Shown: positions 1 to 64,000 of the stretch, one piece after another
Position numbering within the stretch: the first letter of the stretch is position 1
Layout: each line of letters opens with the position of its first letter
Assembly (NCBI GenBank): GCA_044433365.1
Contig: JAWXTR010000001.1
Span: 44,860 to 108,859, forward strand
Direction of reading: 5' to 3'
Source of the DNA: Rikenellaceae bacterium
Lineage (GTDB): Bacteria; Bacteroidota; Bacteroidia; Bacteroidales; Rikenellaceae
DNA: 64,000 nucleotides
The notes under the pieces: generated by a model
Seen by the model: the letters and a program-made list of their open reading frames with translations, nothing else
Databases searched by the model: none
What the model was told of the DNA's origin: nothing
Program-made: the position numbers and the translations under genes

Positions 1-61
1 GGTTCAACACGACCTAAAATATGTTAAGAAGTTTCATGAGCAGTTAGAAGTAAACCTATAA
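1..61 (+). CDS. 3' end of an upstream gene (partial), possibly GDP-mannose 4,6-dehydratase
   Basis: Frame 2 is open from the window edge (..[19 protein letters not shown]) and stops 2 nt before the fcl ATG. gmd-fcl adjacency is common, but identity cannot be proven from 19 aa. Confidence 0.35.
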
Positions 62-63
62 CG

Positions 64-990
64 ATGGAAAAAACAGCAAAAATATATGTTGCAGGTCATA
101 GAGGAATGGTAGGTAGTGCTATTGTTCGCAACCTGCAATTGAGAGGATACACAAATTTTGTGCTACGCACTCACAGTGAGCTTGATTTAACATCACAACA
201 GCAAGTTGCCGATTTTTTTGCCACTGAAAAGCCCGAATATGTCTTTTTGGCAGCGGCAAAAGTTGGTGGAATTGTGGCAAATAATAGCTATCCAGCTCAG
301 TTTTTCTATGAAAACTCTATGATTCAAAACAATGTTCTTCACGCCGCATATCTTAGTGGCGTAAAGAAACTTATGTTTCTTGGAAGCTCATGTATCTATC
401 CAAAATTGGCTACTCAACCAATGGCGGAAGATGCACTACTTACAGGATTGTTAGAGCCAACTAACGAGGCTTACGCCATAGCGAAAATTTCGGGAATTAA
501 GATGTGCGACTACTACCGTAATCAGTATGGTTGCGACTTTGTAAGCGTTATGCCTACCAATCTTTACGGTACGGGCGACAACTACGACCTTCAAAATTCG
601 CACGTACTTCCAGCTCTTCTACGTAAGTTTCATGAGGCAAAACAGACCGGTAGTGTGGTTGAGCTTTGGGGTAGTGGCTCTCCGTATAGAGAGTTTTTAC
701 ACGCCGATGATATGGCAGATGCCACAATTTTCTGTATGTTAAACTATTCAGATTATGGTCATGTAAATGTTGGTTCTCAATCAGAGCTTACAATCAAGGC
801 TCTCTCTGAGATGGTGGCTGAGGTTGTAGGTTTTAAGGGAGAGATAAAGTGGGATAGCACAAAACCAGATGGTACACCTCGAAAATTAATGGATTCTACA
901 AAACTCTACAATATGGGTTGGACTCCATCTATAAACCTTAGAGAGGGAATAGAGCGTACTTATAACGAATTTAAAGCAATCATAAAATAA
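64..990 (+). CDS. fcl: GDP-L-fucose synthase (GDP-4-keto-6-deoxymannose epimerase/reductase)
   Basis: 308 aa. N-terminal Rossmann motif [12 protein letters not shown] and SDR YxxxK (YAIAKISG). Full-length resemblance to the Fcl/WcaG family. TAATG overlap with the next gene. Confidence 0.9.
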
Positions 991-2321
991 TGCAAATTAT
1001 CCTACTTTCGGGAGGGTCGGGCAAACGCCTTTGGCCGCTTTCAAACGATACTCGTTCGAAACAGTTTCTAAAACTTCTGCAAGCACCCGATGGTTCGTAT
1101 GAGTCGATGGTGCAGCGTATCTTTCGACAAATTTCAGAATCTGATATTGAGCCATCGCTAACAATTGCAACAAGTGCATCGCAACACGACTCAATCATTA
1201 ATCAACTTGGTGATAGTGTTGATGTTGTAACAGAGCCAGAGCGTAGAGATACCTTTCCAGCCATTGCCCTATCATCTAGCTATCTTATTAAGACTAAGGG
1301 GTGTAGTGCAGATGAAGTTGTTGTTGTAATGCCAAGCGACTCTTATGTTGAGAGCGGCTATTTCGACACAATTTCGAAGATGGCAAAAGCTGTTGAAAAT
1401 GGTGAGGCTGATATGGTTTTGATGGGTATCAAACCTACCGAACCATCTACAAAATTTGGCTATATTGTTCCAAAAGGTGGAGGCAAAGATGTAGTAAAAG
1501 TCGATCGTTTTACCGAAAAACCTAATAAGCAGGTTGCAATCGAATTATTAGAGCAGAATGCTTGTTGGAATGGTGGTCTTTTTGCCTTTAAACTTGGGTA
1601 TATCGCTCAGATTATCGAACGATATATCAAAGCCGATAGTTTCGACGAAATTCGCTCTCGCTATAGTGAGTTTCCAAAGATTAGCTTCGATTATGAGGTC
1701 GTCGAAAATGCAAGTTCGATAGCAATGGTCTCGTATAGTGGTATTTGGAGCGATTTAGGTACTTGGAATGCTCTTTCAGAAAAGATTATAAACAACACTA
1801 TTGGTAATGCAGTGGTGGCTACATCCAAAAACACACATGTAGTTAATGAAATTGATATTCCGATTGTATGTTTAGGTGTAGAGGATTTGATTGTAACAGC
1901 TAGTCCAGATGGAATTTTGGTTAGTACAAAACAGGAGAGTGTAAATCTTAAAAGTTATGCCGATAAATTAACTGCACGCCCTATGTATGAGGAGCGTCGT
2001 TGGGGAAAATATCGTGTAATGGGGCAAGAGAGTTTTGAAGATGGTCATAAAGCTTTGACAAAGCTACTCTACCTTAATAAAGGGTGTAATATTAGCTATC
2101 AATATCACAACAATCGTGAAGAAATTTGGACTTTTGTCGATGGCGAGGGTATCCTTGTGCTAGATGGTGAGATAATCAATGTAAGTAGAGGCTATGTTGC
2201 TCATATTAAAGCAGGTCAAAAACATGCAGTACGTGCAATTACCGATTTGCAAATTATTGAGGTGCAATCTGGTACTGAGCTTGTTGAGGAGGATATTATT
2301 CGCCTTGATTGGCAGTGGTAG
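990..2321 (+). CDS. manC: mannose-1-phosphate guanylyltransferase-like sugar nucleotidyltransferase with C-terminal cupin
   Basis: 443 aa. N-terminal LSGGSGKRLWPLS nucleotidyltransferase motif, C-terminal cupin-like segment (YQYHNNREEIWTFVDGEG..KHAV). Translationally coupled to fcl. Confidence 0.8.
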   Translation: MQIILLSGGSGKRLWPLSNDTRSKQFLKLLQAPDGSYESMVQRIFRQISESDIEPSLTIATSASQHDSIINQLGDSVDVVTEPERRDTFPAIALSSSYLIKTKGCSADEVVVVMPSDSYVESGYFDTISKMAKAVENGEADMVLMGIKPTEPSTKFGYIVPKGGGKDVVKVDRFTEKPNKQVAIELLEQNACWNGGLFAFKLGYIAQIIERYIKADSFDEIRSRYSEFPKISFDYEVVENASSIAMVSYSGIWSDLGTWNALSEKIINNTIGNAVVATSKNTHVVNEIDIPIVCLGVEDLIVTASPDGILVSTKQESVNLKSYADKLTARPMYEERRWGKYRVMGQESFEDGHKALTKLLYLNKGCNISYQYHNNREEIWTFVDGEGILVLDGEIINVSRGYVAHIKAGQKHAVRAITDLQIIEVQSGTELVEEDIIRLDWQW

Positions 2322-2365
2322 ATAATTGATTTAGGGGAGTATTTTATTTCTCCCCTGAGTTATTT

Positions 2366-2530
2366 AAGTAGTGTAAAACAATTATTGCCATATTCTTAAT
2401 AGCACTCTTGGAGCGATATTTTTCACTATTAAATCTCAATATAGAACCACTATATTTTCGATTCAATAGCAAAAAATCTCATCTCCAATAGCACTTTTAA
2501 AAATACACCAATAATTATTTTACCCTACTT
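2366..2530 (-). mobile_element. TA-flanked 163-bp long-hairpin MITE (family TA-MITE165), full copy
   Basis: AGTAGTGTAAAACAATTATTGCC...GGTAAAATAATTATTGG-type termini, about 80-bp imperfect inverted arms, TA on both flanks. Strand given is the one on which arm mismatches become G-U. Confidence 0.85.
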
Positions 2531-2552
2531 AGACGATTTTTTAATCTAAAAA

Positions 2553-3272
2553 ATGAAAATAAACATAAGAATTTTTATACTTTCGTTTTGGATGCTGTTA
2601 TCGACATCAGTTGCATTTTCGCAATACTCTATGGGAAGTGTAGGGCTGCTAAATGCTCCTACAGCGCAGCTTAGTGGTGACGGAGTTGCATCAGCGGGGG
2701 TGAATTTTTTACCCGAGGTGATGTCGCCTGATGAGTGGGACTATAACAGTGCAAACTACTTCTTGAATATCACATTTTTACCATTTGTTGAGGTGGGACT
2801 AAAATACACGCTTATACATTTCGACAATGGGGTGTGGAACCAAGACCGTTCAGTATCGTTGAGGTTGAGAGCCTTAAAAGAGCGAAAATATCTACCTGCA
2901 ATTGCTATTGGTACCAACGATTTGCTCACTTTTAGAAATTTAAATACGCTAGATAAAGTAGATGGAAATAGATATTTTTCGGCTATCTATGCTGTGGCTA
3001 CAAAACATATCGATATAGCTGTGGGGCAATTTGGTGTGACCTTTGGGGGCTATGTGCCAGTAGATTCAAACCAATTTTTAAAAGGTCTGTTTGGTGGAGT
3101 ATCGTTTGAACCAAAATTCTACTCAGATTTAAAATTTTTGGTCGAGTACAACAACCGTGATATCAGCGCAGGAGCTGTAATAAAACTATTTAATAACTTT
3201 TCGTTGTACGCATTTGCATACGATATGAAAGCACTAGCAGGAGGGATACGTTATGAGATTGATTTATACTAA
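2553..3272 (+). CDS. secreted/outer-membrane hypothetical protein (possibly YjbH/DUF940-like)
   Basis: 239 aa. Signal peptide MKINIRIFILSFWMLLSTSVAFSQ, beta-rich with alternating aromatics. Family assignment is from memory only. Confidence 0.55.
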   Translation: MKINIRIFILSFWMLLSTSVAFSQYSMGSVGLLNAPTAQLSGDGVASAGVNFLPEVMSPDEWDYNSANYFLNITFLPFVEVGLKYTLIHFDNGVWNQDRSVSLRLRALKERKYLPAIAIGTNDLLTFRNLNTLDKVDGNRYFSAIYAVATKHIDIAVGQFGVTFGGYVPVDSNQFLKGLFGGVSFEPKFYSDLKFLVEYNNRDISAGAVIKLFNNFSLYAFAYDMKALAGGIRYEIDLY

Positions 3273-4512
3273 AAATGTTATAATATTGTTATCTCTCTTA
3301 CTTTTTGTGCCCCTTAGCGTAGTGGCACAAAACAGGGGTAGAGGTGTAGAAGTGTCGCATCAAAATATTTTAAGTGATAATAGCGATAGTGTAGATAGCG
3401 GAGTGGTAAAGCTATTGGTAGAGATGGGAATGGAGGACGTAAAGGCTATAACTAAAGGCGACAACACTTACATCTGCTATGAAGATAACATCTACAGAGG
3501 AAACTATCGAGGTATTGCTCAGACGGTAAAATCGCTACGAGAGATAGTTCCTACACAAACCATAAATTTACTGCTTCTTAGCGATGGTATAGCTCAAATA
3601 TCGATAGTTGTACCCGAAAATTTCGAGCAGTTAGAGGTGAGCTATTCTACAACCAAAATTGCTGAGCAGTTAAAAGGCAAAGAGAGCCATAATAGGCGAT
3701 TTGGTAAGACAGATATTGTGCTCTATCCCGAACTTTTCTTGGAAAATTCGTGGCTAGATAGATTGTATGGCTATGCTGTAAATTTATCGCCAGCTGTTGA
3801 GGTGAGCCTCTGGAAAGGTGCCGAATTTACAGGACAAGTAGTCCTACCTTTAAAGACCAATATGGTAGATGAGCACCAATATATCCGACCTGGGTTTATA
3901 ACCTTACGACAGTCGTTTCGACTCCCTAAAAACATTATGGGTGATATTACGGTGGGTAATTTCGACACTAATAGAGCAGGGTTAAATCTAAATTTATGCT
4001 ATTATAGCCTTAATAATCGACTTTCATTTGGAGTAAATGGAGCATTGACAGGTTCGTCTACTTTTAATAAAGGTGAGTGGACGCTAAGCCAATGGCGACG
4101 ATTTTCTGGCTCTTTTTGGGGTGGTTACTACATTCCACGATACAATATGGAGACTAAAATTAGCGTAGGGCGCATGATTTATGGTGATAGTGGAGTTAGA
4201 GTCGATATGGCACGCCATTTTGGAGAGGTTGCAGTAGGGCTTTATGCTCACTATTATGGAGGTGACCCAAATGGTGGATTCTCTTTTACTGTTCCTATGC
4301 CGAGCAAACGTCGATGGGCACGTAAACCAATAAGAGTGACAATTCCAGAGGAATTTTCGAGGGTGTATAGGGCGCAAAGTAGTAGAGATTTATTACTAGG
4401 ATATAGCTTTACAACCCGACCTGATGAGAGTTGGAATCTAAACTTTTATAATCCTATTTATATTCGTAATAGGGTTGTTGGTTTGTTAAGGGAACTTCTA
4501 AAAATCGAATAA
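3253..4512 (+). CDS. secreted/outer-membrane hypothetical protein (possibly YjbH-like), operonic with 2553..3272
   Basis: 419 aa. Signal peptide and beta-rich C-terminal half. 20-nt overlap with the upstream ORF. The last codons run into a GGGAAC element. Confidence 0.55.
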   Translation: MRLIYTKNVIILLSLLLFVPLSVVAQNRGRGVEVSHQNILSDNSDSVDSGVVKLLVEMGMEDVKAITKGDNTYICYEDNIYRGNYRGIAQTVKSLREIVPTQTINLLLLSDGIAQISIVVPENFEQLEVSYSTTKIAEQLKGKESHNRRFGKTDIVLYPELFLENSWLDRLYGYAVNLSPAVEVSLWKGAEFTGQVVLPLKTNMVDEHQYIRPGFITLRQSFRLPKNIMGDITVGNFDTNRAGLNLNLCYYSLNNRLSFGVNGALTGSSTFNKGEWTLSQWRRFSGSFWGGYYIPRYNMETKISVGRMIYGDSGVRVDMARHFGEVAVGLYAHYYGGDPNGGFSFTVPMPSKRRWARKPIRVTIPEEFSRVYRAQSSRDLLLGYSFTTRPDESWNLNFYNPIYIRNRVVGLLRELLKIE

Positions 4513-4545
4513 AACCAATTATTAGAACTCCCCTTAAGGGGAGTT
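4490..4545 (+). mobile_element. GGGAAC-type mini palindromic element (short form) plus adjacent AACTCCCC/GGGGAGTT hairpin
   Basis: GGGAACTTCTAAAAATCGAATAAAACCAATTATTAGAACTCCCC flanked by TTAA on both sides. AACTCCCC-TTAA-GGGGAGTT hairpin at 4526-4545. Confidence 0.8.
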
Positions 4546-4575
4546 GTAAATTTTTTAACATTTATTCGCACAAAT

Positions 4576-4905
4576 AAGTAGGGTAAAATAATTATTGGTG
4601 TATTTTTAAAAGTGCTATTGGAGATGAGATTTTTTGCTATTGAATCGAAAATATAAGTAGTGTAAAATAATTATTGGTGTGTTTTTAATAGTGCTATTGG
4701 AAATGAGATTTTTTGCTATTGAATTGAAAATATAGTGGTTCTACATTGAAATTTAATAGTGAAAAATATCGCTCCAAAAGTGCTGTTAAAAATATGGCAA
4801 TAATTGTTTTACACTACTTAGTGGTTCTATATTGAGATTTAATAGTGAAAAATATCGCTCCAAGAGTGCTATTAAGAATATGGCAATAATTGTTTTACAC
4901 TACTT
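4576..4905 (+). mobile_element. nested TA-MITE165: full copy inserted in the apex TA of another copy
   Basis: Order is arm X, TA, complete element, TA, loop GTGGTTC, arm Y. An uninterrupted apex reads AAAATA-TA-GTGGTTC in other copies. Confidence 0.8.
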
Positions 4906-4963
4906 AATAGGGAAGCAGAGCAGAATTCCCAAATAATATTCAAGGAATTTTAAAAATAGGTGC

Positions 4964-5007
4964 GGTAACTTCTAAAATCTCTTAAAATCCAGAATTTAGA
5001 ACTCCCC
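4964..5007. repeat. GGGAAC-family variant (..CTTCTAAAATCTCTTAAAATCCAGAATTTAGAACTCCCC)
   Basis: Shares the TTAGAACTCCCC terminus and the AAATCTCT.AAAATCCAGAA core seen at 20318, 26737, 32233, 47922 and 58460. Confidence 0.6.
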
Positions 5008-5046
5008 ATCATTTTAATCTTCCTTTAATTTAAAATTAAACAAACA

Positions 5047-6288
5047 ATGAAAAGAAAAAATCTATTTGTATCTCTAGCTCTAGCAGCAGTGAGTATGATG
5101 GCAATTGTGTCGAGCTGTACGAAGGATGAGGTAACGCTTGTTCCAGAGGATGTTCAGGATGTAATTGCAAAGGAGTATTACATTGAGGGAAATGTAACCA
5201 CAAAGGATACTCCAATTGAGGGTGTAGAGGTGAGTATAGCGACCACTTCAAACAGCACAACCACCGATAAGGATGGTAACTACAAATTAATTGTAGAGTC
5301 GGCAGCAACACAAACTATTTCGTTGTCAAAAGATGGCTACATCTCTTTAGAGACTAAAGCTGTTTTTGCTGATGATGCAAAAGTTGGTACAACAGTAATG
5401 TTGTCTTCGGTTTTGACCGCTGCAAACGAAAAAGTGTCAGTTGCTGAGGGTGAAACTGTTTCAGTAAATGATGGTAATAGTGATGATGAGGTTGTAAAAG
5501 CCATAATTGAAGTTCCTACAGGTGCATTTGCCGATTTAGAAGAGTCGAGTGATGGCGTTTTAGATATTGCTATTACCTACTTTACTCCTTCGTCAATTTC
5601 AGATGCCTTAGAAGCGGAGGGCGAAATTCAATCATCAACTTCGCTTTTTGCAATCAACTGTGAGCCTACAGGTGTTGTATTTAGCGAGCCTTTAGAGGTG
5701 ATAGTTCCTCTATCTACAACAGATGGTTATTTTGCCGATGTAAAACACCTTAAACAATCTGTTTCAGGTGGTGCATGGGAAGAGGTTGCTGATGCACAGG
5801 TGAGTGGTGATGGTTATAAATTCCAGTTAGATGGTTTTTCAAACCACACTATAGCACCAGAGACTACAACAACTGTAACAAGCTCTGTAATAACAATAGC
5901 AAGCGAAGTATTCGACAATATTAATAGCAGTACAGCTGTTACAGAGAGCTTCGCTTACAGTGCAAACCAGGGATGTGAGGTTGCATCAATAGCGTCAGAG
6001 GAGGGTTCGCTAAAGAGCCAGTTAGAAGAGATGTCGCTAGTAGAGTTAGGTGCAAACACTGCATCTGCTACCTCAAAAGAGCTTTCAACAACAATTAATG
6101 TTGCAGGTGATACAAAGGTGACAGCGACAGCTACACAAACTGTTAAAACATATAAATTTTCAGCGAAAGTTTATCAAAACGGTTCTTCTACAGCTCAAAC
6201 AATCTCAACCGAAATAACCTATTATGGTAGTGTTTCGATTGATATTGAAACTGAGCAGGGAGATATGCGTCCTGATCATAATATGTAG
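5047..6288 (+). CDS. surface lipoprotein with carboxypeptidase-regulatory-like (CarbopepD_reg) domain
   Basis: 413 aa. Lipobox ..AIVSSC, then GNVTTKDTPIEGVEVSI..TTDKDGNYKL typical of the CarboxypepD_reg fold. Ser/Thr-rich remainder. Confidence 0.7.
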   Translation: MKRKNLFVSLALAAVSMMAIVSSCTKDEVTLVPEDVQDVIAKEYYIEGNVTTKDTPIEGVEVSIATTSNSTTTDKDGNYKLIVESAATQTISLSKDGYISLETKAVFADDAKVGTTVMLSSVLTAANEKVSVAEGETVSVNDGNSDDEVVKAIIEVPTGAFADLEESSDGVLDIAITYFTPSSISDALEAEGEIQSSTSLFAINCEPTGVVFSEPLEVIVPLSTTDGYFADVKHLKQSVSGGAWEEVADAQVSGDGYKFQLDGFSNHTIAPETTTTVTSSVITIASEVFDNINSSTAVTESFAYSANQGCEVASIASEEGSLKSQLEEMSLVELGANTASATSKELSTTINVAGDTKVTATATQTVKTYKFSAKVYQNGSSTAQTISTEITYYGSVSIDIETEQGDMRPDHNM

Positions 6289-6289
6289 A

Positions 6290-6333
6290 GGGAACTTCTA
6301 AAAATCGAATAAAACCAATTATTAGAACTCCCC
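6290..6333 (+). mobile_element. GGGAAC-type mini palindromic element (short form)
   Basis: Near-identical 44-bp copy starting immediately after the stop codon of 5047..6288. Confidence 0.8.
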
Positions 6334-6385
6334 TATAATTATTCGGTAAATTATTTAGGGATTTGCTCTGTTTCTACTTTGTAAT

Positions 6386-6430
6386 TTAGGCGTATTTGTA
6401 AATTTTATTTTACAGATACGCCTAATTTTT
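6386..6430 (+). terminator. hairpin plus T-run between convergent genes
   Basis: TTAGGCGTATTTGTAAA / TTTACAGATACGCCTAA (17 bp, one U-G on the plus strand), 6-nt loop, followed by TTTTT. Confidence 0.6.
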
Positions 6431-6479
6431 AGAACTTTCCTACCTAGTGAAATTTGAAAGCTCCCTTTTGTGAATGACC

Positions 6480-7769
6480 CTACCTAAATAGCAGTAAAAA
6501 TGCAACTTTGTCTGCTCTGTTGACCGACAAAGAAAGCGAACCTCCATGCAGCTGCATTATACGTTTAGAGATGCTAAGCCCAACGCCTTTACCCCCTTTG
6601 CGTGTGGTGAAAAATGGTGTAAATAGATTATCTACCACCTCTGGAGTTATTTGTGGTCCATTATTACTCACCTCTACCACAATATTTTCGTCCTCTAATA
6701 TCAAAACTTTTACATCTATTCTCTTTTGGATGTTGTTCTCCACCGCTTGTACTGCATTTTTTAGCAAATTTACCACCACTTGCAATACTTGGTTTTCGTC
6801 AGCAAATATCATAGTATCCTCTGGCTCAACATTGAGCGAATACTCTATATCGTTAGGGCAAATCAAACCTAGAAGATTTTCTAAAAGTGGTTTTATCTCA
6901 AATGGATGTTTTTCAGGTTTTTGGATTGTTGTGAAGCTGCGATAATTCTCTACAAACGACACCAAACTCTTATTTGTCTGTACAATTGTCTCCAAACCTT
7001 GCTGCATCTCACTGTTTGTGTTTAGCGTAAGAAGAGTTTGACTAAGCGATGTGACAGGCGATAGAGAGTTCATAATTTCGTGGGTTAATATTCGTGTTAG
7101 TTTGCTCCACGTCTCTATCTCTTTGCGGTCGAGTGCATTTTTCAGACTACTTATAGCTACAATTTTCAGCTCTTTACCGTTTAATAGAGCACGTGATGCC
7201 ATAATCGAATAGCTTTTTTCGCCCGAAGGCGACGAGATTGTCACCTCACGAGTATCACCATCCGACGATGAAAGAATTGCATCTGATAGCGTTTTAGAAA
7301 TGCGTTCAATATGGTTTATATGACCTAAAATATCCACCTCCAACATCTCATACATTGCTCTATTTGCTTGAAAAATATTGCCTTTGTCGTTGATAATCAC
7401 AATAGCGGTATTAAGTTTGTCGAAAATATATTCATAATATTTTTCCTGCTCAATAGTTCGTAGTTTGGCATCGGTAAGAAGTCTGCGTATGCGGTTTAAG
7501 AGGGCATTAAAGGCTAATTTGTCTACATTTTGTTGAGATTCTGAAAAGCTGAAATTATAGTCGTCGCACTGAAGAGCATTAAACATAAAATCAATCTTTT
7601 TATGGGAGCTTTTACAAATAGTTACGACCCTAATAAATTGAAATACCGCAATGATTGCAAAAGGTATAGCAAATAGATAAAAATCACTAACAAGCAGCAG
7701 TGTAGTAGCCACAAGCGACAGACATAGCACCGAAAGAGCTATAATAATATTTTCCAAAAGATTCCTCAT
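6480..7769 (-). CDS. sensor histidine kinase (NtrB/ZraS-like)
   Basis: Two N-terminal TM helices, PAS-like segment, H-box LTHEIMNSLSPV, N box LLKNAVQA, G box GKGVGLS. Start taken at MRNLLEN; the track's MHYELYI extension lies in the heptamer array. Confidence 0.85.
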   Translation of the reverse strand: MRNLLENIIIALSVLCLSLVATTLLLVSDFYLFAIPFAIIAVFQFIRVVTICKSSHKKIDFMFNALQCDDYNFSFSESQQNVDKLAFNALLNRIRRLLTDAKLRTIEQEKYYEYIFDKLNTAIVIINDKGNIFQANRAMYEMLEVDILGHINHIERISKTLSDAILSSSDGDTREVTISSPSGEKSYSIMASRALLNGKELKIVAISSLKNALDRKEIETWSKLTRILTHEIMNSLSPVTSLSQTLLTLNTNSEMQQGLETIVQTNKSLVSFVENYRSFTTIQKPEKHPFEIKPLLENLLGLICPNDIEYSLNVEPEDTMIFADENQVLQVVVNLLKNAVQAVENNIQKRIDVKVLILEDENIVVEVSNNGPQITPEVVDNLFTPFFTTRKGGKGVGLSISKRIMQLHGGSLSLSVNRADKVAFLLLFR

Positions 7770-7773
7770 TATA

Positions 7774-7836
7774 TATAATTCATAATGCATAATTCATAAT
7801 GCATAATTCATAATTTATAATTTATAATTTATAATT
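7774..7836 (-). repeat. heptanucleotide satellite array (reads CATAATK/TATAATT on plus)
   Basis: About 9 tandem 7-nt units filling the response-regulator/kinase spacer. Confidence 0.95.
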
Positions 7837-7838
7837 AA

Positions 7839-9185
7839 CTAAAGCTTATACTTCTTAATCTTATTATAAAGCGTCTGACGAGTAATAGCAAGCTCACTAG
7901 CCACAGCCGACATATTCCCCTCATTGCGAATTATTGCTGCTTCGATGGTTTGTCGCTCTATATTTTCTAGGGTGTCGATAGGTGTGCTGTTTTTTGAGGT
8001 TGCAGTTGCTAAATTTGTACTTTTTAGCAGTAAATCGCCCTGTTTTATAGTGTCGCTATCGCAAAGTATTACAGCTTTTTCAATAGTATGTTGCAATTCA
8101 CGTATATTTCCAGCCCAACTATGAGATATTAGAGCCTCAGTAGCATTTGGAGTAAATCCCTCAATCTGTTTCTGATATTTTGTCTTGTACATATCTAAAA
8201 AACGTTCGGCAAGAGGTAAAATATCCTCTTTTCGCTCTCTAAGAGCAGCTATTTTTGTCTGTATAGTGTTAATTCTATAGAATAAATCCTCACGAAACTT
8301 TCCATCTGCTACCATCTCTTCCAAATCTCTGTTTGTGGCGCAAATTAATCTTACATCTATATCTGTCGGGCTATTGCTACCCACTTTTACCACCTTTTTA
8401 CTCTGTAAAACAGTCAGTAATTTGGCTTGTAGATGGTATGGAAGATTGGCTATTTCATCTAAAAATATGGTGCCACCATTTGCAGCTTCAAACTTGCCAG
8501 CTCTATCGCATGTAGCCCCTGTAAACGACCCTTTTGTGTGTCCAAATAGTTCGCTTTCAAACAGAGTCTCGGCTATTGCTCCCATATCTACCGTAATAAG
8601 CGGCATTTTCGCTCTATTTGAATTTGAGTGTATCTCTTTTGCTAATACCTCCTTGCCTGTGCCATTTTCACCTGTTATAAGTATGTTTACATCGGTTACA
8701 GCCACTTTTTCGATGGTCTCTTTTAGTTGGCGCATTGCTTGGGAGTTACCCCAATACATTGGGCTTTTAGATTGCGACGACGTTGCCTTTTTCTCCCCTT
8801 TTTTAGATATTGCAGCCTTTGTAAGGGTGTCGATTAGTTTCGCATTATCCCAAGGTTTAACCACAAAATCGGCTGCACCACGTTTAATAGCCTCTACTGC
8901 CAATTCTATATCGGCATAGGCGGTAAAAACCACTACTGGCAGCGATTTGTCGATTTTTTTTATCTCCTCCAACCAATACAAGCCCTCATTGCCGCTATTT
9001 ATCGAGGCGGTGAAGTTCATATCCAAAAGTACCAAACTTACCTCCTCTTTGCGAAGCGTTGTGGCTATACTATTTGGTGTAGCAGTAACGATAATCTTCT
9101 CAAAGTGTGGCGACATCAAAAGTTTTACAGCCGAGAGTATCGACTTATTATCGTCTACAATTAAAAGTGTGCCTTTTGGTTTCAT
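7839..9185 (-). CDS. sigma-54-dependent response regulator (NtrC family)
   Basis: REC domain, AAA+ Walker A GENGTGKE, GSFTGA (GAFTGA-type sigma-54 contact loop), C-terminal HTH (ITRQTLYNKIKKY). Confidence 0.9.
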   Translation of the reverse strand: MKPKGTLLIVDDNKSILSAVKLLMSPHFEKIIVTATPNSIATTLRKEEVSLVLLDMNFTASINSGNEGLYWLEEIKKIDKSLPVVVFTAYADIELAVEAIKRGAADFVVKPWDNAKLIDTLTKAAISKKGEKKATSSQSKSPMYWGNSQAMRQLKETIEKVAVTDVNILITGENGTGKEVLAKEIHSNSNRAKMPLITVDMGAIAETLFESELFGHTKGSFTGATCDRAGKFEAANGGTIFLDEIANLPYHLQAKLLTVLQSKKVVKVGSNSPTDIDVRLICATNRDLEEMVADGKFREDLFYRINTIQTKIAALRERKEDILPLAERFLDMYKTKYQKQIEGFTPNATEALISHSWAGNIRELQHTIEKAVILCDSDTIKQGDLLLKSTNLATATSKNSTPIDTLENIERQTIEAAIIRNEGNMSAVASELAITRQTLYNKIKKYKL

Positions 9186-9214
9186 CTCTCTATTTTAGTT
9201 TTTTTGCATTAAAT

Positions 9215-9553
9215 TTAGCTTGCTACGCTTGCCATCCATAACTTAAATGGCTCTGCTTTGGGCGACGGTACTGATTGAATTAATCGAAAAAGTTGCTCTG
9301 TGTCAGCTACATCGGTTAAATATTTTTTACCATCACTAGAACGCATTTTGAGTTGTCCTATATTTTCGGACAACTCACTACCTTCAGTTTGTAACTTCTT
9401 TTTTAAATCGCTCCAATACTTACGTGGACGTGGACTATCAGTTAAAATCTCAATTACATCAATAATAGAAAAAAACCACTTCTCCTGCTCATCATCCCAA
9501 AGAGTACGCACTTTACGCTCCTCAAATATTTGAATTTTATTTTGTGTTGTCAT
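9215..9553 (-). CDS. Bro-N/DinD-like domain protein, apparently C-terminally truncated
   Basis: 112 aa. WFFSIIDVIEILTDS..PRKYW..LFRLIQSVPSPKAEPFKLWMA matches my memory of Bro-N domain proteins, which normally continue well past this point. Confidence 0.55.
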   Translation of the reverse strand: MTTQNKIQIFEERKVRTLWDDEQEKWFFSIIDVIEILTDSPRPRKYWSDLKKKLQTEGSELSENIGQLKMRSSDGKKYLTDVADTEQLFRLIQSVPSPKAEPFKLWMASVAS

Positions 9554-9601
9554 AGTAGTATAAAAAATTTAAACAAAGTTAAAAATTATATCCAAAAAAG
9601 A

Positions 9602-9634
9602 AAATTATGAATTATACATTATAAATTATGAATT
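9602..9634 (+). repeat. heptanucleotide satellite array (AATTATG orientation)
   Basis: AAATTATGAATTATACATTATAAATTATGAATT. Confidence 0.9.
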
Positions 9635-9637
9635 AAT

Positions 9638-9687
9638 AAAAAGTGTCTAATTTCTTTACACTACTGTCAAAAAATTAGACACTTTTA
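9638..9687. promoter_or_regulatory. perfect 15-bp inverted repeat, candidate enhancer (UAS) for the NtrC-type regulator
   Basis: AAAAAGTGTCTAATT ..19 nt.. AATTAGACACTTTTT, centred about 75 bp upstream of the -24/-12 element. No gene ends here, so a terminator role is unlikely. Confidence 0.35.
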
Positions 9688-9734
9688 AATTTTACAGATT
9701 TTTCAATACTTTGATAATTAATGTGTTGCAAGTT

Positions 9735-9750
9735 TGGCACGTCGTATGCA
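9735..9750 (+). promoter_or_regulatory. sigma-54 (-24/-12) promoter of the TolC-MacA-MacB-type operon
   Basis: TGGCACGTCGTATGCA versus consensus TGGCACG-N4-TTGCW. GG and GC spacing is correct, with one deviation. Lies 28 nt upstream of the ATG at 9778. Confidence 0.65.
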
Positions 9751-9777
9751 AAAGCTACTACAAAATAGGAATAAATT

Positions 9778-11109
9778 ATGAAAAACTTATTATTTTCAGC
9801 TATACTATTAGCAATTACTGCAAATGGAGTCAAGGCACAAACACCCATTACATTGCAGCAGTGTATGGAGTATACTCTGGAGCGAAATAATGCTATAAAA
9901 ATTCAAGAAATAGTGAATAATAGCACAAAACAGGATAAAACAGAGTCGATAGCATCGCTTTTCCCCTCACTAAGCGCATCATCGAGTGTTACAAACTCTT
10001 ATGGTCGTTCGATTGACCCAGAGACCAACACCTACACCACTAGCGGCAACCTTTCCAACTCTTACGGTTTGTATGCTTCTGTAACCGTATTTAGTGGACT
10101 AACAAACATTAATGCAGTGCGTGCTGCAAGAATGCGTGTAGAACAGGGAGGACTTCAATTACAGCAAAAAAAGGATGAAATGGCTATTTCGGCTATGAAG
10201 CTATTTTATGATGCGCTATACTACGAGGAGTCGGTAAAAATAGTTGTAGAGCAGAAAGAGGCATCTGAAAAGGTGTTGAAATTGACAAAAAAACAGTTAG
10301 AATTGGGTGTAAAAAGCGAAGCAGATGTAGCAGTAGCAGCAGCAGAGGTGGCAAACTACGACCTACTTCTTACAGAGCAAGAGAGTAGCTACAGGTTGGC
10401 TATATTAGATGTAAAAGAGGCGATGAACTTTCCATTAGATAGCCAAATAGAGCTTGTCGGTAGTGATACAAAGCTGCTAGAGACTCTAAAAACATTTAAA
10501 CCTTTCGACAGCAGCGAAACTCTGGAATATAACAGCGAAGTTCAATCGGCAAAAAGCTCATTAAAAGAGAGTCAGATAAATTTAAAAATAGCAAAAGGTG
10601 GTTATCTTCCCACTATCTCTTTTGGTGCTGGTTACAACACAAACTACTTTAAAATGTTTGATAGCGATGTAGCACAACGAATATTTTCTGACCAAATAAG
10701 GGATAACAACGGTTACTATTTTGGGGCATCTATCTCAATACCAATTTTTAAGGGGTTAAACAGTAGAATTAACGTTATAAAGAGTCGCAATAATGTAAAA
10801 ATAGCAGAGTTGCAGCTTTCGCAAACCGAGTTAAAGGTAGAAAAGGCGATAAAAAATGCACTGCTACAGAAAACAAGTTCCCTAAAAGAGCAGATAGGAG
10901 CAGAAAAGAAGATAGAAGCAAATAAATTAGCTACAAGAGCGATGACAAAAAAATATGAACAGGGAATAGCTAGCATAATCGACCTACAAAAAAGCAGCAA
11001 CGACCTACTACTAGCAAAAGCCGCCTATGCAAGAGCAAAGTATAACTACCAAATTCAATCAATAATGGTAGAGTATTATCGCAGTGGCGTTTTAGAGGTT
11101 AGAGGTTAG
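9778..11109 (+). CDS. TolC-family outer membrane efflux protein
   Basis: 443 aa. Signal peptide, two-repeat coiled/alpha-rich OEP architecture. First gene of the efflux operon. Confidence 0.8.
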   Translation: MKNLLFSAILLAITANGVKAQTPITLQQCMEYTLERNNAIKIQEIVNNSTKQDKTESIASLFPSLSASSSVTNSYGRSIDPETNTYTTSGNLSNSYGLYASVTVFSGLTNINAVRAARMRVEQGGLQLQQKKDEMAISAMKLFYDALYYEESVKIVVEQKEASEKVLKLTKKQLELGVKSEADVAVAAAEVANYDLLLTEQESSYRLAILDVKEAMNFPLDSQIELVGSDTKLLETLKTFKPFDSSETLEYNSEVQSAKSSLKESQINLKIAKGGYLPTISFGAGYNTNYFKMFDSDVAQRIFSDQIRDNNGYYFGASISIPIFKGLNSRINVIKSRNNVKIAELQLSQTELKVEKAIKNALLQKTSSLKEQIGAEKKIEANKLATRAMTKKYEQGIASIIDLQKSSNDLLLAKAAYARAKYNYQIQSIMVEYYRSGVLEVRG

Positions 11110-11134
11110 AGGGAAAAGAGGAGAGAGATTAGAG

Positions 11135-11172
11135 CATTACAATTATGCATTATGAATTATGCATTATGAATT
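11135..11172 (+). repeat. heptanucleotide satellite array (AATTATG orientation)
   Basis: CATTACAATTATGCATTATGAATTATGCATTATGAATT in the TolC/MacA spacer. Confidence 0.95.
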
Positions 11173-11179
11173 GAATATT

Positions 11180-12439
11180 ATGGATATAAAATTAGAACAA
11201 CCAAAAGGCATAAAAGCCATATTCAGAGCCAAAAATCTACCATATTTTTTAGGTGGAGCACTACTAATATTCGTAGCATGGCTACTACTACGTGATAATT
11301 CGGCTACGCTACGCATTAATGCCAAAACTATAGCAGTCGAAACAGTTGAAAATGGCGAATTTAACGACTATGTACGCATTACAGGGCAGGTTCAACCAAT
11401 AATGGCAGTGCAGCTTAGCCCATTAGAGAGCGGTATTGTAGAAGAAATTATGGTAGAGGAGGGTGCAAAGGTGAAAAAAGGTCAAATTTTAGCCATTTTA
11501 AGCAACAATAACCTAAACCTTTCAATCCTAGATAGCGAAGCGCAACTAGCAGAGAAACAGAACTTTCTACGCAACACCCAAATCACTATGGAGCAGGAGC
11601 GTTTAAGCCTAAATCAAGAGCGATTGCAGCTAGAATTAGATGTAAAACGCAAATATAGAGCCTATAAGCAGCAAGAGGAGTTATATAACGATAAACTCGT
11701 TGCAAAAGAGGATTGGCTGATAGCAAAAGAGGATTATGAGCTTGCAGTAAACCGTAGAGAGTTGATTTTAGAGCGACAAAAGCAAGATAGCCTTTACCGT
11801 ACAGTGCAGGTAGACCAAATGGAAGAGAGCCTTAATAATATGCGCCGAAATATGGAGCTTGTGCGCCAAAGAGTTGAAAATCTACATATTAAATCGCCTA
11901 TTGATGGTGAACTAGGTTTGTTAGATTTAGTATTAGGACAGTCGGTATCGTCGGGACAGAAAATAGGGCAAGTAAACGACCTTTCAAACTTTAAAATCGA
12001 AGCTCAAATTAATGAACACTACATAGATAGAGTAAATTCGGGTCTTACAGCAGCATTTGAACGCAGTGGTGAAACATTCGAGACGACTCTACGCAAAGTC
12101 TACCCAGAGGTGAGAGAGGGTCAGTTTCGTGCAGATTTTAAATTTACGGGTAATCGCCCTGAGAATATTCGTTCAGGTCAAACTTATTACTTAAATTTGC
12201 AACTTGGAGCACCAGCCCAGGCGGTTATCATTCCACGAGGTTCATTCTACCAAAGTACAGGTGGAAATTGGATTTTTGTTGTAAATGAAGCTGAGGGCAA
12301 AGCCTATAAACGCCATATTAAAATCGGTCGTCAAAATCCTCAATATTATGAGGTTATCGAGGGTCTTTCAGCTGGCGAAAAGGTGATTGTCTCTAGTTAT
12401 GAGCAGTATGGGGATAATGAGGTGCTGCTTTTTGATTAA
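11180..12439 (+). CDS. HlyD/MacA-family periplasmic adaptor
   Basis: N-terminal TM anchor, lipoyl-like and long coiled-coil segments, beta-barrel C-terminus. Start taken at MDIKLEQ, downstream of the array-encoded MHYELNI. Confidence 0.8.
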   Translation: MDIKLEQPKGIKAIFRAKNLPYFLGGALLIFVAWLLLRDNSATLRINAKTIAVETVENGEFNDYVRITGQVQPIMAVQLSPLESGIVEEIMVEEGAKVKKGQILAILSNNNLNLSILDSEAQLAEKQNFLRNTQITMEQERLSLNQERLQLELDVKRKYRAYKQQEELYNDKLVAKEDWLIAKEDYELAVNRRELILERQKQDSLYRTVQVDQMEESLNNMRRNMELVRQRVENLHIKSPIDGELGLLDLVLGQSVSSGQKIGQVNDLSNFKIEAQINEHYIDRVNSGLTAAFERSGETFETTLRKVYPEVREGQFRADFKFTGNRPENIRSGQTYYLNLQLGAPAQAVIIPRGSFYQSTGGNWIFVVNEAEGKAYKRHIKIGRQNPQYYEVIEGLSAGEKVIVSSYEQYGDNEVLLFD

Positions 12440-12469
12440 TGCGTAATTCGTAATTCGTAATGCGTAATT
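12438..12469 (-). repeat. heptanucleotide satellite array (CGTAATT variant, reverse orientation)
   Basis: AATGCGTAATTCGTAATTCGTAATGCGTAATT overlapping the MacA-like stop codon. 5' arm of a potential stem with 12530-12561. Confidence 0.95.
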
Positions 12470-12529
12470 GTGCAACGACAAAAAAACAAAGGGAACTTTT
12501 AAAATAAAATATAATATTATAAATCAATC

Positions 12530-12561
12530 AATTATGCATTATGAATTATGCATTATGAATT
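12530..12561 (+). repeat. heptanucleotide satellite array (AATTATG orientation)
   Basis: AATTATGCATTATGAATTATGCATTATGAATT. 3' arm of the stem with 12438-12469. Confidence 0.95.
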
Positions 12562-12574
12562 AAAATTTATTGCT

Positions 12575-13255
12575 ATGTTAAAAATTAAAAACATCAAAAA
12601 ACATTTCAAAACAGAATTAGTTGAAACTATAGCACTTGCAGGCGTAACATTTGAGGTAAAATCGGGTGAGTTTGTGGCTATTATGGGTCCGTCGGGTTGT
12701 GGAAAATCTACGCTGCTTAATATTTTAGGTCTTTTGGATAACCCAACCGAAGGTGGTTATGAGCTTTTAGGTCAAGAGGTTGGCTCACTTAAAGAGAAAG
12801 AGCGCACAAAATTCCGTAAAGGTAATATCGGCTTTATTTTTCAAAGTTTTAACCTTATCGACGAGCTTTCAGTATTTGAAAATGTCGAACTACCTCTTGT
12901 TTATATGGGTGTTAAGGCTAAAGAGCGCAAAGAGAGAGTATTGGCAATTCTTAAACGTATGGCTATCACCCATCGTGCCGAACATTTCCCTCAACAACTC
13001 TCTGGTGGTCAGCAACAGCGTGTAGCCATTGCTCGTGCACTTGTTAGCAACCCTAAATTAATCCTTGCCGATGAGCCTACAGGTAATCTTGATTCAAAAA
13101 ATGGTTCAGAGGTGATGCACCTACTTATGGATCTGCATCGTGAGGGTAGCACTATCATTATGGTTACTCACTCACAACACGATGCTGCTTATGCTGGGCG
13201 GACTATTAATCTTTTTGATGGGAAAATAGTAGAGGATGTGCAAAACTTCATGTAA
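12575..13255 (+). CDS. ABC transporter ATP-binding protein (MacB/LolD-type)
   Basis: Walker [10 protein letters not shown], signature LSGGQQQR, Walker B LILADEPT. Start at MLKIKNI, downstream of the array-encoded MHYELKFIA. Confidence 0.9.
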
Positions 13256-13328
13256 TTACGGAAGCCGTATAGCGCAGCCATTTTTGGCACATCCCTCCGC
13301 TTTTTAATCCTCACGCACCCCAAAAATC

Positions 13329-13360
13329 AATGCATAATTCATAATGCATAATTCATAATT
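13329..13360 (-). repeat. heptanucleotide satellite array, left arm bracketing the four-helix-bundle gene
   Basis: AATGCATAATTCATAATGCATAATTCATAATT. Its reverse complement matches 13732-13763 at 31 of 32 positions. Confidence 0.95.
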
Positions 13361-13373
13361 AAATAGTATTTGT

Positions 13374-13733
13374 ATGGGAAAAAGAGAAAATGTGATTGTT
13401 GACAAGAGTAAATTGTTTGCTATTCGGATAATTAGATTATATCAATATTTAAATAATGAAAAACAAGAGTATGTTTTATCAAAACAGTTATTGAGGTCGG
13501 GAACAAGTATTGGAGCTAATGTAAAAGAGGCTATACGTGGGCAATCTAAGGCTGATTTTGTGGCAAAAATGAATATTTCATTAAAAGAGGCAAGTGAAAC
13601 AGAATATTGGTTAGAATTACTACTTGAAACTGATTATATTAATAATCAGCAGTTTGATAGTATCTATTTAGATAATCAAGAGTTAATAAAACTCCTAATT
13701 TCAATAATCAAATCGAGTAAAAATAATTCCTAA
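13374..13733 (+). CDS. four-helix-bundle protein (23S rRNA intervening-sequence protein / Avd-fold family)
   Basis: 119 aa. ..LSKQLLRSGTSIGANVKEA....F..K..I.LKEASETEYWLELL.. is the family signature as I recall it (TIGR02436/PF05635 type). Confidence 0.8.
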   Translation: MGKRENVIVDKSKLFAIRIIRLYQYLNNEKQEYVLSKQLLRSGTSIGANVKEAIRGQSKADFVAKMNISLKEASETEYWLELLLETDYINNQQFDSIYLDNQELIKLLISIIKSSKNNS

Positions 13734-13763
13734 TTATGAATTATGCATTATGAATTATGAATT
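13732..13763 (+). repeat. heptanucleotide satellite array, right arm bracketing the four-helix-bundle gene
   Basis: AATTATGAATTATGCATTATGAATTATGAATT, starting inside the TAA stop of the 4HB gene. Confidence 0.95.
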
Positions 13764-13781
13764 AATTTAAAATGAATTAAA

Positions 13782-16196
13782 ATGAAAAATATATTACGAA
13801 ATAGAGATGGTGAGTTGCTAAAGGTGATACTACTAGGTGTTGCACTAGCAATGTCGCTTGTGATGTTTTCAAAGGTCTATTTTGAGAATAGCTATGAGGA
13901 TTTTGTGCCCAAGGCTGAGCGAATATATCGGGTGCATCCTCGATTTACTAGAGCAGGGCTTAGGATGATTCCCCAGTGGGCAACAACACCCGGTGGAATT
14001 GCACCAACAATAATAAAATTCTCTCCCCTTTTTGAGAGTGCTACACGATATAAGGTATATCGCAACGATGCAGCCTTTTATAAGGTGAGTGATAGTGATA
14101 GCGATGATGCACGTTCGGTAGTTTGTAGTGAGATGATACTTGCTGATAGCAATTTCCTTAGTTTTTTTCCACGTAATGTTATTGGTGCTACTATGGAAGA
14201 TATTGCCTCTACTTCACACGATGTGCTTTTATCTCGCTCTTTGGCTGAGAGTTTAAGCCATGACGGTGATGCAGAGTCGATTATTGGTAGTATGATACGA
14301 AGTAATGCTATCGTAATAGACGAAGATTTTACGGTAAAAGGAATTTTTGACGATTTTCCAAAAAATTCCTCACTTTGTGATATTGAGGTAATAGGTTCGG
14401 TGGAGCTTAACAATCTCTTTTATGATGAAGAGGATCATAACCGATTAATGGGTAACGAAGTATACCACAGTTATGTAAGATTGCAACCAAATGTAGAGGT
14501 TGCAGAGCTAGACAAGGCAATAGAGAATGCAATAGAGACAGATATTGTCAAAACATATAAAGATTTTATACCTGATGATATGTCGATTGGTTACTATTTA
14601 GAGGGTATTAAAACTATACATACCTCTGAGCAGTCGGTACGCTCAACGATTACACTACTGCTGATTTTAGGAATTTCAGTACTTGCAATTGCAATGTTAA
14701 ACTACGTTCTTTTTGCAGTAACTGCACTTGTTAAGAGGGCTAAAAATATTGCGACTCGCCGCTGTTATGGTGCGCCTACATGGGTGATATACAAAATGCT
14801 TATCAGTGATGCACTCTCTACGCTTTTGCTCTCACTAGCGTTGGCTGTATTTCTATTATTTGCATTAAAACCAAATATAGAAGCTATTACGGGTGTGCGT
14901 TATGTCGATTTATTTACTTTTGATATAGTTTGGATTGTGGTTGTGGTGTCGCTAATGGTGGTTATGGTGTGTGGTGTCGTTCCTGCTGCTATCTACTCAA
15001 AAATTCCTCTTTCGGCAGCGTTCCAACGCTTTAAAGAGCGAAATACAAAGTGGAAATATGCGCTTTTGGCTGTTCAATTCTCGGGTGCAATGTTGTTTAT
15101 CGCTCTACTTTCGATTATGACGCTACAATATCGCTATCTGTTATCCGTAGATATTGGCTATAAATATGATAATCTGCTATACGTGCAGTTTGAACGCTTT
15201 AATAGCGATGGTTACAAGGAGGTAAAAGATAATGTAATAAAAGTTGCAGGAGTTGAAAAAGTGGCACGTTGTTCGGATTTACCCTACACATTTCTTAGTT
15301 CTAATAGCACTTACGATAGTCAGGATGGTTTTTTATTCTCTTCTAACGAGATGAGTGCAGCCGATGAAGATTTACCATCAATCTTTGGACTCGAAATTGT
15401 TGAGGGGCGTGATTTTGATGCAGAGCATCCTACGGGGCAAGAGGCTTTGGTTAGTAAATCGTTTGTAGAGCAGATGTCTAAATATAAAGATTGGAGCGAT
15501 GGAGCAGTGGGTAAGTCGTTTCAAATGTCGTCACATAATCATAATGATGAGTATTCAACGGTTTGCGGAGTGTACGAAGATTTTTTAGTTGGAAATGCTG
15601 TTACTTTAGATGATATGCCATCTGTTATTTTCTATAGTGAGACTCAAAGCCATAACTATAATGTTAAGATGAAATATCTTGTCATAAAAGTTCGAGAAGA
15701 TACTCAAGAGATTAGAACAGCTATTCAAAATGCTATTAAAGAGATTGTGCCATCGCAAAATACTGAGATTCGTAACTACTCAGCAGAGTTTGAGCAGTCG
15801 TATTCTGATAGTAAAAACTTTAGAAACATGGTGCTTTACGCAGGTTTGATAGTGTTGATAATCACTTTAATCGGTTTGGTAGGCTATACACGTGATGAAA
15901 TATCACGTCGCAGGTCGGAAATTGCTATTCGTAAGATTCATGGAGCTACAACTTCCGAAATTATTCAGATTTTTATGCGTGATGTGGTTTGGCTTTTGCT
16001 TTTTGGACTTTTAGCAGGTGGTGCAGCTTCGCTATATGCTGCTAACTCTCTACTTGAGATGTTCGCCTATAAAATTACGCTTAGCCCATGGATATTCCTA
16101 TTGAGTGCAGTAGTAGTAACAGCAGTAATAGCCGCAGTGGTAATATCTACAACTCATAGAGCTGCTGATGCTAACCCTGTGGATAACCTTAATTAA
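13782..16196 (+). CDS. ABC transporter permease, duplicated FtsX/MacB-type
   Basis: 804 aa. Two modules, each a large extracytoplasmic domain plus a 4-TM FtsX-like bundle. Follows the ATPase in the same operon. Confidence 0.8.
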   Translation: MKNILRNRDGELLKVILLGVALAMSLVMFSKVYFENSYEDFVPKAERIYRVHPRFTRAGLRMIPQWATTPGGIAPTIIKFSPLFESATRYKVYRNDAAFYKVSDSDSDDARSVVCSEMILADSNFLSFFPRNVIGATMEDIASTSHDVLLSRSLAESLSHDGDAESIIGSMIRSNAIVIDEDFTVKGIFDDFPKNSSLCDIEVIGSVELNNLFYDEEDHNRLMGNEVYHSYVRLQPNVEVAELDKAIENAIETDIVKTYKDFIPDDMSIGYYLEGIKTIHTSEQSVRSTITLLLILGISVLAIAMLNYVLFAVTALVKRAKNIATRRCYGAPTWVIYKMLISDALSTLLLSLALAVFLLFALKPNIEAITGVRYVDLFTFDIVWIVVVVSLMVVMVCGVVPAAIYSKIPLSAAFQRFKERNTKWKYALLAVQFSGAMLFIALLSIMTLQYRYLLSVDIGYKYDNLLYVQFERFNSDGYKEVKDNVIKVAGVEKVARCSDLPYTFLSSNSTYDSQDGFLFSSNEMSAADEDLPSIFGLEIVEGRDFDAEHPTGQEALVSKSFVEQMSKYKDWSDGAVGKSFQMSSHNHNDEYSTVCGVYEDFLVGNAVTLDDMPSVIFYSETQSHNYNVKMKYLVIKVREDTQEIRTAIQNAIKEIVPSQNTEIRNYSAEFEQSYSDSKNFRNMVLYAGLIVLIITLIGLVGYTRDEISRRRSEIAIRKIHGATTSEIIQIFMRDVVWLLLFGLLAGGAASLYAANSLLEMFAYKITLSPWIFLLSAVVVTAVIAAVVISTTHRAADANPVDNLN

Positions 16197-16255
16197 TTCA
16201 TAATTTGTAATGCATAATTCATAATTGAAAATTCTTAAATTATGAATTATAAATT
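16195..16255. repeat. opposed heptamer arrays forming a hairpin just after the permease stop
   Basis: AATTCATAATTTGTAATGCATAATTCATAATT, 10-nt loop, AAATTATGAATTATAAATT. Confidence 0.9.
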
Positions 16256-16317
16256 AATTTACATGAGAACAATAGCAAACTTTTTTGTTTGATAGTAGTT
16301 TTGAGAATGACTCTAAG

Positions 16318-16386
16318 AAAAAAGGTTTGAAAAACCTTCGCACTGCTCATAAAAAGCGGAAGAAGGATTTTCAAACCTTTATTGGT
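16318..16386. mobile_element. short derivative of the AATAAAGGTTTGAAA-terminated element (family M190)
   Basis: AAAGGTTTGAAAAACC...GGAAGAAGGATTTTCAAACCTTTATTGG shares both termini and the GCGGAAGAAGG segment with 57111-57300. Confidence 0.6.
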
Positions 16387-16400
16387 GTTTAAAATATAAA

Positions 16401-16444
16401 GGGAACTTCTAAAAATCGAATAAAACTAATTATTAGAACTCCCC
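16401..16444 (+). mobile_element. GGGAAC-type mini palindromic element (short form)
   Basis: 44-bp copy flanked by TAAA on both sides. Confidence 0.8.
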
Positions 16445-16464
16445 TAAAACTTTTCTTTAGTATT

Positions 16465-16628
16465 AAGTAGTGTAAAACAATTATTGCCATATTCTTAATA
16501 GCACTCTTGGAGCGATATTTTTCACTATTAAATCTCAATATAGAACCACTATATTGAGATTCAATAGCAAAAAATCTCATCTCCAATAGCACTATTAAAA
16601 ATACACCAATAATTATTTTACCCTACTT
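16465..16628 (-). mobile_element. TA-MITE165, full copy abutting the frdB stop codon
   Basis: TA on both flanks. The right TA plus the terminal element base form the frdB TAA stop on the minus strand. Confidence 0.85.
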
Positions 16629-17370
16629 AGTCTTTTAATTTTGCACAAAGGAACTCACGGTTTAGGCGAGCGATATGAGAGATTGAGATACCTTTTGGAC
16701 ACTCAGCCTCACAAGCTTGTGTATTAGTACAACCACCAAAACCTAAATCATCCATTTTAGCAACCATCGCTTTAGCACGACGAGAAGCCTCAACTTTACC
16801 TTGTGGTAGAAGAGCTAGAGAAGATACACGAGCAGCTACGAAAAGCATAGCTGAACCGTTTTTACAAGTAGCAACGCAAGCACCACAACCGATACAAGCG
16901 GCAGCATCCATACTATCCTCAGCATCTGGCTTAGGAATTGGAATTGCGTTTGCATCAGGAACACCACCTGTATTTACTGAGATAAAACCACCTGCATGAA
17001 GAATTTGCTCGTAAGCAGTTCTATCAACAGCAAGGTCTTTAAGTACAGGGAATGCTTTTGAACGCCAAGGCTCAATTGTAATCTCTTTTTGACCTTTAAA
17101 CTTACGCATGTGAAGCTGACAAGTAGTGATATCATCATCTGGACCGTGTGCACGACCATCAATAAATAGAGAACACATACCGCAGATACCCTCACGACAG
17201 TCGTGGTCGAATACTACTGGCTCTTGACCTGCATGGATAAGGTCGTTGTTTAAAATATCTAACATCTCTAGGAATGAGCTATCCTCAGAAATATTTTTCA
17301 CATCATAGGTTTCAAATTTACCTGCTGATTGTGCGTTGGCTTGACGCCATATCTTTAATTTTAAATCCAT
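16627..17370 (-). CDS. frdB: fumarate reductase/succinate dehydrogenase iron-sulfur subunit
   Basis: 2Fe-2[10 protein letters not shown], 4Fe-4[12 protein letters not shown], third cluster C..CEAECP. Confidence 0.92.
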
Positions 17371-17421
17371 TGTTTTCTGGTTTGAACGTTATTCAACTTA
17401 AATTATCCTAAACTGTCGATA

Positions 17422-19365
17422 TTACTCTTTGTAGTTACGTTGAGCAACTTTGATAAATTCGAAGTTAAGATCCTCTTTGTGAAGTACAGGAACCTCATCA
17501 GTACCTTTGTTTTCCCAAACAGCAACGTAAGTGAAGTTTTCGTCATCACGAAGTGCCTCACCCTCTTCTGTTTGATACTCTTCACGGAAGTGACCACCAC
17601 ATGACTCTTCACGGTTAAGACCGTCACGAGCCATAAGCTCACCAAGCTCTAAGAAATCTGTAAGACGAAGTGCTTTTTCAAGCTCTTGGTTCATCTCATC
17701 AGCTTTTCCTGGAATACGAACATTAGTCCAGAACTCTTTACGAACCTCTTGAATCTCTGTAATAGCTTTAGAAAGACCCTCTTTAGTACGTCCCATACCA
17801 ACATTTTCCCACATAATATTACCTAATTTTTTATGTAGGTCGTCAACAGAAAGTTTACCTTTAATAGAGAATAATTTTTCGATTTTAGCTTTAACTGCTT
17901 TCTCAGCCTCTACGAACTCTGGAGAGTTAGTGTCAACTTTAGGAGATTGAATCTCTTTAGAAAGATAGTCGCCAATTGTGTAAGGAATAACGAAATAACC
18001 ATCAGCAAGACCTTGCATAAGAGCCGAAGCACCAAGACGGTTTGCACCATGGTCAGAGAAGTTAGCTTCACCAAGAGAATATAGACCAGGAATAGTTGTC
18101 ATAAGGTTGTAGTCAACCCAGATGCCACCCATAGTGTAGTGAACCGCTGGATAAATCATCATTGGCTCCTCGTAAGGATTAACGTCAGTAATCTTTTCGT
18201 ACATTTGGAAAAGGTTACCGTAACGCTCTTTAATTACGTTTTGACCAAGACGGTTGATAGCAGTTGAGAAGTCAAGATATACAGCAAGACCTGTTTCGTT
18301 TACACCAAAACCTGCATCACAACGCTCTTTTGCAGCACGAGAGGCAACGTCACGAGGTACAAGATTACCAAACGCTGGGTAACGACGCTCTAGGTAGTAG
18401 TCACGGTCAGCCTCAGGAATTTGAGATGCTTTGATTTTTTTGGTACGGATTTTCTCAACGTCCTCTTTCTTTTTAGGAACCCAAATACGACCATCATTAC
18501 GAAGCGACTCCGACATAAGAGTTAGTTTCGATTGTTGAGTACCGTGAACAGGGATACAAGTAGGGTGAATTTGAGTAAAACAAGGGTTTGCAAAGAAAGC
18601 ACCTTTTTTGTAGCATTGCCATGCAACCGAACCGTTAGAGTTCATAGCATTTGTAGAAAGGAAGAATACGTTACCGTAACCACCTGTAGCCATACAAACT
18701 GCATGAGCACCAAAACGTTCAATCTCACCAGTAACAAGGTTGCGAGTGATAATACCACGAGCTTTGCCATCTACTAGAACTAAGTCTAACATTTCGTGAC
18801 GGTTGTAGCTTTTAACCGAACCTTTAGCGATTTGACGGTTAAGAGCTGCATAAGCACCTAAAAGAAGCTGTTGACCGGTTTGACCACGAGCGTAGAATGT
18901 ACGAGATACTTGAGCACCACCAAAAGAGCGGTTGTCAAGAAGTCCACCATAATCACGAGCGAAAGGAACACCTTGAGCTACACATTGGTCGATAATAGCG
19001 TTAGAAACCTCAGCTAGACGATATGTGTTTGCCTCACGAGCACGGTAGTCACCACCTTTGATAGTGTCGTAGAATAGACGATATACTGAGTCGTTGTCGT
19101 TTTGATAGTTTTTAGCAGCATTGATACCACCTTGAGCGGCAATAGAGTGCGCACGACGTGGAGAGTCTGAAATACAGAACACTTTCACGTTATAGCCTAG
19201 CTCACCAAGAGCAGCAGCAGCAGCACCACCACCTAGACCAGTACCAATTACGATGATGTCTAGCTTGCGTTTGTTTGCTGGGCTGACAACTTTAATTTCT
19301 GCTTTATGTTTGTTCCACTTTTCGGCCAAAGGACCTGAAGGGATTTTTGAATTTAATATGCTCAT
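17422..19365 (-). CDS. frdA: fumarate reductase/succinate dehydrogenase flavoprotein subunit
   Basis: 647 aa. FAD GxGxxG ([13 protein letters not shown]), [12 protein letters not shown] covalent-FAD His region, HPT and RLGASAL motifs. Confidence 0.92.
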
Positions 19366-19454
19366 AATAAATATTTTTTTCTAATTGAGAAAAGATATTT
19401 TGATAATAATTTTACAACTCTACATTAAAGTAGAGTAAAACAATCTTTTAAATG

Positions 19455-20129
19455 TTAGCAGCTACCGTTACAGAAGAACTTTTGAGCTAAAACTAAAAGA
19501 GGAACAGCTGTAAAACCTACTGCAATAAATAGAGCATAGATTTTAGCTACACATTTCCAACGTTTAATCCAAATTTGGTTGTTTAAACCTACAGTTTGGA
19601 AAGCTGACCAGAAACCGTGACGAAGGTGGAACCATAAAGCCCAAATCCATACGATGTAGATAACTGCGAAGATAGGGTTACCTAGTTTGTCGCATACTAA
19701 AAGATAAGGATTCTCGGTAGCGTGACCACCAATAAAGTGTTGAAGCTGCATTTGAGCCCAAAAATCATAAAGGTGGATAAATAGGATACCAAGCACGATT
19801 AGACCAAGTACAAACATGTTGCGAGACTCCCAAGTCGACGACTTAGAAAGGTCTTGTACAGCATATTTTACTGGACGTGCACCTTGGTTGCGTAAAGTTA
19901 CGATAAATGCGTAAAGGATGTGGATAATAAATCCAGCAGCCAACACAGGCACCATAATTTTGATTAGAGGGTTTGTGTCCATAAAAGCACACATGGCGTT
20001 GTACGCCTCCTCACCTCCAAAAATCATCAAATTGGCAACTAAGTGCACCAATAGAAAGACGATTAGGAATAAACCTGAAAGGCTCATTACCAATTTCTTC
20101 CCGATAGAAGAACAGAATAAATTACTCAT
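19455..20129 (-). CDS. frdC: succinate dehydrogenase/fumarate reductase cytochrome b subunit
   Basis: 224 aa, five predicted TM helices with conserved His. First gene of a Bacteroides-type frdCAB order. Confidence 0.8.
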   Translation of the reverse strand: MSNLFCSSIGKKLVMSLSGLFLIVFLLVHLVANLMIFGGEEAYNAMCAFMDTNPLIKIMVPVLAAGFIIHILYAFIVTLRNQGARPVKYAVQDLSKSSTWESRNMFVLGLIVLGILFIHLYDFWAQMQLQHFIGGHATENPYLLVCDKLGNPIFAVIYIVWIWALWFHLRHGFWSAFQTVGLNNQIWIKRWKCVAKIYALFIAVGFTAVPLLVLAQKFFCNGSC

Positions 20130-20173
20130 AAAATTATTGTTTTTAAGTGATTTGTTTTATTGTGTTGAAAGTA

Positions 20174-20181
20174 CAAATTTA
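20174..20181 (-). promoter_or_regulatory. candidate Bacteroidota -7 box (TAnnTTTG) for frdCAB
   Basis: Minus strand reads TAAATTTG, with TTTG 20 nt upstream. About 45 nt before the frdC ATG. Confidence 0.3.
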
Positions 20182-20272
20182 ACACTGTTTTTTGAATAAC
20201 ACAAACTATTTGTAAAGTTTTTAATACTTTTTAAAAAATTTGTGAGAAAAATTTGAAAAACTAGAGATTTTT

Positions 20273-20310
20273 AAGGCTTAAAATCACTAGATTTAGTGAT
20301 TTTAAGCCTT
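20273..20310 (-). terminator. perfect 17-bp hairpin downstream of aroA
   Basis: AAGGCTTAAAATCACTA GATT TAGTGATTTTAAGCCTT. No clear U-run on either strand. Confidence 0.4.
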
Positions 20311-20375
20311 AAAAACAAAAAATCTCTCAAAATCCAGAAATTACAACTCCCCCTATAAAAAATTTTTACTCTTTT

Positions 20376-21635
20376 TTACTCACCATTTTTAGTGACTGAT
20401 TTTAGGTCGTTCCAAAATTTAGAATACGATTTATTTACCGCCTCAGCGTGGGTAATCTCGACACTCCCACTAGTGCTAGTAAGTGCTGCCACAGCTGCTG
20501 CCATTGCAATTCGGTGGTCATTGCAGCTATCAACACTAACTTCTCCCTTAATTTCACCACCTGTAACCACCATTTTATCTTCAATAGATATATCAATCTC
20601 GATTGAAAGAGCGGCAAAAAGCTCTTTTATTGTCTTTGCTCTATCGCTCTCTTTATGTGTTAGTCGTTTTGTACCTACAATAGTACTTTTTCCTTTGCAC
20701 GATGCTGCTAAGGCTGCAAGAGCTGGAAATAGGTCGGGACAGTCGGTTGCATCAAATTCAAAACCAACTAAATCTGATTTTCTAACTGTTACATAGTCGC
20801 TACCAATTTCAATATCGGCTTTAGCTCTTCTAAGAGCCTCCAAAATCGCAATATCAGCTTGCGATGAGTCGTTTTTTAAGTTTTTTATGGTAATACTACC
20901 ACTAGTTGCACCTGCAACAAGCAGGCAAGATGCACCGCTCCAATCTCCCTCAACGGTATAATCAAAATTTTGATACTTTTGCCCCCCTTTTATCCTAAAT
21001 TTTTGGTAATTTTCGTTTACAATCTCCACGCCAGCCATTTTTATGGTATCGAGAGTCATATCTATATATGGCTTGCTCTTTAAATCCTTAACATTTAGCA
21101 CTGAATCTACCTCACAAAGAGGTAAGGCGATTAAAAGCCCAGAGATAAATTGAGAGCTAAGCGAACCATCTACCTCTATTTCACCTCCTTTAATTGGACC
21201 GCAAACTGAAAGGGGTAAAAATCCGTTATTGCTCTCGAATCTCACACCTAAATCGGTTAAAGGCTGCTGCATAGTGATAATCGGGCGTTTTAAGATTGAA
21301 CCCTCACCAGTAATAGTGGTTTTTGAGTCGAAAATCGATGCTATAGGGGTGAAAAGACGAGTTGCAAGACCCGATTCGCCAATAAAAAGCTGCTCTTTTT
21401 TACCCGTAAAATCACCACCAACTACCGTTGCAGTTCGCCCTTCTAGGGTAACTGTAGCCCCTAAATCGGCAATTAACGATAAAACTGCATCGACATCGCC
21501 GCCACTATCAATATTTCTTACTCTACTCACGCCCTGAGCTAGTGCCGAAAGTGCCAAAGCTCTTTGCGCATAACTTTTTGATGCAGGGGCTAAAATCTCT
21601 CCCTCTATTTTTGATGGTTTTACTGTTATAATCAT
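20376..21635 (-). CDS. aroA: 3-phosphoshikimate 1-carboxyvinyltransferase (EPSP synthase)
   Basis: 419 aa. N-terminal ..PASKSYAQRAL.., LFIGESGLATR, full-length EPSP synthase pattern. Confidence 0.9.
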   Translation of the reverse strand: MIITVKPSKIEGEILAPASKSYAQRALALSALAQGVSRVRNIDSGGDVDAVLSLIADLGATVTLEGRTATVVGGDFTGKKEQLFIGESGLATRLFTPIASIFDSKTTITGEGSILKRPIITMQQPLTDLGVRFESNNGFLPLSVCGPIKGGEIEVDGSLSSQFISGLLIALPLCEVDSVLNVKDLKSKPYIDMTLDTIKMAGVEIVNENYQKFRIKGGQKYQNFDYTVEGDWSGASCLLVAGATSGSITIKNLKNDSSQADIAILEALRRAKADIEIGSDYVTVRKSDLVGFEFDATDCPDLFPALAALAASCKGKSTIVGTKRLTHKESDRAKTIKELFAALSIEIDISIEDKMVVTGGEIKGEVSVDSCNDHRIAMAAAVAALTSTSGSVEITHAEAVNKSYSKFWNDLKSVTKNGE

Positions 21636-21644
21636 GGGTTTATT

Positions 21645-21690
21645 AATTTATAATTCATAATTCATAATTCATAATGCATAATTCATAATT
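21645..21690 (-). repeat. heptanucleotide satellite array directly upstream of aroA
   Basis: AATTTATAATTCATAATTCATAATTCATAATGCATAATTCATAATT. Confidence 0.95.
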
Positions 21691-21715
21691 GTTGGTATTA
21701 ATCATTACTGCTGTT

Positions 21716-21957
21716 AAGTAGTGTAAAACAATTATTGCCATATTTTTAACAGCACTAAGTAGTGTAAAACAATTATTGCCATATTCTTAATAGCACTCTT
21801 GGAGCGATATTTTTTACTATTAAATCTCAATATAGAACCACTATATTTTCGATTCAATAGCAAAAAATCTCATCTCCAATAGCACTATTAAAAATACACC
21901 AATAATTATTTTACCCTACTTATTAAAAACAGACCAATAATTATTTCACACTACTTA
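21716..21957 (-). mobile_element. nested TA-MITE165: full copy inside the central TA of a ~74-bp miniature derivative
   Basis: Left terminus (39 bp), TA, complete element, TA, right terminus (33 bp), TA. Confidence 0.8.
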
Positions 21958-22113
21958 ATTTGAGTACAAATATAATCTATTTTAGCCAATGAGTATAATA
22001 ATATAGGTAAATATATCTTTAAAAATGGTGATTGTTTCAAATTTTTACGTAAATTTGCAGAGCATATCTATAGGGAATTTAGAACTTCCCTGTATACAAA
22101 TACAATAAATATT

Positions 22114-22761
22114 ATGATAGATTTTCTTTTTACTCCTGAGTCGATAGCTCGCAATGGCTTTCAGAAAAATATTGAAGTGGTTTTGGCAGCAGTTAAAAGT
22201 GATTGTTTCTACACTATTTCACTTCCTCCTCGTTATTTAGAAGAGGGTGCAATTGCTATTGGTGACACCCCTCTAGTTAATATATGTTCTATGTCTCAAT
22301 ACGCTTCGCTTACATATCCAGAAGTGGCGATATTAGAGGTTGCAATGGCTATAGAAAATGGTGCCGACGAGATTGAAATCCCTATCGATATGATTGCCAT
22401 CAAAAATGGCGATATAGATTTGGCTCTAGGCGAGATAGATGTGCTTGTCAAAGAGATTGACGGTGCAGCTCAACCTACAGTTTTTATGGAAAGTGGTGAG
22501 TTTAATAGCTTCGAGCAATTTATTTCTATGGTAAAAAGGTTAGAACTACTTGGTGTATACCAAATTACAATGAATAGCGACCCAAAAGATTTCTATAACA
22601 TTAAATATCTGGATGAAACAATAGCATTTATTGAAGAGAATGAAATGGAGATAACTTTAAAGATTAATGCCAATATAAATATTAATAATCTCGAGAGTGA
22701 GGTCGACAAATTATTCGAAAGATATGGCGACTCTTCGCTCACTGTTCGAATGACTCTTTAA
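22114..22761 (+). CDS. DeoC-like (class I aldolase fold) protein, probably non-catalytic
   Basis: 215 aa. AIENGADEIEIPIDMIAIKNGD and VFMESGEF align by eye to DeoC AIAYGADEVDVV.. and VIIETGEL, but the Schiff-base Lys position (FIKTSTG) reads QITMNSD. Confidence 0.5.
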   Translation: MIDFLFTPESIARNGFQKNIEVVLAAVKSDCFYTISLPPRYLEEGAIAIGDTPLVNICSMSQYASLTYPEVAILEVAMAIENGADEIEIPIDMIAIKNGDIDLALGEIDVLVKEIDGAAQPTVFMESGEFNSFEQFISMVKRLELLGVYQITMNSDPKDFYNIKYLDETIAFIEENEMEITLKINANININNLESEVDKLFERYGDSSLTVRMTL

Positions 22762-22798
22762 TTCGTAATTCATAATTTATAATTTATAATTCATAATT
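22760..22798 (-). repeat. heptanucleotide satellite array
   Basis: AATTCGTAATTCATAATTTATAATTTATAATTCATAATT overlapping the stop codon of 22114..22761. Confidence 0.95.
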
Positions 22799-22870
22799 AC
22801 ATTTTTACTATTTTTGCAGTCGTTTTTTAAAGCAAACAGATTAAATAAACAATTAAACATATATAAAATT

Positions 22871-23845
22871 ATGAGTAAAGGTCCTATTTCTCAATTTATT
22901 GAGCATAACTACCGCCATTTTAACGCTGCTGCGCTTGTAGATGCAGCAAAAGGTTACGAAACTCACCTATTAGAGGGTGGAAAAATGATGCTTGCTATGG
23001 CAGGTGCAATGAGTACTGCTGAGCTAGGTATCTCACTAGCTGAGATGATTCGTCAAGACAAAATTCAGATTATCTCTTGTTCGGCAAACAACTTAGAGGA
23101 GGATATTATGAACCTTGTAGCGCATTCACACTACAAACGTGTTCCTAATTATCGTGATTTAACTCCAGAGCAGGAGCGTGAACTTCTTGACAACCACTAC
23201 AATCGTGTTACCGACACTTGTATCCCAGAAGAGGAGGCTTTTCGTCGTCTACAACGCCATATCTACGATATTTGGAAAGATGCAGACACTAAAGGCGAAC
23301 GCTACCTACCTTATGAGTTTATGTATAAAATGCTAGAATCGGGTGTTTTAGAACAATATTACGAAATCGACCCTAAAGATAGCTGGGTACTTGCTGCTTG
23401 TGAGAAAAATATCCCTATCGTAGTTCCAGGTTGGGAAGATAGTACTATGGGTAATATCTTTACATCTTACGTAATCAAAGGTGAGTTAAAAGCTGACACT
23501 GTAAAAGGTGGTATCGAGACTATGATTTTCTTAACAGAGTGGTATCGTCAAAATTCAGGTGGTAAAGGCGTAGGTTTCTTCCAAATCGGTGGTGGTATCG
23601 CTGGCGACTTCCCTATCTGTGTTGTACCTATGATGTATCAAGATCTTGAGTGGGAAGATGTTCCTTTCTGGGCATATTTCTGCCAAATTTCCGACTCTAC
23701 AACCTCATACGGTTCATATTCTGGTGCAGTTCCAAACGAAAAAATCACTTGGGGCAAATTAGATATCGACACACCTAAATTTATCGTAGAAAGCGATGCT
23801 ACAATTGTTGCTCCGCTTATCTTCTCTTATGTTTTAGGGCATTAG
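22871..23845 (+). CDS. deoxyhypusine synthase family protein (bacterial DHS-like)
   Basis: Start at MSKGPISQF. LAMAGAMSTAELG, SCSANNLEEDI, VPGWEDSTMGN and FQIGGGIAGDFP match the DHS/homospermidine-synthase-like fold as I recall it. Confidence 0.75.
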   Translation: MSKGPISQFIEHNYRHFNAAALVDAAKGYETHLLEGGKMMLAMAGAMSTAELGISLAEMIRQDKIQIISCSANNLEEDIMNLVAHSHYKRVPNYRDLTPEQERELLDNHYNRVTDTCIPEEEAFRRLQRHIYDIWKDADTKGERYLPYEFMYKMLESGVLEQYYEIDPKDSWVLAACEKNIPIVVPGWEDSTMGNIFTSYVIKGELKADTVKGGIETMIFLTEWYRQNSGGKGVGFFQIGGGIAGDFPICVVPMMYQDLEWEDVPFWAYFCQISDSTTSYGSYSGAVPNEKITWGKLDIDTPKFIVESDATIVAPLIFSYVLGH

Positions 23846-23855
23846 TAAAACAAAA

Positions 23856-24015
23856 GTGAACTTCTAAAAATTGGATTTTAACGCTTTTTTATTTTGAGGC
23901 TTCACCTTTGAATTTGCAAAATGCACCGTAGTCACCGCTACGCCCACATTTTGTAAAATCCAAATCTAAAACCTCAAAATAAAAAATCGAATAAAACCAA
24001 CTATTAGAACTCCCC
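23856..24015 (+). mobile_element. GGGAAC-type element, long form (short form plus nested ~115-bp palindrome)
   Basis: GTGAACTTCTAAAAAT[..palindromic insert..]AAAAATCGAATAAAACCAACTATTAGAACTCCCC. Confidence 0.8.
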
Positions 24016-24145
24016 ATAAAAAATAAGAATTTTCTTATGCTTACAAGAGTGTAAGAAATTTTTTTGATTTTTATTGATATTTATAATAAGGTTCTCAATG
24101 GAACAAATAAGAAATTTACAAGCAACAAATACAATTAGAACAGTA

Positions 24146-24577
24146 GGTATAGGCGTTTAGACCACCCACTATACATTCCACTACCAAGCTGTTTTGGCTC
24201 ATTTTGAACGATCCTAACTATAAGGTTATCGAATATAATCCACATATTTGTCCGTATATTACACCTGTAATTGTACTCGTCGATATATCCTTGCCTATGT
24301 CGAACATCGTTCCTGTGGTTGGACTCTCATTGTATTTACACTTCATACACCTGCATGAATGGGATTTTGATCCACGATAATATTGCATGTGACCACATTT
24401 ACGACAGACATAACCATCTGCCAACTTGACATCCGCCAAGTATTTACAGCAATCGTCGTCGCTCTGAAAATAGCGATTGAATTTAATCAAGTTCACTTCT
24501 CTAAATTTATTTTCTTTACCCATTCTGCAAAGGTAGGTATTATTATTTTATTGGATGGTCTAAATGCCTACGCCTAT
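24146..24577 (-). mobile_element. IS1595-family remnant (inverted ends around a truncated transposase)
   Basis: GGTATAGGCGTTTAGACC (left) versus GGTCTAAATGCCTACGCCTATA (right), an imperfect inverted repeat. Encloses only the Zn-ribbon N-terminus of the transposase. Confidence 0.6.
24218..24523 (-). pseudogene. IS1595-family transposase, N-terminal zinc-ribbon fragment only
   Basis: CCKYLADVKLADGYVCRKCGH..YYRGSKSHSCRCMKCKYNESPTTGTMF matches the transposase zinc-ribbon domain. The sequence diverges and stops after about 100 aa, and no DDE domain follows. Confidence 0.7.
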
Positions 24578-24790
24578 ATTATTTTTTCAATTGATTTTTA
24601 AATAAACAACAGTGAAACATAGTTTTTAAAGCAAAAAAATAATAGGATTAGGCGCATAGAGCGCACTCGTTATAACACTTTCTACACTTAATTTCAACAT
24701 CATTTACGATGTATAGTACTGGGCTGAATGCGGTTTGTCTATAAGTATAAATATACATTTGTCTCATTATCAAGCTATAAGTCTTAAAAT

Positions 24791-24955
24791 AAGTAGTTTG
24801 AGATAATTATTGGTGTGTTTTTGATAGTGCTATTGGAGATGAGATTTTTTGCTATTTAATTGAAAATATCGTGGTTCTACATTGAGATTTAATAGTGAAA
24901 AACATCGCTCCAAGAGTGCTATTAAAAATATGGCAATAATTGTTTTTCACTACTT
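24791..24955 (+). mobile_element. TA-MITE165, diverged full copy, itself inside a ~340-bp segment bounded by GATTAGGYGCATAGAGC inverted repeats (24645-24982)
   Basis: TA flanks. Outer inverted repeat is GGATTAGGCGCATAGAGCGCAC / GTGCTCTATGCACCTAATTC. Confidence 0.75.
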
Positions 24956-25280
24956 ACAATGTGCTCTATGCACCTAATTCTAAAAAAAAAATTGCATAAT
25001 ATATTGTAGTACAAGAACTTGTAGGTATAATAATAAGAATAGTTATTATTTTGCTTGCAAAATAGATATTACGCATATTATATTTGCAGAATCATAAAAT
25101 AACCAACTTGCAAGTGATTTTTATTTGGTGATGTCAAAATTTAATATTAACTTTAAAACGTAAAATTGTGTTATACGACAAAGATTTATATGAAAATTAT
25201 CCAAGTTATTTAATGGATAAGAAAAAAGAAATAAAAAGGAGAATGAAATAGGATATGGTGCTCCGTCACCAATTCCTACT

Positions 25281-25910
25281 TTGGGTAATCAACAGGAATA
25301 TGGAACAGATTATTGGAAAACTTCAACAATGTTCAAACCTTCATCTGACAATACAAGGAAAGCGATGGATATACAATATGATGGACAATTTTTAACTGCA
25401 AATGCATATGATATTTCAGAAGAGGGAGATACTATTACTCAAAAAAGTTTTAAAAGAAAAGCATATTCAGGAAGACCTGAGAATGGAATATTTGATTATT
25501 CGGTGGAAAATCAAGCAACAAGGGGATCAGGTCCACTACCAGAGGGAAGTTATTATATCAATCCACAAAAAATACAAAGATATAATCCTTCTGTTTTAGA
25601 AAATACAATAGATCACATTGGAGGTGCTTTAGGACAAATTCACCCTAAACTGAAACGAGGAACTAGACCAGGAGGGACAACATCTTGGGGTAATGGTCTT
25701 ATAGATATTTATCCAAATGAGGTAGAAGTTGACTATAATGGGAAAAAGATAAAGCGAGATAAGTTTACTATTCATGGGGGAACGGAGCCTGGAAGTGCTG
25801 GCTGTATTGATTTATTAGATAACGATGAAGAGTTTTTCGATTTTATTGACACAAATAAAGGCAATCTTGATTCCGTTGCTTTAAAAGTCGATTATTCTCA
25901 ATTTAAATAA
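25281..25910 (+). CDS. Tlde1/DUF2778-like L,D-transpeptidase-fold toxin domain protein (start uncertain: TTG 25281 or ATG 25329)
   Basis: GSGPLPEGSYYI and RDKFTIHGGTEPGSAGCIDLL resemble the DUF2778/Tlde1 motifs (GPIPxGxY, FxIHG..SxGC). There is no in-frame ATG between the upstream stop at 25218 and 25329. Confidence 0.55.
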   Translation: MGNQQEYGTDYWKTSTMFKPSSDNTRKAMDIQYDGQFLTANAYDISEEGDTITQKSFKRKAYSGRPENGIFDYSVENQATRGSGPLPEGSYYINPQKIQRYNPSVLENTIDHIGGALGQIHPKLKRGTRPGGTTSWGNGLIDIYPNEVEVDYNGKKIKRDKFTIHGGTEPGSAGCIDLLDNDEEFFDFIDTNKGNLDSVALKVDYSQFK

Positions 25911-25917
25911 TACATAT

Positions 25918-26104
25918 GAATAAAGGTTTGAAATTTTAAAACTATTTTGAGCTATTTTTACAATAAGAGTTATAAAAAAATAACTTTTGTTAATGCTTTT
26001 TTTAAAAAAGCACGCCCTAAGGGCTGGCAAAAATCGTTCGTTTTCACTCACTGCTTCGCTCCGCTCGCTAAAATAGGAAGAAGGTTTTTCAAACCTTTAT
26101 TCGC
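25918..26104. mobile_element. M190 palindromic-terminus element inserted between toxin-like ORF and downstream membrane ORF
   Basis: GAATAAAGGTTTGAAA ... TTTCAAACCTTTATTC, a perfect 16-bp terminal inverted repeat. Interior is near-identical to 57111-57300. Confidence 0.8.
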
Positions 26105-26188
26105 ATAATACAATAACAATCAGTAAAACTATATTTTATTGCTGATTTGAATATATGTAATTATACAACATTATAAAAATAATACAAA

Positions 26189-26560
26189 ATGCAAAATATT
26201 TCAGAATTTAAAAAATTATTAACTAAAATTACAAGAATAGTATCTGTTATAATATTTACAATATTAGCATCTGGATATATTTATGAATATTGCATTAATG
26301 ATTATTCTGATTACATGTTTGGTCGTATAGCAGACGATACATCATGGCATTATAATATTACTTATTATCGTGCGGCAATGTTTTTATATTCTATATATTT
26401 TATATTGTGCCTTTTTCTTGTAATATTTTCAAAAAAGATTCATAATATTATATTTTTTTCGTTAATTTTACTTTTAGCTCTATTTATGATGTTCGTTTTG
26501 CAATATGATTATAGTAACCCACCTGTTTGGGTTTTGTATTTTTATAATATATTCCATTAA
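26189..26560 (+). CDS. small polytopic membrane protein (candidate immunity partner)
   Basis: 123 aa, three hydrophobic helices, very AT-rich codon usage. Only its position argues for an immunity role. Confidence 0.45.
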   Translation: MQNISEFKKLLTKITRIVSVIIFTILASGYIYEYCINDYSDYMFGRIADDTSWHYNITYYRAAMFLYSIYFILCLFLVIFSKKIHNIIFFSLILLLALFMMFVLQYDYSNPPVWVLYFYNIFH

Positions 26561-26591
26561 AAAAATCAGTAATTAAACTCCTCAGTGTATT

Positions 26592-26630
26592 AGATCATAA
26601 TAAGGTTATATCTCTTATTATGATCTTTTT
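26592..26630 (+). terminator. rho-independent-type terminator
   Basis: AGATCATAATAAG / CTTATTATGATCT 13-bp stem, 9-nt loop, TTTT tail. Confidence 0.6.
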
Positions 26631-26779
26631 AGTTGGGTCATTCGCAAAACCTATATATTAAGTTAGCTTGCAATTAGTTACATGCCTGAAAAACCTCCGA
26701 ATTACCTCCAATTTGCAAAATCTAAATCTAAAACCTTAAAACAAAAAATCTCTCAAAATACAGAATTTAGAACCTTCAT

Positions 26780-27502
26780 TTAATGCTTACTCTTCCCCCT
26801 ATCAGCACGAGCAAGCGTGGCGACGCTAATTGTGCAGTTGTCGCAGCTATCGGTGATACATTTTATTAGTGAGTGGATTGTTGAACCTGTTGTGATTACA
26901 TCGTCGACAATCAAAATATGTTTTCCGTCTAGTTTTTCGCCCTCTGCAACTCTAAAAATATTTTCGCTATTTTTCAATCTCCTTTTTTGATTTTTTATTG
27001 AGGATTGAGCACGATTATTTACTGTTCGTCTTACCGCTTTTTTCTCTACATCACATCCAAAAATTGATGCCATGCCATCGGCGATAAGTTCGGATTGATT
27101 GTAGCCACGCCACAACTTTTTGAGAGGGTGAAGAGGTAGTGGAATGATAATATCGACATCTTTAACGGAAATTTCCTTATCTTTTAACACTCTGGCAAAC
27201 ATTGCCCCAAACTCTTTTGCACTCTGGCTTTGGTTACGAAATTTCATATTCAAAATAGCCCTTGAAAATATATCATTTTTGCGATAATAACACATCGAAG
27301 CAGCCCAAAATATCGGATAATCAGCGTTTAACAGTTCAAAAGTTTTGTTGTTGCTCTCAAGCCAATCGTAAGTGTAGGGGATGTTTATGCGACACGAAGT
27401 ACACAAAATTCTTTCGCCCTCAGAGAGTTTTGATTGGCAGGCTACACACAATTTTGGAATAATTAACTCTATAATGTTTGATATTAGACTCTTTTTTTGC
27501 AT
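26780..27502 (-). CDS. comF: ComF family protein (phosphoribosyltransferase domain)
   Basis: N-terminal CxxC..CxxC zinc finger (CVACQS..CTSCR) and PRTase loop ILIVDDVITTGSTI. Confidence 0.8.
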   Translation of the reverse strand: MQKKSLISNIIELIIPKLCVACQSKLSEGERILCTSCRINIPYTYDWLESNNKTFELLNADYPIFWAASMCYYRKNDIFSRAILNMKFRNQSQSAKEFGAMFARVLKDKEISVKDVDIIIPLPLHPLKKLWRGYNQSELIADGMASIFGCDVEKKAVRRTVNNRAQSSIKNQKRRLKNSENIFRVAEGEKLDGKHILIVDDVITTGSTIHSLIKCITDSCDNCTISVATLARADRGKSKH

Positions 27503-27556
27503 CTTTGTAGTTTGTTACGTGGTTTAAAAAATGTAAATATAATAAATTAAAATATA

Positions 27557-28003
27557 ATGAAACGTTATTTTTTTCGAGCAGTGCGTTATTTGCTCTATGT
27601 AGTAGTAATTTTTATCCTAATCTTTTCGGTTATGAACCTTATGGGTCAGAGTGAGGTGACAATCGATATGTTACCCTCATTTTTTGCCTCTTCACGTGCT
27701 TTAATAATGGGTATGATAATGGTGGTTTTAATAGCTATTCACCCTATTTTATCCTACACAAAACGCCCCTTGGGAGTAGATTTTAATAGTGGTCGTGACC
27801 ACGTTCTTGCTATTTTGGCTGAGTATGATTATCAAATTAAGAGCGAAACAGAGAGTGAAGTTGTACTTCAACAAAAAACTGCTTGGCGACGTATTCTTTC
27901 GCCAAACGACGATACAATAACAATCGACAAAAAATCGTTTCCTACTATGATTGAGGGAAATAGAAAGGCTTTGGTAAGGGTTTTAATTCGTGTTAAACCG
28001 TAA
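27557..28003 (+). CDS. membrane protein, unknown function
   Basis: 148 aa, two N-terminal TM helices, soluble C-terminal half. Confidence 0.6.
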   Translation: MKRYFFRAVRYLLYVVVIFILIFSVMNLMGQSEVTIDMLPSFFASSRALIMGMIMVVLIAIHPILSYTKRPLGVDFNSGRDHVLAILAEYDYQIKSETESEVVLQQKTAWRRILSPNDDTITIDKKSFPTMIEGNRKALVRVLIRVKP

Positions 28004-28015
28004 TTAAAATCTTTA

Positions 28016-28059
28016 GGGAACTTCTAAAAATCGAATAAAACCAATTATTAGAACTCCCC
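28016..28059 (+). mobile_element. GGGAAC-type mini palindromic element (short form)
   Basis: 44-bp copy 13 nt after the stop of 27557..28003. Flanks are TTTA / TTTT. Confidence 0.8.
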
Positions 28060-28096
28060 TTTTTTAAAAGGTCTTAAAAATTTAAAAATTAACCAA

Positions 28097-29734
28097 ATGA
28101 ACAAAACAATAAAAGGATTTCTTTGGGGTGTATCCTCTGCCCTAGCTACTACAGCACTGGTTGCAGCTACAAATGATGATTTTGCGAGAGGAAAAAATTT
28201 AGAAATATTTTTTAATGTTTTTCGTGAAGTAAATCTATCGTATGTAGATAAACCCGATTCTGAGAAGATGGTGCGTAATGCACTTGATGGAATGTTGGAG
28301 CAAATTGACCCCTACACAACCTATATGTCGGAGGAGGATTATGCTCAATTCGAAGAGCTTACAACGGGCGAATATGCAGGTATTGGAGCTGTAATTTTTA
28401 AACATGTAGATAGTCTTTATACCGAAATTTCGGAGGTAATCCAAAATTCACCTGCCGACAAGGCTGGTTTGGTAATGGGTGATAGGCTGCTTATGGTTGA
28501 TACAACAAACCTTAAAGGGCTTGAATCTAGCGATATTAGCAGTTTGCTTCGTGGTAATGCAGGTTCGCAATTTACACTAAAATATAGGTCACTTCTTACA
28601 AATGAGGAGAAAGAGACAATCATAAAACGTGAGATTATCCACTCAAATGCTGTTAACTATGCAGGCTATATAAATGGTACAGATGGAGTTGGCTATATCA
28701 ATCTATCTACCTTTTCTGACGACTGCTCGTCGGAGGTGAGAGCAGCTATCGAAAAATTAAAGAGCGAGGGGGAGCTAAAATCGCTAATTTTAGACCTTCG
28801 TGATAATGGCGGTGGAGTGCTTCAAGAAGCGGTAAATATTGTTTCGCTTTTTGTCGATAAAGGTACTGAGGTTGTGAGCATTAATGGACGTTCGTTTAAG
28901 GAGCCAAAGGTTTACAAAACTTTATCTGAACCTATCGCTAAAGATATTCCACTTGCAGTTGTTGTTAATGGTTCGTCGGCTTCGGCTAGTGAGGTTGTAG
29001 CAGGTGCACTTCAAGATTTGGATAGAGCACTTATCGTGGGAAGTCAAAGCTATGGTAAAGGTTTGGTTCAAACACCTAAAGAGGTGGGTTATGGCTCAGT
29101 TCTAAAGGTTACAACTGCAAAATATTACACTCCAAGTGGTAGATGTATCCAAGCTGTCGATTTTAGTAACCGTAATGAGGATGGAAGTGTTGGGTCAATC
29201 CCCGACTCTCTACGCAAAGAGTTTAAAACAGTCGGAGGACGCACTGTTTTAGATGGTGGTGGTATCACTCCCGATTCACTTATTAAGACGAAAGGTTATA
29301 ACCGCTTTGTACAGAATGTAGCAGTTACTGGCACTTACCTAGAGGAGTATGTTAAGGAGTATTACAAAAATAATCAATCGAAAACTGATTTCGAAAATTT
29401 CTCACTGACAGATAGCGACTTATCTGATTTTGCTACCCTTTTAGAGGAGCGTAATTTTAAGGTTATTTCGCTTACAAACTACCATATCGACAAGCTAAAA
29501 GAGGCGGCTAAGAGCGAATACTATAGCTCTAAAATAGAGAAAGAGCTTGAAGCGTTGGAGAAAAAGATGGAGCTAAATATTCGTGAAGATGTAGAGCTAA
29601 ATAAACAAGATTTAAAGCTACTTATCGAAATGGATATCCTTACTGCATTTAAATATAAAGAGGGAAGAGTTAAACATTTTGCTCAAAGCGATAGTTTAGT
29701 AAAGAAAACAGCTATGTTTCTTGAGCAAAGATAA
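28097..29734 (+). CDS. S41 family C-terminal processing peptidase
   Basis: 545 aa. Signal peptide, PDZ segment (SPADKAGLVMGDRLL), catalytic region LILDLRDNGGG and GSSASASE. Confidence 0.88.
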   Translation: MNKTIKGFLWGVSSALATTALVAATNDDFARGKNLEIFFNVFREVNLSYVDKPDSEKMVRNALDGMLEQIDPYTTYMSEEDYAQFEELTTGEYAGIGAVIFKHVDSLYTEISEVIQNSPADKAGLVMGDRLLMVDTTNLKGLESSDISSLLRGNAGSQFTLKYRSLLTNEEKETIIKREIIHSNAVNYAGYINGTDGVGYINLSTFSDDCSSEVRAAIEKLKSEGELKSLILDLRDNGGGVLQEAVNIVSLFVDKGTEVVSINGRSFKEPKVYKTLSEPIAKDIPLAVVVNGSSASASEVVAGALQDLDRALIVGSQSYGKGLVQTPKEVGYGSVLKVTTAKYYTPSGRCIQAVDFSNRNEDGSVGSIPDSLRKEFKTVGGRTVLDGGGITPDSLIKTKGYNRFVQNVAVTGTYLEEYVKEYYKNNQSKTDFENFSLTDSDLSDFATLLEERNFKVISLTNYHIDKLKEAAKSEYYSSKIEKELEALEKKMELNIREDVELNKQDLKLLIEMDILTAFKYKEGRVKHFAQSDSLVKKTAMFLEQR

Positions 29735-29792
29735 TTCATAATTCGTAATTCGTAATGCATAATTCATAATTCGTAATGCATAATTCATAATT
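29731..29792 (-). repeat. heptanucleotide satellite array filling the S41/PBP1A spacer
   Basis: About 9 units (CATAATT/CGTAATT/CGTAATG), containing the TAA stop of the S41 gene. Confidence 0.95.
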
Positions 29793-29800
29793 ATTTAAAA

Positions 29801-32152
29801 ATGGAAATTAAGAATAAAAAGCGATTTTTAATAATATTTTGGGGGATTATAGTTGTTCCACCTCTGCTACTAGCAATATTTATTACCTCAGTGGCTTGTG
29901 GAGCATTCGGCAAACTTCCCACTTTTGAGGAGCTTGAAAACCCTAAAAGCAACATCTCTACCGAGGTAATCTCAGAGGATGGAGCAATTTTGGGGAGCTA
30001 TTTTATTGAAAATCGTTCGTTTGTAGATTATAGCGAGCTTTCGCCATATCTAGTTTCGGCACTTGTATCAACCGAAGACTCTCGCTACTTTACACACTCT
30101 GGTATCGACTTTGTGAGTCTTGCCCGTGTTGGTTTTAAGACCCTTATAATGGGGCAAAAACAGGGTGGTGGTAGTACAATCTCTCAGCAGCTTGCAAAAA
30201 ATCTATATCCACGAAATACCAAGCTATACGACTCTTCGATTGAGCGAAATTCTTATCTTGTATTAGCAAAAATGAAAGAGTGGATTACTGCCACAATGCT
30301 TGAATACAACTACACCAAGGAGGAGATAATAGTGATGTATTTAAATGTTGTAGCTTATGGTAGTAATGCTTTTGGTATAAAATCGGCAGCACAAACTTTT
30401 TTTGGTAAGCTTCCTATAGAGCTTACAGCACAAGAGGCTGCACTGCTTGTAGGTGTTGTAAATGCTCCAACTTATTTCTCACCAAAATCCAACCCCCAAA
30501 ATGCTCTTGCTCGCCGTAATGTGGTATTAGAGCGTATGGCTACAGCACGTTATCTTCCTATCAATGAGTTAGATTCAATTCAGAATATACCTATTGAGCT
30601 AAACTACAAGCCTATCTCTCACAACGAGGGTCTTGCGACCTATTTTCGTAGCATGCTTAGCGGTTATATGAGAGCTTCGGAGCCTAAAAAGGCAAACTAC
30701 TATAACGCCTACGACTATGAGGTTGACAAATTGGAGTGGGATAACAATCCGCTTTATGGATGGTGTAACAAAAACACAAAGAGCGATGGCACAAACTACA
30801 ATATCTATCGTGATGGTCTGAAAATATACACCACAATCAACTCTAAAATGCAGCAATATGCAGAAGAGGCGGTTCTTGAAAATATGTCGGAAAATGTTCA
30901 ACCTCGCTTCTCTCGTCAGGTAAAAAATTATGGTTCGCCATTTTTGGATATAAACAAAGAGGAGAAAGATGAGATTATACGTCGTGCAATTCGCCAAAGT
31001 GAGCGTTATAGAGTGTTGAAAAACGATGGATTTAACGATACTCAAATCTTCGAGAATTTTAAGCAAAAGATTAAGATGTCGGTATTTAGCTACGAAAAAA
31101 GCAACGGTATCGATACACTTCTATCGCCTCTCGACTCAATAACCTATGCAAAAGGATTTCTTAGAACAGGGTTTATCGCTATTGAGCCATCTTCGGGCTA
31201 TGTAAAAGCTTATGTTGGCGGTACAAACCACCGCTACTTTAAATATGATATGGCAAAGCAGGGTAAGCGACAAGCAGGCTCCACCTTCAAGCCATTTATC
31301 TACACCTTTGCAATCGACCAACTTGGTCTAACACCTTGCGATCAAGTACCAAACTTACCTGTTACTGTAGATGGTTGGTCGCCAAAAGAGTCAGGAAATG
31401 TAGAGCAGATTGGTGAGCTTCGTCCGCTATGGTGGGGGCTTGCGATGAGTCGTAACAACTATTCGGCATGGATTATGAAGCAGGCAAACCAACCTAAAGC
31501 GGTTGCAGAGTTTGTACACCGTTTAGGTATTAAGAGCTATATCGACCCTGTTGCTCCAATGTGTCTTGGCACTGCCGATGTATCTTTATATGAGATGGTT
31601 GGTGCTTACACAAACTTTGTAAATAATGGTGTTCATATTGATCCTACTTTCGTAACACGTATCGAAGATAGACATGGCAATATACTTGCCACTTTTACAC
31701 CTCAAAGTAGCGATGCTATTTCGTCGCAGAGTGCCTACACAATGCTAAGTATTCTGCAAAAGGTTGTAAACTCTGGTACAGCAGGTCGCCTACGCTATAT
31801 GTACAAATTTACGGGCGAAATGGGTGGTAAGACAGGTACTACAAATGGTAATTCCGATTCATGGTTTATTGGTGTCACTCCAAAAATTGTGGCTGGCTCG
31901 TGGATTGGCGGTGAAGATAGAAGCGTAAGGTTTGCAGCAGGTGGTGAGGGTGCAGTTGTGGCTCTTCCATCATTCTCACGCTTTATGCAGAAGGTTTATG
32001 CCGACAAATCACTTGGAATTTCAGAGCAAGATATGTTTACTCGACCTGTTGGTGCAGCCTCTATAGATTGCCCACCTCTTTTCGATGAAGCTGCACTTCC
32101 CGACAAAAAAGAGATTGAACAGGAGTATGATGATGATGAATTTTTTCAATAA
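29801..32152 (+). CDS. mrcA: penicillin-binding protein 1A (bifunctional glycosyltransferase/transpeptidase)
   Basis: 783 aa. GT51 motifs EDSRYFTHSGID and GGSTISQQLAKN. Transpeptidase STFKP, SRN and KTGTT. Confidence 0.9.
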   Translation: MEIKNKKRFLIIFWGIIVVPPLLLAIFITSVACGAFGKLPTFEELENPKSNISTEVISEDGAILGSYFIENRSFVDYSELSPYLVSALVSTEDSRYFTHSGIDFVSLARVGFKTLIMGQKQGGGSTISQQLAKNLYPRNTKLYDSSIERNSYLVLAKMKEWITATMLEYNYTKEEIIVMYLNVVAYGSNAFGIKSAAQTFFGKLPIELTAQEAALLVGVVNAPTYFSPKSNPQNALARRNVVLERMATARYLPINELDSIQNIPIELNYKPISHNEGLATYFRSMLSGYMRASEPKKANYYNAYDYEVDKLEWDNNPLYGWCNKNTKSDGTNYNIYRDGLKIYTTINSKMQQYAEEAVLENMSENVQPRFSRQVKNYGSPFLDINKEEKDEIIRRAIRQSERYRVLKNDGFNDTQIFENFKQKIKMSVFSYEKSNGIDTLLSPLDSITYAKGFLRTGFIAIEPSSGYVKAYVGGTNHRYFKYDMAKQGKRQAGSTFKPFIYTFAIDQLGLTPCDQVPNLPVTVDGWSPKESGNVEQIGELRPLWWGLAMSRNNYSAWIMKQANQPKAVAEFVHRLGIKSYIDPVAPMCLGTADVSLYEMVGAYTNFVNNGVHIDPTFVTRIEDRHGNILATFTPQSSDAISSQSAYTMLSILQKVVNSGTAGRLRYMYKFTGEMGGKTGTTNGNSDSWFIGVTPKIVAGSWIGGEDRSVRFAAGGEGAVVALPSFSRFMQKVYADKSLGISEQDMFTRPVGAASIDCPPLFDEAALPDKKEIEQEYDDDEFFQ

Positions 32153-32169
32153 TAAATCTAATAGTTACT

Positions 32170-32276
32170 GGGAAGTTCTAATCTCTGAATTTTGAAAAAG
32201 TTTCGAAATATAGAGATTAGGACTCCTCTATAGGGAAGTTCTAAATTCTGTATTTTGAGAGATTTTAGAAGTTCCC
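32170..32276. repeat. two adjacent GGGAAG..CTAA-type mini palindromes
   Basis: GGGAAGTTCTAATCTCTG..AGATTAGGACTCCTC and GGGAAGTTCTAAATTCTGTATTTTGAGAGATTTTAGAAGTTCCC. Confidence 0.75.
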
Positions 32277-32306
32277 TTTATATATTTACCCCCAATTTTT
32301 AAGAGA

Positions 32307-33854
32307 ATGACCCACAACCAAACCCTTACTGTCGCAATGTCGCTGCTACTAGCAGCCCCAGCAGTTGCAAACGCAAAAAGTAGCAAACCCAATTTGCTAT
32401 TTATCGTAACCGATGAACACAACTTCCGTACACTTGGATGTTATCGAGACCTTCTTCCTAAAGACCAAGCCGAAATTTGGGGCGATGGCAACATTGTAGA
32501 GACTCCAAATATCGATAAAATTGCCGAAAGAGGCGTTTTATTTGATAGAATGTATGCCTCAGCCTCAGTAAGTACTGCTGCACGTGCAGCAATGTTTACA
32601 GGATTTTATGGACACCAATTAGGTATGCCAAACAACTCTAATAAACCTGGCGATGGCAAATATCTTCATGAAGATGTGCGCACCATTGCCCAAATTTTAT
32701 CAGAAGCAGGCTACAAAACTGGCTATGCAGGAAAGCTCCATTTAGCTGAAGAGCGTGGTGAAAAACATGATGAATGGTGGGAGCCTTACCCCGTAGGATG
32801 TGAGGGCTATAACTATGGATTCCAAGATAACAGATATATGTTTAATGGAGGTCATGGTAAATTTATCGGTATGGGCGACGATGGCAAACCATATTTTGCA
32901 TCAGCTCGTTCTGTTCCAAACGGACGTGATAAGTATGGATTTGCACGCTTTAAAGATGAAAAATCGAGCAATGTAAGCTCTACAAACGATTTTCTTTGTA
33001 CACGTGCATTAGAATTTATTGACGAAAATAGCGATAATCCATTCTATTATGTAGTGAGTATTCCAGATCCTCACACTCCCGATACAGCAGTTGGCGACTA
33101 CACCAACCTTTATACCGATATGAGAGTAGAAAAACCTCGCACTTACGATGCTCCACGCCCTGAGGGTACTCCAAAATGGCAACGACCAGATGGTAAGGCG
33201 GTATCTTTAGCTAAAAGTCTACCTCAATATTTTGGTATGGTAAAAAATATCGATGATAATGTTGGTCGAATCCTTGATAAATTGGAGCAGGAGGGTATTT
33301 TAGAGAATACAATTATAGTTTTCACCTCAGATCATGGCGATTTAATGGGTGAACACGCACGTATGAATAAGGGTACAATCCACGATGGAGCAACAAAGGT
33401 ACCTTTTGTAATTGCGCATGGTAAAGATTGTAAAAAACCTCTTGTCCCACGTGGCAAAGTGGTAAAAGAGGCTTCAAATACAACAGATTGGATGCCTACA
33501 TTCTTAAGCCTACTTGGAGTAAAATCACCAGAAGTTCCTGGACGTGATGTTACGCCACTAATGAGTGGAAAAGCTCCAAAAGGGTGGAACGATGTGACAT
33601 TCTCACAGCTAGGATTTACCGCAGCTATCGATTCTCGTTATAAGCTTATGGTTACACCATTTGGTGATGAGCCTTGGTTTTTCGATGCAGTAGAAGATCC
33701 AGACGAAATCGTAAATCTATATAACGACCCAAAATATGATGAAATAATCGTTAAACTAACTAAAGATTTGCAAAAATATAATGTTGAGTGCAATAATAGT
33801 AGTGAAAAAATTGCATCAATATTAGAGAAAATCTTAACTGATAAAGGTTGTTAG
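32307..33854 (+). CDS. sulfatase (Ser-type, S-x-A-x-R maturation motif)
   Basis: 515 aa. Signal peptide, NLLFIVTDEHN, SVSTAARAAMFTG, GKLH, TSDHGD. Confidence 0.88.
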   Translation: MTHNQTLTVAMSLLLAAPAVANAKSSKPNLLFIVTDEHNFRTLGCYRDLLPKDQAEIWGDGNIVETPNIDKIAERGVLFDRMYASASVSTAARAAMFTGFYGHQLGMPNNSNKPGDGKYLHEDVRTIAQILSEAGYKTGYAGKLHLAEERGEKHDEWWEPYPVGCEGYNYGFQDNRYMFNGGHGKFIGMGDDGKPYFASARSVPNGRDKYGFARFKDEKSSNVSSTNDFLCTRALEFIDENSDNPFYYVVSIPDPHTPDTAVGDYTNLYTDMRVEKPRTYDAPRPEGTPKWQRPDGKAVSLAKSLPQYFGMVKNIDDNVGRILDKLEQEGILENTIIVFTSDHGDLMGEHARMNKGTIHDGATKVPFVIAHGKDCKKPLVPRGKVVKEASNTTDWMPTFLSLLGVKSPEVPGRDVTPLMSGKAPKGWNDVTFSQLGFTAAIDSRYKLMVTPFGDEPWFFDAVEDPDEIVNLYNDPKYDEIIVKLTKDLQKYNVECNNSSEKIASILEKILTDKGC

Positions 33855-33925
33855 TACAATGTTTGAGGGTGACCCCAAAGTATCTATTTTAAGAGGGTGA
33901 CTCAAAAGTAAAGAAATTTACTTAA

Positions 33926-34088
33926 GGGAACTTCTAAAAATTGGATTTCATCTGCTTTTCCATTTTGAAGTCTCATCTTTGAATTTTACAAAATGCTTAC
34001 GTAGGCACCACTACGCTCACATTTTGTAAAATCCAAATCTAAAACTTCAAAAAGAAAAATCAAATAAAACCAATTATTAGAACTCCCC
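33926..34088 (+). mobile_element. GGGAAC-type element, long form
   Basis: TTAA on both flanks. The insert carries TTTTGAAG / CTTCAAAA where the other long copies have TTTTGAGG / CCTCAAAA. Confidence 0.8.
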
Positions 34089-34100
34089 TTAAAATTAAAC

Positions 34101-34157
34101 AATCCAGACCATTATCCCCACTCACAACGCTTGTGAACAGGGGTGATGGTCTGGATT
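34101..34157. terminator. long hairpin in convergent intergenic region
   Basis: AATCCAGACCATTATCCCC ... GGGGTGATGGTCTGGATT with an inner CACAA-CGC-TTGTG hairpin, followed by TTT. Confidence 0.35.
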
Positions 34158-34220
34158 TTTGATTGTGGGTCACCCTCTTGTTTCTATATTTTAAGGATTT
34201 TTGAGTCATCCTCCTTTCAT

Positions 34221-35363
34221 CTACCTGCCAACACCAAAACGATAGTAGCAGTGCTGTTTGTAACGCTCTCCAGCTTTGATAATAGGCGATGGCCACTCAG
34301 GATTGTTTACAGCATTAGGATAGTGTTGAGTTTCAAGACAAATAGACTTGTGTTTCTCGTATGCTATCCCCTTTTTACCGGTATAGCTTTTATCGTAGCC
34401 ATTACAGGTAAAAAACTGAAAACTAGGTTGTGAGGTGTATACGCTCATCTCTATTCCGCTCTCTGGAGAGTATAGAACAATATCTACATCGCTCTCTGAT
34501 TTGTTGTTTAAAATCATATTCACACCAAATCCACCACTAATTTGTATCTCTTCTACATCCATATTTTGGCTTATCCTTTCACCAATATTTGCCATAGTTC
34601 TAAAATCCATCGGTGTACCATCTACAGGAGCGATATCACCACGAGGAATCTGGTCGGGCGACTTGGGAGTGAAGTAGTCGCTATCGATAAAGATATCGTT
34701 TGAAAGAATGGTTTGAGTAGGGTCGCCACTCAGTGCAAAATATGAGTGGTTTGTAAAGTTTATAACAGTTGTGGCATCACTCGAAGCGTCGTAATCAATC
34801 TTTAAGGTGTTGAGATAGTCTACAGTATAGGTAACAGTAGCATCTACATTACCTGGGAATCCACTCTCGCCATCTGGACTAAAATAGGTCAATACCAGAG
34901 AGCTATCTGTCACATTTTTTACCTCAAAAATTTGCCCTTGCCACCCCTTAGGTCCGCCATGAAGCGAGTGATTACCATCGTTTTTATCCAAAATATACTC
35001 TTTCCCCTCTAACGTAAAACGACCATCTCTAATTCTATTTGCATTACGCCCAACCATTGCTCCATAAGGAATATTGTTTGCCATATAGTCAGTGATATTG
35101 TCAAAACCAAGCACAACATCACGTTTTACACCATCTCTATCATCAACCATAATAGATACAATACGTGCACCATAATTTGTGATACACGCCTCCATGCCAT
35201 TGCTGTTTTTTAGGGTATATAGAGCCACTTTTTTACCGTTTGCTACAGTATCGAATCTACTAGGATTTAGACCTGAAAGAGTTAGCTCTGTTTTTGGTGT
35301 AGTGCAAGCGGCAAAAATCGAAAATGCTGCTAGCGATGGAATTAAAAATTTTGTTAAATTCAT
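34221..35363 (-). CDS. galM: aldose 1-epimerase (galactose mutarotase), secreted/lipoprotein
   Basis: 380 aa. Lipobox ..IFAAC, GARIVS, NHSLHGG, TNHSYF, LETQHYPNA. Confidence 0.88.
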   Translation of the reverse strand: MNLTKFLIPSLAAFSIFAACTTPKTELTLSGLNPSRFDTVANGKKVALYTLKNSNGMEACITNYGARIVSIMVDDRDGVKRDVVLGFDNITDYMANNIPYGAMVGRNANRIRDGRFTLEGKEYILDKNDGNHSLHGGPKGWQGQIFEVKNVTDSSLVLTYFSPDGESGFPGNVDATVTYTVDYLNTLKIDYDASSDATTVINFTNHSYFALSGDPTQTILSNDIFIDSDYFTPKSPDQIPRGDIAPVDGTPMDFRTMANIGERISQNMDVEEIQISGGFGVNMILNNKSESDVDIVLYSPESGIEMSVYTSQPSFQFFTCNGYDKSYTGKKGIAYEKHKSICLETQHYPNAVNNPEWPSPIIKAGERYKQHCYYRFGVGR

Positions 35364-35386
35364 TTTCTTTTCTTTTCTTAGATTTT

Positions 35387-35551
35387 AAGTAGGGTAAAAT
35401 AATTATTGGTGTATTTTTAAAAGTGCTATTGGAGATGAGATTTTTTGTTATTGAATCGAAAATATAGTGGTTCTATATTGAGATTTAATAGTGAAAAATA
35501 TCGCTCCAAGAGTGCTATTAAGAATATGGCAATAATTGTTTTACACTACTT
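35387..35551 (+). mobile_element. TA-MITE165, full copy
   Basis: TA flanks. Lies between the galM start and the sulfatase stop. Confidence 0.85.
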
Positions 35552-35564
35552 AGAGGTTTGCCTA

Positions 35565-37070
35565 TTATTTTTTATCGTAAATATGAGTATTTCCTTTTTC
35601 AAGCAGAGGCATAAGTTTGTCTACTATTTCACTATTTTCAGCAGCGATATTCTCTCTTTCGTAATCCATTCCGTTATACTTAAATAGTTCAATATTTGGC
35701 TTAGCATCTCTATAATAGTGAGTTAATCTATATTGTGGAGTTCGTAGAGTGTAGCCACTTTTAAAATATGAGTAGGCTGCATCTTCCCAATTTTTATCTT
35801 TCGGTTTGTTGAGCAAAGTGGCAAAACTTTTACCGTCGAGTGCTGCACCATCAGCAACATCCACATCGCAAAGCTCCATAAGAGTAGGATATATATCAAC
35901 AGAGCTTACAATACGACTATTTACCACACCTTTTTTGCCTTTTGGTGAGCGTACTATAAGAGTACTTCGAAGTGAAGGTTCGAGGATTGTATGTTTCCCC
36001 CAAACATTCATATCACCCAAGTTCCAACCATGATCGCCCCAAACCACCACAATAGTATTTTCAGCAAGCCCTTTTTCCTCCAATTTTGAGAGCAGTTTAC
36101 CTATCTGGGCATCGGTATAGCTTACGCAAGCGTAGTAGGCATGGCGCAAACGGCGAGCATAATCATCCGATACAGCTTTGCTGAGCGATGCTGCTTCATC
36201 GCCTGTTTTGTAGGCATTAAACTCACCACTACCATGTAGGCTAGCGTTGCTTATATTTTGGGGAATATCCTTAAATGGCGAAACCTCTATTTCACTCTCA
36301 TCATACATATCCCAATATTTTTTTGGGGAGTTGAAAGGTAGGTGAGGCTTAAAAAAACCTACTGCAAGACAAAAAGGCTCACTATTATCGCTAAGTTCGT
36401 CCAATTTCTGGAGTGCTAACTCAGCCGATAGACCATCAGGAAGCCCCGTATCTGAGCAGTCGGCACACTCATAAGGTTTAACCTGATTTTTCATGCTTTG
36501 TCTGTTTTCGCCATCACTGTAGCCAAAAAATGCGTTCCAACCTGTTTCCCATTTACCACTATTAAATAGCATTTCATCCCAGCTATATGGAAGTTCTAAT
36601 ATATCACTAACAGGGTCGTTATATCCATATACTCTACCATCTGCACTATGGCTTATTTTGCCAATGCCTACAGTGTAGTAGCCATTACGACGAAGGTGGT
36701 GAAACATAGTTTCAGGCACTTCTTCCTCTTTTTTAGGTGTAATTTTATGCTCAGCAGCCCCATTCGAAATATCTATTCTATCCGTAGGTAGATGTCCTGT
36801 TAAAAGGCTTTTACGAGAGGCACCGCTTGTTGGTACTTGCACGTAGTGGTTGGTAAAAAGGGTGCCATCTTGAGCTAAACGGTCGAGATTTGGGCTTTTT
36901 ACCATAGAACCATAACAGCCTAGTTCAGTGCGCAGGTCGTCTACGCAGATAAATAGAATATTTGGTTTTTTAGCCTGCTTTGTGCTGCTATTTTCGCTAT
37001 TTTCTGCTGCTGCAAATAGCGATGAGGCTATAAATAAGGTGGTCGATAGTGTAAATTTTGTGTAATTCAT
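35565..37070 (-). CDS. sulfatase (Ser-type, S-x-A-x-R)
   Basis: 501 aa. Signal peptide, NILFICVDDLR, PTSGASRKSLLTG, GKISH, WGDHGW. Confidence 0.88.
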   Translation of the reverse strand: MNYTKFTLSTTLFIASSLFAAAENSENSSTKQAKKPNILFICVDDLRTELGCYGSMVKSPNLDRLAQDGTLFTNHYVQVPTSGASRKSLLTGHLPTDRIDISNGAAEHKITPKKEEEVPETMFHHLRRNGYYTVGIGKISHSADGRVYGYNDPVSDILELPYSWDEMLFNSGKWETGWNAFFGYSDGENRQSMKNQVKPYECADCSDTGLPDGLSAELALQKLDELSDNSEPFCLAVGFFKPHLPFNSPKKYWDMYDESEIEVSPFKDIPQNISNASLHGSGEFNAYKTGDEAASLSKAVSDDYARRLRHAYYACVSYTDAQIGKLLSKLEEKGLAENTIVVVWGDHGWNLGDMNVWGKHTILEPSLRSTLIVRSPKGKKGVVNSRIVSSVDIYPTLMELCDVDVADGAALDGKSFATLLNKPKDKNWEDAAYSYFKSGYTLRTPQYRLTHYYRDAKPNIELFKYNGMDYERENIAAENSEIVDKLMPLLEKGNTHIYDKK

Positions 37071-37102
37071 TGATTTAATTATTTGGGTTAGTTGGAGGTT
37101 CC

Positions 37103-38647
37103 CTAAATTTTATTAGTAGCTAAAGAGCTAGATGGTAGAGTGATATTGTTATCTTTTCGCCAATTTACCATCTTCTCAATCAATCTTTTTGCCACTTCAG
37201 GCTCTTTTTCTACTAGATTAATGCTCTCCATTGGGTCGTCGGCAAGATTGTAAAGCTCAAACTCTCCTGTAGCTAAATATTGTATTAATTTGTAGTTGTC
37301 AAATCGCATTGCAGTACACGCCTCTTGGTGCTCTTTGCCATGTTGACAAATTGAGCTTAACTGCCAGAATACAGGGCGATTTTTGTACTCCTCGACATCT
37401 TGAGTAAGAAGAGGTTGTAGCGATTTTCCATCCAAAACGCCATTATAATTTTTGACTCCTGCAAAATCTATAAATGTAGGGAAGAAATCGACAATCGACA
37501 CTGGTGCCTGAGTTCTTCGAGGGTTAACTTTATTAGCCCAATAGATAAAAGTAGGAACTCTTACTCCTCCCTCATAAATCAGAGCCTTTTTACCTCGCAT
37601 TTTATTGTTTGCACCCATTGCATAGCCATTGTCAGAAGAGAATACTATAATTGTGTTTTCATCCAGTCCGCTCTCCTTTAAGAAAGAGACCATACGTCCA
37701 AAATTATCATCAAGCGACTCAATCATACTAGCATATTTGGCATACGATTTTTTGTAATTTTCGTTTGCTATACCTTGACCTAAAACAGGGTCACCCTCTT
37801 TGTTATAATATTTATCGAAAAGCTCCTCACTACGCTGAACATGAGGTGCATGTACGGTGTAGTAGTGGAGATTTATGAAAAATGGCTCATCTTTGGTCTC
37901 TTTCATAAACTCAATTGCCTCGTCGGTCAATCTGTCTGTTAGCCACTTATCATCAGGTTTTTGCTCAATAAATGGATTTGAAAATGGAGCAATATAACCA
38001 CCTGTTTTACTCTTATAACCACCAATTTCAAGAGCAGGGTCGCCTCTATATGTTCCACCTACGTTTTTATCAAAACCTCTACCCTCTGGATAATATTTTA
38101 ACTTTATATCATTGCTTTTATGGCGTGGTGCCCAGCTAAAATCGGCAGGATCGGGTTGTGTTAAAGCCTTTTCAAAAGGGTAGTTCATAGCTAACTCCTC
38201 GTCTGGATATGGACCAACTAAGTGCCATTTTCCAAGATGTATGCTTTTGTAGCCCTGTTTGTCTAACTCTTCGCTATAAAATTTGTAGTCGGTAGGAACA
38301 GTCCAACGAGAAAAAACCGATTGAGTAGAATCACCTTTCTCTAACACAGGCACACAATAGACACCTGTTCTAAAAGATTGCTGACCAGTAAGTAGTGCAG
38401 CTCTAGAAGCCGAACTTGTAGGGTAGGTGTAAGAATTTTCGAAAACTACACTCTCCTTTGCCATTGCATCGATGTTTGGAGTTTCGTAGTAGGTCGAACC
38501 ATTAAAACCAACATCGGCATAGCCTAAATCGTCGACAAAAACAAACAAAATGTTTGGTTTTTTACTCTCTTGTGCAGTTTGGCTTTCGCTACAAGCAACG
38601 CAGCTCGACAAACCAACCAACATTGCTATTTTAGTACTGTTTTTCAT
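37103..38647 (-). CDS. sulfatase (Ser-type, S-x-A-x-R)
   Basis: 514 aa. Lipoprotein-like signal, NILFVFVDDLG, PTSSASRAALLTG, GKWH, SSDNG. Confidence 0.88.
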   Translation of the reverse strand: MKNSTKIAMLVGLSSCVACSESQTAQESKKPNILFVFVDDLGYADVGFNGSTYYETPNIDAMAKESVVFENSYTYPTSSASRAALLTGQQSFRTGVYCVPVLEKGDSTQSVFSRWTVPTDYKFYSEELDKQGYKSIHLGKWHLVGPYPDEELAMNYPFEKALTQPDPADFSWAPRHKSNDIKLKYYPEGRGFDKNVGGTYRGDPALEIGGYKSKTGGYIAPFSNPFIEQKPDDKWLTDRLTDEAIEFMKETKDEPFFINLHYYTVHAPHVQRSEELFDKYYNKEGDPVLGQGIANENYKKSYAKYASMIESLDDNFGRMVSFLKESGLDENTIIVFSSDNGYAMGANNKMRGKKALIYEGGVRVPTFIYWANKVNPRRTQAPVSIVDFFPTFIDFAGVKNYNGVLDGKSLQPLLTQDVEEYKNRPVFWQLSSICQHGKEHQEACTAMRFDNYKLIQYLATGEFELYNLADDPMESINLVEKEPEVAKRLIEKMVNWRKDNNITLPSSSLATNKI

Positions 38648-38763
38648 AAATTATGTTTTAGGGGGATTATAAACTTGTCTGACAAAGTTATAATAAAATA
38701 TTTAATTATGCTATTTTATTACAACTTTACATAAAATTAACTATCTTTAGCGTTAAAAAAGAG

Positions 38764-39567
38764 ATGCAAATAACAAATTTAGTAGAAAATAATACGCTTT
38801 TTGGGTGTAAAACCTCACATGGTCTATCGCTCCATATTGCATTAGAGAGCGAAAATATGCTTTTTGATGTAAGCGGTGATTTTGAGGTACTTTCAGGTAA
38901 TGCAAAGAAGCTAGGAATTGATTTGAAGCAGGTAGATAGGGTTATAATCTCGCACGGACACCGTGACCATGGTGGAGCACTATCTCAATTTCTTGAAATC
39001 AACAAAAAAGCAAAGATTTATATCCAACGACGTGCATTTTTAGACCACTTTAGCCATCGACCAACAGGTGTGGCATATATTGGATTAGATAAGGAACTTA
39101 TGACCCATCCACAGGTCGAAATAGTAGATGGTGACTACACAATCAACAGCTCTTTAGAGCTTTTTACAGTTAAAGATAATAGCCATCTTGCCTCAAGTGC
39201 CAATAAATCGCTGTTTGAGGGCGATAGAGCAGATAATTTTGAACATGAGCAAAATTTGGTAGTGAGAGAGGGCAATAGTGTAGCTGTTTTTATAGGTTGC
39301 GGTCATAATGGAGTGGTAAATATTATGAATCGTGCAATTTGTTACTCTCCGCAGATGGTAATAGGAGGATTTCACCTAACAAATCCATCGGCTAAGCGTG
39401 ATGAACCAAAAGAGCTGCTCGACAAGATTATTGAAGAGCTAAAATGTTATAAAGAAATTCAATTCTACACCTGTCATTGCACTGGGTTAGAGGTGTTTGA
39501 TTATCTTCAAAAGGGTATGGATAATATCTCTTACTTTTATTGTGGACAGAAATTAGAACTTTCCTAA
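38764..39567 (+). CDS. MBL-fold metallo-hydrolase
   Basis: 267 aa. ISHGHRDHGG (HxHxDH). Later GCGHNG. Confidence 0.8.
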   Translation: MQITNLVENNTLFGCKTSHGLSLHIALESENMLFDVSGDFEVLSGNAKKLGIDLKQVDRVIISHGHRDHGGALSQFLEINKKAKIYIQRRAFLDHFSHRPTGVAYIGLDKELMTHPQVEIVDGDYTINSSLELFTVKDNSHLASSANKSLFEGDRADNFEHEQNLVVREGNSVAVFIGCGHNGVVNIMNRAICYSPQMVIGGFHLTNPSAKRDEPKELLDKIIEELKCYKEIQFYTCHCTGLEVFDYLQKGMDNISYFYCGQKLELS

Positions 39568-39669
39568 AAGAAACCTCTAAAAGGAAGTTCTAATAACTTG
39601 TTTTCTGCGATTTAAACCTACATTAGCAAGTTCTAAATTTTGGATTTAAAGAGATTTTAGAAGTTTGCC
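39553..39669. repeat. cluster of GGGAAC-family half-sites and a mini palindrome
   Basis: TTAGAACTTTCC (supplies the last codons and stop of the MBL gene), GGAAGTTCTAA, and CAAGTTCTAAATTTTGGATTTAAAGAGATTTTAGAAGTTTGCC. Confidence 0.7.
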
Positions 39670-40386
39670 TTAATCATTCAAAAAATAGGATACAGATGTA
39701 ATAACCCTAACATTTTTAATATGTGGAGTGTTAGGGTCTCTATCAGAGATAGAAACCTGCCCCTGAGTAGCGGTTTTTATCTTGCCTAGCTCACTTTGAG
39801 AATCGTCGGCAAACTGTTGCGCCGATGCTCTAGCATTTGCCGAAGCCTCCTTTATCATCTCAACCTTCACCTCGTTAAGTTTAGTGTATTGATACATTAC
39901 ATTATAGCGATAATCTCCTGCCGAAAGCACAACACCCTGTTTTAGTAAATCGCCTTGTCGAGATAGAAGTTCTCGCACTTTATCAACATTGTTTGAAGCA
40001 ACTGTTAAAACATTTGTCATATTGTAGCGATAAATAATATTATTTGACGAATATCTATCAGCTTGTAGGTCGATAATTTCGGGTGCTGATATGCTTATCT
40101 CGCTCTCTTTTATGCCATTATCAATTAAAAATTTTGTAATAATAGCCCTTTTACTCTCCGACGATTTAGATAGCTGCATCAAATCATTTCCAACCTCCTT
40201 AAAAAGTATAGGCCATACAACTCTATCGGCAGGAAACTCTCTTTCCGACAACCCTTTAACCGAAACATATCTATTTTGAGCAGTAAAACGCTCTGCTGCT
40301 CCACTTAAAATTGCAGCTGCTACGATAACTCCTAATGATAAAATTGCTGCTGGAGCTATAAACTGTTTAATTCCAAACTTTTCCAT
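39670..40386 (-). CDS. SIMPL (DUF541) domain periplasmic protein
   Basis: TM anchor, then a SIMPL-like pattern (..VSVKGLSERE..ARASAQQFADDS..). Start taken at MEKFGIK (alternative 40413). Confidence 0.7.
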   Translation of the reverse strand: MEKFGIKQFIAPAAILSLGVIVAAAILSGAAERFTAQNRYVSVKGLSEREFPADRVVWPILFKEVGNDLMQLSKSSESKRAIITKFLIDNGIKESEISISAPEIIDLQADRYSSNNIIYRYNMTNVLTVASNNVDKVRELLSRQGDLLKQGVVLSAGDYRYNVMYQYTKLNEVKVEMIKEASANARASAQQFADDSQSELGKIKTATQGQVSISDRDPNTPHIKNVRVITSVSYFLND

Positions 40387-40454
40387 AATTTTTCTATTTT
40401 TAGTTGTTAACAACTGTTAATAACTGTTGATAACTTTGTTGATAACTATTGTTT

Positions 40455-40486
40455 AATTCATAATTTATAATTCATAATTTATAATT
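40455..40486 (-). repeat. heptanucleotide satellite array
   Basis: AATTCATAATTTATAATTCATAATTTATAATT. Confidence 0.95.
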
Positions 40487-40507
40487 ACTGGCTTCAATAA
40501 CACGGCA

Positions 40508-40618
40508 GTAGAGACGTAGCCCTGCTACGTCTGAAAACAATAATCTGTAATTATTAAATAATCGCCTTTTAAAAATATAACGATTTGTGTTACAGACGTA
40601 GCAGGGCTACGTCTCTAC
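40508..40618. repeat. element bounded by inverted GTAGAGACGTAGCCCTGCTACGTCTG hairpin modules (family P)
   Basis: Each terminus is itself a 9-bp hairpin (AGACGTAGC-CCT-GCTACGTCT). The two termini are inverted relative to each other. Confidence 0.75.
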
Positions 40619-40760
40619 CGAGCATTGCAAATAAGCTTACCTATAAAATCAACACAAACCTTCAATAACACCCCTTCGCCTCTGCTTTTAGCGTAAAAAA
40701 AGCAGTCAGCGAAAAGTTTTTTTGTTTCTTTTTTATAAAAAAAGAAAGTCCGAAGTTAAT

Positions 40761-40821
40761 ACAATTCATAATTTATAATTTATAATTTATAATTCATAAT
40801 TTATAATTCATAATTTATAAT
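40761..40821 (-). repeat. heptanucleotide satellite array overlapping the 3' end of the GSCFA gene
   Basis: About 9 units. Encodes the terminal ..NYKL* of 40808..41758. Confidence 0.95.
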
Positions 40822-41758
40822 TAAGAACTATCCCTATCTCTTTTTCCAATTGCTGAGCTTTTTGGAAGGTTGTAGACAGAAACTTCTGATGTGCAGCACT
40901 TTGGGGGTTTTGAGGGCGGTGAGCTAAAGCCTTTACTACCGACTCCACCTCTTTCATATATCGCTGACTATCAACATCTATAACTTCAGTTGAAAATCTC
41001 TCCCAAACATAATCTACCCCTATTTTTGATGGGTGTACCATATCGCTATCATAAAATCTATAATCACGAAGTTCGTCGTTAAAAATCTCATAAGAGGGAT
41101 AGTAATCAACATTTTCAAACTTTTTACATAAGTTATCAACAGCCACTAAAAGATGAGCCTTACTAACACTGTTTACCGCAAAACCATCCTTTATATATCT
41201 AACGGGGCTAACTGTAAAAATTATATGCTTATCTTTAAAATATTCCTGCTTAAAAAGTGAAGCAAATAGCTCGTAAGTCTCATCGCTATCAATCAATTTT
41301 CTCTCAAAATCGGCTGCTGGAAATTTATGACAATTTGCCACTGCCTTTCCGCTCTCTTTTTGGTAGTAGCAGAGCGACGTGCCAAGTGTAATTATTATAA
41401 AATCCGACTCTCTAAGCTGTTTTTCACCTCTAATTATTGCACTATTTATCATCTCGACTGCCTCCGCTGCTCTGGAAGATGTAAGTAGTGTGTTGGCTAT
41501 AAACGAACCGTATAGTTCACGGTGAAAAAATAGGTCGTCGGTGGTAATTAATCTTTTCTCTTTTAAAATCGTTAGCGTATCTACCACCGACTGAGGATTG
41601 TAGAGCGTGCCAAGTGGATTGTAAAGGGTGTTAAACCTCCGAACAATAAGTTTTTCGCCAATATTTGCCGAAAAACATGAACCAATCATAAAAATAGTGC
41701 TTTTATAGTCTATTTTATTTTTAAAATCTACCTTTTCAACTTTTGTTTGTAGCTGCAT
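40808..41758 (-). CDS. GSCFA domain protein
   Basis: 316 aa. MIGSCFSANIGEKL (GSCFA motif) near the N-terminus. Confidence 0.75.
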   Translation of the reverse strand: MQLQTKVEKVDFKNKIDYKSTIFMIGSCFSANIGEKLIVRRFNTLYNPLGTLYNPQSVVDTLTILKEKRLITTDDLFFHRELYGSFIANTLLTSSRAAEAVEMINSAIIRGEKQLRESDFIIITLGTSLCYYQKESGKAVANCHKFPAADFERKLIDSDETYELFASLFKQEYFKDKHIIFTVSPVRYIKDGFAVNSVSKAHLLVAVDNLCKKFENVDYYPSYEIFNDELRDYRFYDSDMVHPSKIGVDYVWERFSTEVIDVDSQRYMKEVESVVKALAHRPQNPQSAAHQKFLSTTFQKAQQLEKEIGIVLNYKL

Positions 41759-41875
41759 GAATTAATAATTTTAGAAATTATTGCTATTATTTTGAGTTTC
41801 CATCCCTACAAATATAACTTTTTTATACCTATTTTAAAAAAATAATACTATATTTGCTAAAAATTAACAATAATT

Positions 41876-43111
41876 ATGGAACCTGTAGAGCAGAGATTTA
41901 TAAGATATGCTAGAATTGATACGCAAAGTTGTGACAGTTCTACTACCACACCTTCAACCTCAAAGCAGTTTGACCTGCTAAATTTACTAAAAAATGAGCT
42001 TGATGCTATGGGGTTGACAGATGTAATTTTGACAGAAAAGGGCTATTTATACGCCACTTTAGAGGCAAATTGCGACAAGATTTTACCTGTAATAGGTCTG
42101 ATTGCTCATGTTGATACATCGCCTGATATGAGTGGTGAAAATGTAAATCCTAAAGTTGTAAAATATAATGGAGGTGATATAGTTTTAAATAAAGAGCTTG
42201 ATATTATCACTCGTCTAAACGATTTTCCAGAGTTAGAAAAATATAAAGGTCATGAGCTTATAGTCACCGATGGCACAACTCTGCTTGGTGCTGATGACAA
42301 AGCAGGAGTAGCCGAGATTATGGCTGCAATGGAGTATTTTATCGAAAATCCTGAGGTTAAACATGGTACTATCAAGGTGGGTTTCACCCCTGATGAGGAG
42401 ATTGGACGAGGTGCCGACCACTTTGATGTTAAGCTTTTTGGTGCCGACTACGCCTACACCTTTGATGGCTCATCGCTGGGAGAGTTGGAGTATGAAAATT
42501 TTAATGCAGCCACTGTAAAAATCAATATTCAAGGACGAAATGTTCACCCGGGTTATGCAAAAAACAAGATGCTCAACGCCTTTACCATTGCAATGGAGTT
42601 CGACTCACTAGTTCCAAAATTTGAACGCCCTGAATACACCTCTGGATATGAGGGGTTTTATCATCTTGTATCACTAGGAGGTAGTGTAGATGCTACATCT
42701 ATGAGCTATATAATTAGAGACCACAGCGATGAGATTTACTCTAATCGTATCGACACTATAAAACTAGTTGCAAAGCGAATAAACGAAAAATATGGCAATT
42801 CTACAGTTGCACTAACAGTAAAAGAGCAATACCGCAATATGCGCTCCGTTATCGAAAATGGCAATATGGCTATAGTCGAACGAGCAATAGCAGCAATGAA
42901 ACGGATAGATATAAAACCTGACGTAAAGCCAATTAGAGGAGGAACCGATGGTAGCAGATTATCATTTATGGGACTTCCAACTCCAAATATCTTTGCTGGA
43001 GGCGAAAACTTCCACGGTCGCCACGAATTTATCTCTATCAGCGTAATGAACAAGGCTTTTGAACTTGCTGTTGAGCTTTGTAGGGAGGGGGAGACGAATT
43101 ATAAATTGTAA
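41876..43111 (+). CDS. pepT: peptidase T (tripeptide aminopeptidase, M20B)
   Basis: 411 aa. RFIRYARIDTQS, AHVDTSPD, LGADDKAG, PDEEIGRGA. Full-length PepT pattern. Confidence 0.9.
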   Translation: MEPVEQRFIRYARIDTQSCDSSTTTPSTSKQFDLLNLLKNELDAMGLTDVILTEKGYLYATLEANCDKILPVIGLIAHVDTSPDMSGENVNPKVVKYNGGDIVLNKELDIITRLNDFPELEKYKGHELIVTDGTTLLGADDKAGVAEIMAAMEYFIENPEVKHGTIKVGFTPDEEIGRGADHFDVKLFGADYAYTFDGSSLGELEYENFNAATVKINIQGRNVHPGYAKNKMLNAFTIAMEFDSLVPKFERPEYTSGYEGFYHLVSLGGSVDATSMSYIIRDHSDEIYSNRIDTIKLVAKRINEKYGNSTVALTVKEQYRNMRSVIENGNMAIVERAIAAMKRIDIKPDVKPIRGGTDGSRLSFMGLPTPNIFAGGENFHGRHEFISISVMNKAFELAVELCREGETNYKL

Positions 43112-43139
43112 ATTGTGAATTGTGAATTATAAATGAATT
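43097..43139 (+). repeat. heptanucleotide satellite array (AATTGTG/AATTATA variants) overlapping the pepT stop
   Basis: AATTATAAATTGTAAATTGTGAATTGTGAATTATAAATGAATT. Confidence 0.9.
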
Positions 43140-43208
43140 GCTTAGGAATCGGAGATTTGGTTTAATAACACTTTAGTTCTAAATGGGTCTATGACCCTGC
43201 CTAAATAC

Positions 43209-43265
43209 AAAGACCTTTTGATTTATTAATAGTTATCTTACAATAAATCAAAAGGTCTTTTTTTG
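43209..43265. terminator. bidirectional terminator between convergent pepT and LRR gene
   Basis: AAAGACCTTTTGATTTATT / AATAAATCAAAAGGTCTTT, a 19-bp perfect stem with a T-run after it and an A-run before it. Confidence 0.7.
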
Positions 43266-43285
43266 AAAAAATATTTGGTATTTTA

Positions 43286-45598
43286 TTACCAACCTATACC
43301 ATTTGCATCCTCAGCCTCAGCATTTAAATACCCCTCAGAACCTCCTTTTAGGATAATATTTTTAAATGTATATGAAACTTCGTCTGTCGATGATTTTGTT
43401 GCTCTATCAATAGTTAAAGTATTTCCGTAAATCATATCTTTATTATCTACGCCTGTTGTAAGGGTGATCTTGCTCTCTTGACTTACTATATTGCTTAGAA
43501 AAAACAGGTCATCGCCTAAATATTCTATAACACTACCATCGTTAGATGCAATTTCTAATGAAGTTAGTGCATCACAACCCTCAAAGGCTAAATTTTCGAT
43601 TGAAGTCGCAGATGGAAATGTTGCGGTTTCTAGTGAATAACAACCAACAAAGGCATCTTCTTCTATAAAAGTTACTGCTGGGAATGTTGCTGTCTCTAGT
43701 GAATAGCAACCTGCAAATGCATTATTCCCGATAAATTGAACCAATGGAAAGGAAATAGAAGATAAACTTTTACAGTTATTAAAAGCACTGTATTCAATAT
43801 ATTCTACATTAGGAGCTGTAATTGTAATTAATTTTTCGCAATTATCAAAAGCTCTACTATCAATAATTTTAGCTAACGGAACAGAAATGGTATTTAAATT
43901 TGTGCAATTATAAAATGATGCATGACTTATTGTATCTACCTTTGGTAGATATATATTTGTCAAATTATAACAGTCACAAAAAGGACCACATTGTTCATCA
44001 CACCCTAAAGTTGTTGCTTCAGGAAGAGATACGTTAACTAGGTTCGTGCACATGACAAATGCGCCTGCACGAATATTAGTTGCTTTAGGAAATGAAATAG
44101 TTGTTAAGTTTGAACAAGTATAAAAAGAGTAAAGACCAATTTTGTTAACTAACGGAAAAGAAACGTCTACAAGACTATTACATCCAATAAATGCACCACC
44201 ACCAATAGTTTCTACATTTGGAAATGAAATAGACGATAAATCACTGCAATTTGAAAATGATTTTACACCAATAGTTACTACATTAGGAAAATCGACATTT
44301 TTTAAACCTGTAATTTCTTGTTTATCTGGAGTAAAATAGCTGCAATTTATAAAAGCCATGTCAGCAATATTTTCAGCATTAGGAAATGATATATTCGTCA
44401 ACCTATTACAATTTTCAAATGCACTCTCACCAATACCTATAGCTAATGGAGCAGAAAATCCAATTAGATTTTGACAACAAATTTCATCGTTAGAAAAAGC
44501 ATTATTAGGAACACTTTCCAAATTAGGAAAAATCAAAGAAATATCCCTATCAGCATTATTAATAGCACTCTGAATATTAGCAAAATCCTTAGTACTACCC
44601 TCAACATCATCAATAGTCCAAACATCACCAGATGGAACAAAACTACCGTCAAAATCAGAAAGTGAAAGAGTTTGATTGCCATCTTCAATTGTAAAATCTT
44701 GAGTTAAATCTAATGCACCGCTATTGCTAAAATAGAAAGTATTGCGTGTAAAATTTATACCGTTTTCAAACTCTTTTATATACTTAGTTTTATTACCATC
44801 GCCATCTTTTGTTGTAATGTAGAGTGTAAATTTTTCACCGCTTAAATCTACAGGAGCTATAGCCATATTTAGCATAGCTGTGGTATATGCTTGGTTGCTG
44901 ATTGATGCGCTGATATTAGTTGATAGTGTTGAATTAGAATTATCGATAGCAATAGTGTTTAGGTCGATAGTTGCTGAGCTGTAGAATATTTCGGTATCAC
45001 TTTCAAATCCCAGTTCAATTAGAGTTTCATCGGTAGGAATATTTTCTAGCTCTAGTTGAAAAAACGACATTGCTTGTTTGAATTGCAAATCTGGAATATT
45101 ATAACCACCATCAGATGAAGCTGTAGCATCACTTGCCAAAGCTATCATAAGACCGTTAGAGTAGTCGCTATCGTCGGAAGCATTTAATATTTGAGTTGTT
45201 AAAGATACCTCAATAGTGGAATTAGAAGAATCTAGTGTGTAGCCAGTGGTTGTGTATGGGTATATAGCATAAATATCTTTTTCACCACTCCATGTGATAA
45301 TTTCACCCGAAAATTCGGAGCTTTCAGAAGCTGTATCTGTTGAAAATTTTTGATTATTGTTTAGCGTAGATGGAACAATTAGGCTAAAAGCATCATCCTC
45401 TTCCCATCTAAATTTGTAGGTAGAATTGTCGCTATTTGGTTCATACGAAACTTTGGTTGTAGTCTCGTTACTACCATTAATTGTTACAAAAATGGTTTTT
45501 TCCTCTTCATTTGGCGTAGGGGTGGTTGTGTTGTTACTCTTTTCACAACCTACAAACAGCGGTAGTGTAAGAAGTAGTGGGTAGATAAGTTTTTTCAT
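43286..45598 (-). CDS. surface lipoprotein with BspA-type leucine-rich repeats and fimbrillin-like N-terminal region
   Basis: Start at MKKLIYPLLLTLPLFVGC (lipobox). About 14 repeats of the ~23-aa pattern F.NC..L..I.FP..V..IG..AF..C. The upstream 64 codons of the track ORF run through a repeat element. Confidence 0.8.
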   Translation of the reverse strand: MKKLIYPLLLTLPLFVGCEKSNNTTTPTPNEEEKTIFVTINGSNETTTKVSYEPNSDNSTYKFRWEEDDAFSLIVPSTLNNNQKFSTDTASESSEFSGEIITWSGEKDIYAIYPYTTTGYTLDSSNSTIEVSLTTQILNASDDSDYSNGLMIALASDATASSDGGYNIPDLQFKQAMSFFQLELENIPTDETLIELGFESDTEIFYSSATIDLNTIAIDNSNSTLSTNISASISNQAYTTAMLNMAIAPVDLSGEKFTLYITTKDGDGNKTKYIKEFENGINFTRNTFYFSNSGALDLTQDFTIEDGNQTLSLSDFDGSFVPSGDVWTIDDVEGSTKDFANIQSAINNADRDISLIFPNLESVPNNAFSNDEICCQNLIGFSAPLAIGIGESAFENCNRLTNISFPNAENIADMAFINCSYFTPDKQEITGLKNVDFPNVVTIGVKSFSNCSDLSSISFPNVETIGGGAFIGCNSLVDVSFPLVNKIGLYSFYTCSNLTTISFPKATNIRAGAFVMCTNLVNVSLPEATTLGCDEQCGPFCDCYNLTNIYLPKVDTISHASFYNCTNLNTISVPLAKIIDSRAFDNCEKLITITAPNVEYIEYSAFNNCKSLSSISFPLVQFIGNNAFAGCYSLETATFPAVTFIEEDAFVGCYSLETATFPSATSIENLAFEGCDALTSLEIASNDGSVIEYLGDDLFFLSNIVSQESKITLTTGVDNKDMIYGNTLTIDRATKSSTDEVSYTFKNIILKGGSEGYLNAEAEDANGIGW

Positions 45599-45615
45599 AA
45601 TTAAAAGTTTATTTA

Positions 45616-45659
45616 GGGGAGTTCTAATAATTGGTTTTATTCGATTTTTAGAAGTTCCC
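45616..45659 (-). mobile_element. GGGAAC-type mini palindromic element (short form, inverted)
   Basis: TTTA on both flanks. 18 nt upstream of the LRR lipoprotein ATG. Confidence 0.8.
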
Positions 45660-45753
45660 TTTAGTTGATAAATATATTTATAATTTAGTTTTTTGTAGTT
45701 GATTACACCATAAAGCACAAGATGCGTGGACAAAACTATATCAGAACATAGGT

Positions 45754-45842
45754 ACGACCAAGCACCCTCCACCCAACAAGTAAAGCCCACGCAAACGCAG
45801 GCGTTATACTTATTGTTTTCTGGGTGGATTAAAATTGGTCGT
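45754..45842. other. GC-enriched nested-helix segment (possible structured RNA or degenerate MITE)
   Basis: ACGACCAA/TTGGTCGT (8 bp) enclosing CCACCCA/TGGGTGG (7 bp) and inner partial pairings. Stands out from AT-rich surroundings. Confidence 0.2.
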
Positions 45843-45874
45843 TTTATGTTCCCAAAACAATAGCAAACGCTATA

Positions 45875-46035
45875 GGGAACTTCTAAAAATTGGATTTTAA
45901 CGCTTTTTTATTTTGAGGCTTCACCTTTGAATTTTACAAAATGCACCGTAGGCACCACTACGCTCACATTTTGTAAAATCCAAATCTAAAACCTCAAAAT
46001 AAAAAATCGAATAAAACCAATTATTAGAACTCCCC
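45875..46035 (+). mobile_element. GGGAAC-type element, long form
   Basis: TATA on both flanks. Near-identical to 23856-24015. Confidence 0.8.
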
Positions 46036-46086
46036 TATAATATATCTAAATTGGCATCTCTTGCCAAAATTTTTACAAAGTTAACT

Positions 46087-46252
46087 TAAGTAGTGTAAAA
46101 CAATTATTGCCATATTCTTAATAGCACTCTTGGAGCGATATTTTTCACTATTAAATCTCAATATAGAACCACTATATTTTCGATTCAATAGCAAAAAATC
46201 TCATCTCCAATAGCACTATTAAAAATACACCAATAATTATTTTACCCTACTT
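46087..46252 (-). mobile_element. TA-MITE165, full copy, 3' of the MATE gene
   Basis: TA flanks. This is the copy used for the arm-by-arm pairing analysis. Confidence 0.85.
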
Positions 46253-46311
46253 ATTTTTGTATATTTAAAAATTTTAATTAAAAAATTCTTTTAATTTTTA
46301 CAACTTCACCC

Positions 46312-47655
46312 CTACTCAAACAACCCAGAAGAGTTAACAATTTTTCGAAAGCGGATAAAAAATTGAATGCCAGCGGTGGTCAATCCTATAAAGAAGCCGA
46401 ACCAGATACCCATCTCTCCAAAACCTAATGTAAATCCAAAGAAATATGCCACAGGTACATTGATGAATAGATATGAAATTAGGGCAAAAATCATCGGTTT
46501 TTGAACATCTTTAAGCCCACGAAGTGCGCCAAGAATTGTCACCTGCATTCCGTCGCTAAATTCGAATAGTGCAATTACATAAAACACTTTGGTTGCAATA
46601 TCTATAACTGCTAAATCATCGGTGTAAGCCATTGCTATATATCGACCTAAGAAGATAAACATCGCCGCACCGCATAGCATAAACAGCGACGACATTTGCA
46701 TCCCTGCATAGGTGTAGTTTTTAATATCTGTGCGGTTTTTAGCTCCAAAAGCGTGGCTCGTTAAGATGGTAACAGCTCCCGAAATGCCTAAAACTACTTG
46801 GAACATTGCAGAGCATATTGATAGCGCAATTTGATTGGCTGCGAGTGATTCGGTGCTAATCCATCCCATATAGATAGCTGTTACACTCAGCGCAAACACC
46901 TCTACTGTAATCTGTCCTGAGATAGGTAAACCTACTGCAAGCAACATTTTTTGACTCTGTAAACGCATATTTCGCTTAGCAAAAAAGTTGAAGTATCGTT
47001 TTAAGGAGTTGTGGCTTCTGAAATATATATAAAAGGCAATCGGCATAAAAATGCGTGAAATTAGAGTTGCTACAGCAGCTCCATTAACCCCCATTTGAGG
47101 AAATCCAAATTTACCGTATATTAGTAGGTAGTTTAAAACAATATTTAAGATATTTGATATTATTGTAATCGACATCGACACTTTTGTGTTGCCAATACCC
47201 TCCATAAATTGTTTAAATGCCAAAAAGGCTAAAAAGGGAAATATCGATAGAGAAATAATCTTAAAATAGCTCTCAGCCATCACAACTACTCCTTCGGGTT
47301 GCCCCATAAGATAGAAAAGTGGAGTTGCATAATACATTCCGACACTTAATATCAGACCAATGACAATATTAAGAAGCAGTGAATTTTGAAATAGACTTGC
47401 CGCCTTTTTATAGCTTCCTGTTGCAAAAAGTTCACCTGTAAGCGGAGTAAGGCTAGTGGCAATACCAATCCCAAAAACCAATACATTATGTAGTATAATA
47501 GTGGCAAGCGAAGCTGCTGCAAGCTCTAAAGCTCCAAGCTGACCAACCATTATATTGTCGATAATACCTACAGTGGCTTGTCCTAAATTTGCAATAATAA
47601 TAGGAAGTGCAAGCTGCAAGTTTTTTTTATAATATTTTCTTTCTAATAATTTCAT
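46312..47655 (-). CDS. MATE family efflux transporter
   Basis: 447 aa, 12 TM. N-terminal ..LALPIIIANLGQ.. typical of MATE/NorM. Confidence 0.85.
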   Translation of the reverse strand: MKLLERKYYKKNLQLALPIIIANLGQATVGIIDNIMVGQLGALELAAASLATIILHNVLVFGIGIATSLTPLTGELFATGSYKKAASLFQNSLLLNIVIGLILSVGMYYATPLFYLMGQPEGVVVMAESYFKIISLSIFPFLAFLAFKQFMEGIGNTKVSMSITIISNILNIVLNYLLIYGKFGFPQMGVNGAAVATLISRIFMPIAFYIYFRSHNSLKRYFNFFAKRNMRLQSQKMLLAVGLPISGQITVEVFALSVTAIYMGWISTESLAANQIALSICSAMFQVVLGISGAVTILTSHAFGAKNRTDIKNYTYAGMQMSSLFMLCGAAMFIFLGRYIAMAYTDDLAVIDIATKVFYVIALFEFSDGMQVTILGALRGLKDVQKPMIFALISYLFINVPVAYFFGFTLGFGEMGIWFGFFIGLTTAGIQFFIRFRKIVNSSGLFE

Positions 47656-47743
47656 TTTCGATGCAATATAAACACAACAGACAAATCCGTAAAACCCTTT
47701 TGCGGATTTGCCTTATAATTTTTTGAAATTTGTTTCTACTCTC

Positions 47744-47894
47744 AGCAGTGGAGACGTAGCCTTGCTACGTCTAAAATCGAATTTTGCAAAGCAAAATGAG
47801 CTTATATAGCAAACAAAATTGAACTCACTAAGCCAATACAAATACAAATACAAATACAAATACAAATACAGACGTAGCAGGGCTATGTCTCTAC
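47744..47894. repeat. family P element (hairpin-module termini) carrying a hexamer microsatellite
   Basis: GTGGAGACGTAGCCTTGCTACGTCT ... CAGACGTAGCAGGGCTATGTCTCTAC. Confidence 0.7.
47836..47870. repeat. (ATACAA)n microsatellite, about 5.8 units
   Basis: ATACAAATACAAATACAAATACAAATACAAATACA. Confidence 0.95.
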
Positions 47895-47921
47895 AGTCGC
47901 CGAGCCACAAATTTAAATTAA

Positions 47922-47956
47922 GGGGAGTTCTAAATTCTGGATTTTGAGAATGACCC
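47922..47956. repeat. GGGAAC-family variant half element
   Basis: GGGGAGTTCTAAATTCTGGATTTTGAGAATGACCC. The GAGAATGACCCACAAC 16-mer recurs at the sulfatase start (32294-32309). Confidence 0.6.
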
Positions 47957-48037
47957 ACAACAAATGAGAGCACTACGAAGTAATGCTCTCATTTGTTTCA
48001 ACTCCCTTAAAGTAGTCTTAAAAATTAGATATTTTCG

Positions 48038-48382
48038 TTACTCTTGAGTTGCCTCTTCTTCGATTACTGTTGTAGAAGGAGCTTCAATTTCATTAATTCC
48101 CTGCATGCTTTGCTCTTGTTGAAGAGTTTCGATTACAGAGCTTCTAGTTTCGTCGATTCTATCTTTATCAATAGACATTGATGTTGCTAGAGAAAGAACT
48201 AAAATTGAGATTGCAGCACCCCAAGTGAATTTTTCTAGGAAGTCTGTTGTTTGTCTAACGCCCATAACTTGGTTTGAAGCACCAAAGTTTGCAGCCATAC
48301 CGCTTTTTGGGTGTTGAGCTAATACTGCTAATACAAGTAGCAAACAAGCCACTACGATTAATACGAAAAATACTATATACAT
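48038..48382 (-). CDS. secG: preprotein translocase subunit SecG
   Basis: 114 aa. Two TM helices with ..LAQHPKSGMAANFG.. between them. Confidence 0.8.
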   Translation of the reverse strand: MYIVFFVLIVVACLLLVLAVLAQHPKSGMAANFGASNQVMGVRQTTDFLEKFTWGAAISILVLSLATSMSIDKDRIDETRSSVIETLQQEQSMQGINEIEAPSTTVIEEEATQE

Positions 48383-48437
48383 ATCTTTAAAATTTTTATT
48401 TCTATATTTTACGAAAACGAGATAGAACTCTGCAACC

Positions 48438-48965
48438 TTATTGTCGTTTAAGACGCATTATCTCCTCAATTCGAACTGCAAAGTAAACACTTTTTTCTGG
48501 ATTTTTCAAACTTAATTTAAGATAAATCTCTTTTGCACGTGTATATTGCTGCTGAGAGACTAAAATTTCTGCAAATTGTTCAGAAATTATATCATCTTTT
48601 TCACTATTTGCACATAAATCTGCAACTTTTAGGTCGTTTTCAAAATTTTTGATTTTTGGAATTTTCTTATCCAAAAAGGTGTTTATCACATCCATTGAGT
48701 CGGATTTATGCTCCTCTCGAAGCTCACGATATCTGAGAAAACGACTCACTGCGCTATACGAATTTGCAGTTAAAGAAAGTGCATAGTCACGTTTTAACTC
48801 TCCAACCGACTTTACATCCATCACCTCATTTAAATCACGAATCAAAATGGCAGCAGCGAGCGAAAACCATCTATTTTCCTCTAAAATAGAGTTTACAAAT
48901 GGAATATCGAAATTGTCGCCAAGTACAATTGAGTTAAAATGTTTCTGTTTCTCTTTTTGAGTCAT
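48438..48965 (-). CDS. hypothetical protein (helical, TPR-like C-terminus)
   Basis: 175-aa ORF with ordinary codon usage, co-directional with secG and rnhA. No motif recognised. Confidence 0.55.
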   Translation of the reverse strand: MTQKEKQKHFNSIVLGDNFDIPFVNSILEENRWFSLAAAILIRDLNEVMDVKSVGELKRDYALSLTANSYSAVSRFLRYRELREEHKSDSMDVINTFLDKKIPKIKNFENDLKVADLCANSEKDDIISEQFAEILVSQQQYTRAKEIYLKLSLKNPEKSVYFAVRIEEIMRLKRQ

Positions 48966-48987
48966 AATTTTGAAATTTAAAACCCTG

Positions 48988-49467
48988 CTAAAACATGCCT
49001 GTCATACTACTATCTTCGACGTATCCTTTATCAACAAGAAGATTTTGAGAATCGGCAGCAGTTCGAGCTAAAATATCACAACGTTCGTTTTCAGGAATTG
49101 AGGCGTGACCCTTTACCCATACCATTTTTACGGTGTGGTGAGGGTAAATTTTCAAAAAACGTCGCCATAAATCTTCGTTTTTCTTCCCTGCAAATCCTTT
49201 TTTTTGCCAACCAAAAACCCACCCTTTTTCAATAGAATTTACAACATAACTACTATCGGTATAGATTGTTACATTAGATTTTTCGATTTTCAAACTCTCC
49301 AATGCCACAATTACTGCTAGTAGCTCCATACGGTTGTTGGTGGTGTGCTCATACCCCTGTGAAAGCTCTTTACGGTGTGGTCCCGACATTAAAACTATGC
49401 CATAACCTCCTCTACCAGGGTTTCCTAAAGCCGACCCATCGGTATAAATTGTAATATTTACGCTCAC
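48988..49467 (-). CDS. rnhA: ribonuclease HI
   Basis: 159 aa. IYTDGSALGNPG, TNNRMEL, TDSSYV, WVKGHA..NE.CD (DEDD catalytic pattern). Confidence 0.9.
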   Translation of the reverse strand: MSVNITIYTDGSALGNPGRGGYGIVLMSGPHRKELSQGYEHTTNNRMELLAVIVALESLKIEKSNVTIYTDSSYVVNSIEKGWVFGWQKKGFAGKKNEDLWRRFLKIYPHHTVKMVWVKGHASIPENERCDILARTAADSQNLLVDKGYVEDSSMTGMF

Positions 49468-49545
49468 TTATTATTTTTTTGTTACCTTGCAAAGGTATGA
49501 TTTTTTATCATTTTATAGGCAAATTTATAAAATACTTTATTTGCA

Positions 49546-49806
49546 TTAAGCATAATTAGATATTAAGAACTTAATAAGCTCATTAATAGCCTTTGAGTTA
49601 TGACGTATATCAAAATTTGAGTTAAAAACAATATTGAATACTATAGGGAATATAACCCCTTTTGCATCATCTATATCATCACCCCATTGATATATATTAT
49701 TATGAATTAAACATTCAGCAATCGTATCCCTTAAAATATGAATAAATTGATAATCGGCACAAAATGTTTGCTCATCGGTAATAGCTTCTACAAACTCCAT
49801 TTCCAT
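49546..49806 (-). CDS. small hypothetical protein
   Basis: Start taken at MEMEFVEAI. The 48 upstream codons of the track ORF overlap the structured segment 49876-50013 and look non-coding. Confidence 0.4.
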   Translation of the reverse strand: MEMEFVEAITDEQTFCADYQFIHILRDTIAECLIHNNIYQWGDDIDDAKGVIFPIVFNIVFNSNFDIRHNSKAINELIKFLISNYA

Positions 49807-49875
49807 TATAATTTTTTTTAAATGTAAACAAACTGTAAACGGAAAAATGAAAACCGGTAGTTTCACTAACCCGTT

Positions 49876-50013
49876 GCTATACACCGATGAAGGCAGTAGG
49901 TACATTAATACTCTACACGGGGCGAAACCACCGTATAGAGTATAGCACAAACAATAAAATTTGTTTGTGTTGATTAATGTAGGCGGATTCTCGCCCTCAT
50001 CTGTATGTATAGC
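49876..50013 (-). ncRNA. candidate structured ncRNA (four nested/adjacent helices), family unknown
   Basis: Plus-strand coordinates: 49876-83/50006-13 (8 bp), 49886-94/49993-50001 (9 bp), 49901-09/49973-81 (9 bp). These enclose hairpins 49910-20/49931-41 (11 bp) and 49946-54/49961-69 (9 bp). Both non-Watson-Crick positions are G-U on the minus strand. Confidence 0.35.
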
Positions 50014-50047
50014 ACCGCAAAGATAGTAAAAAGATTTTTAAAATAAA

Positions 50048-50117
50048 GGGGAGTTATAAAAATTTGTTTTTTTGATTTTTCTTTTAAGGTTTTAGGTTTG
50101 GATTTTTAGAAGTTCCC
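50048..50117. repeat. GGGAAC-family variant (GGGGAGTTATAAAAA...TTTAGAAGTTCCC)
   Basis: Family termini with a divergent T-rich interior. Confidence 0.65.
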
Positions 50118-50194
50118 TAAAATTATGCAGAATATAAAATGAAGGCAACCCTAAGCAGATTACCCCCATTTGTATTTATATATTTTCAAAAATA

Positions 50195-50713
50195 CTAATC
50201 CTCACTATACCAACTAGAATACATCAAATAGTCGTTAGCAATTCGTTCGATAATATCACGATTTTGCTCTGGATCTACTGTTTTTATCTTTTTGGCAGGT
50301 ACTCCCGCCCAGATTGTGCCAGCTTCGACACGAGTTCCAGTCAAAATAAGAGCATTTGCCGCCACAATCGACCCTTTTTCGATAACTGCATTATCGAGCA
50401 CTACAGCACCCATTCCAATAAGGCAATTATCTTCGATTGTAGCACCGTGAATCACTGCATTATGACCAATCGACACATTATTACCGATTGTGGTAGTCGA
50501 TTTTTTGTAGAGCGTGTGAATCACCGCACCATCTTGAATATTAACTCTATTGCCTACAGTAATTGTGTTTACATCGCCACGAAGAACTGCATTAAACCAG
50601 ATGCTACACTCTTTCCCGATTGTAACATCGCCAATAATTGTAGCATTTTCAGATAGATACACCCCCTCAGCAATTTTTGGAGTGATACCTCTTACCTCTT
50701 TTATAAGTGCCAT
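50195..50713 (-). CDS. gamma-carbonic-anhydrase-like hexapeptide-repeat (LbH) protein
   Basis: 172 aa. Left-handed beta-helix hexapeptide repeats and the His triad region (..LRGD..I.IG..VNIQDG.VIH..). Confidence 0.8.
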   Translation of the reverse strand: MALIKEVRGITPKIAEGVYLSENATIIGDVTIGKECSIWFNAVLRGDVNTITVGNRVNIQDGAVIHTLYKKSTTTIGNNVSIGHNAVIHGATIEDNCLIGMGAVVLDNAVIEKGSIVAANALILTGTRVEAGTIWAGVPAKKIKTVDPEQNRDIIERIANDYLMYSSWYSED

Positions 50714-50719
50714 TATTTC

Positions 50720-50751
50720 AATTATGAATTATGAATTACGAATTATGAATT
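50720..50751 (+). repeat. heptanucleotide satellite array spanning the mazG/LbH junction
   Basis: AATTATGAATTATGAATTACGAATTATGAATT. Encodes the last codons and stop of mazG. Confidence 0.95.
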
Positions 50752-51527
50752 GCGCATTCCAGCTTTTTGGCTTCATCCCAAAGCTCGTCCATCTGCTCCA
50801 AGCTGAGCGAAGATATATCGCCACTGACCGATGTTTCGATATGGTTAAAACGTGAGATAAATTTGCGATTAGAGCGTTCTAAAGCATTTTCGGGGTCGAT
50901 ACCATATTTTCTTGCACAATTTACAATTGAAAATAGTACATCGCCCATTTCTGCCTCCATTTTATCTCTATCCATAGCCTTAGCTTCGGCTTCAAACTCA
51001 GTAATCTCCTCATGTAGCTTATCAAATGCACTATCAACTTGTGGCCAATCAAACCCAACAGATGCAGCCTTTTGCTGAATACGATAAGATTTAATTAGAG
51101 CAGGTAGAGCCGATGGAACACCCGACAAAGTACCCTGTTTTTTAGGCTCTCGACCCTCTTTTTCACTTTTTTTAATCTGCTCCCAATTTTTTACAACCTC
51201 ATCGCTTCCGTCAACGCTTTGACCAGCAAAAACATGAGGATGGCGACGGATTAATTTAGAGTTTACACCCTCAATTACATCCGATATATTAAATTCGCCC
51301 TTTTCATCGCCCATTTTTGCATAAAATACGATATGTAGAAGCATATCGCCAAGCTCTTCGCAAATATTAGGATAATCGCCATTATTTATTGCATCAATAA
51401 GCTCAAAACACTCCTCTACAGTGTTGCTTTTAAGCGAATCGAAGGTCTGTTTTCTATCCCAAGGGCATTCAACTCTGAGGCGGTCAAGAACCTCCAAAAG
51501 AGTCGAAAAATCACGTAAATTTTCCAT
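50736..51527 (-). CDS. mazG: nucleoside triphosphate pyrophosphohydrolase MazG
   Basis: 263 aa. Two MazG EExxE-type repeats (TVEECFELIDA..EELGD and LHEEITEFEAE..EMGD). Confidence 0.88.
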   Translation of the reverse strand: MENLRDFSTLLEVLDRLRVECPWDRKQTFDSLKSNTVEECFELIDAINNGDYPNICEELGDMLLHIVFYAKMGDEKGEFNISDVIEGVNSKLIRRHPHVFAGQSVDGSDEVVKNWEQIKKSEKEGREPKKQGTLSGVPSALPALIKSYRIQQKAASVGFDWPQVDSAFDKLHEEITEFEAEAKAMDRDKMEAEMGDVLFSIVNCARKYGIDPENALERSNRKFISRFNHIETSVSGDISSLSLEQMDELWDEAKKLECAIHNS

Positions 51528-51533
51528 ATTTTT

Positions 51534-51574
51534 AATAATTATGCATTATGAATTATGCATTATGAATTGTAATT
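51534..51574 (+). repeat. heptanucleotide satellite array in the rluA-like/mazG spacer
   Basis: AATAATTATGCATTATGAATTATGCATTATGAATTGTAATT. Confidence 0.95.
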
Positions 51575-52577
51575 ACAAAAGTGAGCTAAACTTACGAGGT
51601 ATAGCCGATTCAAAATTCATCTCCTCTTCAGTTACAGGGTGAATAAATCGAATTTGGCGAGCGTGCAGAGCTACACGATTAATTGGAGATTGCGGTCCAC
51701 CATATTTTTTATCACCAATAATAGGACAACCAAGCTCTTTCATGTGAACACGAATTTGGTTCTTTTTGCCTGTTTCAAGCTCTAATTCCATCATTGAAGC
51801 ATACTTCCCACGCTTTAATACCTTATAGAAAGTTGTAGCTTTTTCCCCTTTTCTAGGGTCTTGCGAAGAGTAAACTTTCAGGGCTTTAGTCTCACCAAGA
51901 TAGCTAGTAATTTCGCCCTCATTTTTCTCTGGACTACCAGCGACAACAGCTATATACTTGCGTTCCAATACAATATCGTTCCAGTTTTGTTGGAGTTTAT
52001 GTTGAATTTCGATACTCTTAGCAAATAGCATTAAACCCGAGGTCTCTCTATCGAGACGATGCACGATAAAAATGCGTGAGCTACGCTCTTTCGACTTTAG
52101 ATACTCACTAAGAATGTAGTAAGCAGTCTTTTTACGCTCCTTTTCTGATGCCATCGAAAGCAGACCATTGCTTTTATATACAACTAGCAGATGGTCGTCC
52201 TCAAATACGATATTTAGTTTCGAGTGTTTAAGAGTCTCTTCTACCACACCGCTATTTAACACCACTTTATTACCTTTTTTAACAGGATAGTCGAATTGTG
52301 TCGATGGCACACCTTGTATAGTAATTTGTCGATTGCGAAGATACGATTTTATGGTTGTTTTGCTCTTTTCAGGCATTACAGAGCTTAAAAACTCCATAAG
52401 TGGCATATTTTTTTCAGCTACAAACTCACGGTTTTTTGACGTAGGTCGATTGCGCTTAGCTCTCGGAGTTTCAGTCGACTCTTCGTCGACCTCACTCATC
52501 ATCTGTTCGAACATTAAGTAATCATCTTCGTCCATCTCTTTAGGTATAGATGGCGTATCGTTGTGTTTTTTTATCAT
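51573..52577 (-). CDS. RluA-family pseudouridine synthase with S4 domain
   Basis: 334 aa. S4-like segment, then catalytic HRLDRETSGL and a KKY..L C-terminal motif. Confidence 0.85.
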   Translation of the reverse strand: MIKKHNDTPSIPKEMDEDDYLMFEQMMSEVDEESTETPRAKRNRPTSKNREFVAEKNMPLMEFLSSVMPEKSKTTIKSYLRNRQITIQGVPSTQFDYPVKKGNKVVLNSGVVEETLKHSKLNIVFEDDHLLVVYKSNGLLSMASEKERKKTAYYILSEYLKSKERSSRIFIVHRLDRETSGLMLFAKSIEIQHKLQQNWNDIVLERKYIAVVAGSPEKNEGEITSYLGETKALKVYSSQDPRKGEKATTFYKVLKRGKYASMMELELETGKKNQIRVHMKELGCPIIGDKKYGGPQSPINRVALHARQIRFIHPVTEEEMNFESAIPRKFSSLL

Positions 52578-52609
52578 TTATATTTTTTTTAAATTCCAAT
52601 TATTAGAGG

Positions 52610-53785
52610 TTACCTGTAAATCAAATAAGGCTCACGCTTAATTTTAAACAGCTCTACATCGCTACTCCAGCGAAGTCGTATCTGCTCAGCACTTTTACCC
52701 TCGATAATCATCTGGCGCACGTAGCTTACGCCGATAAGTTTTTCGAAGAAAGAGTTGAAGAATTTTGGATTTTTACCAAGAGTATTATAAGCCTCAATAA
52801 TATACTCCAAATTGACCCCTTTTTCGACTATTTCGCTGCGACTAAGCTCTGATAAATCACGACCATAGCAGAGTTTGTTCTGTTGCGGAGGATATTTTGC
52901 CCCCTCCGTAGAGCGAGGAGTAAACGAAAAGCTATAACCTTTCATATCTGGATGCCCAAATATTTTAAAAGGCTTAGAGGTGCCTCTACCTAGCGAAACA
53001 TCGGTTGCCTCGAAATAGCAAGTCGATGGATATAGGTAGATAGAGTTCATATCTGGTAGATTTGGTGATGGTTTAACAGGTAAAGCATAAAAATCGGCAC
53101 GAGAGTAGTTTTTGCACTCTATAACACTCATTTTCAGGCTTTCACCACCCGAAATCCAACCCTCCCCAACAGCCATTTTAGCCAATTCGCCAGCTGTCAT
53201 ACCATAAACTACAGGTATAGGAAATTCGCCCACAAAAGAGTTGTGGCGACTCTCTAGTACTGGTCCATCGGTGTAAAATCCATTAGGATTTGGACGGTCG
53301 AAGATAATAAAATGGCGGTTATATTTTGCTGCCGCCTCCATGCAGTGCTTCATAGTAGAGATATATGTAAAATAGCGCACCCCTACATCCTGCAAATCGT
53401 AAATGAGCACCTCACAACCTTTCATAATAGCCTCCGAAGGGGCTTTATTAGCACCATAAAGCGATGCAACTTTAATTCCAGTTTTTGAGTCACGCCCATC
53501 GACCACCTTTTCGCCAGCATCGGCATCACCTCTAAATCCATGCTCTGGCGAGAGGATATACTCTATATCCACCCCAAGCGACACCAATTTGTCGACAAGA
53601 TGCACGCTACCGCTATAAAGAGTGGTTTGATTAGCAATAATTGCCACCTTTTTCCCCTTAATCAGAGGTAGGTATTCATCTAAATTTTCACACCCCACTT
53701 GTATTTGACCATAAGAGAGAACACTTTGCAGCAAACAAATTATGGTTAAAAGGTATAGAAGCGTAACTTTAAGTGATTTAACCAT
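52610..53785 (-). CDS. DUF1343 / NamZ-type exo-beta-N-acetylmuramidase family protein
   Basis: 391 aa. Signal peptide. PEHGFRG, DLQDVG.R.YTY and FDRPNP as recalled for DUF1343. Confidence 0.7.
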   Translation of the reverse strand: MVKSLKVTLLYLLTIICLLQSVLSYGQIQVGCENLDEYLPLIKGKKVAIIANQTTLYSGSVHLVDKLVSLGVDIEYILSPEHGFRGDADAGEKVVDGRDSKTGIKVASLYGANKAPSEAIMKGCEVLIYDLQDVGVRYFTYISTMKHCMEAAAKYNRHFIIFDRPNPNGFYTDGPVLESRHNSFVGEFPIPVVYGMTAGELAKMAVGEGWISGGESLKMSVIECKNYSRADFYALPVKPSPNLPDMNSIYLYPSTCYFEATDVSLGRGTSKPFKIFGHPDMKGYSFSFTPRSTEGAKYPPQQNKLCYGRDLSELSRSEIVEKGVNLEYIIEAYNTLGKNPKFFNSFFEKLIGVSYVRQMIIEGKSAEQIRLRWSSDVELFKIKREPYLIYR

Positions 53786-55040
53786 TTAGTTTTGTCTTTT
53801 TATTGAAAATATATAAGCCAATTGCAGTAGCAATTCCAATTAACGAGAACGACAACCAAAGCAGTTGAACATTTTGGACTGTTTCGGTAAAATAGACATA
53901 CATTGCAGCACCAAGCACACCTGCGATAGCACTACCGATAACACTAGTTAAGAAAGAGTAGCCCATATATAGAGCCTTTTTATCCTCAGGAGCAATTAAA
54001 CCCACATAAGAGCTATATTTAGGATGTGCAGTCATCTCTCCAACAGAGAAAATCATAATACCAGCGATAAATACCCAAACATTAGAAGAGAAAGCAAGAA
54101 TAGCCATACCAATAGTGCCAATAATAACTCCAGTAATGATGGTAGGAAGAGCATTAAAACGCTTAACAATATTAGAAATTACAAGTTGAAGAACAATAAT
54201 AGTAAAGGCGTTCATTACTGTAACATGTTCAATATCAAATTTCCAAGATGGATTATCGATAAACATTCCTAAAAATCCATTAACAGCTGTATCTATTGGA
54301 GTTGTATCTATATATTCGTCCAAATACCAAAGTACTGTGCCAAACATTTGGAAATACAAAACCCAAAAACCAGCATAAATCACCACCAAAGCCATAAATT
54401 TCTTATCAGTGAGCACGCTAAGAGTAGCTTTAAGCACATCTTCTACCGATTGTTCATTCTTAGGGCGAGCAGGCTCTTTATAGATAAATAGATTTACAAA
54501 AATCAGCAGTCCAGTACAGATAGCAGCAAGGTAGAAGATATAGTTCCAAGCAATACCTTTAAGAATTGGCACCAAAATAAGAGGAAATAGAAACGAACCC
54601 AAGTTTACCGACATATAAAATATACCAAAACCCAACGTACTATTAGCCTTGCTGGTTTCGTGAGCAATTGTACCCGAAACAATAGGTTTAAACATTCCTG
54701 CACCCACTGCCATAACCAGTAACGAGGCGAAAACCAGAGGATAAGAGCTACTCATACCAGTTAAGAAGTAGCCAAGCGACATCATAACAAAAGCGATACC
54801 CAAAAGGAAACGATAGCCCAATTTTTCGGCAAAAGCACCCGAAATAATTGGTACAAGATAGATAATCGGAGTGATAATACTCTGAATTACACCGACGCTC
54901 TCTTTCGAAAATCCAAGCCCACCCTCAGCTGTGCTCATTGAGAGGTAGATTGCTAAAATACTCATTACTCCGTAGTATGAACCACGCTCGGTAAACTCCA
55001 TTCCGATTACCGTCCAGAAATTTTTAGAAAATTTATTCAT
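53778..55040 (-). CDS. MFS transporter with POT/PTR2-like signature
   Basis: 420 aa, about 12 TM. EFTERGSYYG resembles the POT ExxERFxYYG motif. 8-nt overlap with the NamZ-like gene. Confidence 0.75.
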   Translation of the reverse strand: MNKFSKNFWTVIGMEFTERGSYYGVMSILAIYLSMSTAEGGLGFSKESVGVIQSIITPIIYLVPIISGAFAEKLGYRFLLGIAFVMMSLGYFLTGMSSSYPLVFASLLVMAVGAGMFKPIVSGTIAHETSKANSTLGFGIFYMSVNLGSFLFPLILVPILKGIAWNYIFYLAAICTGLLIFVNLFIYKEPARPKNEQSVEDVLKATLSVLTDKKFMALVVIYAGFWVLYFQMFGTVLWYLDEYIDTTPIDTAVNGFLGMFIDNPSWKFDIEHVTVMNAFTIIVLQLVISNIVKRFNALPTIITGVIIGTIGMAILAFSSNVWVFIAGIMIFSVGEMTAHPKYSSYVGLIAPEDKKALYMGYSFLTSVIGSAIAGVLGAAMYVYFTETVQNVQLLWLSFSLIGIATAIGLYIFNKKTKLNG

Positions 55041-55043
55041 CTT

Positions 55044-55101
55044 ATATGAATTATAAATTATAAATTATGAATTACGCATTATGAATTACGCATTATGAAT
55101 T
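55044..55101 (+). repeat. heptanucleotide satellite array filling the aminotransferase/MFS spacer
   Basis: About 8 units (AATTATA, AATTATG, AATTACG, CATTATG). Confidence 0.95.
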
Positions 55102-56275
55102 AAATCTCGCACGCTTTAAGTAAAATAGAGCAACAGCTACGAATCTCATCCTCACTAATAATCAGCGGAGGAGCCACACGCAAAGCATCAGTGCAAAACA
55201 AAAACCCCTCGGTTACAACCCCCATATCTACAGCACGAGCCACAATCTTATCACGAACCTCTTCCGAGCCAAAATCCATCGCTATCATCAATCCACATCG
55301 ACGAATCTCTTTAAGATTTTTAGCATTTTTCAGTAAGTCGTAAAAAAGCTGAGATTTACTTTCAATCGCATCAAGCAGTTTCTCATCCTCAATATATTCA
55401 ATCGCTGCCAAACCTGCTGCTGCCGACACTGGATGACCTCCAAAAGTGGTGATATGCCCCAAAACAGGGTTAAAAGTCAAGGTATCCATCATCTCTTTAG
55501 TTGCAGCAAACCCCCCAAGTGGCATTCCGCCGCCCATAGCCTTTGCCATACATATAATATCGGGTTTCACCCCGATTTTCTCCCAAGCAAACATCTTTCC
55601 AGTACGTCCAAAACCTGTTTGAATCTCATCAAAGATAAGAAGAGTGCCAGTTTCATCGCATTTTTGGCGCAATGCAGCGATAAATTCAGCGGTAGGAATA
55701 CGAAAACCGCCCTCACCCTGAATAGGCTCAATAATCACAGCAGCAGTGCGCTCTGAAATAGCCGAAAGTGAGTCGATATCGTTAAAAACAATCTGACCAA
55801 CATCGGGAAGCAGCGGACGGAAGCTATTTTTGAAAAATTCGCTCCCCATTATGCTTAACGCCCCTTGCGTAGAGCCGTGATAGCTATTTTTGCATGATAT
55901 TAACTCCGTGCGCCCTGTATATCGTTTAGCTAATTTCATTGCACCCTCAATAGCCTCACTACCAGAGTTTACAAGATATATATTGTCGATGCCATCGGGT
56001 AGATATTTCGAGATTTTTCGAGCAATTTCGATTTGAGGAGTCTGTATCATCTCACCATACACCATAAGGTGCATATATTTTTGAGCCTGCGCACACACCG
56101 CCTCTACAACTCTCTTGTTTGAGTGCCCAACATTACTAACCGACACCCCCGATATTAAATCTATGTAACGACGATTATCAGGCGAATATAGGTATATCCC
56201 CTCAGCTCTTTCAACCTCAATTCCCATCGGTTTTGGGGAGGTTTGCCCCACATATCGTAAAAAATATTTTATCAT
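55100..56275 (-). CDS. class III PLP aminotransferase (acetylornithine/GABA aminotransferase-like)
   Basis: 391 aa. SGSEA.EGA.KLA, DEIQTGFGRTGK, MAKAMGGG (PLP Lys). Confidence 0.85.
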   Translation of the reverse strand: MIKYFLRYVGQTSPKPMGIEVERAEGIYLYSPDNRRYIDLISGVSVSNVGHSNKRVVEAVCAQAQKYMHLMVYGEMIQTPQIEIARKISKYLPDGIDNIYLVNSGSEAIEGAMKLAKRYTGRTELISCKNSYHGSTQGALSIMGSEFFKNSFRPLLPDVGQIVFNDIDSLSAISERTAAVIIEPIQGEGGFRIPTAEFIAALRQKCDETGTLLIFDEIQTGFGRTGKMFAWEKIGVKPDIICMAKAMGGGMPLGGFAATKEMMDTLTFNPVLGHITTFGGHPVSAAAGLAAIEYIEDEKLLDAIESKSQLFYDLLKNAKNLKEIRRCGLMIAMDFGSEEVRDKIVARAVDMGVVTEGFLFCTDALRVAPPLIISEDEIRSCCSILLKACEI

Positions 56276-56284
56276 ATCAAATAA

Positions 56285-56992
56285 TTATAAGATTTCACCA
56301 TCACGAAATTTTTGTAAAATACGCTCAGCATCACGCACCGAATAGCGCATCCACCGATGAAGCAGCTCTTTCTGCTTACGCTCACTTAGTTGCCATGCAA
56401 TATCGCTACTACGAACCCTATCCATAATAGTTTGAATCATTATCGCAGCACAAACGCTTACATTCAAGCTCTCAACAAAGCCATACATCGGAATTTTAAT
56501 AAAACTATCAGCGTTTTGCTCCAACTCTTTGCTAATACCCTGTTTTTCGGTTCCAAAAAATAGGGCAATAGGCTCAGAAATATCGAGGGTTTGAGGGGTA
56601 TAATCCACTTCATGAGGCGTTGCAGCCACTATTTTATACCCTTTCGAGCGTAGAGTGTTGATAATATCGGTAGTTGAGGTATTTTTAGGGTAGTGGTTGA
56701 TATCTACCCACTTATCACTGCCCTTTACAATATTTACATTTGGACGAAAATGAGTTAAATTTTCGACAACGTGCACATTTTGAAGCCCAAATGCCTCACA
56801 CGAACGAATTATAGCACTTGCATTTTGAGGATGGAAAATATTTTCGACACAAACGGTCATGTAGTTAGTTCTTAGCTTCGTAGTTTGGCAAAGCGTATCA
56901 AAACGCTCACTACCCATAAATCGGCTAAGAAACTCAACTTCTCTATCAATTGTTTCGGTATCTATCCCTTCTAAAGTACTTTCGGTTTTCAT
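56285..56992 (-). CDS. SpoU/TrmH family RNA 2'-O-methyltransferase
   Basis: Start at MKTESTLEG. NASAIIRSCEAFG, FGTEKQGIS, IPMYGFVESLNVSV. Confidence 0.82.
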   Translation of the reverse strand: MKTESTLEGIDTETIDREVEFLSRFMGSERFDTLCQTTKLRTNYMTVCVENIFHPQNASAIIRSCEAFGLQNVHVVENLTHFRPNVNIVKGSDKWVDINHYPKNTSTTDIINTLRSKGYKIVAATPHEVDYTPQTLDISEPIALFFGTEKQGISKELEQNADSFIKIPMYGFVESLNVSVCAAIMIQTIMDRVRSSDIAWQLSERKQKELLHRWMRYSVRDAERILQKFRDGEIL

Positions 56993-57110
56993 GAAAAAAT
57001 GGTTGGTGATTAATGCTAACAATTTTGCAAAGTTAATTTAATTTTTCAAGAAAAACTATCCTCTCAACACTTTACCCCAAAACATAAATGCAAACCAACT
57101 AATTAATAAT

Positions 57111-57300
57111 GCGAATAAAGGTTTGAAATTTTTGAGCTATTTTGAGCTATTTTTGCAATTTGAGTTATATAAAAATAACTTTTGTTAATGCTTTTTTAGA
57201 AAAAGCACGCCCAAAGGGCTGGCAAAAATTGCTGAGTTTTCACTCACGGCTTCGCTCCGCTCGCTAAAAGCGGAAGAAGGTTTTTCAAACCTTTATTGGC
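57111..57300. mobile_element. M190 palindromic-terminus element, full copy
   Basis: GCGAATAAAGGTTTGAAA ... TTTCAAACCTTTATTGGC. Interior matches 25918-26104. Confidence 0.8.
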
Positions 57301-57320
57301 ATTAATCATTTATAATTAAA

Positions 57321-58442
57321 TTAAGCCATCTTATCATAAAGTGCCATAAGATTATCAGCAATTTTGCTATCGTGGAAGTTTTCGATGTGTTTATAGCCTC
57401 TTTCAATAAGCTGATTTCTATACTCTTTTTCTGAAATTACTTTGCGAAGCTGCACTATAAGCTCTTCCATATCGTAAGGTCCTACTTGGAGTGCTGCATC
57501 GCCTGAAATTTCGTCGAAAACACCCCCTTTTGAGGTAATAATTGGTGTTCCGCAGCTTAGAGACTCTAAAATAGGGATGCCAAACCCCTCAAAAAGTGAT
57601 ATATAGACAACTACGCTAGCCATTTTGTAGATGGCAGGTAGCTCCTCAAGTTCACAGTCGTGATAGAAGTGTACTTTGTCAGCAATTCCTGCTTGTGAAG
57701 CAAAAAGTTTTAATTTATCAACATAAGGTGTCCAGCGGCCACACGCTACAAGTGGCACATCTATTTTGCCCTCAGAGATGGCGTGTAAGGTGAGCATTAG
57801 ATTTTTACGTTCCTCTATTACCCCAATACTCAAAATATATTTTTCTGGAAGTTTATAACGATTTCTAACCCTCTCTTTAACCTCTTCGCTCACCTCTTGG
57901 TAGTATATAGGGTTGCACCCTTGGTAAACCACCTCAATGCGTTCGCTAGGTATTTGCCAAAACTCCATAAGGTCGTTTTTGGTTTGGTGGGAAGTGGCAA
58001 GTATCATATCAGCCTTGCTACAACTCTTTTTGTAACGCCACTCCATAATGGTGCGTTGCATTTTAGGGTAGAGATTGGGATAGCGCAAAAATATAAGGTC
58101 GTGGATAGTCACAACACTCTTTGCTCCACCAGAACGAATATCAAGAGGAAGCTGATTGGCCAAACCATGGTAAATATCTACACGTGACCGACGAATATCA
58201 GACGACATTGCGCAATCACGCCAGATTGGTGGCGATATACTCCCTAAAAAACCTTTAGGTTGCACCACTTTTACCCCTTTAGGAATAGAAAAATTTACTC
58301 TATTTTCGTAAAAACCACTAATAAGTGTGTATTCGTTTTCGCTGTAATATCTTGAGAGTAGTTCAACTGTACTACGTCCGTAGTTGCCTACACCGCTACT
58401 CTCTTGAAAAATGTGTTTTGCATCAAATCCTATCTTTATCAT
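57321..58442 (-). CDS. glycosyltransferase family 4 (GT-B fold)
   Basis: 373 aa. C-terminal E..GFG.P.LE..SCG.P motif (FEGFGIPILESLSCGTPII). Confidence 0.82.
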   Translation of the reverse strand: MIKIGFDAKHIFQESSGVGNYGRSTVELLSRYYSENEYTLISGFYENRVNFSIPKGVKVVQPKGFLGSISPPIWRDCAMSSDIRRSRVDIYHGLANQLPLDIRSGGAKSVVTIHDLIFLRYPNLYPKMQRTIMEWRYKKSCSKADMILATSHQTKNDLMEFWQIPSERIEVVYQGCNPIYYQEVSEEVKERVRNRYKLPEKYILSIGVIEERKNLMLTLHAISEGKIDVPLVACGRWTPYVDKLKLFASQAGIADKVHFYHDCELEELPAIYKMASVVVYISLFEGFGIPILESLSCGTPIITSKGGVFDEISGDAALQVGPYDMEELIVQLRKVISEKEYRNQLIERGYKHIENFHDSKIADNLMALYDKMA

Positions 58443-58459
58443 CTCTAATTAAGTATTAT

Positions 58460-58501
58460 GGGAAGTTCTAAATTCTGGAATTTGAGAGATTAGAAGTGCC
58501 C
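58460..58501. repeat. GGGAAG-type mini palindrome
   Basis: GGGAAGTTCTAAATTCTGGAATTTGAGAGATTAGAAGTGCCC. Confidence 0.75.
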
Positions 58502-58506
58502 TTAGG

Positions 58507-58872
58507 TTACTCTACACTACCTCTGATAACTAAAGTTTGGCTCTCGCCTTCACTATTTTTTATCACGATTTTTTTGTAAAACACCCCTGTCTCATTAGGA
58601 TTAAACTTTACAACCACGCTATCGGCTGCTCCGCTAAGAATAGGGCGTCTGCTATATTTTGCTACGGTACATCCGCAACTTGTTTTGGCCTCTAAAATTA
58701 CAAAAGGCTTCGTACTGCTATTTGTAAAGTGGAAAACCACTTTTTCTGAATCTTTTATTCCAATATCGCCTATATTATGCTCGGTATTCGAAAAAACCAT
58801 AGCCTTCTGGGTGTCAGTAATATGAGCCGAAAGAAAACTAGTTAAGAGCAATATAAATGATAATATTTTCAT
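58507..58872 (-). CDS. DUF1573 domain protein
   Basis: 121 aa. Signal peptide, F.F.N.G..P..I....TSCGCT motif (..FHFTNSSTKPFVILEAKTSCGCTV). Confidence 0.75.
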   Translation of the reverse strand: MKILSFILLLTSFLSAHITDTQKAMVFSNTEHNIGDIGIKDSEKVVFHFTNSSTKPFVILEAKTSCGCTVAKYSRRPILSGAADSVVVKFNPNETGVFYKKIVIKNSEGESQTLVIRGSVE

Positions 58873-58888
58873 AAAAAAAGAAGAATGG

Positions 58889-59677
58889 TTAATTATTTGT
58901 TAGCAAATTTTGAGCAACAAAATTTGTAAGCTCCATAAATTGCTCCACGCTTAGCTTTTCAGGGCGTTGAGTATATAAAGGATGCTCTACTGTAGGGTCA
59001 ATATTGCTAAATGCCGCTTTCAGAGAATTTTTGATTGTCTTACGACGCTGGTTGAACGTCCCCTTTACAACTCTAAAAAATAGTTTTTCGTCGCAATCCA
59101 GAGCAACTCTACTATTACGACGAAGTCTAATCACTGCACTCTTAACTTTTGGGGGCGGATTAAACACATTTTCATGAACTGTAAAAAGATACTCTATATC
59201 GTAGAAAGCCTGTAGTAAAACGCTTAAAATACCATATAATTTCTTTCCTGGAGGCTCAGCAATACGCTCAGCAACCTCTTTTTGAATCATGCAGACACAC
59301 TCTGGCACCATATCACGATTTTCGAGAATTTTGAAAAATATTTGCGAGGAGATATTGTAAGGAAAGTTTCCTATTACACTAAATTTACCCTCAAAAAGAG
59401 CCTCTAAATCGAGCTTTATAAAGTCACCAACAATATTTTTACAGTCTAATCGAAGAAAATTTCGCTGCAAATATTCGATACTCTCATCGTCTACCTCTGC
59501 AACTTTAAGGTTTAACTCCTCACGCTGCAAAAGAAATTGAGTGAGCACACCTGTGCCAGGTCCAACCTCTATTACATCGCAAGTGGTATCGCTACTAAGA
59601 GCATCGGCAATCGCCTTTGCAATGTTCATATCGGTCAAAAAGTGTTGTCCGAGGTGTTTTTTTGGTCTTACGTACAT
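58889..59677 (-). CDS. rsmA: 16S rRNA (adenine1518/1519-N6)-dimethyltransferase
   Basis: 262 aa. KK.LGQHFL, VIEVGPG.G.LT, GNFPYNISS. Confidence 0.9.
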   Translation of the reverse strand: MYVRPKKHLGQHFLTDMNIAKAIADALSSDTTCDVIEVGPGTGVLTQFLLQREELNLKVAEVDDESIEYLQRNFLRLDCKNIVGDFIKLDLEALFEGKFSVIGNFPYNISSQIFFKILENRDMVPECVCMIQKEVAERIAEPPGKKLYGILSVLLQAFYDIEYLFTVHENVFNPPPKVKSAVIRLRRNSRVALDCDEKLFFRVVKGTFNQRRKTIKNSLKAAFSNIDPTVEHPLYTQRPEKLSVEQFMELTNFVAQNLLTNN

Positions 59678-59683
59678 TTTTTA

Positions 59684-59779
59684 CAATTCATAATGCATAA
59701 TGCATAATTTATAATTTATAATTTATAATTCATAATTTATAATTGCCAATTACGCATTATGAATTACGAATTACGAATT
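59684..59779. repeat. opposed heptamer arrays (61 nt + 32 nt) separated by GCC, filling the recQ/rsmA spacer
   Basis: ..TATAATTCATAATTTATAATT GCC AATTACGCATTATGAATTACGAATTACGAATT. Confidence 0.95.
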
Positions 59780-59782
59780 AAA

Positions 59783-61975
59783 TTAGTTTCCTAGTTCACT
59801 AAACAGCTTAATTCGCATTAGTCGAATCTCCTGCTCAGTAATATCGCCGCTTAGCTCCTCCATTGCACTATCTATAGAGTCGTTTTCAGCATCGTTTTTG
59901 AAGTAATCGTAGATTTCATCCTGTTTATCCTCATCAATCTCCATATCAATGTAGTAATTAATATTTAGTTTTGTGCCAGAATTTACGATAGCCTCAATCT
60001 CGTCAATTAGTTCATCCATATTCATACCCTTGGCATCTGCAATATCAGGAAGCTCCATTTTGCGGTCGATACTTTGAATAATATATACTTTATTGGTGCT
60101 CTTATTTACAACACTTTTTACCACCATATCTTGTGGACGGATAATATCTTTCTCCTCTACATACTGAGCAATAAGGGCAATAAACTCTTTTCCAAATTTT
60201 CGAGCTTTGCCAGCTCCTACGCCTACAATATTTTGAAGCTCCTCTAGTGTGATAGGATATTGCGTAGCCATATCCTCTAATGATGGATCTTGGAACACTA
60301 CAAACGGAGGAAGTCCAGCCTTTTTAGCAACTTTTTTGCGAGTATCTTTCAACATTTTAAAAAGCTCTTCATCGGCAACACTTGTCGATAAACCTCTACC
60401 TCCAATTGTGGTTTCGTTATCCTCTCCATCCTGATATTCATTATCCTTACTTACCATAACGGTGAAAGGATTGTTAATATACTCCAAACCTTTAGCGTTT
60501 ATTTCAAGTAGACCATAATTTTCAATATCTTTATCAATCATACCTAAAATTACACCTTGACGAACGATAGTTGTCCAATATTTGGCATCGAAGTTCTCAC
60601 CAGCGGCAAAAAATTCGAGTTTATGGTGGTTGTACGACTTAATAAGGTTTGTAGCTTTACCTGTAAGCATACTAACAAGATAGTCTATTTTGAATTTATC
60701 GCCTATCGCCTTTAATGTTTTTAACATTAAGACTACAGAGTCGGTAGCATCAAAACGTGGCTTAGGGTTTAGGCAGTTGTCACATGCTCCACACGACTCT
60801 TGAGTGTACTCCTCACCAAAATAGTGAAGCAGTGAGCGTCGACGACACACCGACGACTCGGCATAAGATACCGTCTCCATAAGCAGCAACTTACCAATCT
60901 CTTGCTCTGCTACAGGCTTGCCTTGCATAAATTTTTCGAGCTTTTGAATATCTTTGTAGCTATAGAAAACAATACATTTTCCCTCACCACCGTCACGTCC
61001 AGCACGTCCAGTCTCTTGGTAGTACCCCTCTAGTGATTTTGGAATATCGTAGTGGATAACATAGCGCACATCGGGCTTATCTATACCCATACCAAAGGCG
61101 ATAGTTGCCACAATCACATCGACATCCTCCTTCAGAAACTTATCTTGATTCTCACCACGAGTAGCGGCATCCATACCTGCATGGTAAGGAAGTGCTTTGA
61201 TACCGTTAATTTTGAGAGTATCGGCAATTTCTTCAACCTTTTTACGACTTAGACAGTAAATAATCCCAGATTTTGATTCATTTTGACGAATAAACTTAAT
61301 AATCTCTTTTATGGTATTATTTTTGGAACGTACCTCATAGTATAAGTTTGGTCGGTTGAACGACGATTTATATGTTATTGCATCCTGCATTCCAAGATTT
61401 TTCTGAATATCTAGTTGAACCTTTGGAGTAGCAGTTGCAGTAAGGGCAATAATTGGTGCAGGCGAAATATCTGTAATAATTGGGCGAATACGACGATACT
61501 CTGGGCGGAAATCGTGTCCCCACTCAGAAATACAGTGCGCTTCGTCAATAGCATAAAACGAAATTTTTATACTTTTAAGAAAATTTACATTCTCTTCTTT
61601 TGTTAGCGACTCTGGTGCAAAATAGAGCAGCTTTGTTCGTCCTGCGAGCACATCCTCCTTAACTTTATTAATTGCACTCTTATTTAGAGATGAATTAAGG
61701 AAGTGGGCAACACCGTCGTCGACAGAAAATCCTCTGATTGCATCCACCTGATTTTTCATCAATGCAATTAATGGAGAGATGATTATAGCCACACCATCCA
61801 TTAACATTGCAGGCAATTGATAACAGAGACTTTTTCCACCTCCAGTCGGCATTAGGACAAAAACATCCTTACCTTCCATAAGTGAAGTGATAATTTGCTG
61901 CTGATTCCCCTTAAAAGAGGAAAAACCGAAATATTTTTTTAGTTGTTCGGTTAGAGGTATTAATCCACTTGCCAT
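59783..61975 (-). CDS. recQ: ATP-dependent DNA helicase RecQ
   Basis: 730 aa. Walker A PTGGGKS, DEAH box (AIDEAHCISEWGHDFRP), Zn-binding CRR..C..CDNC, C-terminal HRDC. Confidence 0.92.
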   Translation of the reverse strand: MASGLIPLTEQLKKYFGFSSFKGNQQQIITSLMEGKDVFVLMPTGGGKSLCYQLPAMLMDGVAIIISPLIALMKNQVDAIRGFSVDDGVAHFLNSSLNKSAINKVKEDVLAGRTKLLYFAPESLTKEENVNFLKSIKISFYAIDEAHCISEWGHDFRPEYRRIRPIITDISPAPIIALTATATPKVQLDIQKNLGMQDAITYKSSFNRPNLYYEVRSKNNTIKEIIKFIRQNESKSGIIYCLSRKKVEEIADTLKINGIKALPYHAGMDAATRGENQDKFLKEDVDVIVATIAFGMGIDKPDVRYVIHYDIPKSLEGYYQETGRAGRDGGEGKCIVFYSYKDIQKLEKFMQGKPVAEQEIGKLLLMETVSYAESSVCRRRSLLHYFGEEYTQESCGACDNCLNPKPRFDATDSVVLMLKTLKAIGDKFKIDYLVSMLTGKATNLIKSYNHHKLEFFAAGENFDAKYWTTIVRQGVILGMIDKDIENYGLLEINAKGLEYINNPFTVMVSKDNEYQDGEDNETTIGGRGLSTSVADEELFKMLKDTRKKVAKKAGLPPFVVFQDPSLEDMATQYPITLEELQNIVGVGAGKARKFGKEFIALIAQYVEEKDIIRPQDMVVKSVVNKSTNKVYIIQSIDRKMELPDIADAKGMNMDELIDEIEAIVNSGTKLNINYYIDMEIDEDKQDEIYDYFKNDAENDSIDSAMEELSGDITEQEIRLMRIKLFSELGN

Positions 61976-62104
61976 ACCTAAATGATTGAATTATAAGTAA
62001 TTTGCCTATTTGTTAGTAATATTCCAACGTTTGAAGTTAATATAAAATTAATAAAATTCAAAAAACTAAGCTATCTTTGTGAAAATAATTTTAATTTTTT
62101 CGTT

Positions 62105-63088
62105 ATGATTTCGACAAATGAGTCTAAAATTATAGAGTTTGCAAAGGAAGTTGTGACCGATGAAATCGACTCACTAAAGAGGCTTTTCGACTACATAAAT
62201 GGCGATTTTGCCACTGTAATCGAGCTAATATCTAATGGCAAAGGACGTGTTATCATTACAGGAATAGGAAAAAGTGCTATTATTGGTAGTAAGATAGTGG
62301 CAACACTAAATTCTACGGGTACTCCAGCAATTTTTATGCACGCTGCCGATGCTATTCATGGCGACTTAGGAATTGTGCAGAAAGATGATATAGTGATATG
62401 TATTTCAAAGAGTGGAAACACTCCCGAAATTAAGGTTCTGATTCCTCTAATTCGTAATCTTGGCTATGGTAATACTATTGTTGCAATGGTGGGAAATAGT
62501 GAGTCGTTTTTGGCAATGCAATCAGATTATATTTTAGATACTACAGTATCAAAAGAGGCGTGTCCTATGAATCTTGCGCCAACCTCTAGCACCACTATGC
62601 AGCTAGTTATGGGCGATGCTCTTTCGATGACCCTTCTGCATCTTCGTGGCTTCTCCAAAGATGATTTTGCAAAGGTACACCCTGGGGGAGCACTTGGAAA
62701 ACGTCTATATATAAAAGTTAGCGATATTCTTAGCGGCGATGCTGTACCAAAAGTTACAGAAAAGGCAACTATCGATGAGGTTATTGTCGAAATATCATCT
62801 AAACGACTTGGTGCAACTGCTGTAACCGATAGAAATGGTACACTTGTAGGAATTATCACCGATGGCGACCTTCGTCGTATGTTGCAGCGAAAAATTGATA
62901 TTGGAGTGGTTTGTGCCAAAGATATTATGAGCTGTAACCCGAAAACAATCTCTAAAGAGGAGTTGGCGGTTAAGGCGTTCTCTATAATGGAGGATAAAAA
63001 AATTACTCAACTACTAGTAACCGACTCAGACGGAAAATATTGTGGCATCGTTCATATCCATGATATTTTGCGTGAAGGAGTAGTTTGA
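62105..63088 (+). CDS. kdsD: KpsF/GutQ-family arabinose-5-phosphate isomerase (SIS + tandem CBS)
   Basis: 327 aa. SIS motif ITGIGKSAIIG and two CBS domains. Confidence 0.88.
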   Translation: MISTNESKIIEFAKEVVTDEIDSLKRLFDYINGDFATVIELISNGKGRVIITGIGKSAIIGSKIVATLNSTGTPAIFMHAADAIHGDLGIVQKDDIVICISKSGNTPEIKVLIPLIRNLGYGNTIVAMVGNSESFLAMQSDYILDTTVSKEACPMNLAPTSSTTMQLVMGDALSMTLLHLRGFSKDDFAKVHPGGALGKRLYIKVSDILSGDAVPKVTEKATIDEVIVEISSKRLGATAVTDRNGTLVGIITDGDLRRMLQRKIDIGVVCAKDIMSCNPKTISKEELAVKAFSIMEDKKITQLLVTDSDGKYCGIVHIHDILREGVV

Positions 63089-63090
63089 TG

Positions 63091-63127
63091 ATAATTATGA
63101 ATTATGAATTGTGAATTATGAATTATA
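63091..63127 (+). repeat. heptanucleotide satellite array filling the kdsD/lptB spacer
   Basis: ATAATTATGAATTATGAATTGTGAATTATGAATTATA. Confidence 0.95.
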
Positions 63128-63130
63128 ACT

Positions 63131-63853
63131 ATGCGATTACATACTAAGGATTTAATAAAAAGATATAAGAGTCGTACTGTTGTCGACCATGTATCAATTG
63201 AGGTTAATCAGGGTGAGATTGTGGGTCTACTTGGTCCAAATGGTGCTGGTAAAACCACCACTTTCTATATGACTGTGGGTCTGATTAAACCAAATGGTGG
63301 AAATGTATATCTTGATGATGCAGATATTACAAAACTACCAGTTTATAAACGTGCGCAGCTAGGTGTGGGATATTTGGCTCAAGAGGCATCAGTTTTTCGT
63401 AGATTGAGCGTTGAGGACAATATCCGTGCGGTGTTAGAGATGGCAGGTTACTCGAAAGAGTATCAACGAGAGCGTCTCGAAAACTTAATCGAAGAGTTTA
63501 GACTTCAGAAAGTGCGTAAAAGCTACGGTATTCAGCTCTCTGGGGGTGAACGTCGTAGGACAGAGATTGCACGTGCTGTGTCGATTAACCCTAAGTTTAT
63601 TCTACTTGACGAGCCGTTTGCTGGTGTCGACCCTATCGCTGTTGAGGATATTCAAACTATTGTTCGTTCGCTGAAAGATAGAAATATCGGTGTAATTATC
63701 ACCGACCATAACGTTCACGAAACTTTAGATGTAACCGACCGTACCTATCTGCTTTTTGAGGGCAAAATACTTAAAGCTGGTAGTGCTGAAGAGCTTGCCG
63801 ACGACGAAATGGTGCGTAAGGTGTATTTAGGTAAGGACTTTAAACTACGCTAA
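63131..63853 (+). CDS. lptB: LPS export ABC transporter ATP-binding protein
   Basis: 240 aa. Walker [10 protein letters not shown], signature LSGGERRR, Walker B ILLDEPF. Follows kdsD as in many Gram-negatives. Confidence 0.88.
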
Positions 63854-63946
63854 TTTTTTGGCATTGTACGGTGATTTTTAAAATCTCTCAAAAACCAATT
63901 AATTAAAAGTTTCCTTTAGTATTTTAACCTAACTAAAAATAAAAAT

Positions 63947-64000
63947 ATGAACCAAAAATTACTTTTAACAGCTGGTCTGTCGCTTTTTGCAGTGGCAGCC
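63947..64000 (+). CDS. 5' end of a secreted protein gene (partial, runs off the window)
   Basis: MNQKLLLTAGLSLFAVAA.. is a signal-peptide-like start. Confidence 0.4.
   Translation, partial: MNQKLLLTAGLSLFAVAA

Follow-up and report, generated by a model that had tools for sequence, protein, structure and literature searches.

A TA-inserting hairpin MITE of uncultured Rikenellaceae with a strand-asymmetric fold and an orientation that varies with spacer length

Nine copies of a repeat element, 163 bp at full length, lie in the window analysed here (the whole 64-kb stretch of DNA from an uncultured, gut-type Rikenellaceae bacterium), among genes that include frdB, aroA, galM and a MATE gene. 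The element has no coding capacity, its ends read AGTAG...CTACT, TA flanks it on both sides, and its 22-bp ends AAGTAGKGTAAAAYAATTATTG are terminal inverted repeats, inverted at every copy; the terminus pattern AAGTAGKGTAAAAYAATTATTG (≤3 mismatches) matches 18 times in the window, whereas shuffled sequence gives an expectation of 0.01. The preliminary description of this DNA recognized the family correctly but counted seven copies: the loci that it placed at 4576 and 21716 are each an older copy broken by a nested full-length copy, and the window holds nine copies, two of them nested in older ones. In what follows, the G-U strand is the one on which the differing arms of the hairpin pair through G-U, and sense and antisense refer to that strand.

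2365..2531, G-U strand minus: full-length MITE with both TAs, between two plus-strand genes 44 and 22 bp away; antisense.
4575..4906, G-U strand plus: older full-length copy, split at an internal TA into a left part that runs to 4655 and a right part that starts at 4819.
4654..4820, plus strand: nested full-length copy, at the TA adjoining the apical loop of the older copy.
16464..16629, minus strand: full-length copy with a 162-bp body, at the stop-codon TA of frdB; for this gene, the G-U strand is sense.
21715..21957, minus strand: derivative of 76 bp with an internal deletion, interrupted by the nested copy at 21756..21922.
21756..21922, minus strand: nested full-length copy, situated where aroA and a deoC-like gene diverge.
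24790..24956, plus strand: full-length copy, the most diverged of the window, with 13 G-U pairs, 1 A-C and 4 pyrimidine-pyrimidine mismatches.
35386..35552, plus strand: full-length copy flanked by two minus-strand genes, galM and a sulfatase gene, at distances of 23 and 13 bp; antisense.
46087..46253, minus strand: full-length copy, 59 bp 3' of the stop codon of the MATE gene, for which the G-U strand is sense.

As had been claimed, every copy in the window has a TA at each side. In a census of 66 full-length copies (commonest length 165 bp, one base of each TA included), T precedes the AAGTAG...CTACTT match in 65 of 66 and A follows it in 65 of 66, and TA is present on both sides in 60 of the 62 copies with enough flank. 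The earlier proposal that this TA is a target duplication can be verified directly from nested insertions and from a paralogous empty site. In three nested insertions, removing the nested copy together with one TA rebuilds an intact element, which means that the TA was duplicated: the copy at 4575..4906, so treated, matches the 2364-2531 copy with 100% identity across 168 bp, and the 76-bp form rebuilt from 21715..21957 equals uninterrupted 76-bp copies at six other loci (L047, L039, L052, L071, L063 and L087). The filled and empty sites of the paralogous pair (L028 and L049) lie inside another repeat. That a copy entered frdB at the TA of its stop codon was likewise borne out, the TAA at 16627-16629 consisting of the duplicated TA and the first A of the element; in two relatives, frdB is without the element and ends in ...KD-stop at the same codon, with spacers too diverged for alignment. 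Stop-codon TAs were hit at 8 of 62 sites (5.5% expected, p = 0.02) with TAA regenerated every time. Non-coding sequence and stop codons hold 17.6% of TA sites, and all 62 copies are confined to these. Repeated insertion into stop-codon TAs with TAA restored shows that the element can abut a gene harmlessly.

With terminal inverted repeats, a target-site duplication, a small non-coding body and many copies at unrelated sites, the element is a MITE, a non-autonomous DNA transposon that duplicates TA on insertion, and it represents a new family of the same kind as ERIC, RUP and Correia. A reference-genome scan returned 88 loci, in Rikenellaceae MAGs only; the host clade is uncultured Rikenellaceae, and insertion sites differ from genome to genome, the 62 full-length copies with enough flank occupying 62 different sites with no conservation past the TA. 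Median identity of the MITE is 93% between genomes and 94.5% within the window, compared with 79–83% between genomes for frdAB; copies are equally alike across species and inside one genome, and the spread would have been recent and across species. Deletion derivatives of 76 and 64 bp occupy further TA-flanked sites. Viral contigs gave 0 matches to the element, a plasmid collection none, and the JGI metagenomes one, unrelated. In Rfam, no family matched at the gathering threshold, and at a permissive threshold only plant miRNA precursors did, as generic long-hairpin matches far under the cut-off. Between the window and the 88 loci, nothing orthologous is shared except the MITE, and an exact-protein look-up with the window frdB, aimed at strain-level relatives, returned no record.

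The element folds as a single long hairpin, with 73 pairs in the consensus and a 5-nt loop inside the previously noted GTGGTTC. The copy at 46087..46253 is the one analysed in the preliminary description. Over 46088-46252, exactly 8 arm differences do fall within the outer 41 positions; of these, six are transitions, each of which can pair as G-U on the strand that begins AAGTAGGGTAAAATAATTATTGGTG. The one-directional bias proved to be much stronger than six of six and is present in every copy: the consensus has 11 G-U and 0 A-C (two-sided binomial p = 0.001), and the 52 distinct copies have 549 G-U cells and 20 A-C cells. On the G-U strand, 98.9% of cells pair. Wherever the arms differ, one strand has a G-U wobble or a purine-purine mismatch, and the other therefore C-A or pyrimidine-pyrimidine. 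The RNA fold of the consensus has a predicted energy of −76.2 kcal/mol for the G-U strand, a nearly unbroken duplex of 73 bp containing runs of 15–18 pairs, versus −40.0 kcal/mol for the complement, which forms only short helices of ≤8 pairs; this asymmetry is retained by 66 of 66 copies. As single-stranded DNA the fold is also asymmetric (−42 vs −25.5 kcal/mol), so RNA is not the sole candidate molecule.

Three pairs are compensatory (e.g., 72/97, UA to CG through UG). Double changes occur at 3 of 67 pairs (18 cells; 0 of 500 shuffles reach this) among copies that are very similar; the covariation is thin because the copies are young, and the compensatory changes keep the DNA palindrome as well as the RNA helix. 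Counted as distinct events, post-insertion substitutions show a weak, non-significant excess towards G-U (22, vs 15 to A-C). Three other hairpin repeat copies in the window (25910-26125, 57105-57320 and 16300-16400) fold about equally on both strands, and the asymmetry is therefore not a genome-wide bias; a second, unrelated hairpin family in the window has a bias in the same direction, with G-U:A-C ratios of 8:0, 5:1 and 4:0.

The gene calls for frdB and MATE were confirmed, and the G-U strand is indeed sense for both. The proposal that copies act as 3' stem-loops on this strand found no support as a general rule: co-directional spacers hold 15 sense and 24 antisense copies. Across these 39 sites, with genes called crudely from ORFs, orientation varies with spacer length (Mann–Whitney p = 0.003 to 0.0008; Fisher p = 0.008), a relation noticed before formal testing: in residual spacers of ≤150 bp between co-directional genes, 14 of 16 copies are antisense and 2 sense (binomial p = 0.004), both short-spacer copies of the window (2366 and 35387) being antisense, whereas longer co-directional spacers hold 13 sense and 10 antisense copies. 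Relative to the nearest gene, copies in convergent spacers are sense in three cases and antisense in three, and stop-codon insertions are sense in five of eight. The skew suggests avoidance of a strong hairpin within operons, not recruitment of one; the frdB and MATE copies, we infer, lie where a transcription unit ends, a position that tolerates the sense orientation. The same spacer pattern would arise from an orientation-specific promoter or terminator within the element. Bacteroidetes promoters differ from the sigma-70 type; inspection of both strands by eye for a TAnnTTTG motif gave no convincing instance.

Scanning the window ORFs against NCBIfam and Pfam agreed with the earlier statement that the window encodes no IS630-type transposase. 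Neither the window, 609 kb of related loci, plasmids nor viral contigs contained a transposase with matching ends; the sequence beside unpaired termini held decayed, truncated or foldback mini copies and no autonomous element, and no long segments are repeated among the loci. ORFs lying between pairs of termini were considered as an autonomous element and turned out to be housekeeping genes (pyrB-pyrI, nadA and an lpxH-like gene), and a search of 0.67 Mb for TA-flanked 18-bp inverted repeats 900–1700 bp apart gave one candidate, a lipoprotein gene (L005). Other DDE groups (IS5/IS427-type) also produce 2–4 bp TA-type duplications, and TA is not exclusive to IS630. Of the proposed IS630/Tc1-mariner type of transposition, TA-specific insertion with a 2-bp TA duplication stands; the IS630 assignment was not established, no partner being present in ∼0.67 Mb, and since no transposase was found, it is one that we infer. 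Mobilisation would come in trans from a DDE transposase specific for TA, most probably of the IS630/Tc1-mariner type, which would be encoded elsewhere in the genome or have since been lost.

Among known elements, ERIC, Correia and RUP combine terminal inverted repeats, TA duplications and stable RNA stem-loops (PMC2229807, PMC10969869), and the effect of ERIC on mRNA varies with its orientation (PMC2229807; PMC3184786). Like the element described here, ERIC/IRU (Enterobacteriaceae, 127 bp) is an intergenic MITE with TA at both termini, whose whole body is an imperfect palindrome giving a long stem-loop transcript. One E. coli ERIC copy, when folded, gave −44.5 vs −34.1 kcal/mol, a weaker asymmetry than that of the present element, with G-U 4 vs A-C 1 and purine-purine 14 vs pyrimidine-pyrimidine 1. 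The two share no sequence similarity and belong to different phyla. The present element exceeds ERIC in length and is rich in AT; its helix is much more regular (73 pairs, of which 11 are G-U), and its two strands lie further apart in folding energy. ERIC insertions are ancient and retained at orthologous positions, whereas those described here are young and every site is unique.

RUP (Streptococcus pneumoniae, 107 bp) is attributed to IS630-Spn1, with the transposase acting in trans (PMC2229807). It too is a small non-coding MITE with terminal inverted repeats and a TA duplication, unrelated in sequence, and it differs in having a known candidate for the autonomous IS, with related ends, whereas none was found here. 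We know of no report of strand asymmetry in the fold of RUP. Correia/NEMIS (Neisseria) is alike in its TA duplication and terminal inverted repeats; its abundant intergenic copies are co-transcribed with genes, and NEMIS RNA hairpins are cut by RNase III (PMC2229807; PMC10969869), the mechanism that may underlie counter-selection of the strong orientation here. In Correia, only the 26-bp terminal inverted repeats pair, and the element carries an IHF site and promoters, whereas here the whole 163 bp form one hairpin in which no protein-binding motif was identified. Nezha (cyanobacteria) and Stowaway are of the same 130–170 bp size class, with a stable predicted hairpin, recent mobility deduced from sites with and without the element, and a source of transposase that could lie in another genome (PMC3184786). 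Nezha differs in having terminal inverted repeats in common with a known IS, ISNpu3, whereas the element here has no known partner. Stowaway, a eukaryotic element mobilised by Tc1/mariner, is TA-specific. To our knowledge, neither a one-directional G-U pattern nor an operon orientation filter has been described for Nezha or Stowaway.

Taken as a whole, the observations are probably explained by a trans-mobilised MITE with a pairing constraint on one strand and an operon filter on orientation. In the lineage of the source copy, pairing would have been constrained on one strand, most simply as RNA; under GC-to-AT mutation pressure, G-C pairs would have become G-U pairs while A-C products were lost. 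That the master copy was shaped by an RNA-level structure, as proposed in the preliminary description, may be kept as the best reading of the founder asymmetry; the post-insertion changes (22 vs 15) are non-significant. Selection would then purge the strong hairpin from polycistronic transcripts, where it risks RNase III cleavage, pausing or polarity, so that copies surviving in short co-directional spacers would put the weakly folding strand in the mRNA; at transcription-unit ends, as at frdB and the MATE gene, the strong orientation would be tolerated and could serve as a 3' stem-loop. As would be expected of an ERIC-like structured RNA, pairing is confined to one strand and orientation relative to transcription is non-random.

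In an unlikely alternative, the asymmetry would be no more than a frozen accident or a mutational footprint left in the founder copy (for example, strand-specific cytosine deamination or C loss in a highly transcribed or single-stranded founder), the fold would be meaningless, and the short-spacer orientation would stem from some other orientation-specific signal of the element, for instance a promoter pointing outwards or a terminator. Loss of C from one strand does describe all 14 arm differences (G 32 vs C 12), post-insertion changes have no significant direction, and the 76-bp and 64-bp derivatives transpose without the inner hairpin, so that the full hairpin is unnecessary for mobility. 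Yet such an accident needs the loss of ∼14 of 26 C and 0 of 26 G on the same strand, far past ordinary strand skew, and local GC skew is unrelated to orientation (21 vs 22). It also has to accommodate the bias of the second, unrelated family, its absence from the three other hairpin repeat copies, and the variation of orientation with operon context.

It is distinctly unlikely that the one-strand fold is an evolved property of the transposon itself, two unrelated MITE families of this genome having diverged only along G-U-compatible paths. Propagation or regulation would then need a strand-specific folded nucleic acid, either the element's own transcript or a single-stranded intermediate: a hairpin RNA might, for example, yield small RNAs acting on the transposase, or a folded strand might be required during transposition. 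If so, the element would be "RNA-silent" in one orientation and hence able to colonise operons.

The suggestion made earlier for frdB and the MATE gene amounts to recruitment by the host of the hairpin as an RNA element, a 3' stabiliser or terminator selected in the sense orientation downstream of genes. We regard it as quite improbable, even though known MITEs can make upstream mRNA more or less stable (PMC2229807), the copies at frdB and the MATE gene are sense and lie directly at the stop or 59 bp past it, and sense copies prevail among stop-codon insertions (5 of 8) and in long spacers (13, vs 10 antisense). An overall sense excess is absent (15 vs 24), convergent spacers are evenly divided (3 and 3), no U-tract follows the hairpin, and no insertion is common to more than one genome, so that no copy is old enough to show conservation.

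Extremely unlikely is movement as single-stranded DNA by an HUH/Y1 transposase (IS200/IS605-like or RAYT-like) acting on a strand-specific hairpin, the apparent TA duplication being the target dinucleotide plus a matching element end: the termini read A-GTAG, recalling GTAG-tagged REPs, the single-stranded DNA fold is asymmetric, and strand-specific hairpins are the established substrate of this class (see also PMC3333891, PMC3733652), but the same 22-bp inverted repeat stands at both ends, as in DDE elements, short derivatives with outer arms only are mobile, no Y1 gene occurs among the scanned window proteins, and orientation is even (21 vs 22) relative to local GC skew, a proxy for the replication strand, whereas IS608-type elements are strongly biased. 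The even skew, the true inverted repeats and the lack of Y1 among these proteins speak against membership in the REP/RAYT or IS200/IS605 types.

Two reviews (PMC10969869 and PMC3184786) do not mention MITEs or IS630-type elements in Bacteroidales, an order that here gains a MITE family which is sharply delimited and was active recently. The case is also exceptionally clean: depending on its orientation, a single insertion varies almost twofold in RNA folding energy, and the copies that survive appear to be sorted accordingly. Should the operon filter hold across a complete census, the family would be a natural experiment on how much secondary structure bacterial polycistronic mRNA tolerates, and the element would provide a matched pair of strong and weak hairpin cassettes, ready-made for Bacteroides genetics.

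A 22-nt terminus pattern matches the window at 18 sites, where chance would give 0.01, and these sites make up nine copies of the element. The element proper (AGTAG...CTACT) is 163 bp long, has TA on both sides in every window copy, and carries the terminus AGTAGKGTAAAAYAATTATTG next to the flanking TA, in inverted orientation at its two ends. Seven copies are full-length, two of them nested within older copies; the copies of the preliminary description are real, but number nine rather than seven.

Full-length copies of the element in the window (coordinates include both flanking TAs)
2365-2531: full-length copy
4654-4820: nested copy, splitting a full-length copy that spans 4575-4906
16464-16629: full-length copy at the frdB stop codon
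21756-21922: nested copy, splitting a 76-bp deletion derivative that spans 21715-21957
24790-24956: full-length copy
35386-35552: full-length copy
46087-46253: full-length copy at the MATE gene

The host is a Bacteroidales-type genome (∼37% GC) with genes including frdCAB, aroA, galM, several sulfatases, and a MATE transporter; the closest frdB proteins (89% identity) come from Rikenellaceae MAGs. Two insertions flank a pair of overlapping plus-strand ORFs (2553-3272 and 3253-4512) that correspond to N-terminal (profile 2-126) and C-terminal (480-594) parts of YjbH (PF06082) and may represent a split or frameshifted gene.

The copy census proposed in the preliminary description took the form of a single scan for the terminus pattern in species-representative genomes. 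It returned at least 88 stretches and, with the window, at least 66 full-length copies, mostly 165 bp long when counted from the A of one flanking TA to the T of the other. Among the matches listed, every one lies in a Rikenellaceae MAG apart from those on two contigs whose MAG is titled simply "bacterium". The Rikenellaceae MAGs among these matches number roughly 20, with accession prefixes JAWXS*, JAWXT*, JBCQT*, JBCQU*, JBCQV* and JAVWB*. The pattern had no match in viral contigs or plasmids and is essentially absent from JGI metagenomes. In the matches listed plus the window, a T precedes 65 of the 66 full-length copies and an A follows 65 of the 66, and the 62 copies with sufficient flank occupy 62 distinct sites that have nothing in common beyond the TA.

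The flanking TA is a target duplication, as first proposed, and this is borne out both by nested copies and by a paralogous empty site. When the copy at 4654-4820 is deleted with one TA, the restored sequence matches the intact 2364-2531 copy at 100% identity over 168 bp; excision with one TA likewise rebuilds an element around a nested copy in another locus (L012), and the host of the 21756 copy, once rebuilt, matches uninterrupted 76-bp elements at six other loci. In one MAG, a different repeat carries the element in its loop (L028: GAAAGTA[element]TAAAC); a paralogue of this repeat at L049 is uninterrupted (GAAAGTGAAC). The frdB genes of two relatives end in ...K-D-stop at the same point as the window frdB, with no element behind, and the 16464 copy therefore entered the TA of the stop codon, as the preliminary description had held; because both element ends begin with A, TA+A regenerates TAA in either landing orientation. 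Of all TA dinucleotides, 17.6% lie outside coding sequence or within stop codons, and all 62 copies (matches listed plus window) sit at such sites; 8 of the 62 are in a stop-codon TA, whereas equal use of every non-disruptive TA would predict ∼5.5% (p = 0.02).

Deletion derivatives occupy TA-flanked sites of their own (76 bp at eight sites, 64 bp at three; matches listed plus window), and the outer 30-37 bp of each arm therefore suffice for movement. Copies in different genomes are 93% identical (median), the same level as within the window (94.5%), whereas frdAB nucleotide identity between the window and the nearest MAGs is only 79-83%, and none of the 62 sites among the matches listed and the window is common to different genomes. 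Activity therefore postdates the species splits, and the sequence comparison suggests that the element and its transposase have spread horizontally. The loci also contain TA-flanked 40-bp "foldback" mini-elements in which a single terminus is joined to its own reverse complement (e.g., TAAGTAGGGTAAAATAATTATTGGTGTATTTTACCCTACTTA; L003 5353-5397 and L056 4860-4903), which suggest that element ends underwent template switching or hairpin copying; such copying could be a route by which long-hairpin MITEs arise. At L068 3334-3393, a 60-bp perfect palindrome with two termini head to head (AAGTTTGGCAATAATTGTTTTACACTA-CT-TAGTGTAAAACAATTATTGCCAAACTT) and unrelated sequence on either side resembles a junction of abutted ends, or else a pair of truncated copies.

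In every testable respect the element is a MITE, and it would be moved in trans by a TA-specific DDE transposase. By analogy with RUP, for which such mobilization in trans has been proposed (PMC2229807), the most probable type is IS630/Tc1-mariner. The TA duplication agrees with the IS630-type assignment of the preliminary description, but the search of the window and census loci found no autonomous partner with matching ends, whether in the window, adjoining unpaired termini, between terminus pairs, among TA-flanked inverted repeats 0.9-1.7 kb apart, or in repeated segments of the loci; as already reported, no IS630-type transposase was found among the window genes. A 101-aa minus-strand ORF (24218-24523) with a borderline IS1595 transposase zinc-ribbon domain (24.6 bits versus a cut-off of 25.4) is probably a transposase remnant; IS1595-family elements make 8-bp duplications, and it is therefore no candidate for the partner.

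The RNA of the G-U strand, the strand on which differences between the arms pair as G-U, folds in the consensus into 73 pairs (50 A-U, 12 G-C, 11 G-U) closed by a 5-nt loop, with zero A-C oppositions and three internal mismatches, all purine-purine (G.A, G.G, A.G); the arm differences number 14 in all, and this strand contains 32 G and 12 C. Its folding energy is −76.2 kcal/mol versus −40.0 for the complement (−42 versus −25.5 with DNA parameters), and its uninterrupted helices run to 15-18 pairs versus at most 8. Since a transition between arms reads as G-U or C-A depending on the strand, with equal prior probability, 11 of 11 in one direction has a two-sided p of 0.001. The count first made on the 46088 copy (8 differences in the outer 41 bp, 6 of them transitions, all in one direction) is exact, and its direction holds over the aligned copies, with 549 G-U versus 20 A-C cells in 52 distinct copies. 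In the matches listed plus the window, the asymmetry is present in all 66 full-length copies, 98.9% of cells in the 52-copy alignment pair on the G-U strand, and compensatory double changes occur at three pairs, most clearly at 72/97 (U-A in 20 copies, U-G in 13, C-G in 15). Three other hairpin repeat copies in the window (25910-26125, 57105-57320, 16300-16400), used as a control, fold about equally on both strands, so the asymmetry is not a genome-wide compositional artefact.

Substitutions that followed insertion show only a weak, non-significant direction (22 distinct changes to G-U versus 15 to A-C); individual copies decay roughly neutrally, and the asymmetry is therefore mainly a founder property. 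Its best explanation is that the source lineage, in an AT-biased genome, had to preserve pairing on one strand, in which case G-C would decay to G-U and then A-U while A-C products would be lost. The earlier proposal of a master copy shaped by RNA-level structure accords with this one-direction founder asymmetry, RNA being the simplest candidate for the constrained molecule. That the asymmetry is instead a mutational footprint or frozen accident, coupled with an unrelated orientation signal within the element, seems unlikely: G-U strand orientation is unrelated to local GC skew (21 versus 22; matches listed plus window), which tells against both a mutational cause tied to replication and strand-specific transposition as a single strand. 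The cumulative skew itself climbs to ∼32 kb and then drops (about 30000-36000), and gene orientation switches there from mostly plus to mostly minus, a pattern that would fit a terminus-like region where replication forks converge, or a mere gene-strand effect.

At frdB and the MATE gene, the G-U strand is in sense, the orientation that the suggested role as 3′ stem-loops would need. As a general rule this is not supported: between co-directional genes, 15 copies are sense and 24 antisense (matches listed plus window), which speaks against recruitment in sense and makes it improbable that the hairpin is a host-recruited 3′ stabilizer or terminator. Orientation depends instead on the spacer.

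Orientation of copies between co-directional genes, by residual spacer (matches listed plus window)
≤150 bp: 2 sense, 14 antisense
>150 bp: 13 sense, 10 antisense

The short spacers alone give a binomial p of 0.004 and the full table a Fisher p of 0.008; Mann-Whitney tests, which need no threshold, give p = 0.003 for the total spacer and p = 0.0009 for the larger of the two flanks (0.0014 and 0.0008 with a stricter ORF cut-off). This relation, spotted in the table before formal testing and based on crude ORF calls at 39 sites, is significant but unreplicated. Both short-spacer copies of the window (2366 and 35387) are antisense, and the short derivatives, with much weaker hairpins, are not sorted (4 sense, 3 antisense; matches listed plus window).

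The dependence on spacer length indicates a role for the transcript. Within a polycistronic mRNA, a near-perfect duplex of 73 bp would be a likely RNase III substrate or roadblock, while the complementary transcript would form only helices of at most 8 pairs; selection would then remove strong-orientation insertions from operons and leave them at transcription-unit ends, where they may incidentally act as 3′ stem-loops. Single-strand, HUH-type mobility, which the GTAG ends and asymmetric DNA fold recall, is very improbable, given that the TIRs are genuine and that orientation shows no replication-strand bias.

A second, unrelated hairpin family (GGGGAGTTCTAATAATTGG...; GGGGAGTTCTAATAATTGGTTTTATT...AATTTTTAGAAGTTCCC) had no match in the 93 retrieved loci.

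Second hairpin family in the window
23866-24015, 33939-34090, 45886-46036: long form (∼155 nt)
4488-4534, 6290-6334, 16401-16445, 28016-28060, 45615-45660: 45-nt derivatives

Its long copies have the same asymmetry as the element (RNA −62 to −72 versus −42 to −51 kcal/mol between strands; G-U to A-C counts of 5:1, 8:0, and 4:0), and the flanks of its short copies look like 4-bp TWWA duplications (TAAA/TAAA, TTTA/TTTA, TTAA/TTAA). In two places, 4512 and 6288, a copy touches or overlaps the end of an ORF. The repeat at 45615-45660 lies inside the 5′ end (GTG start) of the ORF for an 834-aa BspA-type leucine-rich-repeat protein (43286-45790, minus strand), whose real start is thus probably further downstream. 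A third repeat of ∼215 bp, around AAAGGTTTGAAAAACCTTCTTCC...GGAAGAAGGTTTTTCAAACCTTTATT (25910-26125 and 57105-57320, with a partial copy at 16336-16398), folds equally well on both strands and served as the asymmetry control. Most intergenic spacers also hold tandem heptamer arrays (AATTCAT / AATGCAT / AATTTAT, complement AATTATG; 4-9 units, about 18 sites), many directly upstream of start codons and recalling cyanobacterial heptamer repeats.

Examples of heptamer arrays
7775-7836, 11141-11172, 12530-12562, 13329-13360, 21644-21690
29731-29792, 40763-40822, 55045-55102, 59685-59780, 63093-63126

In the convergent spacer 3′ of frdB (16190-16629), four repeat types are stacked (the MITE, a 45-nt hairpin, a AAAGGTTTGAAAA hairpin, and a heptamer array): repeats pile up where the ends of two transcription units face each other.

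Like ERIC, RUP, Correia, and Nezha, the element is small, has TIRs, duplicates TA, and lies between genes, and it would resemble them too in a stable RNA stem-loop with orientation-dependent consequences (PMC2229807; PMC3184786; PMC10969869), although it has no sequence in common with them and belongs to a different phylum. The Correia/NEMIS RNA hairpin is an RNase III substrate (PMC2229807, PMC10969869). No Bacteroidales MITE is named in two reviews (PMC10969869, PMC3184786). A single E. coli ERIC copy, folded in the same way, gives −44.5 versus −34.1 kcal/mol, with 4 G-U versus 1 A-C and 14 purine-purine versus 1 pyrimidine-pyrimidine oppositions, so a classical bacterial MITE with TA flanks provides a precedent for the asymmetry. 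What sets the Rikenellaceae element above the routine is the cleanness of its strand asymmetry, together with an apparent sorting of its orientations by operon context.

Follow-up and report, generated by a model that had tools for sequence, protein, structure and literature searches.

Intergenic heptanucleotide arrays in a Rikenellaceae genome and their association with S23p/four-helix-bundle genes

Heptanucleotide repeats have been described in several bacterial lineages, including cyanobacteria (Calothrix/Nostoc), the TAACTGA repeats of Beggiatoaceae, Cyanobacteria and Bacteroidetes (PMC4679880), the GGGAATC repeats of Xanthomonas (PMC4692102) and, as described in papers that cite them, the LSSRs of Mrazek 2007 (PMC4679880, PMC4692102, PMC6344855). 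The published arrays are intergenic, contain ~4 units, occur in inverted pairs, and are conserved in place and variable in length (PMC4679880, PMC4692102, PMC6344855). Polymerase slippage is the only cause offered for them (PMC4692102). Heptamers also occur in two RNAs that are cut by RNase III. The 23S rRNA intervening sequence (IVS) of Coxiella has a 28-bp terminal stem that is cleaved by this enzyme and carries 2–3 GACAGAT heptamers before its S23p ORF (PMC4990558). In H. influenzae, an (ATCTTTC)n array forms part of a 5'-UTR hairpin processed by RNase III (PMC12721329).

We analyzed a 64-kb window from a Rikenellaceae metagenome-assembled genome (MAG), the whole stretch of DNA under study, in which the original prediction had reported 19 loci with 3–9 tandem units of AATTATG and the variants CATTATG, AATTATA, AATTACG and AATTGTG. 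TRF and our own scan bore out these loci, unit numbers and variants, with period 7 at every locus, and Pfam agreed with the names given to the neighboring genes. Together, AATTATG and its close variants make up ~23 arrays totaling 869 bp (Table 1). They are present in 17 of the 49 intergenic spacers (35%) of a window that is 86% coding. When one mismatch was tolerated, a pattern of two units was matched 56 times against 0.18 expected, with 0 of 100 shuffles. This one unit family makes up nearly all the period-7 repeats of the window, the sole unrelated array being TTAGAGG x3. Across 947 kb of array-bearing loci, period 7 accounted for 315 arrays, compared with at most 31 for periods 5, 6 and 8–12.

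Table 1. Heptamer arrays and associated features, in window coordinates
Feature	Coordinates	Strand	Context
Array, 9 units (AATTATA/AATTATG/CATTATG)	7774..7836	-	Fills sigma54-type response regulator (stop 7839)/kinase spacer; sense to mRNA
Degenerate array, ~5 units	9602..9640	+	Divergent regulator/TolC spacer
TTAGAGG x3	11092-11112		Just before array 11141..11172
Array, 4.6 units, AATTATG/CATTATG alternating	11141..11172	+	Just 5' of true MacA start
Left hairpin arm, AATTACG/CATTACG units	12437..12469	-	Starts at MacA TAA stop
Right arm of 12437..12469 pair	12530..12562	+	Just 5' of true ATPase start
Upstream inverted arm, S23p/4HB cassette	13329..13360	-	
Four-helix-bundle gene (PF05635 23S_rRNA_IVP, TIGR02436)	13374..13733	+	Sense, between macB ATPase and permease
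Downstream inverted arm, S23p/4HB cassette	13732..13764	+	Starts at 4HB TAA stop
Adjoining opposed arrays	16194-16238; 16236-16256	-; +	Start at permease TAA stop; convergent junction
Array, 6-7 units	21644..21690	-	Upstream of EPSP synthase gene; sense
Array, 5-6 units	22759..22798	-	After stop of 22114-22761 gene; antisense
Array, 9 units	29730..29792	-	Fills S41 protease/PBP1A spacer; antisense; S41 TAA in first unit
Array, 4.7 units	40454..40486	-	Upstream of SIMPL-family gene; sense
Array, 8.6 units	40763..40822	-	Overlaps last 15 nt of GSCFA gene (..NYKL*)
Array, ~5 units (AATTGTG/AATTATA)	43096..43134	+	Overlaps end of M20 peptidase gene (..NYKL*)
Array, 4.6 units	50720..50751	+	MazG/hexapeptide-repeat (LbH) spacer; antisense; MazG end (..HNS*) inside
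Array, 4.6 units	51537..51568	+	rluA-like/MazG spacer; antisense
Array, 8 units	55045..55102	+	Fills aminotransferase/MFS spacer; antisense
Opposed arrays, 3-nt loop	59685-59744; 59748-59780	-; +	Fill recQ/rsmA spacer
Array, 5 units	63093..63133	+	Fills kdsD/lptB spacer; sense

Although the original prediction knew of no described element class to which they could be assigned, the AATTATG arrays belong to the known class of bacterial intergenic heptamer repeats, which has been published with its function unexplained (PMC4679880, PMC4692102, PMC6344855, Mrazek 2007). They share with that class the 7-nt period, a single dominant unit in each genome, many intergenic loci, positions near start and stop codons, occasional inverted pairs, and a conserved position with variable length and sequence. 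Their density in the window, at 35% of spacers, is very high by comparison. Additionally, most TAACTGA repeats are 'forward' relative to the start that follows them; the arrays described here have no orientation bias. Neither the AATTATG or [A/C]ATTnnn unit nor Rikenellaceae or other Bacteroidales as hosts were found in the literature searched, including a full-text search for the repeat string. In IMG/VR, (AATTATG)3 occurs in 91 stretches compared with 24–42 for composition-matched control heptamers; with controls at one quarter to one half of its frequency, cross-phylum matches of the exact unit are only moderately special.

The arrays are placed non-randomly, filling short spacers between co-directional genes as originally described. 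This placement had been taken as evidence of function, but a property of the unit itself accounts for it. The unit reads TGA on one strand and TAA on the opposite one, and its length of 7 shares no factor with 3, so three or more units in tandem close all six reading frames; arrays therefore survive only between genes. In the array-bearing loci, 190 of 193 arrays lie outside ORFs. A census of orientation relative to transcription found no preference (56 sense, 54 antisense).

The roles first suggested for the arrays were translational punctuation or insulation, through ATG and TGA in all frames, and frame-shifting contingency. Consistent with punctuation, arrays supply the stop codons of seven genes: S41, 4HB, GSCFA (..NYKL*) and MazG (..HNS*), which had been recognized before, and MacA, the permease and M20 (..NYKL*). 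About a third of the arrays (about 30%) lie within 10 nt of a gene end, and solo arrays keep the start region unstructured. Against punctuation, the array ATGs are not true starts: orthologues begin 7–9 codons downstream, those of MacA and the ATPase begin after the array, and the starts reading MHYEL are artefacts of ORF calling. For the kinase, the ORF as called begins at 7790 (MHYEL..), within array 7774-7836, and the kinases of relatives lack the MHYEL prefix, their N-termini being otherwise too divergent to place the kinase start. Start-codon supply is further undercut by the half of the arrays that are antisense to flanking genes, which give the mRNA no ATG or TGA, only TAA. Nor does a change in unit number shift any reading frame, because the arrays lie outside coding sequence, in which they differ from phase-variable contingency repeats. 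The only two independent contigs that span one same array (L123 and L124) are identical there, at n = 2 only. We consider punctuation or contingency very improbable. A role as part of Bacteroidales promoters was also rejected; a −7-like box (TAnnTTTG) adjoins some Prevotella/Bacteroidaceae arrays but only one array in the window, where it follows array 22759..22798 at position 22809.

Related loci indicate turnover of the arrays. In the syntenic relative L122 (about 70% protein identity), corresponding spacers carry arrays of this family whose units differ in number and order, and both L122 and L208 have an array of this family at the place orthologous to 9602..9640. Unit number and sequence thus vary between the window and the orthologous spacers of these two relatives; the identical pair of contigs shows no such variation. 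In the relative L208 (48% identity), AATGGTG/AATTGTG units surround a conserved 27-nt core present in 6 copies within 22 kb, and such array-core-array hairpin elements occupy every spacer of the same operon. Neither the window nor any other locus contains this core. Another relative at 48% identity, L206, has no arrays.

The likeness to REP/BIME elements drawn in the original prediction is a reasonable analogy, and the array-core-array elements of L208 support it; the unit itself, however, is no 20–40 nt palindrome. Like REP, BIME and REPIN sequences, the arrays are short, very abundant extragenic repeats within operons whose inverted pairs form hairpins. They differ in that the arms are a tandem non-palindromic 7-mer, the loops are not conserved, and no RAYT (Y1 transposase) domain was present among the 30 window proteins scanned. 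The window arrays are also unlike MITEs, with no flank or loop sequence common to the copies, a conserved core being seen in L208 only. No mobility enzyme or target-site duplication was identified.

Several opposed arrays had been predicted to form stems of 20–30 bp, and these opposed pairs are real, with folding z-scores of −3 to −5 or a 28-bp duplex. The folding energies computed for the sense RNA are −30.5 kcal/mol for 12437-12562 (z −5.0), −27.3 kcal/mol for the 59685-59780 hairpin (z −4.9) and −11.3 kcal/mol for 16194-16256 (z −3.1); the arms 13329-13360 and 13732-13764 form a 28-bp duplex of −35.7 kcal/mol. Paired arrays make up only about a third of those in the window, and 10 of 12 solo arrays are no more stable than shuffled sequence (z −1.4 to +1.6). 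With interrupted arrays removed, opposed neighbors outnumber same-orientation neighbors only about 2:1 (23 vs ~12). The pairs of the window (4/4) and of L122 (3/3) all read (CATAATT)n...(AATTATG)n, but as a general rule this broke down when loci were compared (14 vs 9). RNA-level selection on the sense strand was likewise rejected, with 59 G-U vs 44 A-C mismatches in 57 cassettes (p = 0.17). Two hairpins of the window are much more stable as sense than as antisense RNA, but in L122 it is the antisense strand that folds better. Because there is no G-U excess and the antisense strand folds better in L122, the stems look like DNA-level inverted repeats, without sign of selection on RNA.

The only PF05635/TIGR02436 gene in the window lies between two arrays that are inverted mirror copies. 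It encodes a four-helix-bundle (4HB) protein (PF05635, 5.7e-29; TIGR02436, 6.6e-32) whose closest structure is PDB 2RLD (1e-42). Although this gene had been named as a neighbor of the arrays, its link to them was missed. It is inserted in an ABC efflux operon, with the macB ATPase gene on one side and the permease gene on the other, rather than in 23S rRNA; an Rfam scan of the window matched no family and no rRNA. The same spacer contains a 4HB gene in L124 and L208 and none in L122, L125 and L206, where the empty site has neither the gene nor arrays.

Among loci selected by the repeat pattern, all five PF05635 ORFs abut arrays (5/5). We also examined 80 metagenome loci picked by the S23p protein alone, 73 of which were testable for bracketing. 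RNAduplex on 150-nt flanks gave very low values for shuffled controls too, so ungapped complementarity scoring was used instead. Inverted period-7 arrays bracket the gene at 46 of the 73 loci, with an inverted complementarity score of at least 16 that none of 365 shuffles reached, and after de-duplication at 90% identity, 43 of 65 clusters had inverted arms. Of the spacers adjoining a 4HB gene, 62/126 contain arrays, compared with 14/113 of the remaining spacers (p = 5e-10). In 41 of 51 cases, both neighbors point in the same direction as the 4HB gene. The bracketing unit is lineage-specific and follows the pattern [A/C]ATTnnn; most further arrays at a given locus are built from that house unit or from its reverse complement. 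The S23p structure 2GSC is that of Xanthomonas XCC0516, whose start is overlapped by GGGAATC array #15 according to the supplement of PMC4692102; the MacGregor supplement does not mention S23 or IVS genes. The inverted heptamer arms bracketing an S23p gene and the statistical link between arrays and S23p are new here.

Could the arrays be neutral, slippage-prone microsatellites tolerated outside coding sequence, with no function and with S23p close by only as a by-product of shared short spacers? Their random orientation, the changing unit number and order in orthologous spacers, the solo arrays, most of which fold like shuffles, and the missing strand-specific G-U signal all fit such an origin, as do the control heptamers that also form arrays in IMG/VR and the literature's sole appeal to slippage (PMC4692102). 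Neutrality does not sit well with the predominance of one unit family in the window, nor with the [A/C]ATT core that is kept across loci with G+C from 30 to 59%. Moreover, 4HB-adjoining spacers are ~4x richer in arrays although they are shorter than others in the same loci, upstream and downstream arrays are mirror copies down to the order of variant units, and a conserved core separates the arms in L208. We regard neutrality as unlikely.

The bracketing of the S23p/4HB gene matches the architecture of S23p-encoding 23S rRNA intervening sequences. As in Coxiella and Leptospira (PMC4990558), a PF05635/TIGR02436 ORF lies in sense orientation inside the host transcript, and the terminal inverted repeats on its two sides pair into a stem of ~28 bp. 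Heptamers are common to both, being direct repeats in the 5' arm of the IVS with a copy number that varies between strains. In contrast to the IVS, which sits in helix 45 or 25 of 23S rRNA, the window cassette lies between protein-coding genes, and both of its arms consist entirely of heptamer arrays; excision by RNase III is known for the IVS only. The hmw (ATCTTTC)n repeat (PMC12721329) is similar in that a transcribed heptamer array of variable copy number is an arm of a long hairpin. That repeat, however, occupies a single locus with at least 11 units in one adhesin promoter and 5'-UTR and pairs with a G-rich non-repeat arm, whereas the window has many loci of 3–9 units in which the partner is an inverted array.

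We propose, giving the idea an even chance of being right, that the arrays are this Rikenellaceae lineage's 'house' form of the heptamer repeats that are widespread between prokaryotic genes, with paired arrays acting as IVS/REPIN-like hairpin arms and solo arrays as unstructured AU-rich spacers. The arrays are DNA-level tandem repeats of [A/C]ATT plus three variable bases, with units probably gained and lost by slipped-strand mispairing, and arrays reach up to adjoining coding sequence, sometimes donating its stop codon. Two opposed arrays of ~4 units form an AU-rich stem of 20–30 bp, and function would lie in this paired action. By analogy with the 23S IVS, the paired arrays may be RNase III processing or insulation stems that would separate an inserted cassette, or two cistrons, at the RNA level. 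Such array-stem elements, with or without an ORF, may spread from one spacer to another by being copied as small hairpins. Solo arrays would most likely be half-elements or slippage-grown remnants, leaving an unstructured AU-rich spacer beside start or stop codons. Because only about a third of the window arrays are paired, this proposal leaves most of them as 'remnants'.

A protein partner for the arrays can also be envisaged. As iterons, the heptads would be bound, in double-stranded DNA (or in RNA), by a lineage-specific factor, perhaps an S23p pentamer that autoregulates its cassette and acts on solo arrays. The omega repressor of pSM19035, for example, binds heptad operators. Orientation independence fits a duplex-DNA site, as do a constant core followed by three lineage-specific bases, a three-unit length of 21 bp (two helical turns) and the flanking of S23p genes by their own genome's house unit. 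Arrays that abut the TAnnTTTG −7 box in some Prevotella/Bacteroidaceae loci point the same way, and a Nostoc preprint postulates a heptamer-repeat-binding protein (10.1101/2022.06.06.494920). However, few window arrays lie near a promoter-like box, and binding by S23p here is putative. S23p proteins that share a unit are 66% identical compared with 57% for those that do not, a weak difference that is confounded by phylogeny. We consider iterons quite doubtful. It is also unlikely, in our judgment, that S23p/4HB pentamers (relatives of the DGR accessory protein Avd) are dedicated partners that bind, process or mobilize the [A/C]ATTnnn arrays of their lineage. An S23p gene with inverted arms would then be the autonomous form of a single, widespread system of elements, and the hundreds of ORF-less pairs and solo arrays would be derived from it. 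If true, such a partnership would explain the period-7 dominance of intergenic repeats across prokaryotes.

The array-S23p link ties heptamer repeats statistically to one small protein family known since the 23S IVS work of the 1990s, and to an architecture, a stem around a sense ORF, for which RNase III cleavage has been demonstrated in the 23S IVS. Two loose ends thus become one testable hypothesis. On a practical level, k-mer assemblies break at these arrays, and genes called in Bacteroidales MAGs acquire spurious N-terminal extensions (MHYEL...) from them. The public k-mer contigs L001, L123 and L124 all end inside arrays, L001 within array 63093..63133.

Period-7 arrays were detected by Tandem Repeats Finder at every coordinate where the original prediction had placed them, and Pfam searches showed that its gene names were correct. 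In a unit-by-unit scan of the window, the arrays consist of 3–9 units in either orientation, with the unit AATTATG and the variants CATTATG, AATTATA, AATTACG and AATTGTG. A two-unit probe allowing at most one mismatch matched the window 56 times, compared to 0.18 matches expected from dinucleotide-preserving shuffles. The window is 86% coding, and the arrays, with a summed length of 869 bp, occupy 17 of its 49 spacers. Across 947 kb of fetched loci, 315 arrays have a period of 7, as opposed to no more than 31 for periods 5, 6 and 8–12. A different heptamer, TTAGAGG, occurs three times in tandem immediately upstream of the AATTATG array at 11141, and unrelated heptamer arrays (e.g. CAGCATT, GTGGAAC, CTCAATT) lie side by side at other loci too. 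The window also holds a perfect hexamer array, (AATACA)6, which has no kinship with the heptamer family.

While the observation of the arrays stood and its interpretation held in part, the claim that they fall into no described element class did not, since intergenic heptamer tandem repeats have already been published (PMC4679880, PMC4692102). MacGregor (2015) described 169 sets of intergenic TAACTGA repeats in one Beggiatoaceae genome, a unit also found in Cyanobacteria and five Bacteroidetes (PMC4679880). Rehm (2015) described 186 GGGAATC arrays in Xanthomonas, mostly of four units and including some inverted pairs; most occupy the same gene interval in two species while varying in length and sequence (PMC4692102). 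Mrazek (2007), as cited by these heptamer-repeat papers, noted an excess of heptamers and raised the idea of polymerase slippage. The string AATTATGAATTATG had no match in the searched literature. The window arrays share the period of 7 and the intergenic location of this class and differ in unit and host range; they are a new unit and a new host range of an already known class of heptamer repeat.

Seven genes in the window end inside arrays. The TAA of an array TAAT[TG] motif is the stop codon of the S41, 4HB (four-helix-bundle), MacA and permease genes, and array-internal C-termini are ..NYKL-stop for both GSCFA and M20 and ..HNS-stop for MazG. The three predicted MHYEL N-termini are ORF-calling artefacts. 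The MacA and ATPase orthologues of two relatives start at MDI..EQPKG and MLKIKNIKK, 7–9 codons 3' of the array ATG. Array ATGs thus cause false N-terminal extensions in ORF calls. In the window and related loci, 190 of 193 arrays lie outside ORFs. The unit has a TGA on one strand and a TAA on the other, and its length of 7 is coprime to 3, with the result that any array of at least three units leaves all six frames closed. This closure is sufficient alone to explain the intergenic placement, which is therefore by itself no evidence of function. Between co-directional genes, orientation is symmetric (56 sense, 54 antisense), which counts against frame-shifting contingency as well as any role that depends on AUG or UGA in the mRNA. 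We consider it very improbable that the arrays serve as punctuation or contingency sites.

The only window gene enclosed by an opposed array pair is the 4HB gene (PF05635, "23S rRNA-intervening sequence protein"; TIGR02436, "four helix bundle protein"; nearest structure 2RLD). The arms on its two sides mirror each other, down to the place of the CATTATG variant, and form a 28-bp duplex of -35.7 kcal/mol. The corresponding ATPase/permease spacers of relatives L122, L125 and L206 contain neither the gene nor arrays, while that of locus L124 contains both. L122 is syntenic with the window (permease ~70% identical, 48% G+C) and has arrays of the same family in the kinase/regulator, regulator/TolC, TolC/MacA and MacA/permease spacers, as in the window; most are opposed pairs, and unit number and order differ from those of the window. 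In L208, a Rikenellaceae relative at 48% identity, each operon spacer contains (GAATGGT/GAATTAT)n followed by a conserved core of 27 nt, GGCTGGCGCATTTAAAYCGCTTGTCGC, which can face either way, and then (AATTCAC)n. Six such copies lie within 22 kb and represent a genuine dispersed hairpin element whose arms are heptamer arrays. Two complete copies flank the L208 4HB gene, which lies on the opposite strand. Another 48% relative, L206, has no arrays in 22 kb, and a comparison within the window found no common sequence among array loops and flanks.

Coordinates of the repeats, genes and conserved elements described in the text
Feature	Sequence	Positions	Remark
4HB (PF05635) gene	window	13374–13733 (+)	between macB ATPase and permease genes
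TTAGAGG x3	window	11092–11112	
(AATACA)6	window	47835–47870	in or beside small ORF 47713–47973
AGTAGTGTAAAACAATTATTG repeat	window	2367–2529, 4577–4904, 16466–16627, 21717–21955, 35388–35550, 46089–46251, 24934	
Array-core-array element	L208	1821–1901, 4757–4872, 6146–6230, 8640–8750, 9438–9522, 9906–9990	six copies
Palindrome GTGTCTAATTT...AAATTAGACAC	window	9643–9682	
Palindrome, relatives	L122; L208	3566–3791; 3234–3465	followed by TTGGCACG
macB 3' stretch	window	13269–13318	5' half only
macB 3' stretch, relatives	L122; L125; L206	9850–10000; 118–275; 9846–10000	
BRO-N domain protein	window	9215–9553	adjoins regulator/TolC spacer
BspA-type leucine-rich-repeat protein	window	43286–45790	834 aa
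Contig end inside array	L001	1–32	Logan contig

Among loci picked by DNA pattern alone (120 matches listed), each of the five PF05635 ORFs adjoins arrays, in four cases on either side. We also fetched 80 metagenome loci by protein alignment alone. Of these, 44 of 77 have a period-7 array no more than 200 nt upstream of the gene and 41 of 75 have one within that distance downstream; 30 loci have arrays on both sides. Ungapped inverted complementarity between the two flanks (score ≥16) was found at 46 of 73 loci, compared to 0 of 365 shuffles, while direct complementarity was found at 13 of 73. After proteins were collapsed at 90% identity, 43 of 65 clusters retained inverted arms, with locus G+C ranging from 30 to 59%. 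Arrays occupy 62 of 126 spacers adjoining the 4HB gene versus 14 of the 113 remaining spacers at these loci (Fisher p=5e-10). In 41 of 51 cases both neighbours share the orientation of the gene. Two more PF05635 genes, on viral contigs, are likewise bracketed by arrays, and 912 kb of control-heptamer loci contained no PF05635 genes. In our literature search we found no paper stating that heptamer arrays and S23p genes are linked in general; the association with S23p/four-helix-bundle cassettes is strong and apparently unreported.

Arm units at the protein-chosen loci vary (AATTGTC, AATTCCG, AATTACG, AATTATG, CATTAAG, AACTGTC and others), with a common form of [A/C]ATT plus three variable bases. 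At 32 of 45 loci the upstream unit recurs downstream as its reverse complement, and further arrays in each locus mostly use its own "house" unit or the reverse complement. Heptad iterons bound by a protein, perhaps S23p itself, would be one explanation of the arrays; we judge it quite unlikely.

Several published cases fit a link between heptamer arrays and S23p genes. In Coxiella, the 23S rRNA intervening sequence (IVS) encodes an S23p of the PF05635/TIGR02436 family, its terminal inverted repeats pair into a 28-bp stem, which is cut by RNase III in vitro, and two or three GACAGAT heptamers, depending on the strain, lie in the stretch from the 5' cut to the ORF (PMC4990558). The window cassette shares the S23p ORF and the 28-bp terminal stem; the RNase III cut is Coxiella's. 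The cassettes described here resemble rRNA IVSs located outside rRNA. GGGAATC array #15 in Rehm's Xanthomonas table overlaps the start of XCC0516 (PMC4692102), which is the S23p pentamer of PDB 2GSC and was also picked up by our S23p profile. In H. influenzae, an (ATCTTTC)n array is one arm of a 5'-UTR hairpin processed by RNase III, which repeat-number changes also need (PMC12721329).

The arrays are DNA-level repeats, either inverted or solo. Folding is strong for paired arrays (z -3 to -5), while 10 of 12 solo arrays do not surpass their shuffles and often fall behind them (z -1.4 to +1.6). In L122 the antisense strand folds better than the sense strand, and the arms of 57 cassettes gave no significant sign of RNA-level selection (59 G-U versus 44 A-C mismatches, p=0.17). 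The explanation that the arrays are neutral slippage microsatellites seems unlikely, though less remote than a punctuation role. We give about an even chance to a reading in which slippage would make arrays grow and shrink, and paired arrays would be RNase III stems, serving to cut out an inserted S23p cassette or to insulate it, or to split cistrons, by analogy with the rRNA IVS. Array-stem elements would be copied from spacer to spacer, and solo arrays may be half-elements or remnants, serving at most as unstructured AU-rich spacer.

Scanning one genome per species with AATTATG-[A/C]ATTATG-[A/C]ATTATG matched at least 120 stretches. The matches listed include many Bacteroidales MAGs (Prevotella, Bacteroidaceae, Muribaculaceae, Rikenellaceae), Chitinophagales, Saprospiraceae, Ruminococcus, Treponema, Lentisphaeria, Microcystis, Stigonema and Scytonema. 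In IMG/VR, the exact AATTATG trimer occurs in 91 stretches. Because three composition-matched control heptamers lacking AATT reach 24, 39 and 42 there, the spread across groups is less special than first appears. Four Lentisphaeria MAG loci (L037, L038, L095, L113) and a Chitinispirillaceae locus (L109) have AATTATG arrays with conserved flanks, ..CCCTAACG-array-AAATGCGCCTCAGCATTCAGCATTC and array-AATTGCAGAGCGGAAAT, repeated every 57–105 nt, which suggests lineage-specific composite repeats around the heptamer.

Public k-mer (Logan) contigs end inside arrays at L001 and at the contig ends of L123 and L124; arrays thus fragment short-read assemblies of this organism. A second dispersed repeat of the window, the 21-nt motif AGTAGTGTAAAACAATTATTG, occurs 17 times, always intergenic, in inverted pairs ~140 nt apart that are sometimes doubled, and two copies adjoin heptamer arrays. 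This repeat appears to be a MITE-like element of ~165 bp. Genes for a protein with the phage-associated BRO-N domain and for a BspA-type protein appear to have no tie to the arrays. The palindrome GTGTCTAATTT...AAATTAGACAC, between the sigma54-type response regulator and the TolC/MacAB operon, is kept in L122 and L208, where the -24-like box TTGGCACG follows it; together they probably serve the efflux operon as enhancer-binding site and sigma54 promoter. Finally, a ~100-nt non-coding stretch 3' of the macB ATPase gene, with the hairpin ..TTTTTAATCCTCACGCAC-loop-GTGCGCTGCGGTTAAAAA.., is well conserved among relatives whose proteins are just 48–70% identical to those of the window, and its break in the window is the beginning of the 4HB cassette.

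Follow-up and report, generated by a model that had tools for sequence, protein, structure and literature searches.

A four-helix-bundle gene between inverted heptamer arrays in an efflux operon: an apparent operon-borne relative of 23S rRNA intervening sequences

The closest described counterparts of the element analysed here are the intervening sequences (IVSs) of 23S rRNA, which occur in Leptospira, Coxiella burnetii, Xanthomonas and others. In the Coxiella IVS, a 28-bp stem of terminal inverted repeats holds an S23p ORF in its loop, tandem heptamers of variable number (GACAGAT, two to three copies) lie 5' of the ORF, and RNase III cleaves at the stem (PMC4990558). Between the ATPase and permease genes of an efflux operon, within a window of 64,000 nucleotides (the whole stretch of DNA that was analysed), we found an element that has in common with these IVSs its protein family, a sense ORF in the loop of an inverted-repeat stem of ~28-32 bp, heptamers 5' of the ORF (here 4.6 units, 13329-13360) and a size of ~430 nt (PMC4990558). 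The rRNA IVSs are located in helix 25 or 45, whereas the operon element lies between protein-coding genes; we found no rRNA match at 9000-17000 and no rRNA context in 20 related loci. Excision by RNase III has been demonstrated for the rRNA elements, whereas for the operon element we infer it. In addition, the Coxiella ORF is reportedly decaying and probably untranslated, in contrast to the operon ORF, which is under strong selection at the protein level (see below).

Heptamer repeats were first reported in 1990. As in the window, the published arrays (cyanobacterial STRRs; TAACTGA of Beggiatoaceae, cyanobacteria and Bacteroidetes; GGGAATC of Xanthomonas) are intergenic 7-nt tandems next to start and stop codons, vary in length between relatives and frequently form convergent inverted pairs, of which there are 70-75 in Xanthomonas (PMC4692102). 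Two papers of 2015 call the function of heptamer arrays unknown and, as far as they were searched, make no link between the arrays and PF05635, the family that is systematically flanked by arrays here (PMC4679880, PMC4692102). REP/REPIN sequences provide a further parallel, as they too are short dispersed intergenic repeats, often in inverted hairpin pairs within operons, and their gene-less copies far outnumber the gene-bearing ones. In the RAYT/REP layout a gene is bracketed by inverted copies of a dispersed genomic repeat, as is the case here. However, RAYT is an IS200/IS605-type Y1 transposase while the gene here encodes a predicted four-helix bundle (4HB), and REP is a fixed palindrome rather than a tandem heptamer array of variable length. 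Integron gene cassettes share with the operon element only the promoter-less sense orientation; they carry a single 3' attC and stand in an array next to an integrase, whereas here repeats flank the ORF at either end, the neighbouring genes include no integrase and the host operons are ordinary ones.

The layout of the locus is given in Table 1. Profile matches confirmed the initial annotation in placing the 4HB ORF inside one MacB-type transporter, between its ABC_tran ATPase and its MacB_PCD+FtsX permease. The ATG at 12548 of the ATPase ORF falls within a heptamer array, and the real start is probably at 12575 (MLKIKN..., as in orthologues). The 4HB stop codon already overlaps the right arm, which starts within it. 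On the other side, the short leader between left arm and ATG leaves no room for a promoter of the element's own. Scans for sigma-70-type promoters and for terminators returned chance-level hits only, with a scan model that excludes Bacteroidota promoters. The 73 nt upstream of the left arm have a G+C content of 49%, compared to 37% for the window, and had been considered consistent with foreign cargo. This stretch, which is unique within the window, instead aligns with the left half of a spacer hairpin that is native to a relative (L002); there the palindromic, GC-rich hairpin of ~130 nt is intact at the same junction, and the homology stops at its apex. The stretch was therefore rejected as part of the cassette and is regarded as a relic of the native spacer.

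Table 1. Features of the efflux operon around the 4HB gene (window coordinates)
Feature	Position	Strand	Basis or remark
HlyD and OEP genes			5' of ATPase, same efflux operon; profile search
Heptamer array AATTATG/CATTATG	11141..11172	+	OEP/HlyD junction, same operon
Heptamer array, CGTAATT on + strand	12437..12469	-	left arm of gene-less inverted pair (loop of 60 nt); overlaps HlyD stop codon
Heptamer array	12530..12562	+	right arm of the same gene-less pair; just 5' of ATPase start
ABC transporter ATPase (ABC_tran)	12548..13255	+	ORF and profile match
Native-spacer relic	13256..13328	+	alignment with relative L002
Left arm, 4.6 units CATAATT/CATAATG read on + strand	13329..13360	-	
Leader of 13 nt, left arm to ATG	13361..13373	+	
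119-aa 4HB protein ORF (PF05635/TIGR02436)	13374..13733	+	profile matches
Right arm, 4.7 units AATTATG/CATTATG	13732..13764	+	
MacB-type permease (MacB_PCD + FtsX)	13782..16196	+	profile match
Gene-less inverted heptamer pair	16194..16256	.	16194-16238 minus-type, 16236-16256 plus-type; overlaps permease stop codon

Assignment of the ORF to the 4HB/IVS-protein family, as initially proposed, is supported by matches to PF05635 (E = 5.7e-29, 100.9 bits, cutoff 33.8), which is its sole Pfam match, to TIGR02436 'four helix bundle protein' (E = 6.6e-32, 110 bits, cutoff 24) and to PDB entry 2RLD (E = 1e-42, residues 4-118 aligned), an entry with five chains. By these matches the product would adopt a four-helix-bundle fold. 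The family motif is GxxRxxxSxxxNxxE (Zhang & Ye 2013), and the protein contains RxxxSxxxNxxE (LLRSGTSIGANVKEA), with Q in place of the leading G. Values of pS are 0.71-0.9 (saturated) versus 0.10-0.19 for pN, and the protein is thus under strong purifying selection. Recent transfer was rejected as a cause of the high identity among 4HB proteins, since synonymous sites have reached saturation even when the window is compared with its relative L003. A tblastn search of the window recovered neither another 4HB copy nor a 4HB pseudogene, and a repeat search of the window detected no other long repeats involving the ORF. We found no 4HB relatives in viral contigs. None of the PADLOC defence-system models matched (0 families); many 4HB copies are nonetheless located inside R-M, CRISPR or DISARM operons.

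A small helical-bundle protein that is homologous or structurally similar, Avd, is a component of diversity-generating retroelements (DGRs); it is a pentamer and binds nucleic acid. The 4HB gene could on these grounds be an Avd-type accessory gene, as PF05635 includes or resembles the Avd proteins (PMC10053308). A DGR has a reverse transcriptase and TR/VR repeats, whereas none of these is found nearby: the neighbours are transporter genes, a search for a reverse transcriptase or DGR returned none in the window, no RT-like YxDD motif occurs in any window ORF of plausible context, and no RT gene is present among the annotated neighbours of related genes, most of the 82 metagenome loci being clustered rather than annotated. 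We consider an Avd role the most improbable of the explanations weighed here.

Read from the sequence, positions 13329-13360 (left array) are AATGCATAATTCATAATGCATAATTCATAATT and positions 13732-13763 (right array) are AATTATGAATTATGCATTATGAATTATGAATT. Each array matches the reverse complement of the other at 31 of 32 positions, and the loop enclosed by the two measures 371 nt. In the repeat search the paired region reaches 51 nt, at 86% (13324-13374/13718-13768). Consistent with the inverted 32-bp stem originally proposed around the ORF, folding of the RNA from 13300 to 13790 closed the long-range stem in both the MFE and the centroid structure (-105 kcal/mol, z = -4.45). The stem is strongly A+U-rich. 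No known RNA family was detected in or near the cassette, the only matches being sub-threshold 'miRNA' hits on an unrelated palindromic repeat.

Contrary to what the initial annotation had implied, the heptamers are not confined to the cassette. We counted 82 pattern matches to the motif in the window, where 0.1 are expected, forming ~20 arrays that occupy 17 of the 52 intergenic gaps (13 of the 17 between co-directional genes). They adjoin stop and start codons and mostly come without a 4HB gene, such that, by the criterion that the initial annotation had set, gene-less arrays are commoner than gene-bearing ones; in one relative (L006) the inverted arrays are present and the 4HB gene is absent. 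Within the efflux operon, arrays bracket every gene, and alternative pairings are therefore possible. Because the motif is so abundant, finding a single gene enclosed by an inverted pair is statistically unremarkable in the window alone, and the significance of the array-gene pairing rests on the cross-genome survey. The same abundance is what would be expected if the arrays were simple repeats made by slippage in A+T-rich spacers and the 4HB gene merely lay between two of them, an explanation that the survey makes very unlikely. Of the 104 checkable related genes, which come from five phyla, 103 have a 7-base array within ~100 nt of one or both ends. Among 88 metagenomic loci with 4HB genes 66-80% identical, period-7 arrays lie within ~100 nt of the ORF in 87, and a strict detector identified both arms in 58. 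Arrays peak in the first 100 nt beside the gene (82 independent loci; upstream 75 of 79 bins, 95%; downstream 65 of 78, 83%) and are ~30-fold rarer further out, at ~1-3% of the distant bins. All 16 distant homologues examined (Cyanobacteria, Chloroflexota, Spirochaetota, Bacillota and Cytophagia) have inverted heptamer arms with units that differ and are unrelated, and the arms accompany the ORF into a Firmicute operon.

The arms are uniform in their arrangement. In the 88 loci they are inverted, comprise ~5 units (median lengths of 33 and 35.5 nt), leave a median gap of 14 nt between arm and ATG and resume on the right at the stop codon. At nearly all loci the reverse complement of the upstream arm shares units with the downstream arm, and the median complement score is 19 versus 9 in a direct-orientation control. 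Overall, the survey shows that the arms and the 4HB ORF form a conserved unit in many unrelated operons of several phyla, which extends to other genomes the combination of inverted heptamer stem and 4HB ORF first noticed in the window.

We found the 4HB gene in ~25-40 different operon contexts, where it reads in the same direction as the co-oriented genes around it (by manual count, in 29 of 31 co-directional contexts). These include type III mod/res, hsdS/hsdR, Fic/hsdM, asd/dapA and parE/parC, as well as fliP/fliQ, drmD/MmeI, csx2/cas1 and RND adaptor/permease. Comparison of orthologous junctions, as recommended in the initial annotation, revealed cassettes that are present or absent and different 4HB lineages and orientations at the same junction. 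At the ATPase/permease junction the ATPases of relatives are 91-93% identical while their 4HB proteins are only 76%, 53% and 47% identical, and one 4HB gene is inverted. The fliP/fliQ junction (FliP 80-84% identical) is found empty, with a single array, with a gene-less pair or with the cassette. Judged from such junctions, individual sites gain the unit, lose it or have it replaced. No precise empty site was recovered in a close relative. The same CATAATT/AATTATG arms and a 4HB ORF are present in a flagellar operon of Oscillospiraceae (Firmicute). One operon of L099 contains two gene-less armed units whose loop is conserved, and similar units are found in L005 and L092; these gene-less armed hairpins are repeated derivatives of the unit.

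These comparisons bear on a role of the arrays in host regulation, as intercistronic cis-elements for mRNA stability, translation or termination, with the 4HB protein as a trans-acting array binder that is autoregulated since its gene sits inside one element. The position of the window arrays at stop and start codons and the purifying selection on the protein would fit such a role, and MacGregor 2015 proposes that intergenic TAACTGA arrays bind a post-transcriptional regulator (PMC4679880). We consider it improbable given that close relatives differ in presence or absence at orthologous junctions and in array length and orientation, that the unit was transferred across phyla, and that the operon contexts are very diverse and have no common function.

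Another possibility is that the arrays act in DNA. Among the mismatches of 60 unique arm pairs, we found no excess of sense-strand G:U over A:C (42 versus 39, p = 0.82), so the complementarity of the arms could be a DNA-level property, and the pairing could be a by-product of two inverted copies of one array family. The arrays would then be terminal inverted repeats read as duplex, hairpin or cruciform DNA, the 4HB protein an end-binding or mobility factor, and the gene-less hairpins MITE/REPIN-like copies moved in trans, with RNA pairing incidental. Further support for this explanation comes from the unit core (A/C)ATT..G, which is constant across hosts of 35-64% G+C despite the saturation of synonymous sites, from the shift of unit sequence along with the 4HB protein lineage, from the finding of no gene but 4HB between the arms, from the recurrence of gene-less armed units and from the resemblance to the RAYT/REP layout. 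Nevertheless we regard it as unlikely. Neither nuclease nor recombinase activity is known for a helical bundle of 120 aa. No target-site duplications could be recognised where the arms end in the window, L003 and L095, for which there is no very close empty site. A symmetric DNA mechanism would not be expected to give the strong sense bias unless expression is selected, and the rRNA-borne members of the family are demonstrably processed as RNA.

We favour, with a probability of roughly 0.55, the reading of 13329-13764 as a compact element of the 23S rRNA IVS type that resides in an mRNA operon and is excised from the transcript. The element consists of a promoter-less 4HB gene (PF05635) with inverted arrays of ~5 heptamers at both ends. 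Read-through from the efflux operon would transcribe the gene, and the arms would pair in the transcript to give a ~30-bp duplex cut by RNase III, as in the Coxiella rRNA element. Cleavage would free the 4HB mRNA and leave the ATPase and permease messages on separate RNAs. RNA-level excision of the operon element is plausible on this analysis. Several observations speak against this reading: the arm mismatches give it no support, most window arrays come without a 4HB gene and allow alternative pairings, the stem is very rich in A+U, no DNA-mobility enzyme was identified, neither a target-site duplication nor a precise empty site was recovered from a close relative, and the strict detector saw both arms at just 58 of 88 loci. 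In DNA, the homologous arrays may serve as sites of cassette exchange, inversion or deletion, and the heptamer arms are the probable recognition target of the 4HB protein that they enclose. Our full-text search, which covered neither subscription literature nor database family comments, found no paper that ties PF05635 genes to heptamer arrays, and this relative of the 23S rRNA IVS, carried in an operon, has apparently not been described before.

PF05635/TIGR02436 is among the commonest uncharacterised annotations of Bacteroidota and Cyanobacteria, and 4HB genes recur, so far without explanation, inside R-M, CRISPR-Cas and other operons. The heptamer arms mark them as discrete insertions, which helps annotation and the reading of 'new' components of defence systems. 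An IVS-type origin would extend the rRNA element to mRNAs, and a ~30-bp intercistronic duplex is an expected RNase III site that would uncouple subunits such as ATPase/permease, Mod/Res and HsdS/HsdR. The 4HB protein also provides a concrete and testable candidate protein for bacterial heptamer simple-sequence arrays. Bacteroides thetaiotaomicron has close homologues, one with a solved structure (2RLD), and its genetic tractability allows direct tests of the predictions.

More tentatively, PF05635 4HB proteins in general may be trans-acting partners of heptamer arrays, each lineage having its own 7-nt unit, that maintain or propagate armed elements. It is likewise possible, though somewhat doubtful, that autonomy lies with the 4HB cassette, the gene-less arrays and hairpins being its non-autonomous derivatives. 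If true, this would define a new minimal class of mobile element with a non-transposase protein, whose movement might be RNA-mediated given the precedent of Avd and reverse transcriptase, and it would account for bacterial heptamer repeats. A partnership of this kind would cover the cyanobacterial STRRs, Xanthomonas GGGAATC, Beggiatoaceae TAACTGA and the arrays of this window, which occupy a third of its spacers, and the number of units in an arm (~5) would agree with the five chains of 2RLD.

The stretch 13329-13764 is best explained as an IVS-type element, akin to a 23S rRNA intervening sequence but residing in an mRNA operon: a promoter-less, selected four-helix-bundle (4HB) gene with inverted heptamer arrays as its ends. 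It is likewise best supported that inheritance and exchange involve the whole cassette, and that gene-less armed derivatives accompany it in the same genomes. The initial annotation had assigned the ORF to the 4HB/IVS-protein family, and this is confirmed by two family profiles (see table) and by a match to 2RLD, a Bacteroides thetaiotaomicron structure with five chains (E 1e-42). NCBI holds an identical protein as 'MAG: four helix bundle protein [Rikenellaceae bacterium]', and the window contains this single 4HB copy. Profile matches also bear out the proposed position between ATPase and permease genes, and HlyD-type adaptor and OEP genes were found in the same way upstream of the ATPase. The two arms are indeed a near-perfect inverted pair, reverse-complementary at 31 of 32 positions with 371 nt between them, and folding of 13300-13790 as RNA closes the long-range arm stem in both the minimum-energy and centroid structures (-105 kcal/mol, z -4.45).

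Positions of the cassette, its neighbours and the dispersed repeats (window numbering)
Feature	Position	Remarks
ABC ATPase gene	12548-13255	directly 5' of cassette
Left arm	13329-13360	ends 13 nt 5' of 4HB ATG
4HB ORF	13374-13733	sense with operon; 119 aa; PF05635 (23S_rRNA_IVP) E 5.7e-29; TIGR02436 E 6.6e-32
Right arm	13732-13763	begins within 4HB stop codon
MacB_PCD/FtsX permease gene	13782-16196	directly 3' of cassette
Gene-less inverted pair	12437-12469/12530-12562	60-nt loop
Gene-less inverted pair	16194-16238/16236-16256	
Gene-less inverted pair	59682-59744/59748-59775	
Further same-family arrays (examples)	7775-7836, 9602-9640, 21644-21690, 22759-22798, 29731-29792, 40454-40486, 40763-40822, 43096-43134, 50720-50751, 51537-51568, 55045-55102, 59685-59780, 63093-63126	
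~167-nt palindromic repeat	2364-2532, 4575-4909, 16464-16629, 21714-21957, 24803-24956, 35386-35552, 46086-46253	4575-4909 is two overlapping copies
Bro-N domain ORF and IS1595-type zinc-ribbon fragment	9215-9553 and 24218-24523	

The heptamer arrays belong to a family found genome-wide. Against 0.1 expected, the window has 82 occurrences of the motif ATTATGMATTATGMATTA, which group into ~20 arrays of 4-9 units each (AATTATG, CATTATG, AATTATA, AATTACG and AATTGTG). Arrays in either orientation occupy 17 of the 52 intergenic gaps, 13 of these between co-directional genes, and often touch or overlap stop or start codons; adjacent pairs all read 5'-CATAATT...AATTATG-3'. With so many arrays, an inverted pair around the 4HB gene is statistically unremarkable within the window alone. 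The genome is unusually dense in arrays compared with most related loci. A motif, AAAGGGAACTT(T/C)TAAAA, lies at 12488-12506 in the loop of the gene-less hairpin between the HlyD and ATPase genes and recurs at 16397-16416, downstream of the permease. Gene calls starting 'MHYEL...' at 11159 and 12548 have their ATG within heptamer arrays, and orthologous ATPases begin MLKIKN (12575 in the window), not at 12548; automatic gene calling thus acquires spurious N-terminal extensions from ATG codons inside arrays.

Searching metagenomes with the 4HB protein alone recovered >340 relatives, and flanks were analyzed for the best 80 of these (66-80% identity, host G+C 34-64%) together with two Rikenellaceae loci, L003 and L005. 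Using a heuristic period-7 detector, we found arrays in the first 100 nt upstream at 75 of 79 loci and downstream at 65 of 78, the rate farther out being roughly 1-3 per 60 loci per 100-nt bin. For 88 loci having ≥120 nt of flank on each side, including some added later, strict detection gave both arms at 58, one arm at 29 and none at 1, with a median arm-to-ATG gap of 14 nt. Median arm lengths were 33 and 35.5 nt (~5 units), and the start of the right arm coincides with the stop codon (median -2). At almost every close locus the upstream arm, once reverse-complemented, shares its units with the downstream arm, and the ungapped arm complement score had a median of 19 versus 9 in the direct-orientation control. 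In nearly all close loci both neighbours have the orientation of the 4HB gene and are separated from it by ~40-100 nt. One common context is present redundantly among the metagenome loci, which were dereplicated by neighbour families; by our count, contexts with co-directional neighbours then comprised 29 sense versus 2 antisense. There are ~25-40 distinct neighbour contexts, among them type III mod/res (the largest group), hsdS/hsdR, Fic/hsdM, asd/dapA and parE/parC. Coincidence, a purely regulatory host system and a role in a diversity-generating retroelement are less likely or excluded as explanations.

Homologues with 73-81% identity were found in MAGs labelled Clostridia, the cross-phylum assignment being based on MAG labels and gene content (a flagellar operon). 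In this Oscillospiraceae operon the 4HB gene lies between fliP and fliQ with CATAATT/AATTATG arms as in the window, while fliR and flhB are separated by a gene-less inverted pair; another Clostridia-labelled homologue sits between hsdS and hsdR. A tblastn search against plasmids returned 31 records, mostly cyanobacterial. All 16 distant homologues examined from this set (45-57% identical) have flanking period-7 arrays, and the gene-flanking arms are inverted in nearly all of them; in Treponema they are direct and the inverted partner lies farther upstream. The distant sources are Nostoc (6 loci), Euhalothece, Planktothrix, Pseudanabaena, Dolichospermum and Gloeocapsa, and Chlorohelix (2 loci), Treponema saccharophilum, Monoglobus, Bernardetia and Chondrinema. 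Their contexts are co-oriented gene junctions, often in defence operons (hsdS/hsdR, drmD/MmeI, DUF1156/Swt1-HEPN, csx2/cas1), and one cassette separates an RND adaptor gene from an RND permease gene. 4HB cassettes very often lie at subunit junctions of defence operons (loci L032, L010, L044, L088, L093, L092/L107, L094, L103 and L097), namely type III mod/res, type I hsdS/hsdR, Fic/hsdM, DISARM drmD/MmeI, DUF1156/Swt1-HEPN, csx2/cas1 and cas2/cas1. The 4HB protein itself matched none of the PADLOC models. Genes of this kind have been described within cas operons, one example separating cmr3 from cmr2 (Zhang & Ye 2013, PMC3936711).

The ATPase/permease junction, a comparison proposed with the initial annotation, varies among six Rikenellaceae MAG loci recovered via the permease. 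L003 has the layout of the window, with a left arm, a sense 4HB gene and a right arm overlapping the stop codon. In L005 the opposite strand carries the gene, which has a complete hairpin on each side; the heptamers of these hairpins are richer in G+C (AATGGTG/AATTGTG) and their 27-nt loops are similar. L006 has inverted arrays around a 58-nt loop and no gene, and L002 and L004 have neither arrays nor gene. The ATPases are 91-93% identical among the compared loci, but the 4HB proteins are 76% (window-L003), 53% (window-L005) and 47% (L003-L005) identical, so that one junction is held by different 4HB lineages. These identities indicate independent insertion or cassette replacement rather than simple vertical descent. 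The 73 nt at 13256-13328 (49% G+C) had been seen as consistent with foreign cargo. In L002 this spacer (5848-5985) is filled by a palindromic hairpin of ~130 nt, rich in G+C (-49.5 kcal/mol, z -5.5), and the 73 nt align with its left half, which makes them a remnant of the native spacer. Homology between the window and L002 ends at the hairpin apex, where the cassette starts in the window, a hint that insertion took place at the hairpin tip or that replacement proceeded from it.

Gene-less armed elements also occur at fliP/fliQ in relatives of the Oscillospiraceae locus (FliP 80-84% identical). In L101 this junction is empty, its 35 nt containing a small GC hairpin; L100 has a single array there, and L099 an inverted pair with a 52-nt loop. 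This arms-plus-loop element occurs twice in the flagellar operon of L099, at fliP/fliQ and fliQ/fliR (3461-3589, 3874-3997), its conserved loop holding two small GC hairpins, and in L005 and L092 similar repeated loops flank the 4HB gene. Gene-less armed hairpins thus act as repeated units themselves.

Synonymous sites of the 4HB gene are saturated (pS 0.71-0.9) and pN is 0.10-0.19, so the protein experiences strong purifying selection. In the close family all units are (A/C)ATTNNG in hosts of 35-64% G+C, whereas distant proteins have unrelated, lineage-specific heptamers (e.g. ACTGGTC, GTCGGAG/CCGACTT, AATCCCC/AATCGTA, GGATTTT, CTCTCCG, TTAGTGA), so that protein and repeat change together. 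Joint inheritance of arms and ORF predicts such covariation, which would also be consistent with a 4HB protein that specifically recognizes the arms. Under the main rival explanation, the arms would act in DNA as terminal repeats bound by the 4HB protein in the manner of RAYT/REPIN systems; it is compatible with an RNA-level reading. Two plasmid loci, L104 (Nostoc flagelliforme) and L106 (Dolichospermum), have CGTAATT/AATTACG units, a type common to many Bacteroidales cassettes, despite proteins only ~50-55% identical to that of the window.

The arms leave no space for a promoter and consensus scans were at chance level, so read-through transcription is the likely source of 4HB expression. A ~30-bp arm duplex is predicted in read-through RNA. 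Sixty unique arm pairs (1906 columns) are 88.7% complementary; their mismatches are mostly G:A or U:C, from A/C unit variants, and sense-strand wobble enrichment is absent (42 G:U versus 39 A:C, p = 0.82), giving no sequence sign of selection for RNA pairing as such. The layout of the cassette resembles the Coxiella 23S IVS, a 428-nt insert with a 28-bp terminal-inverted-repeat stem cut by RNase III, an S23p (PF05635-family) ORF in the loop and, directly 5' of the ORF, two or three tandem GACAGAT heptamers, strain-variable in number, with the 5' cleavage site at the first of them (Warrier et al. 2016, PMC4990558). By analogy with rRNA-borne members, the arms of the IVS-type element would pair within the operon transcript and may be cut by RNase III, which would release the 4HB message and part the ATPase segment from the permease segment. 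Two papers report abundant intergenic heptamer arrays of unknown function (MacGregor 2015, PMC4679880; Rehm et al. 2015, PMC4692102), which in Xanthomonas include many convergent pairs; term searches of both gave no hits for S23, 23S or helix-bundle proteins. Full-text searches of openly accessible literature yielded no paper linking PF05635 genes with heptamer arrays.

Also dispersed in the window is a palindromic (MITE-like) repeat of ~167 nt, present in at least 7 copies that are 92-98% identical. Sub-threshold Rfam 'miRNA' matches at 16497-16596 fall on one of these copies and were rejected as spurious. The Bro-N domain ORF and IS1595-type fragment are probably remnants of other mobile elements.
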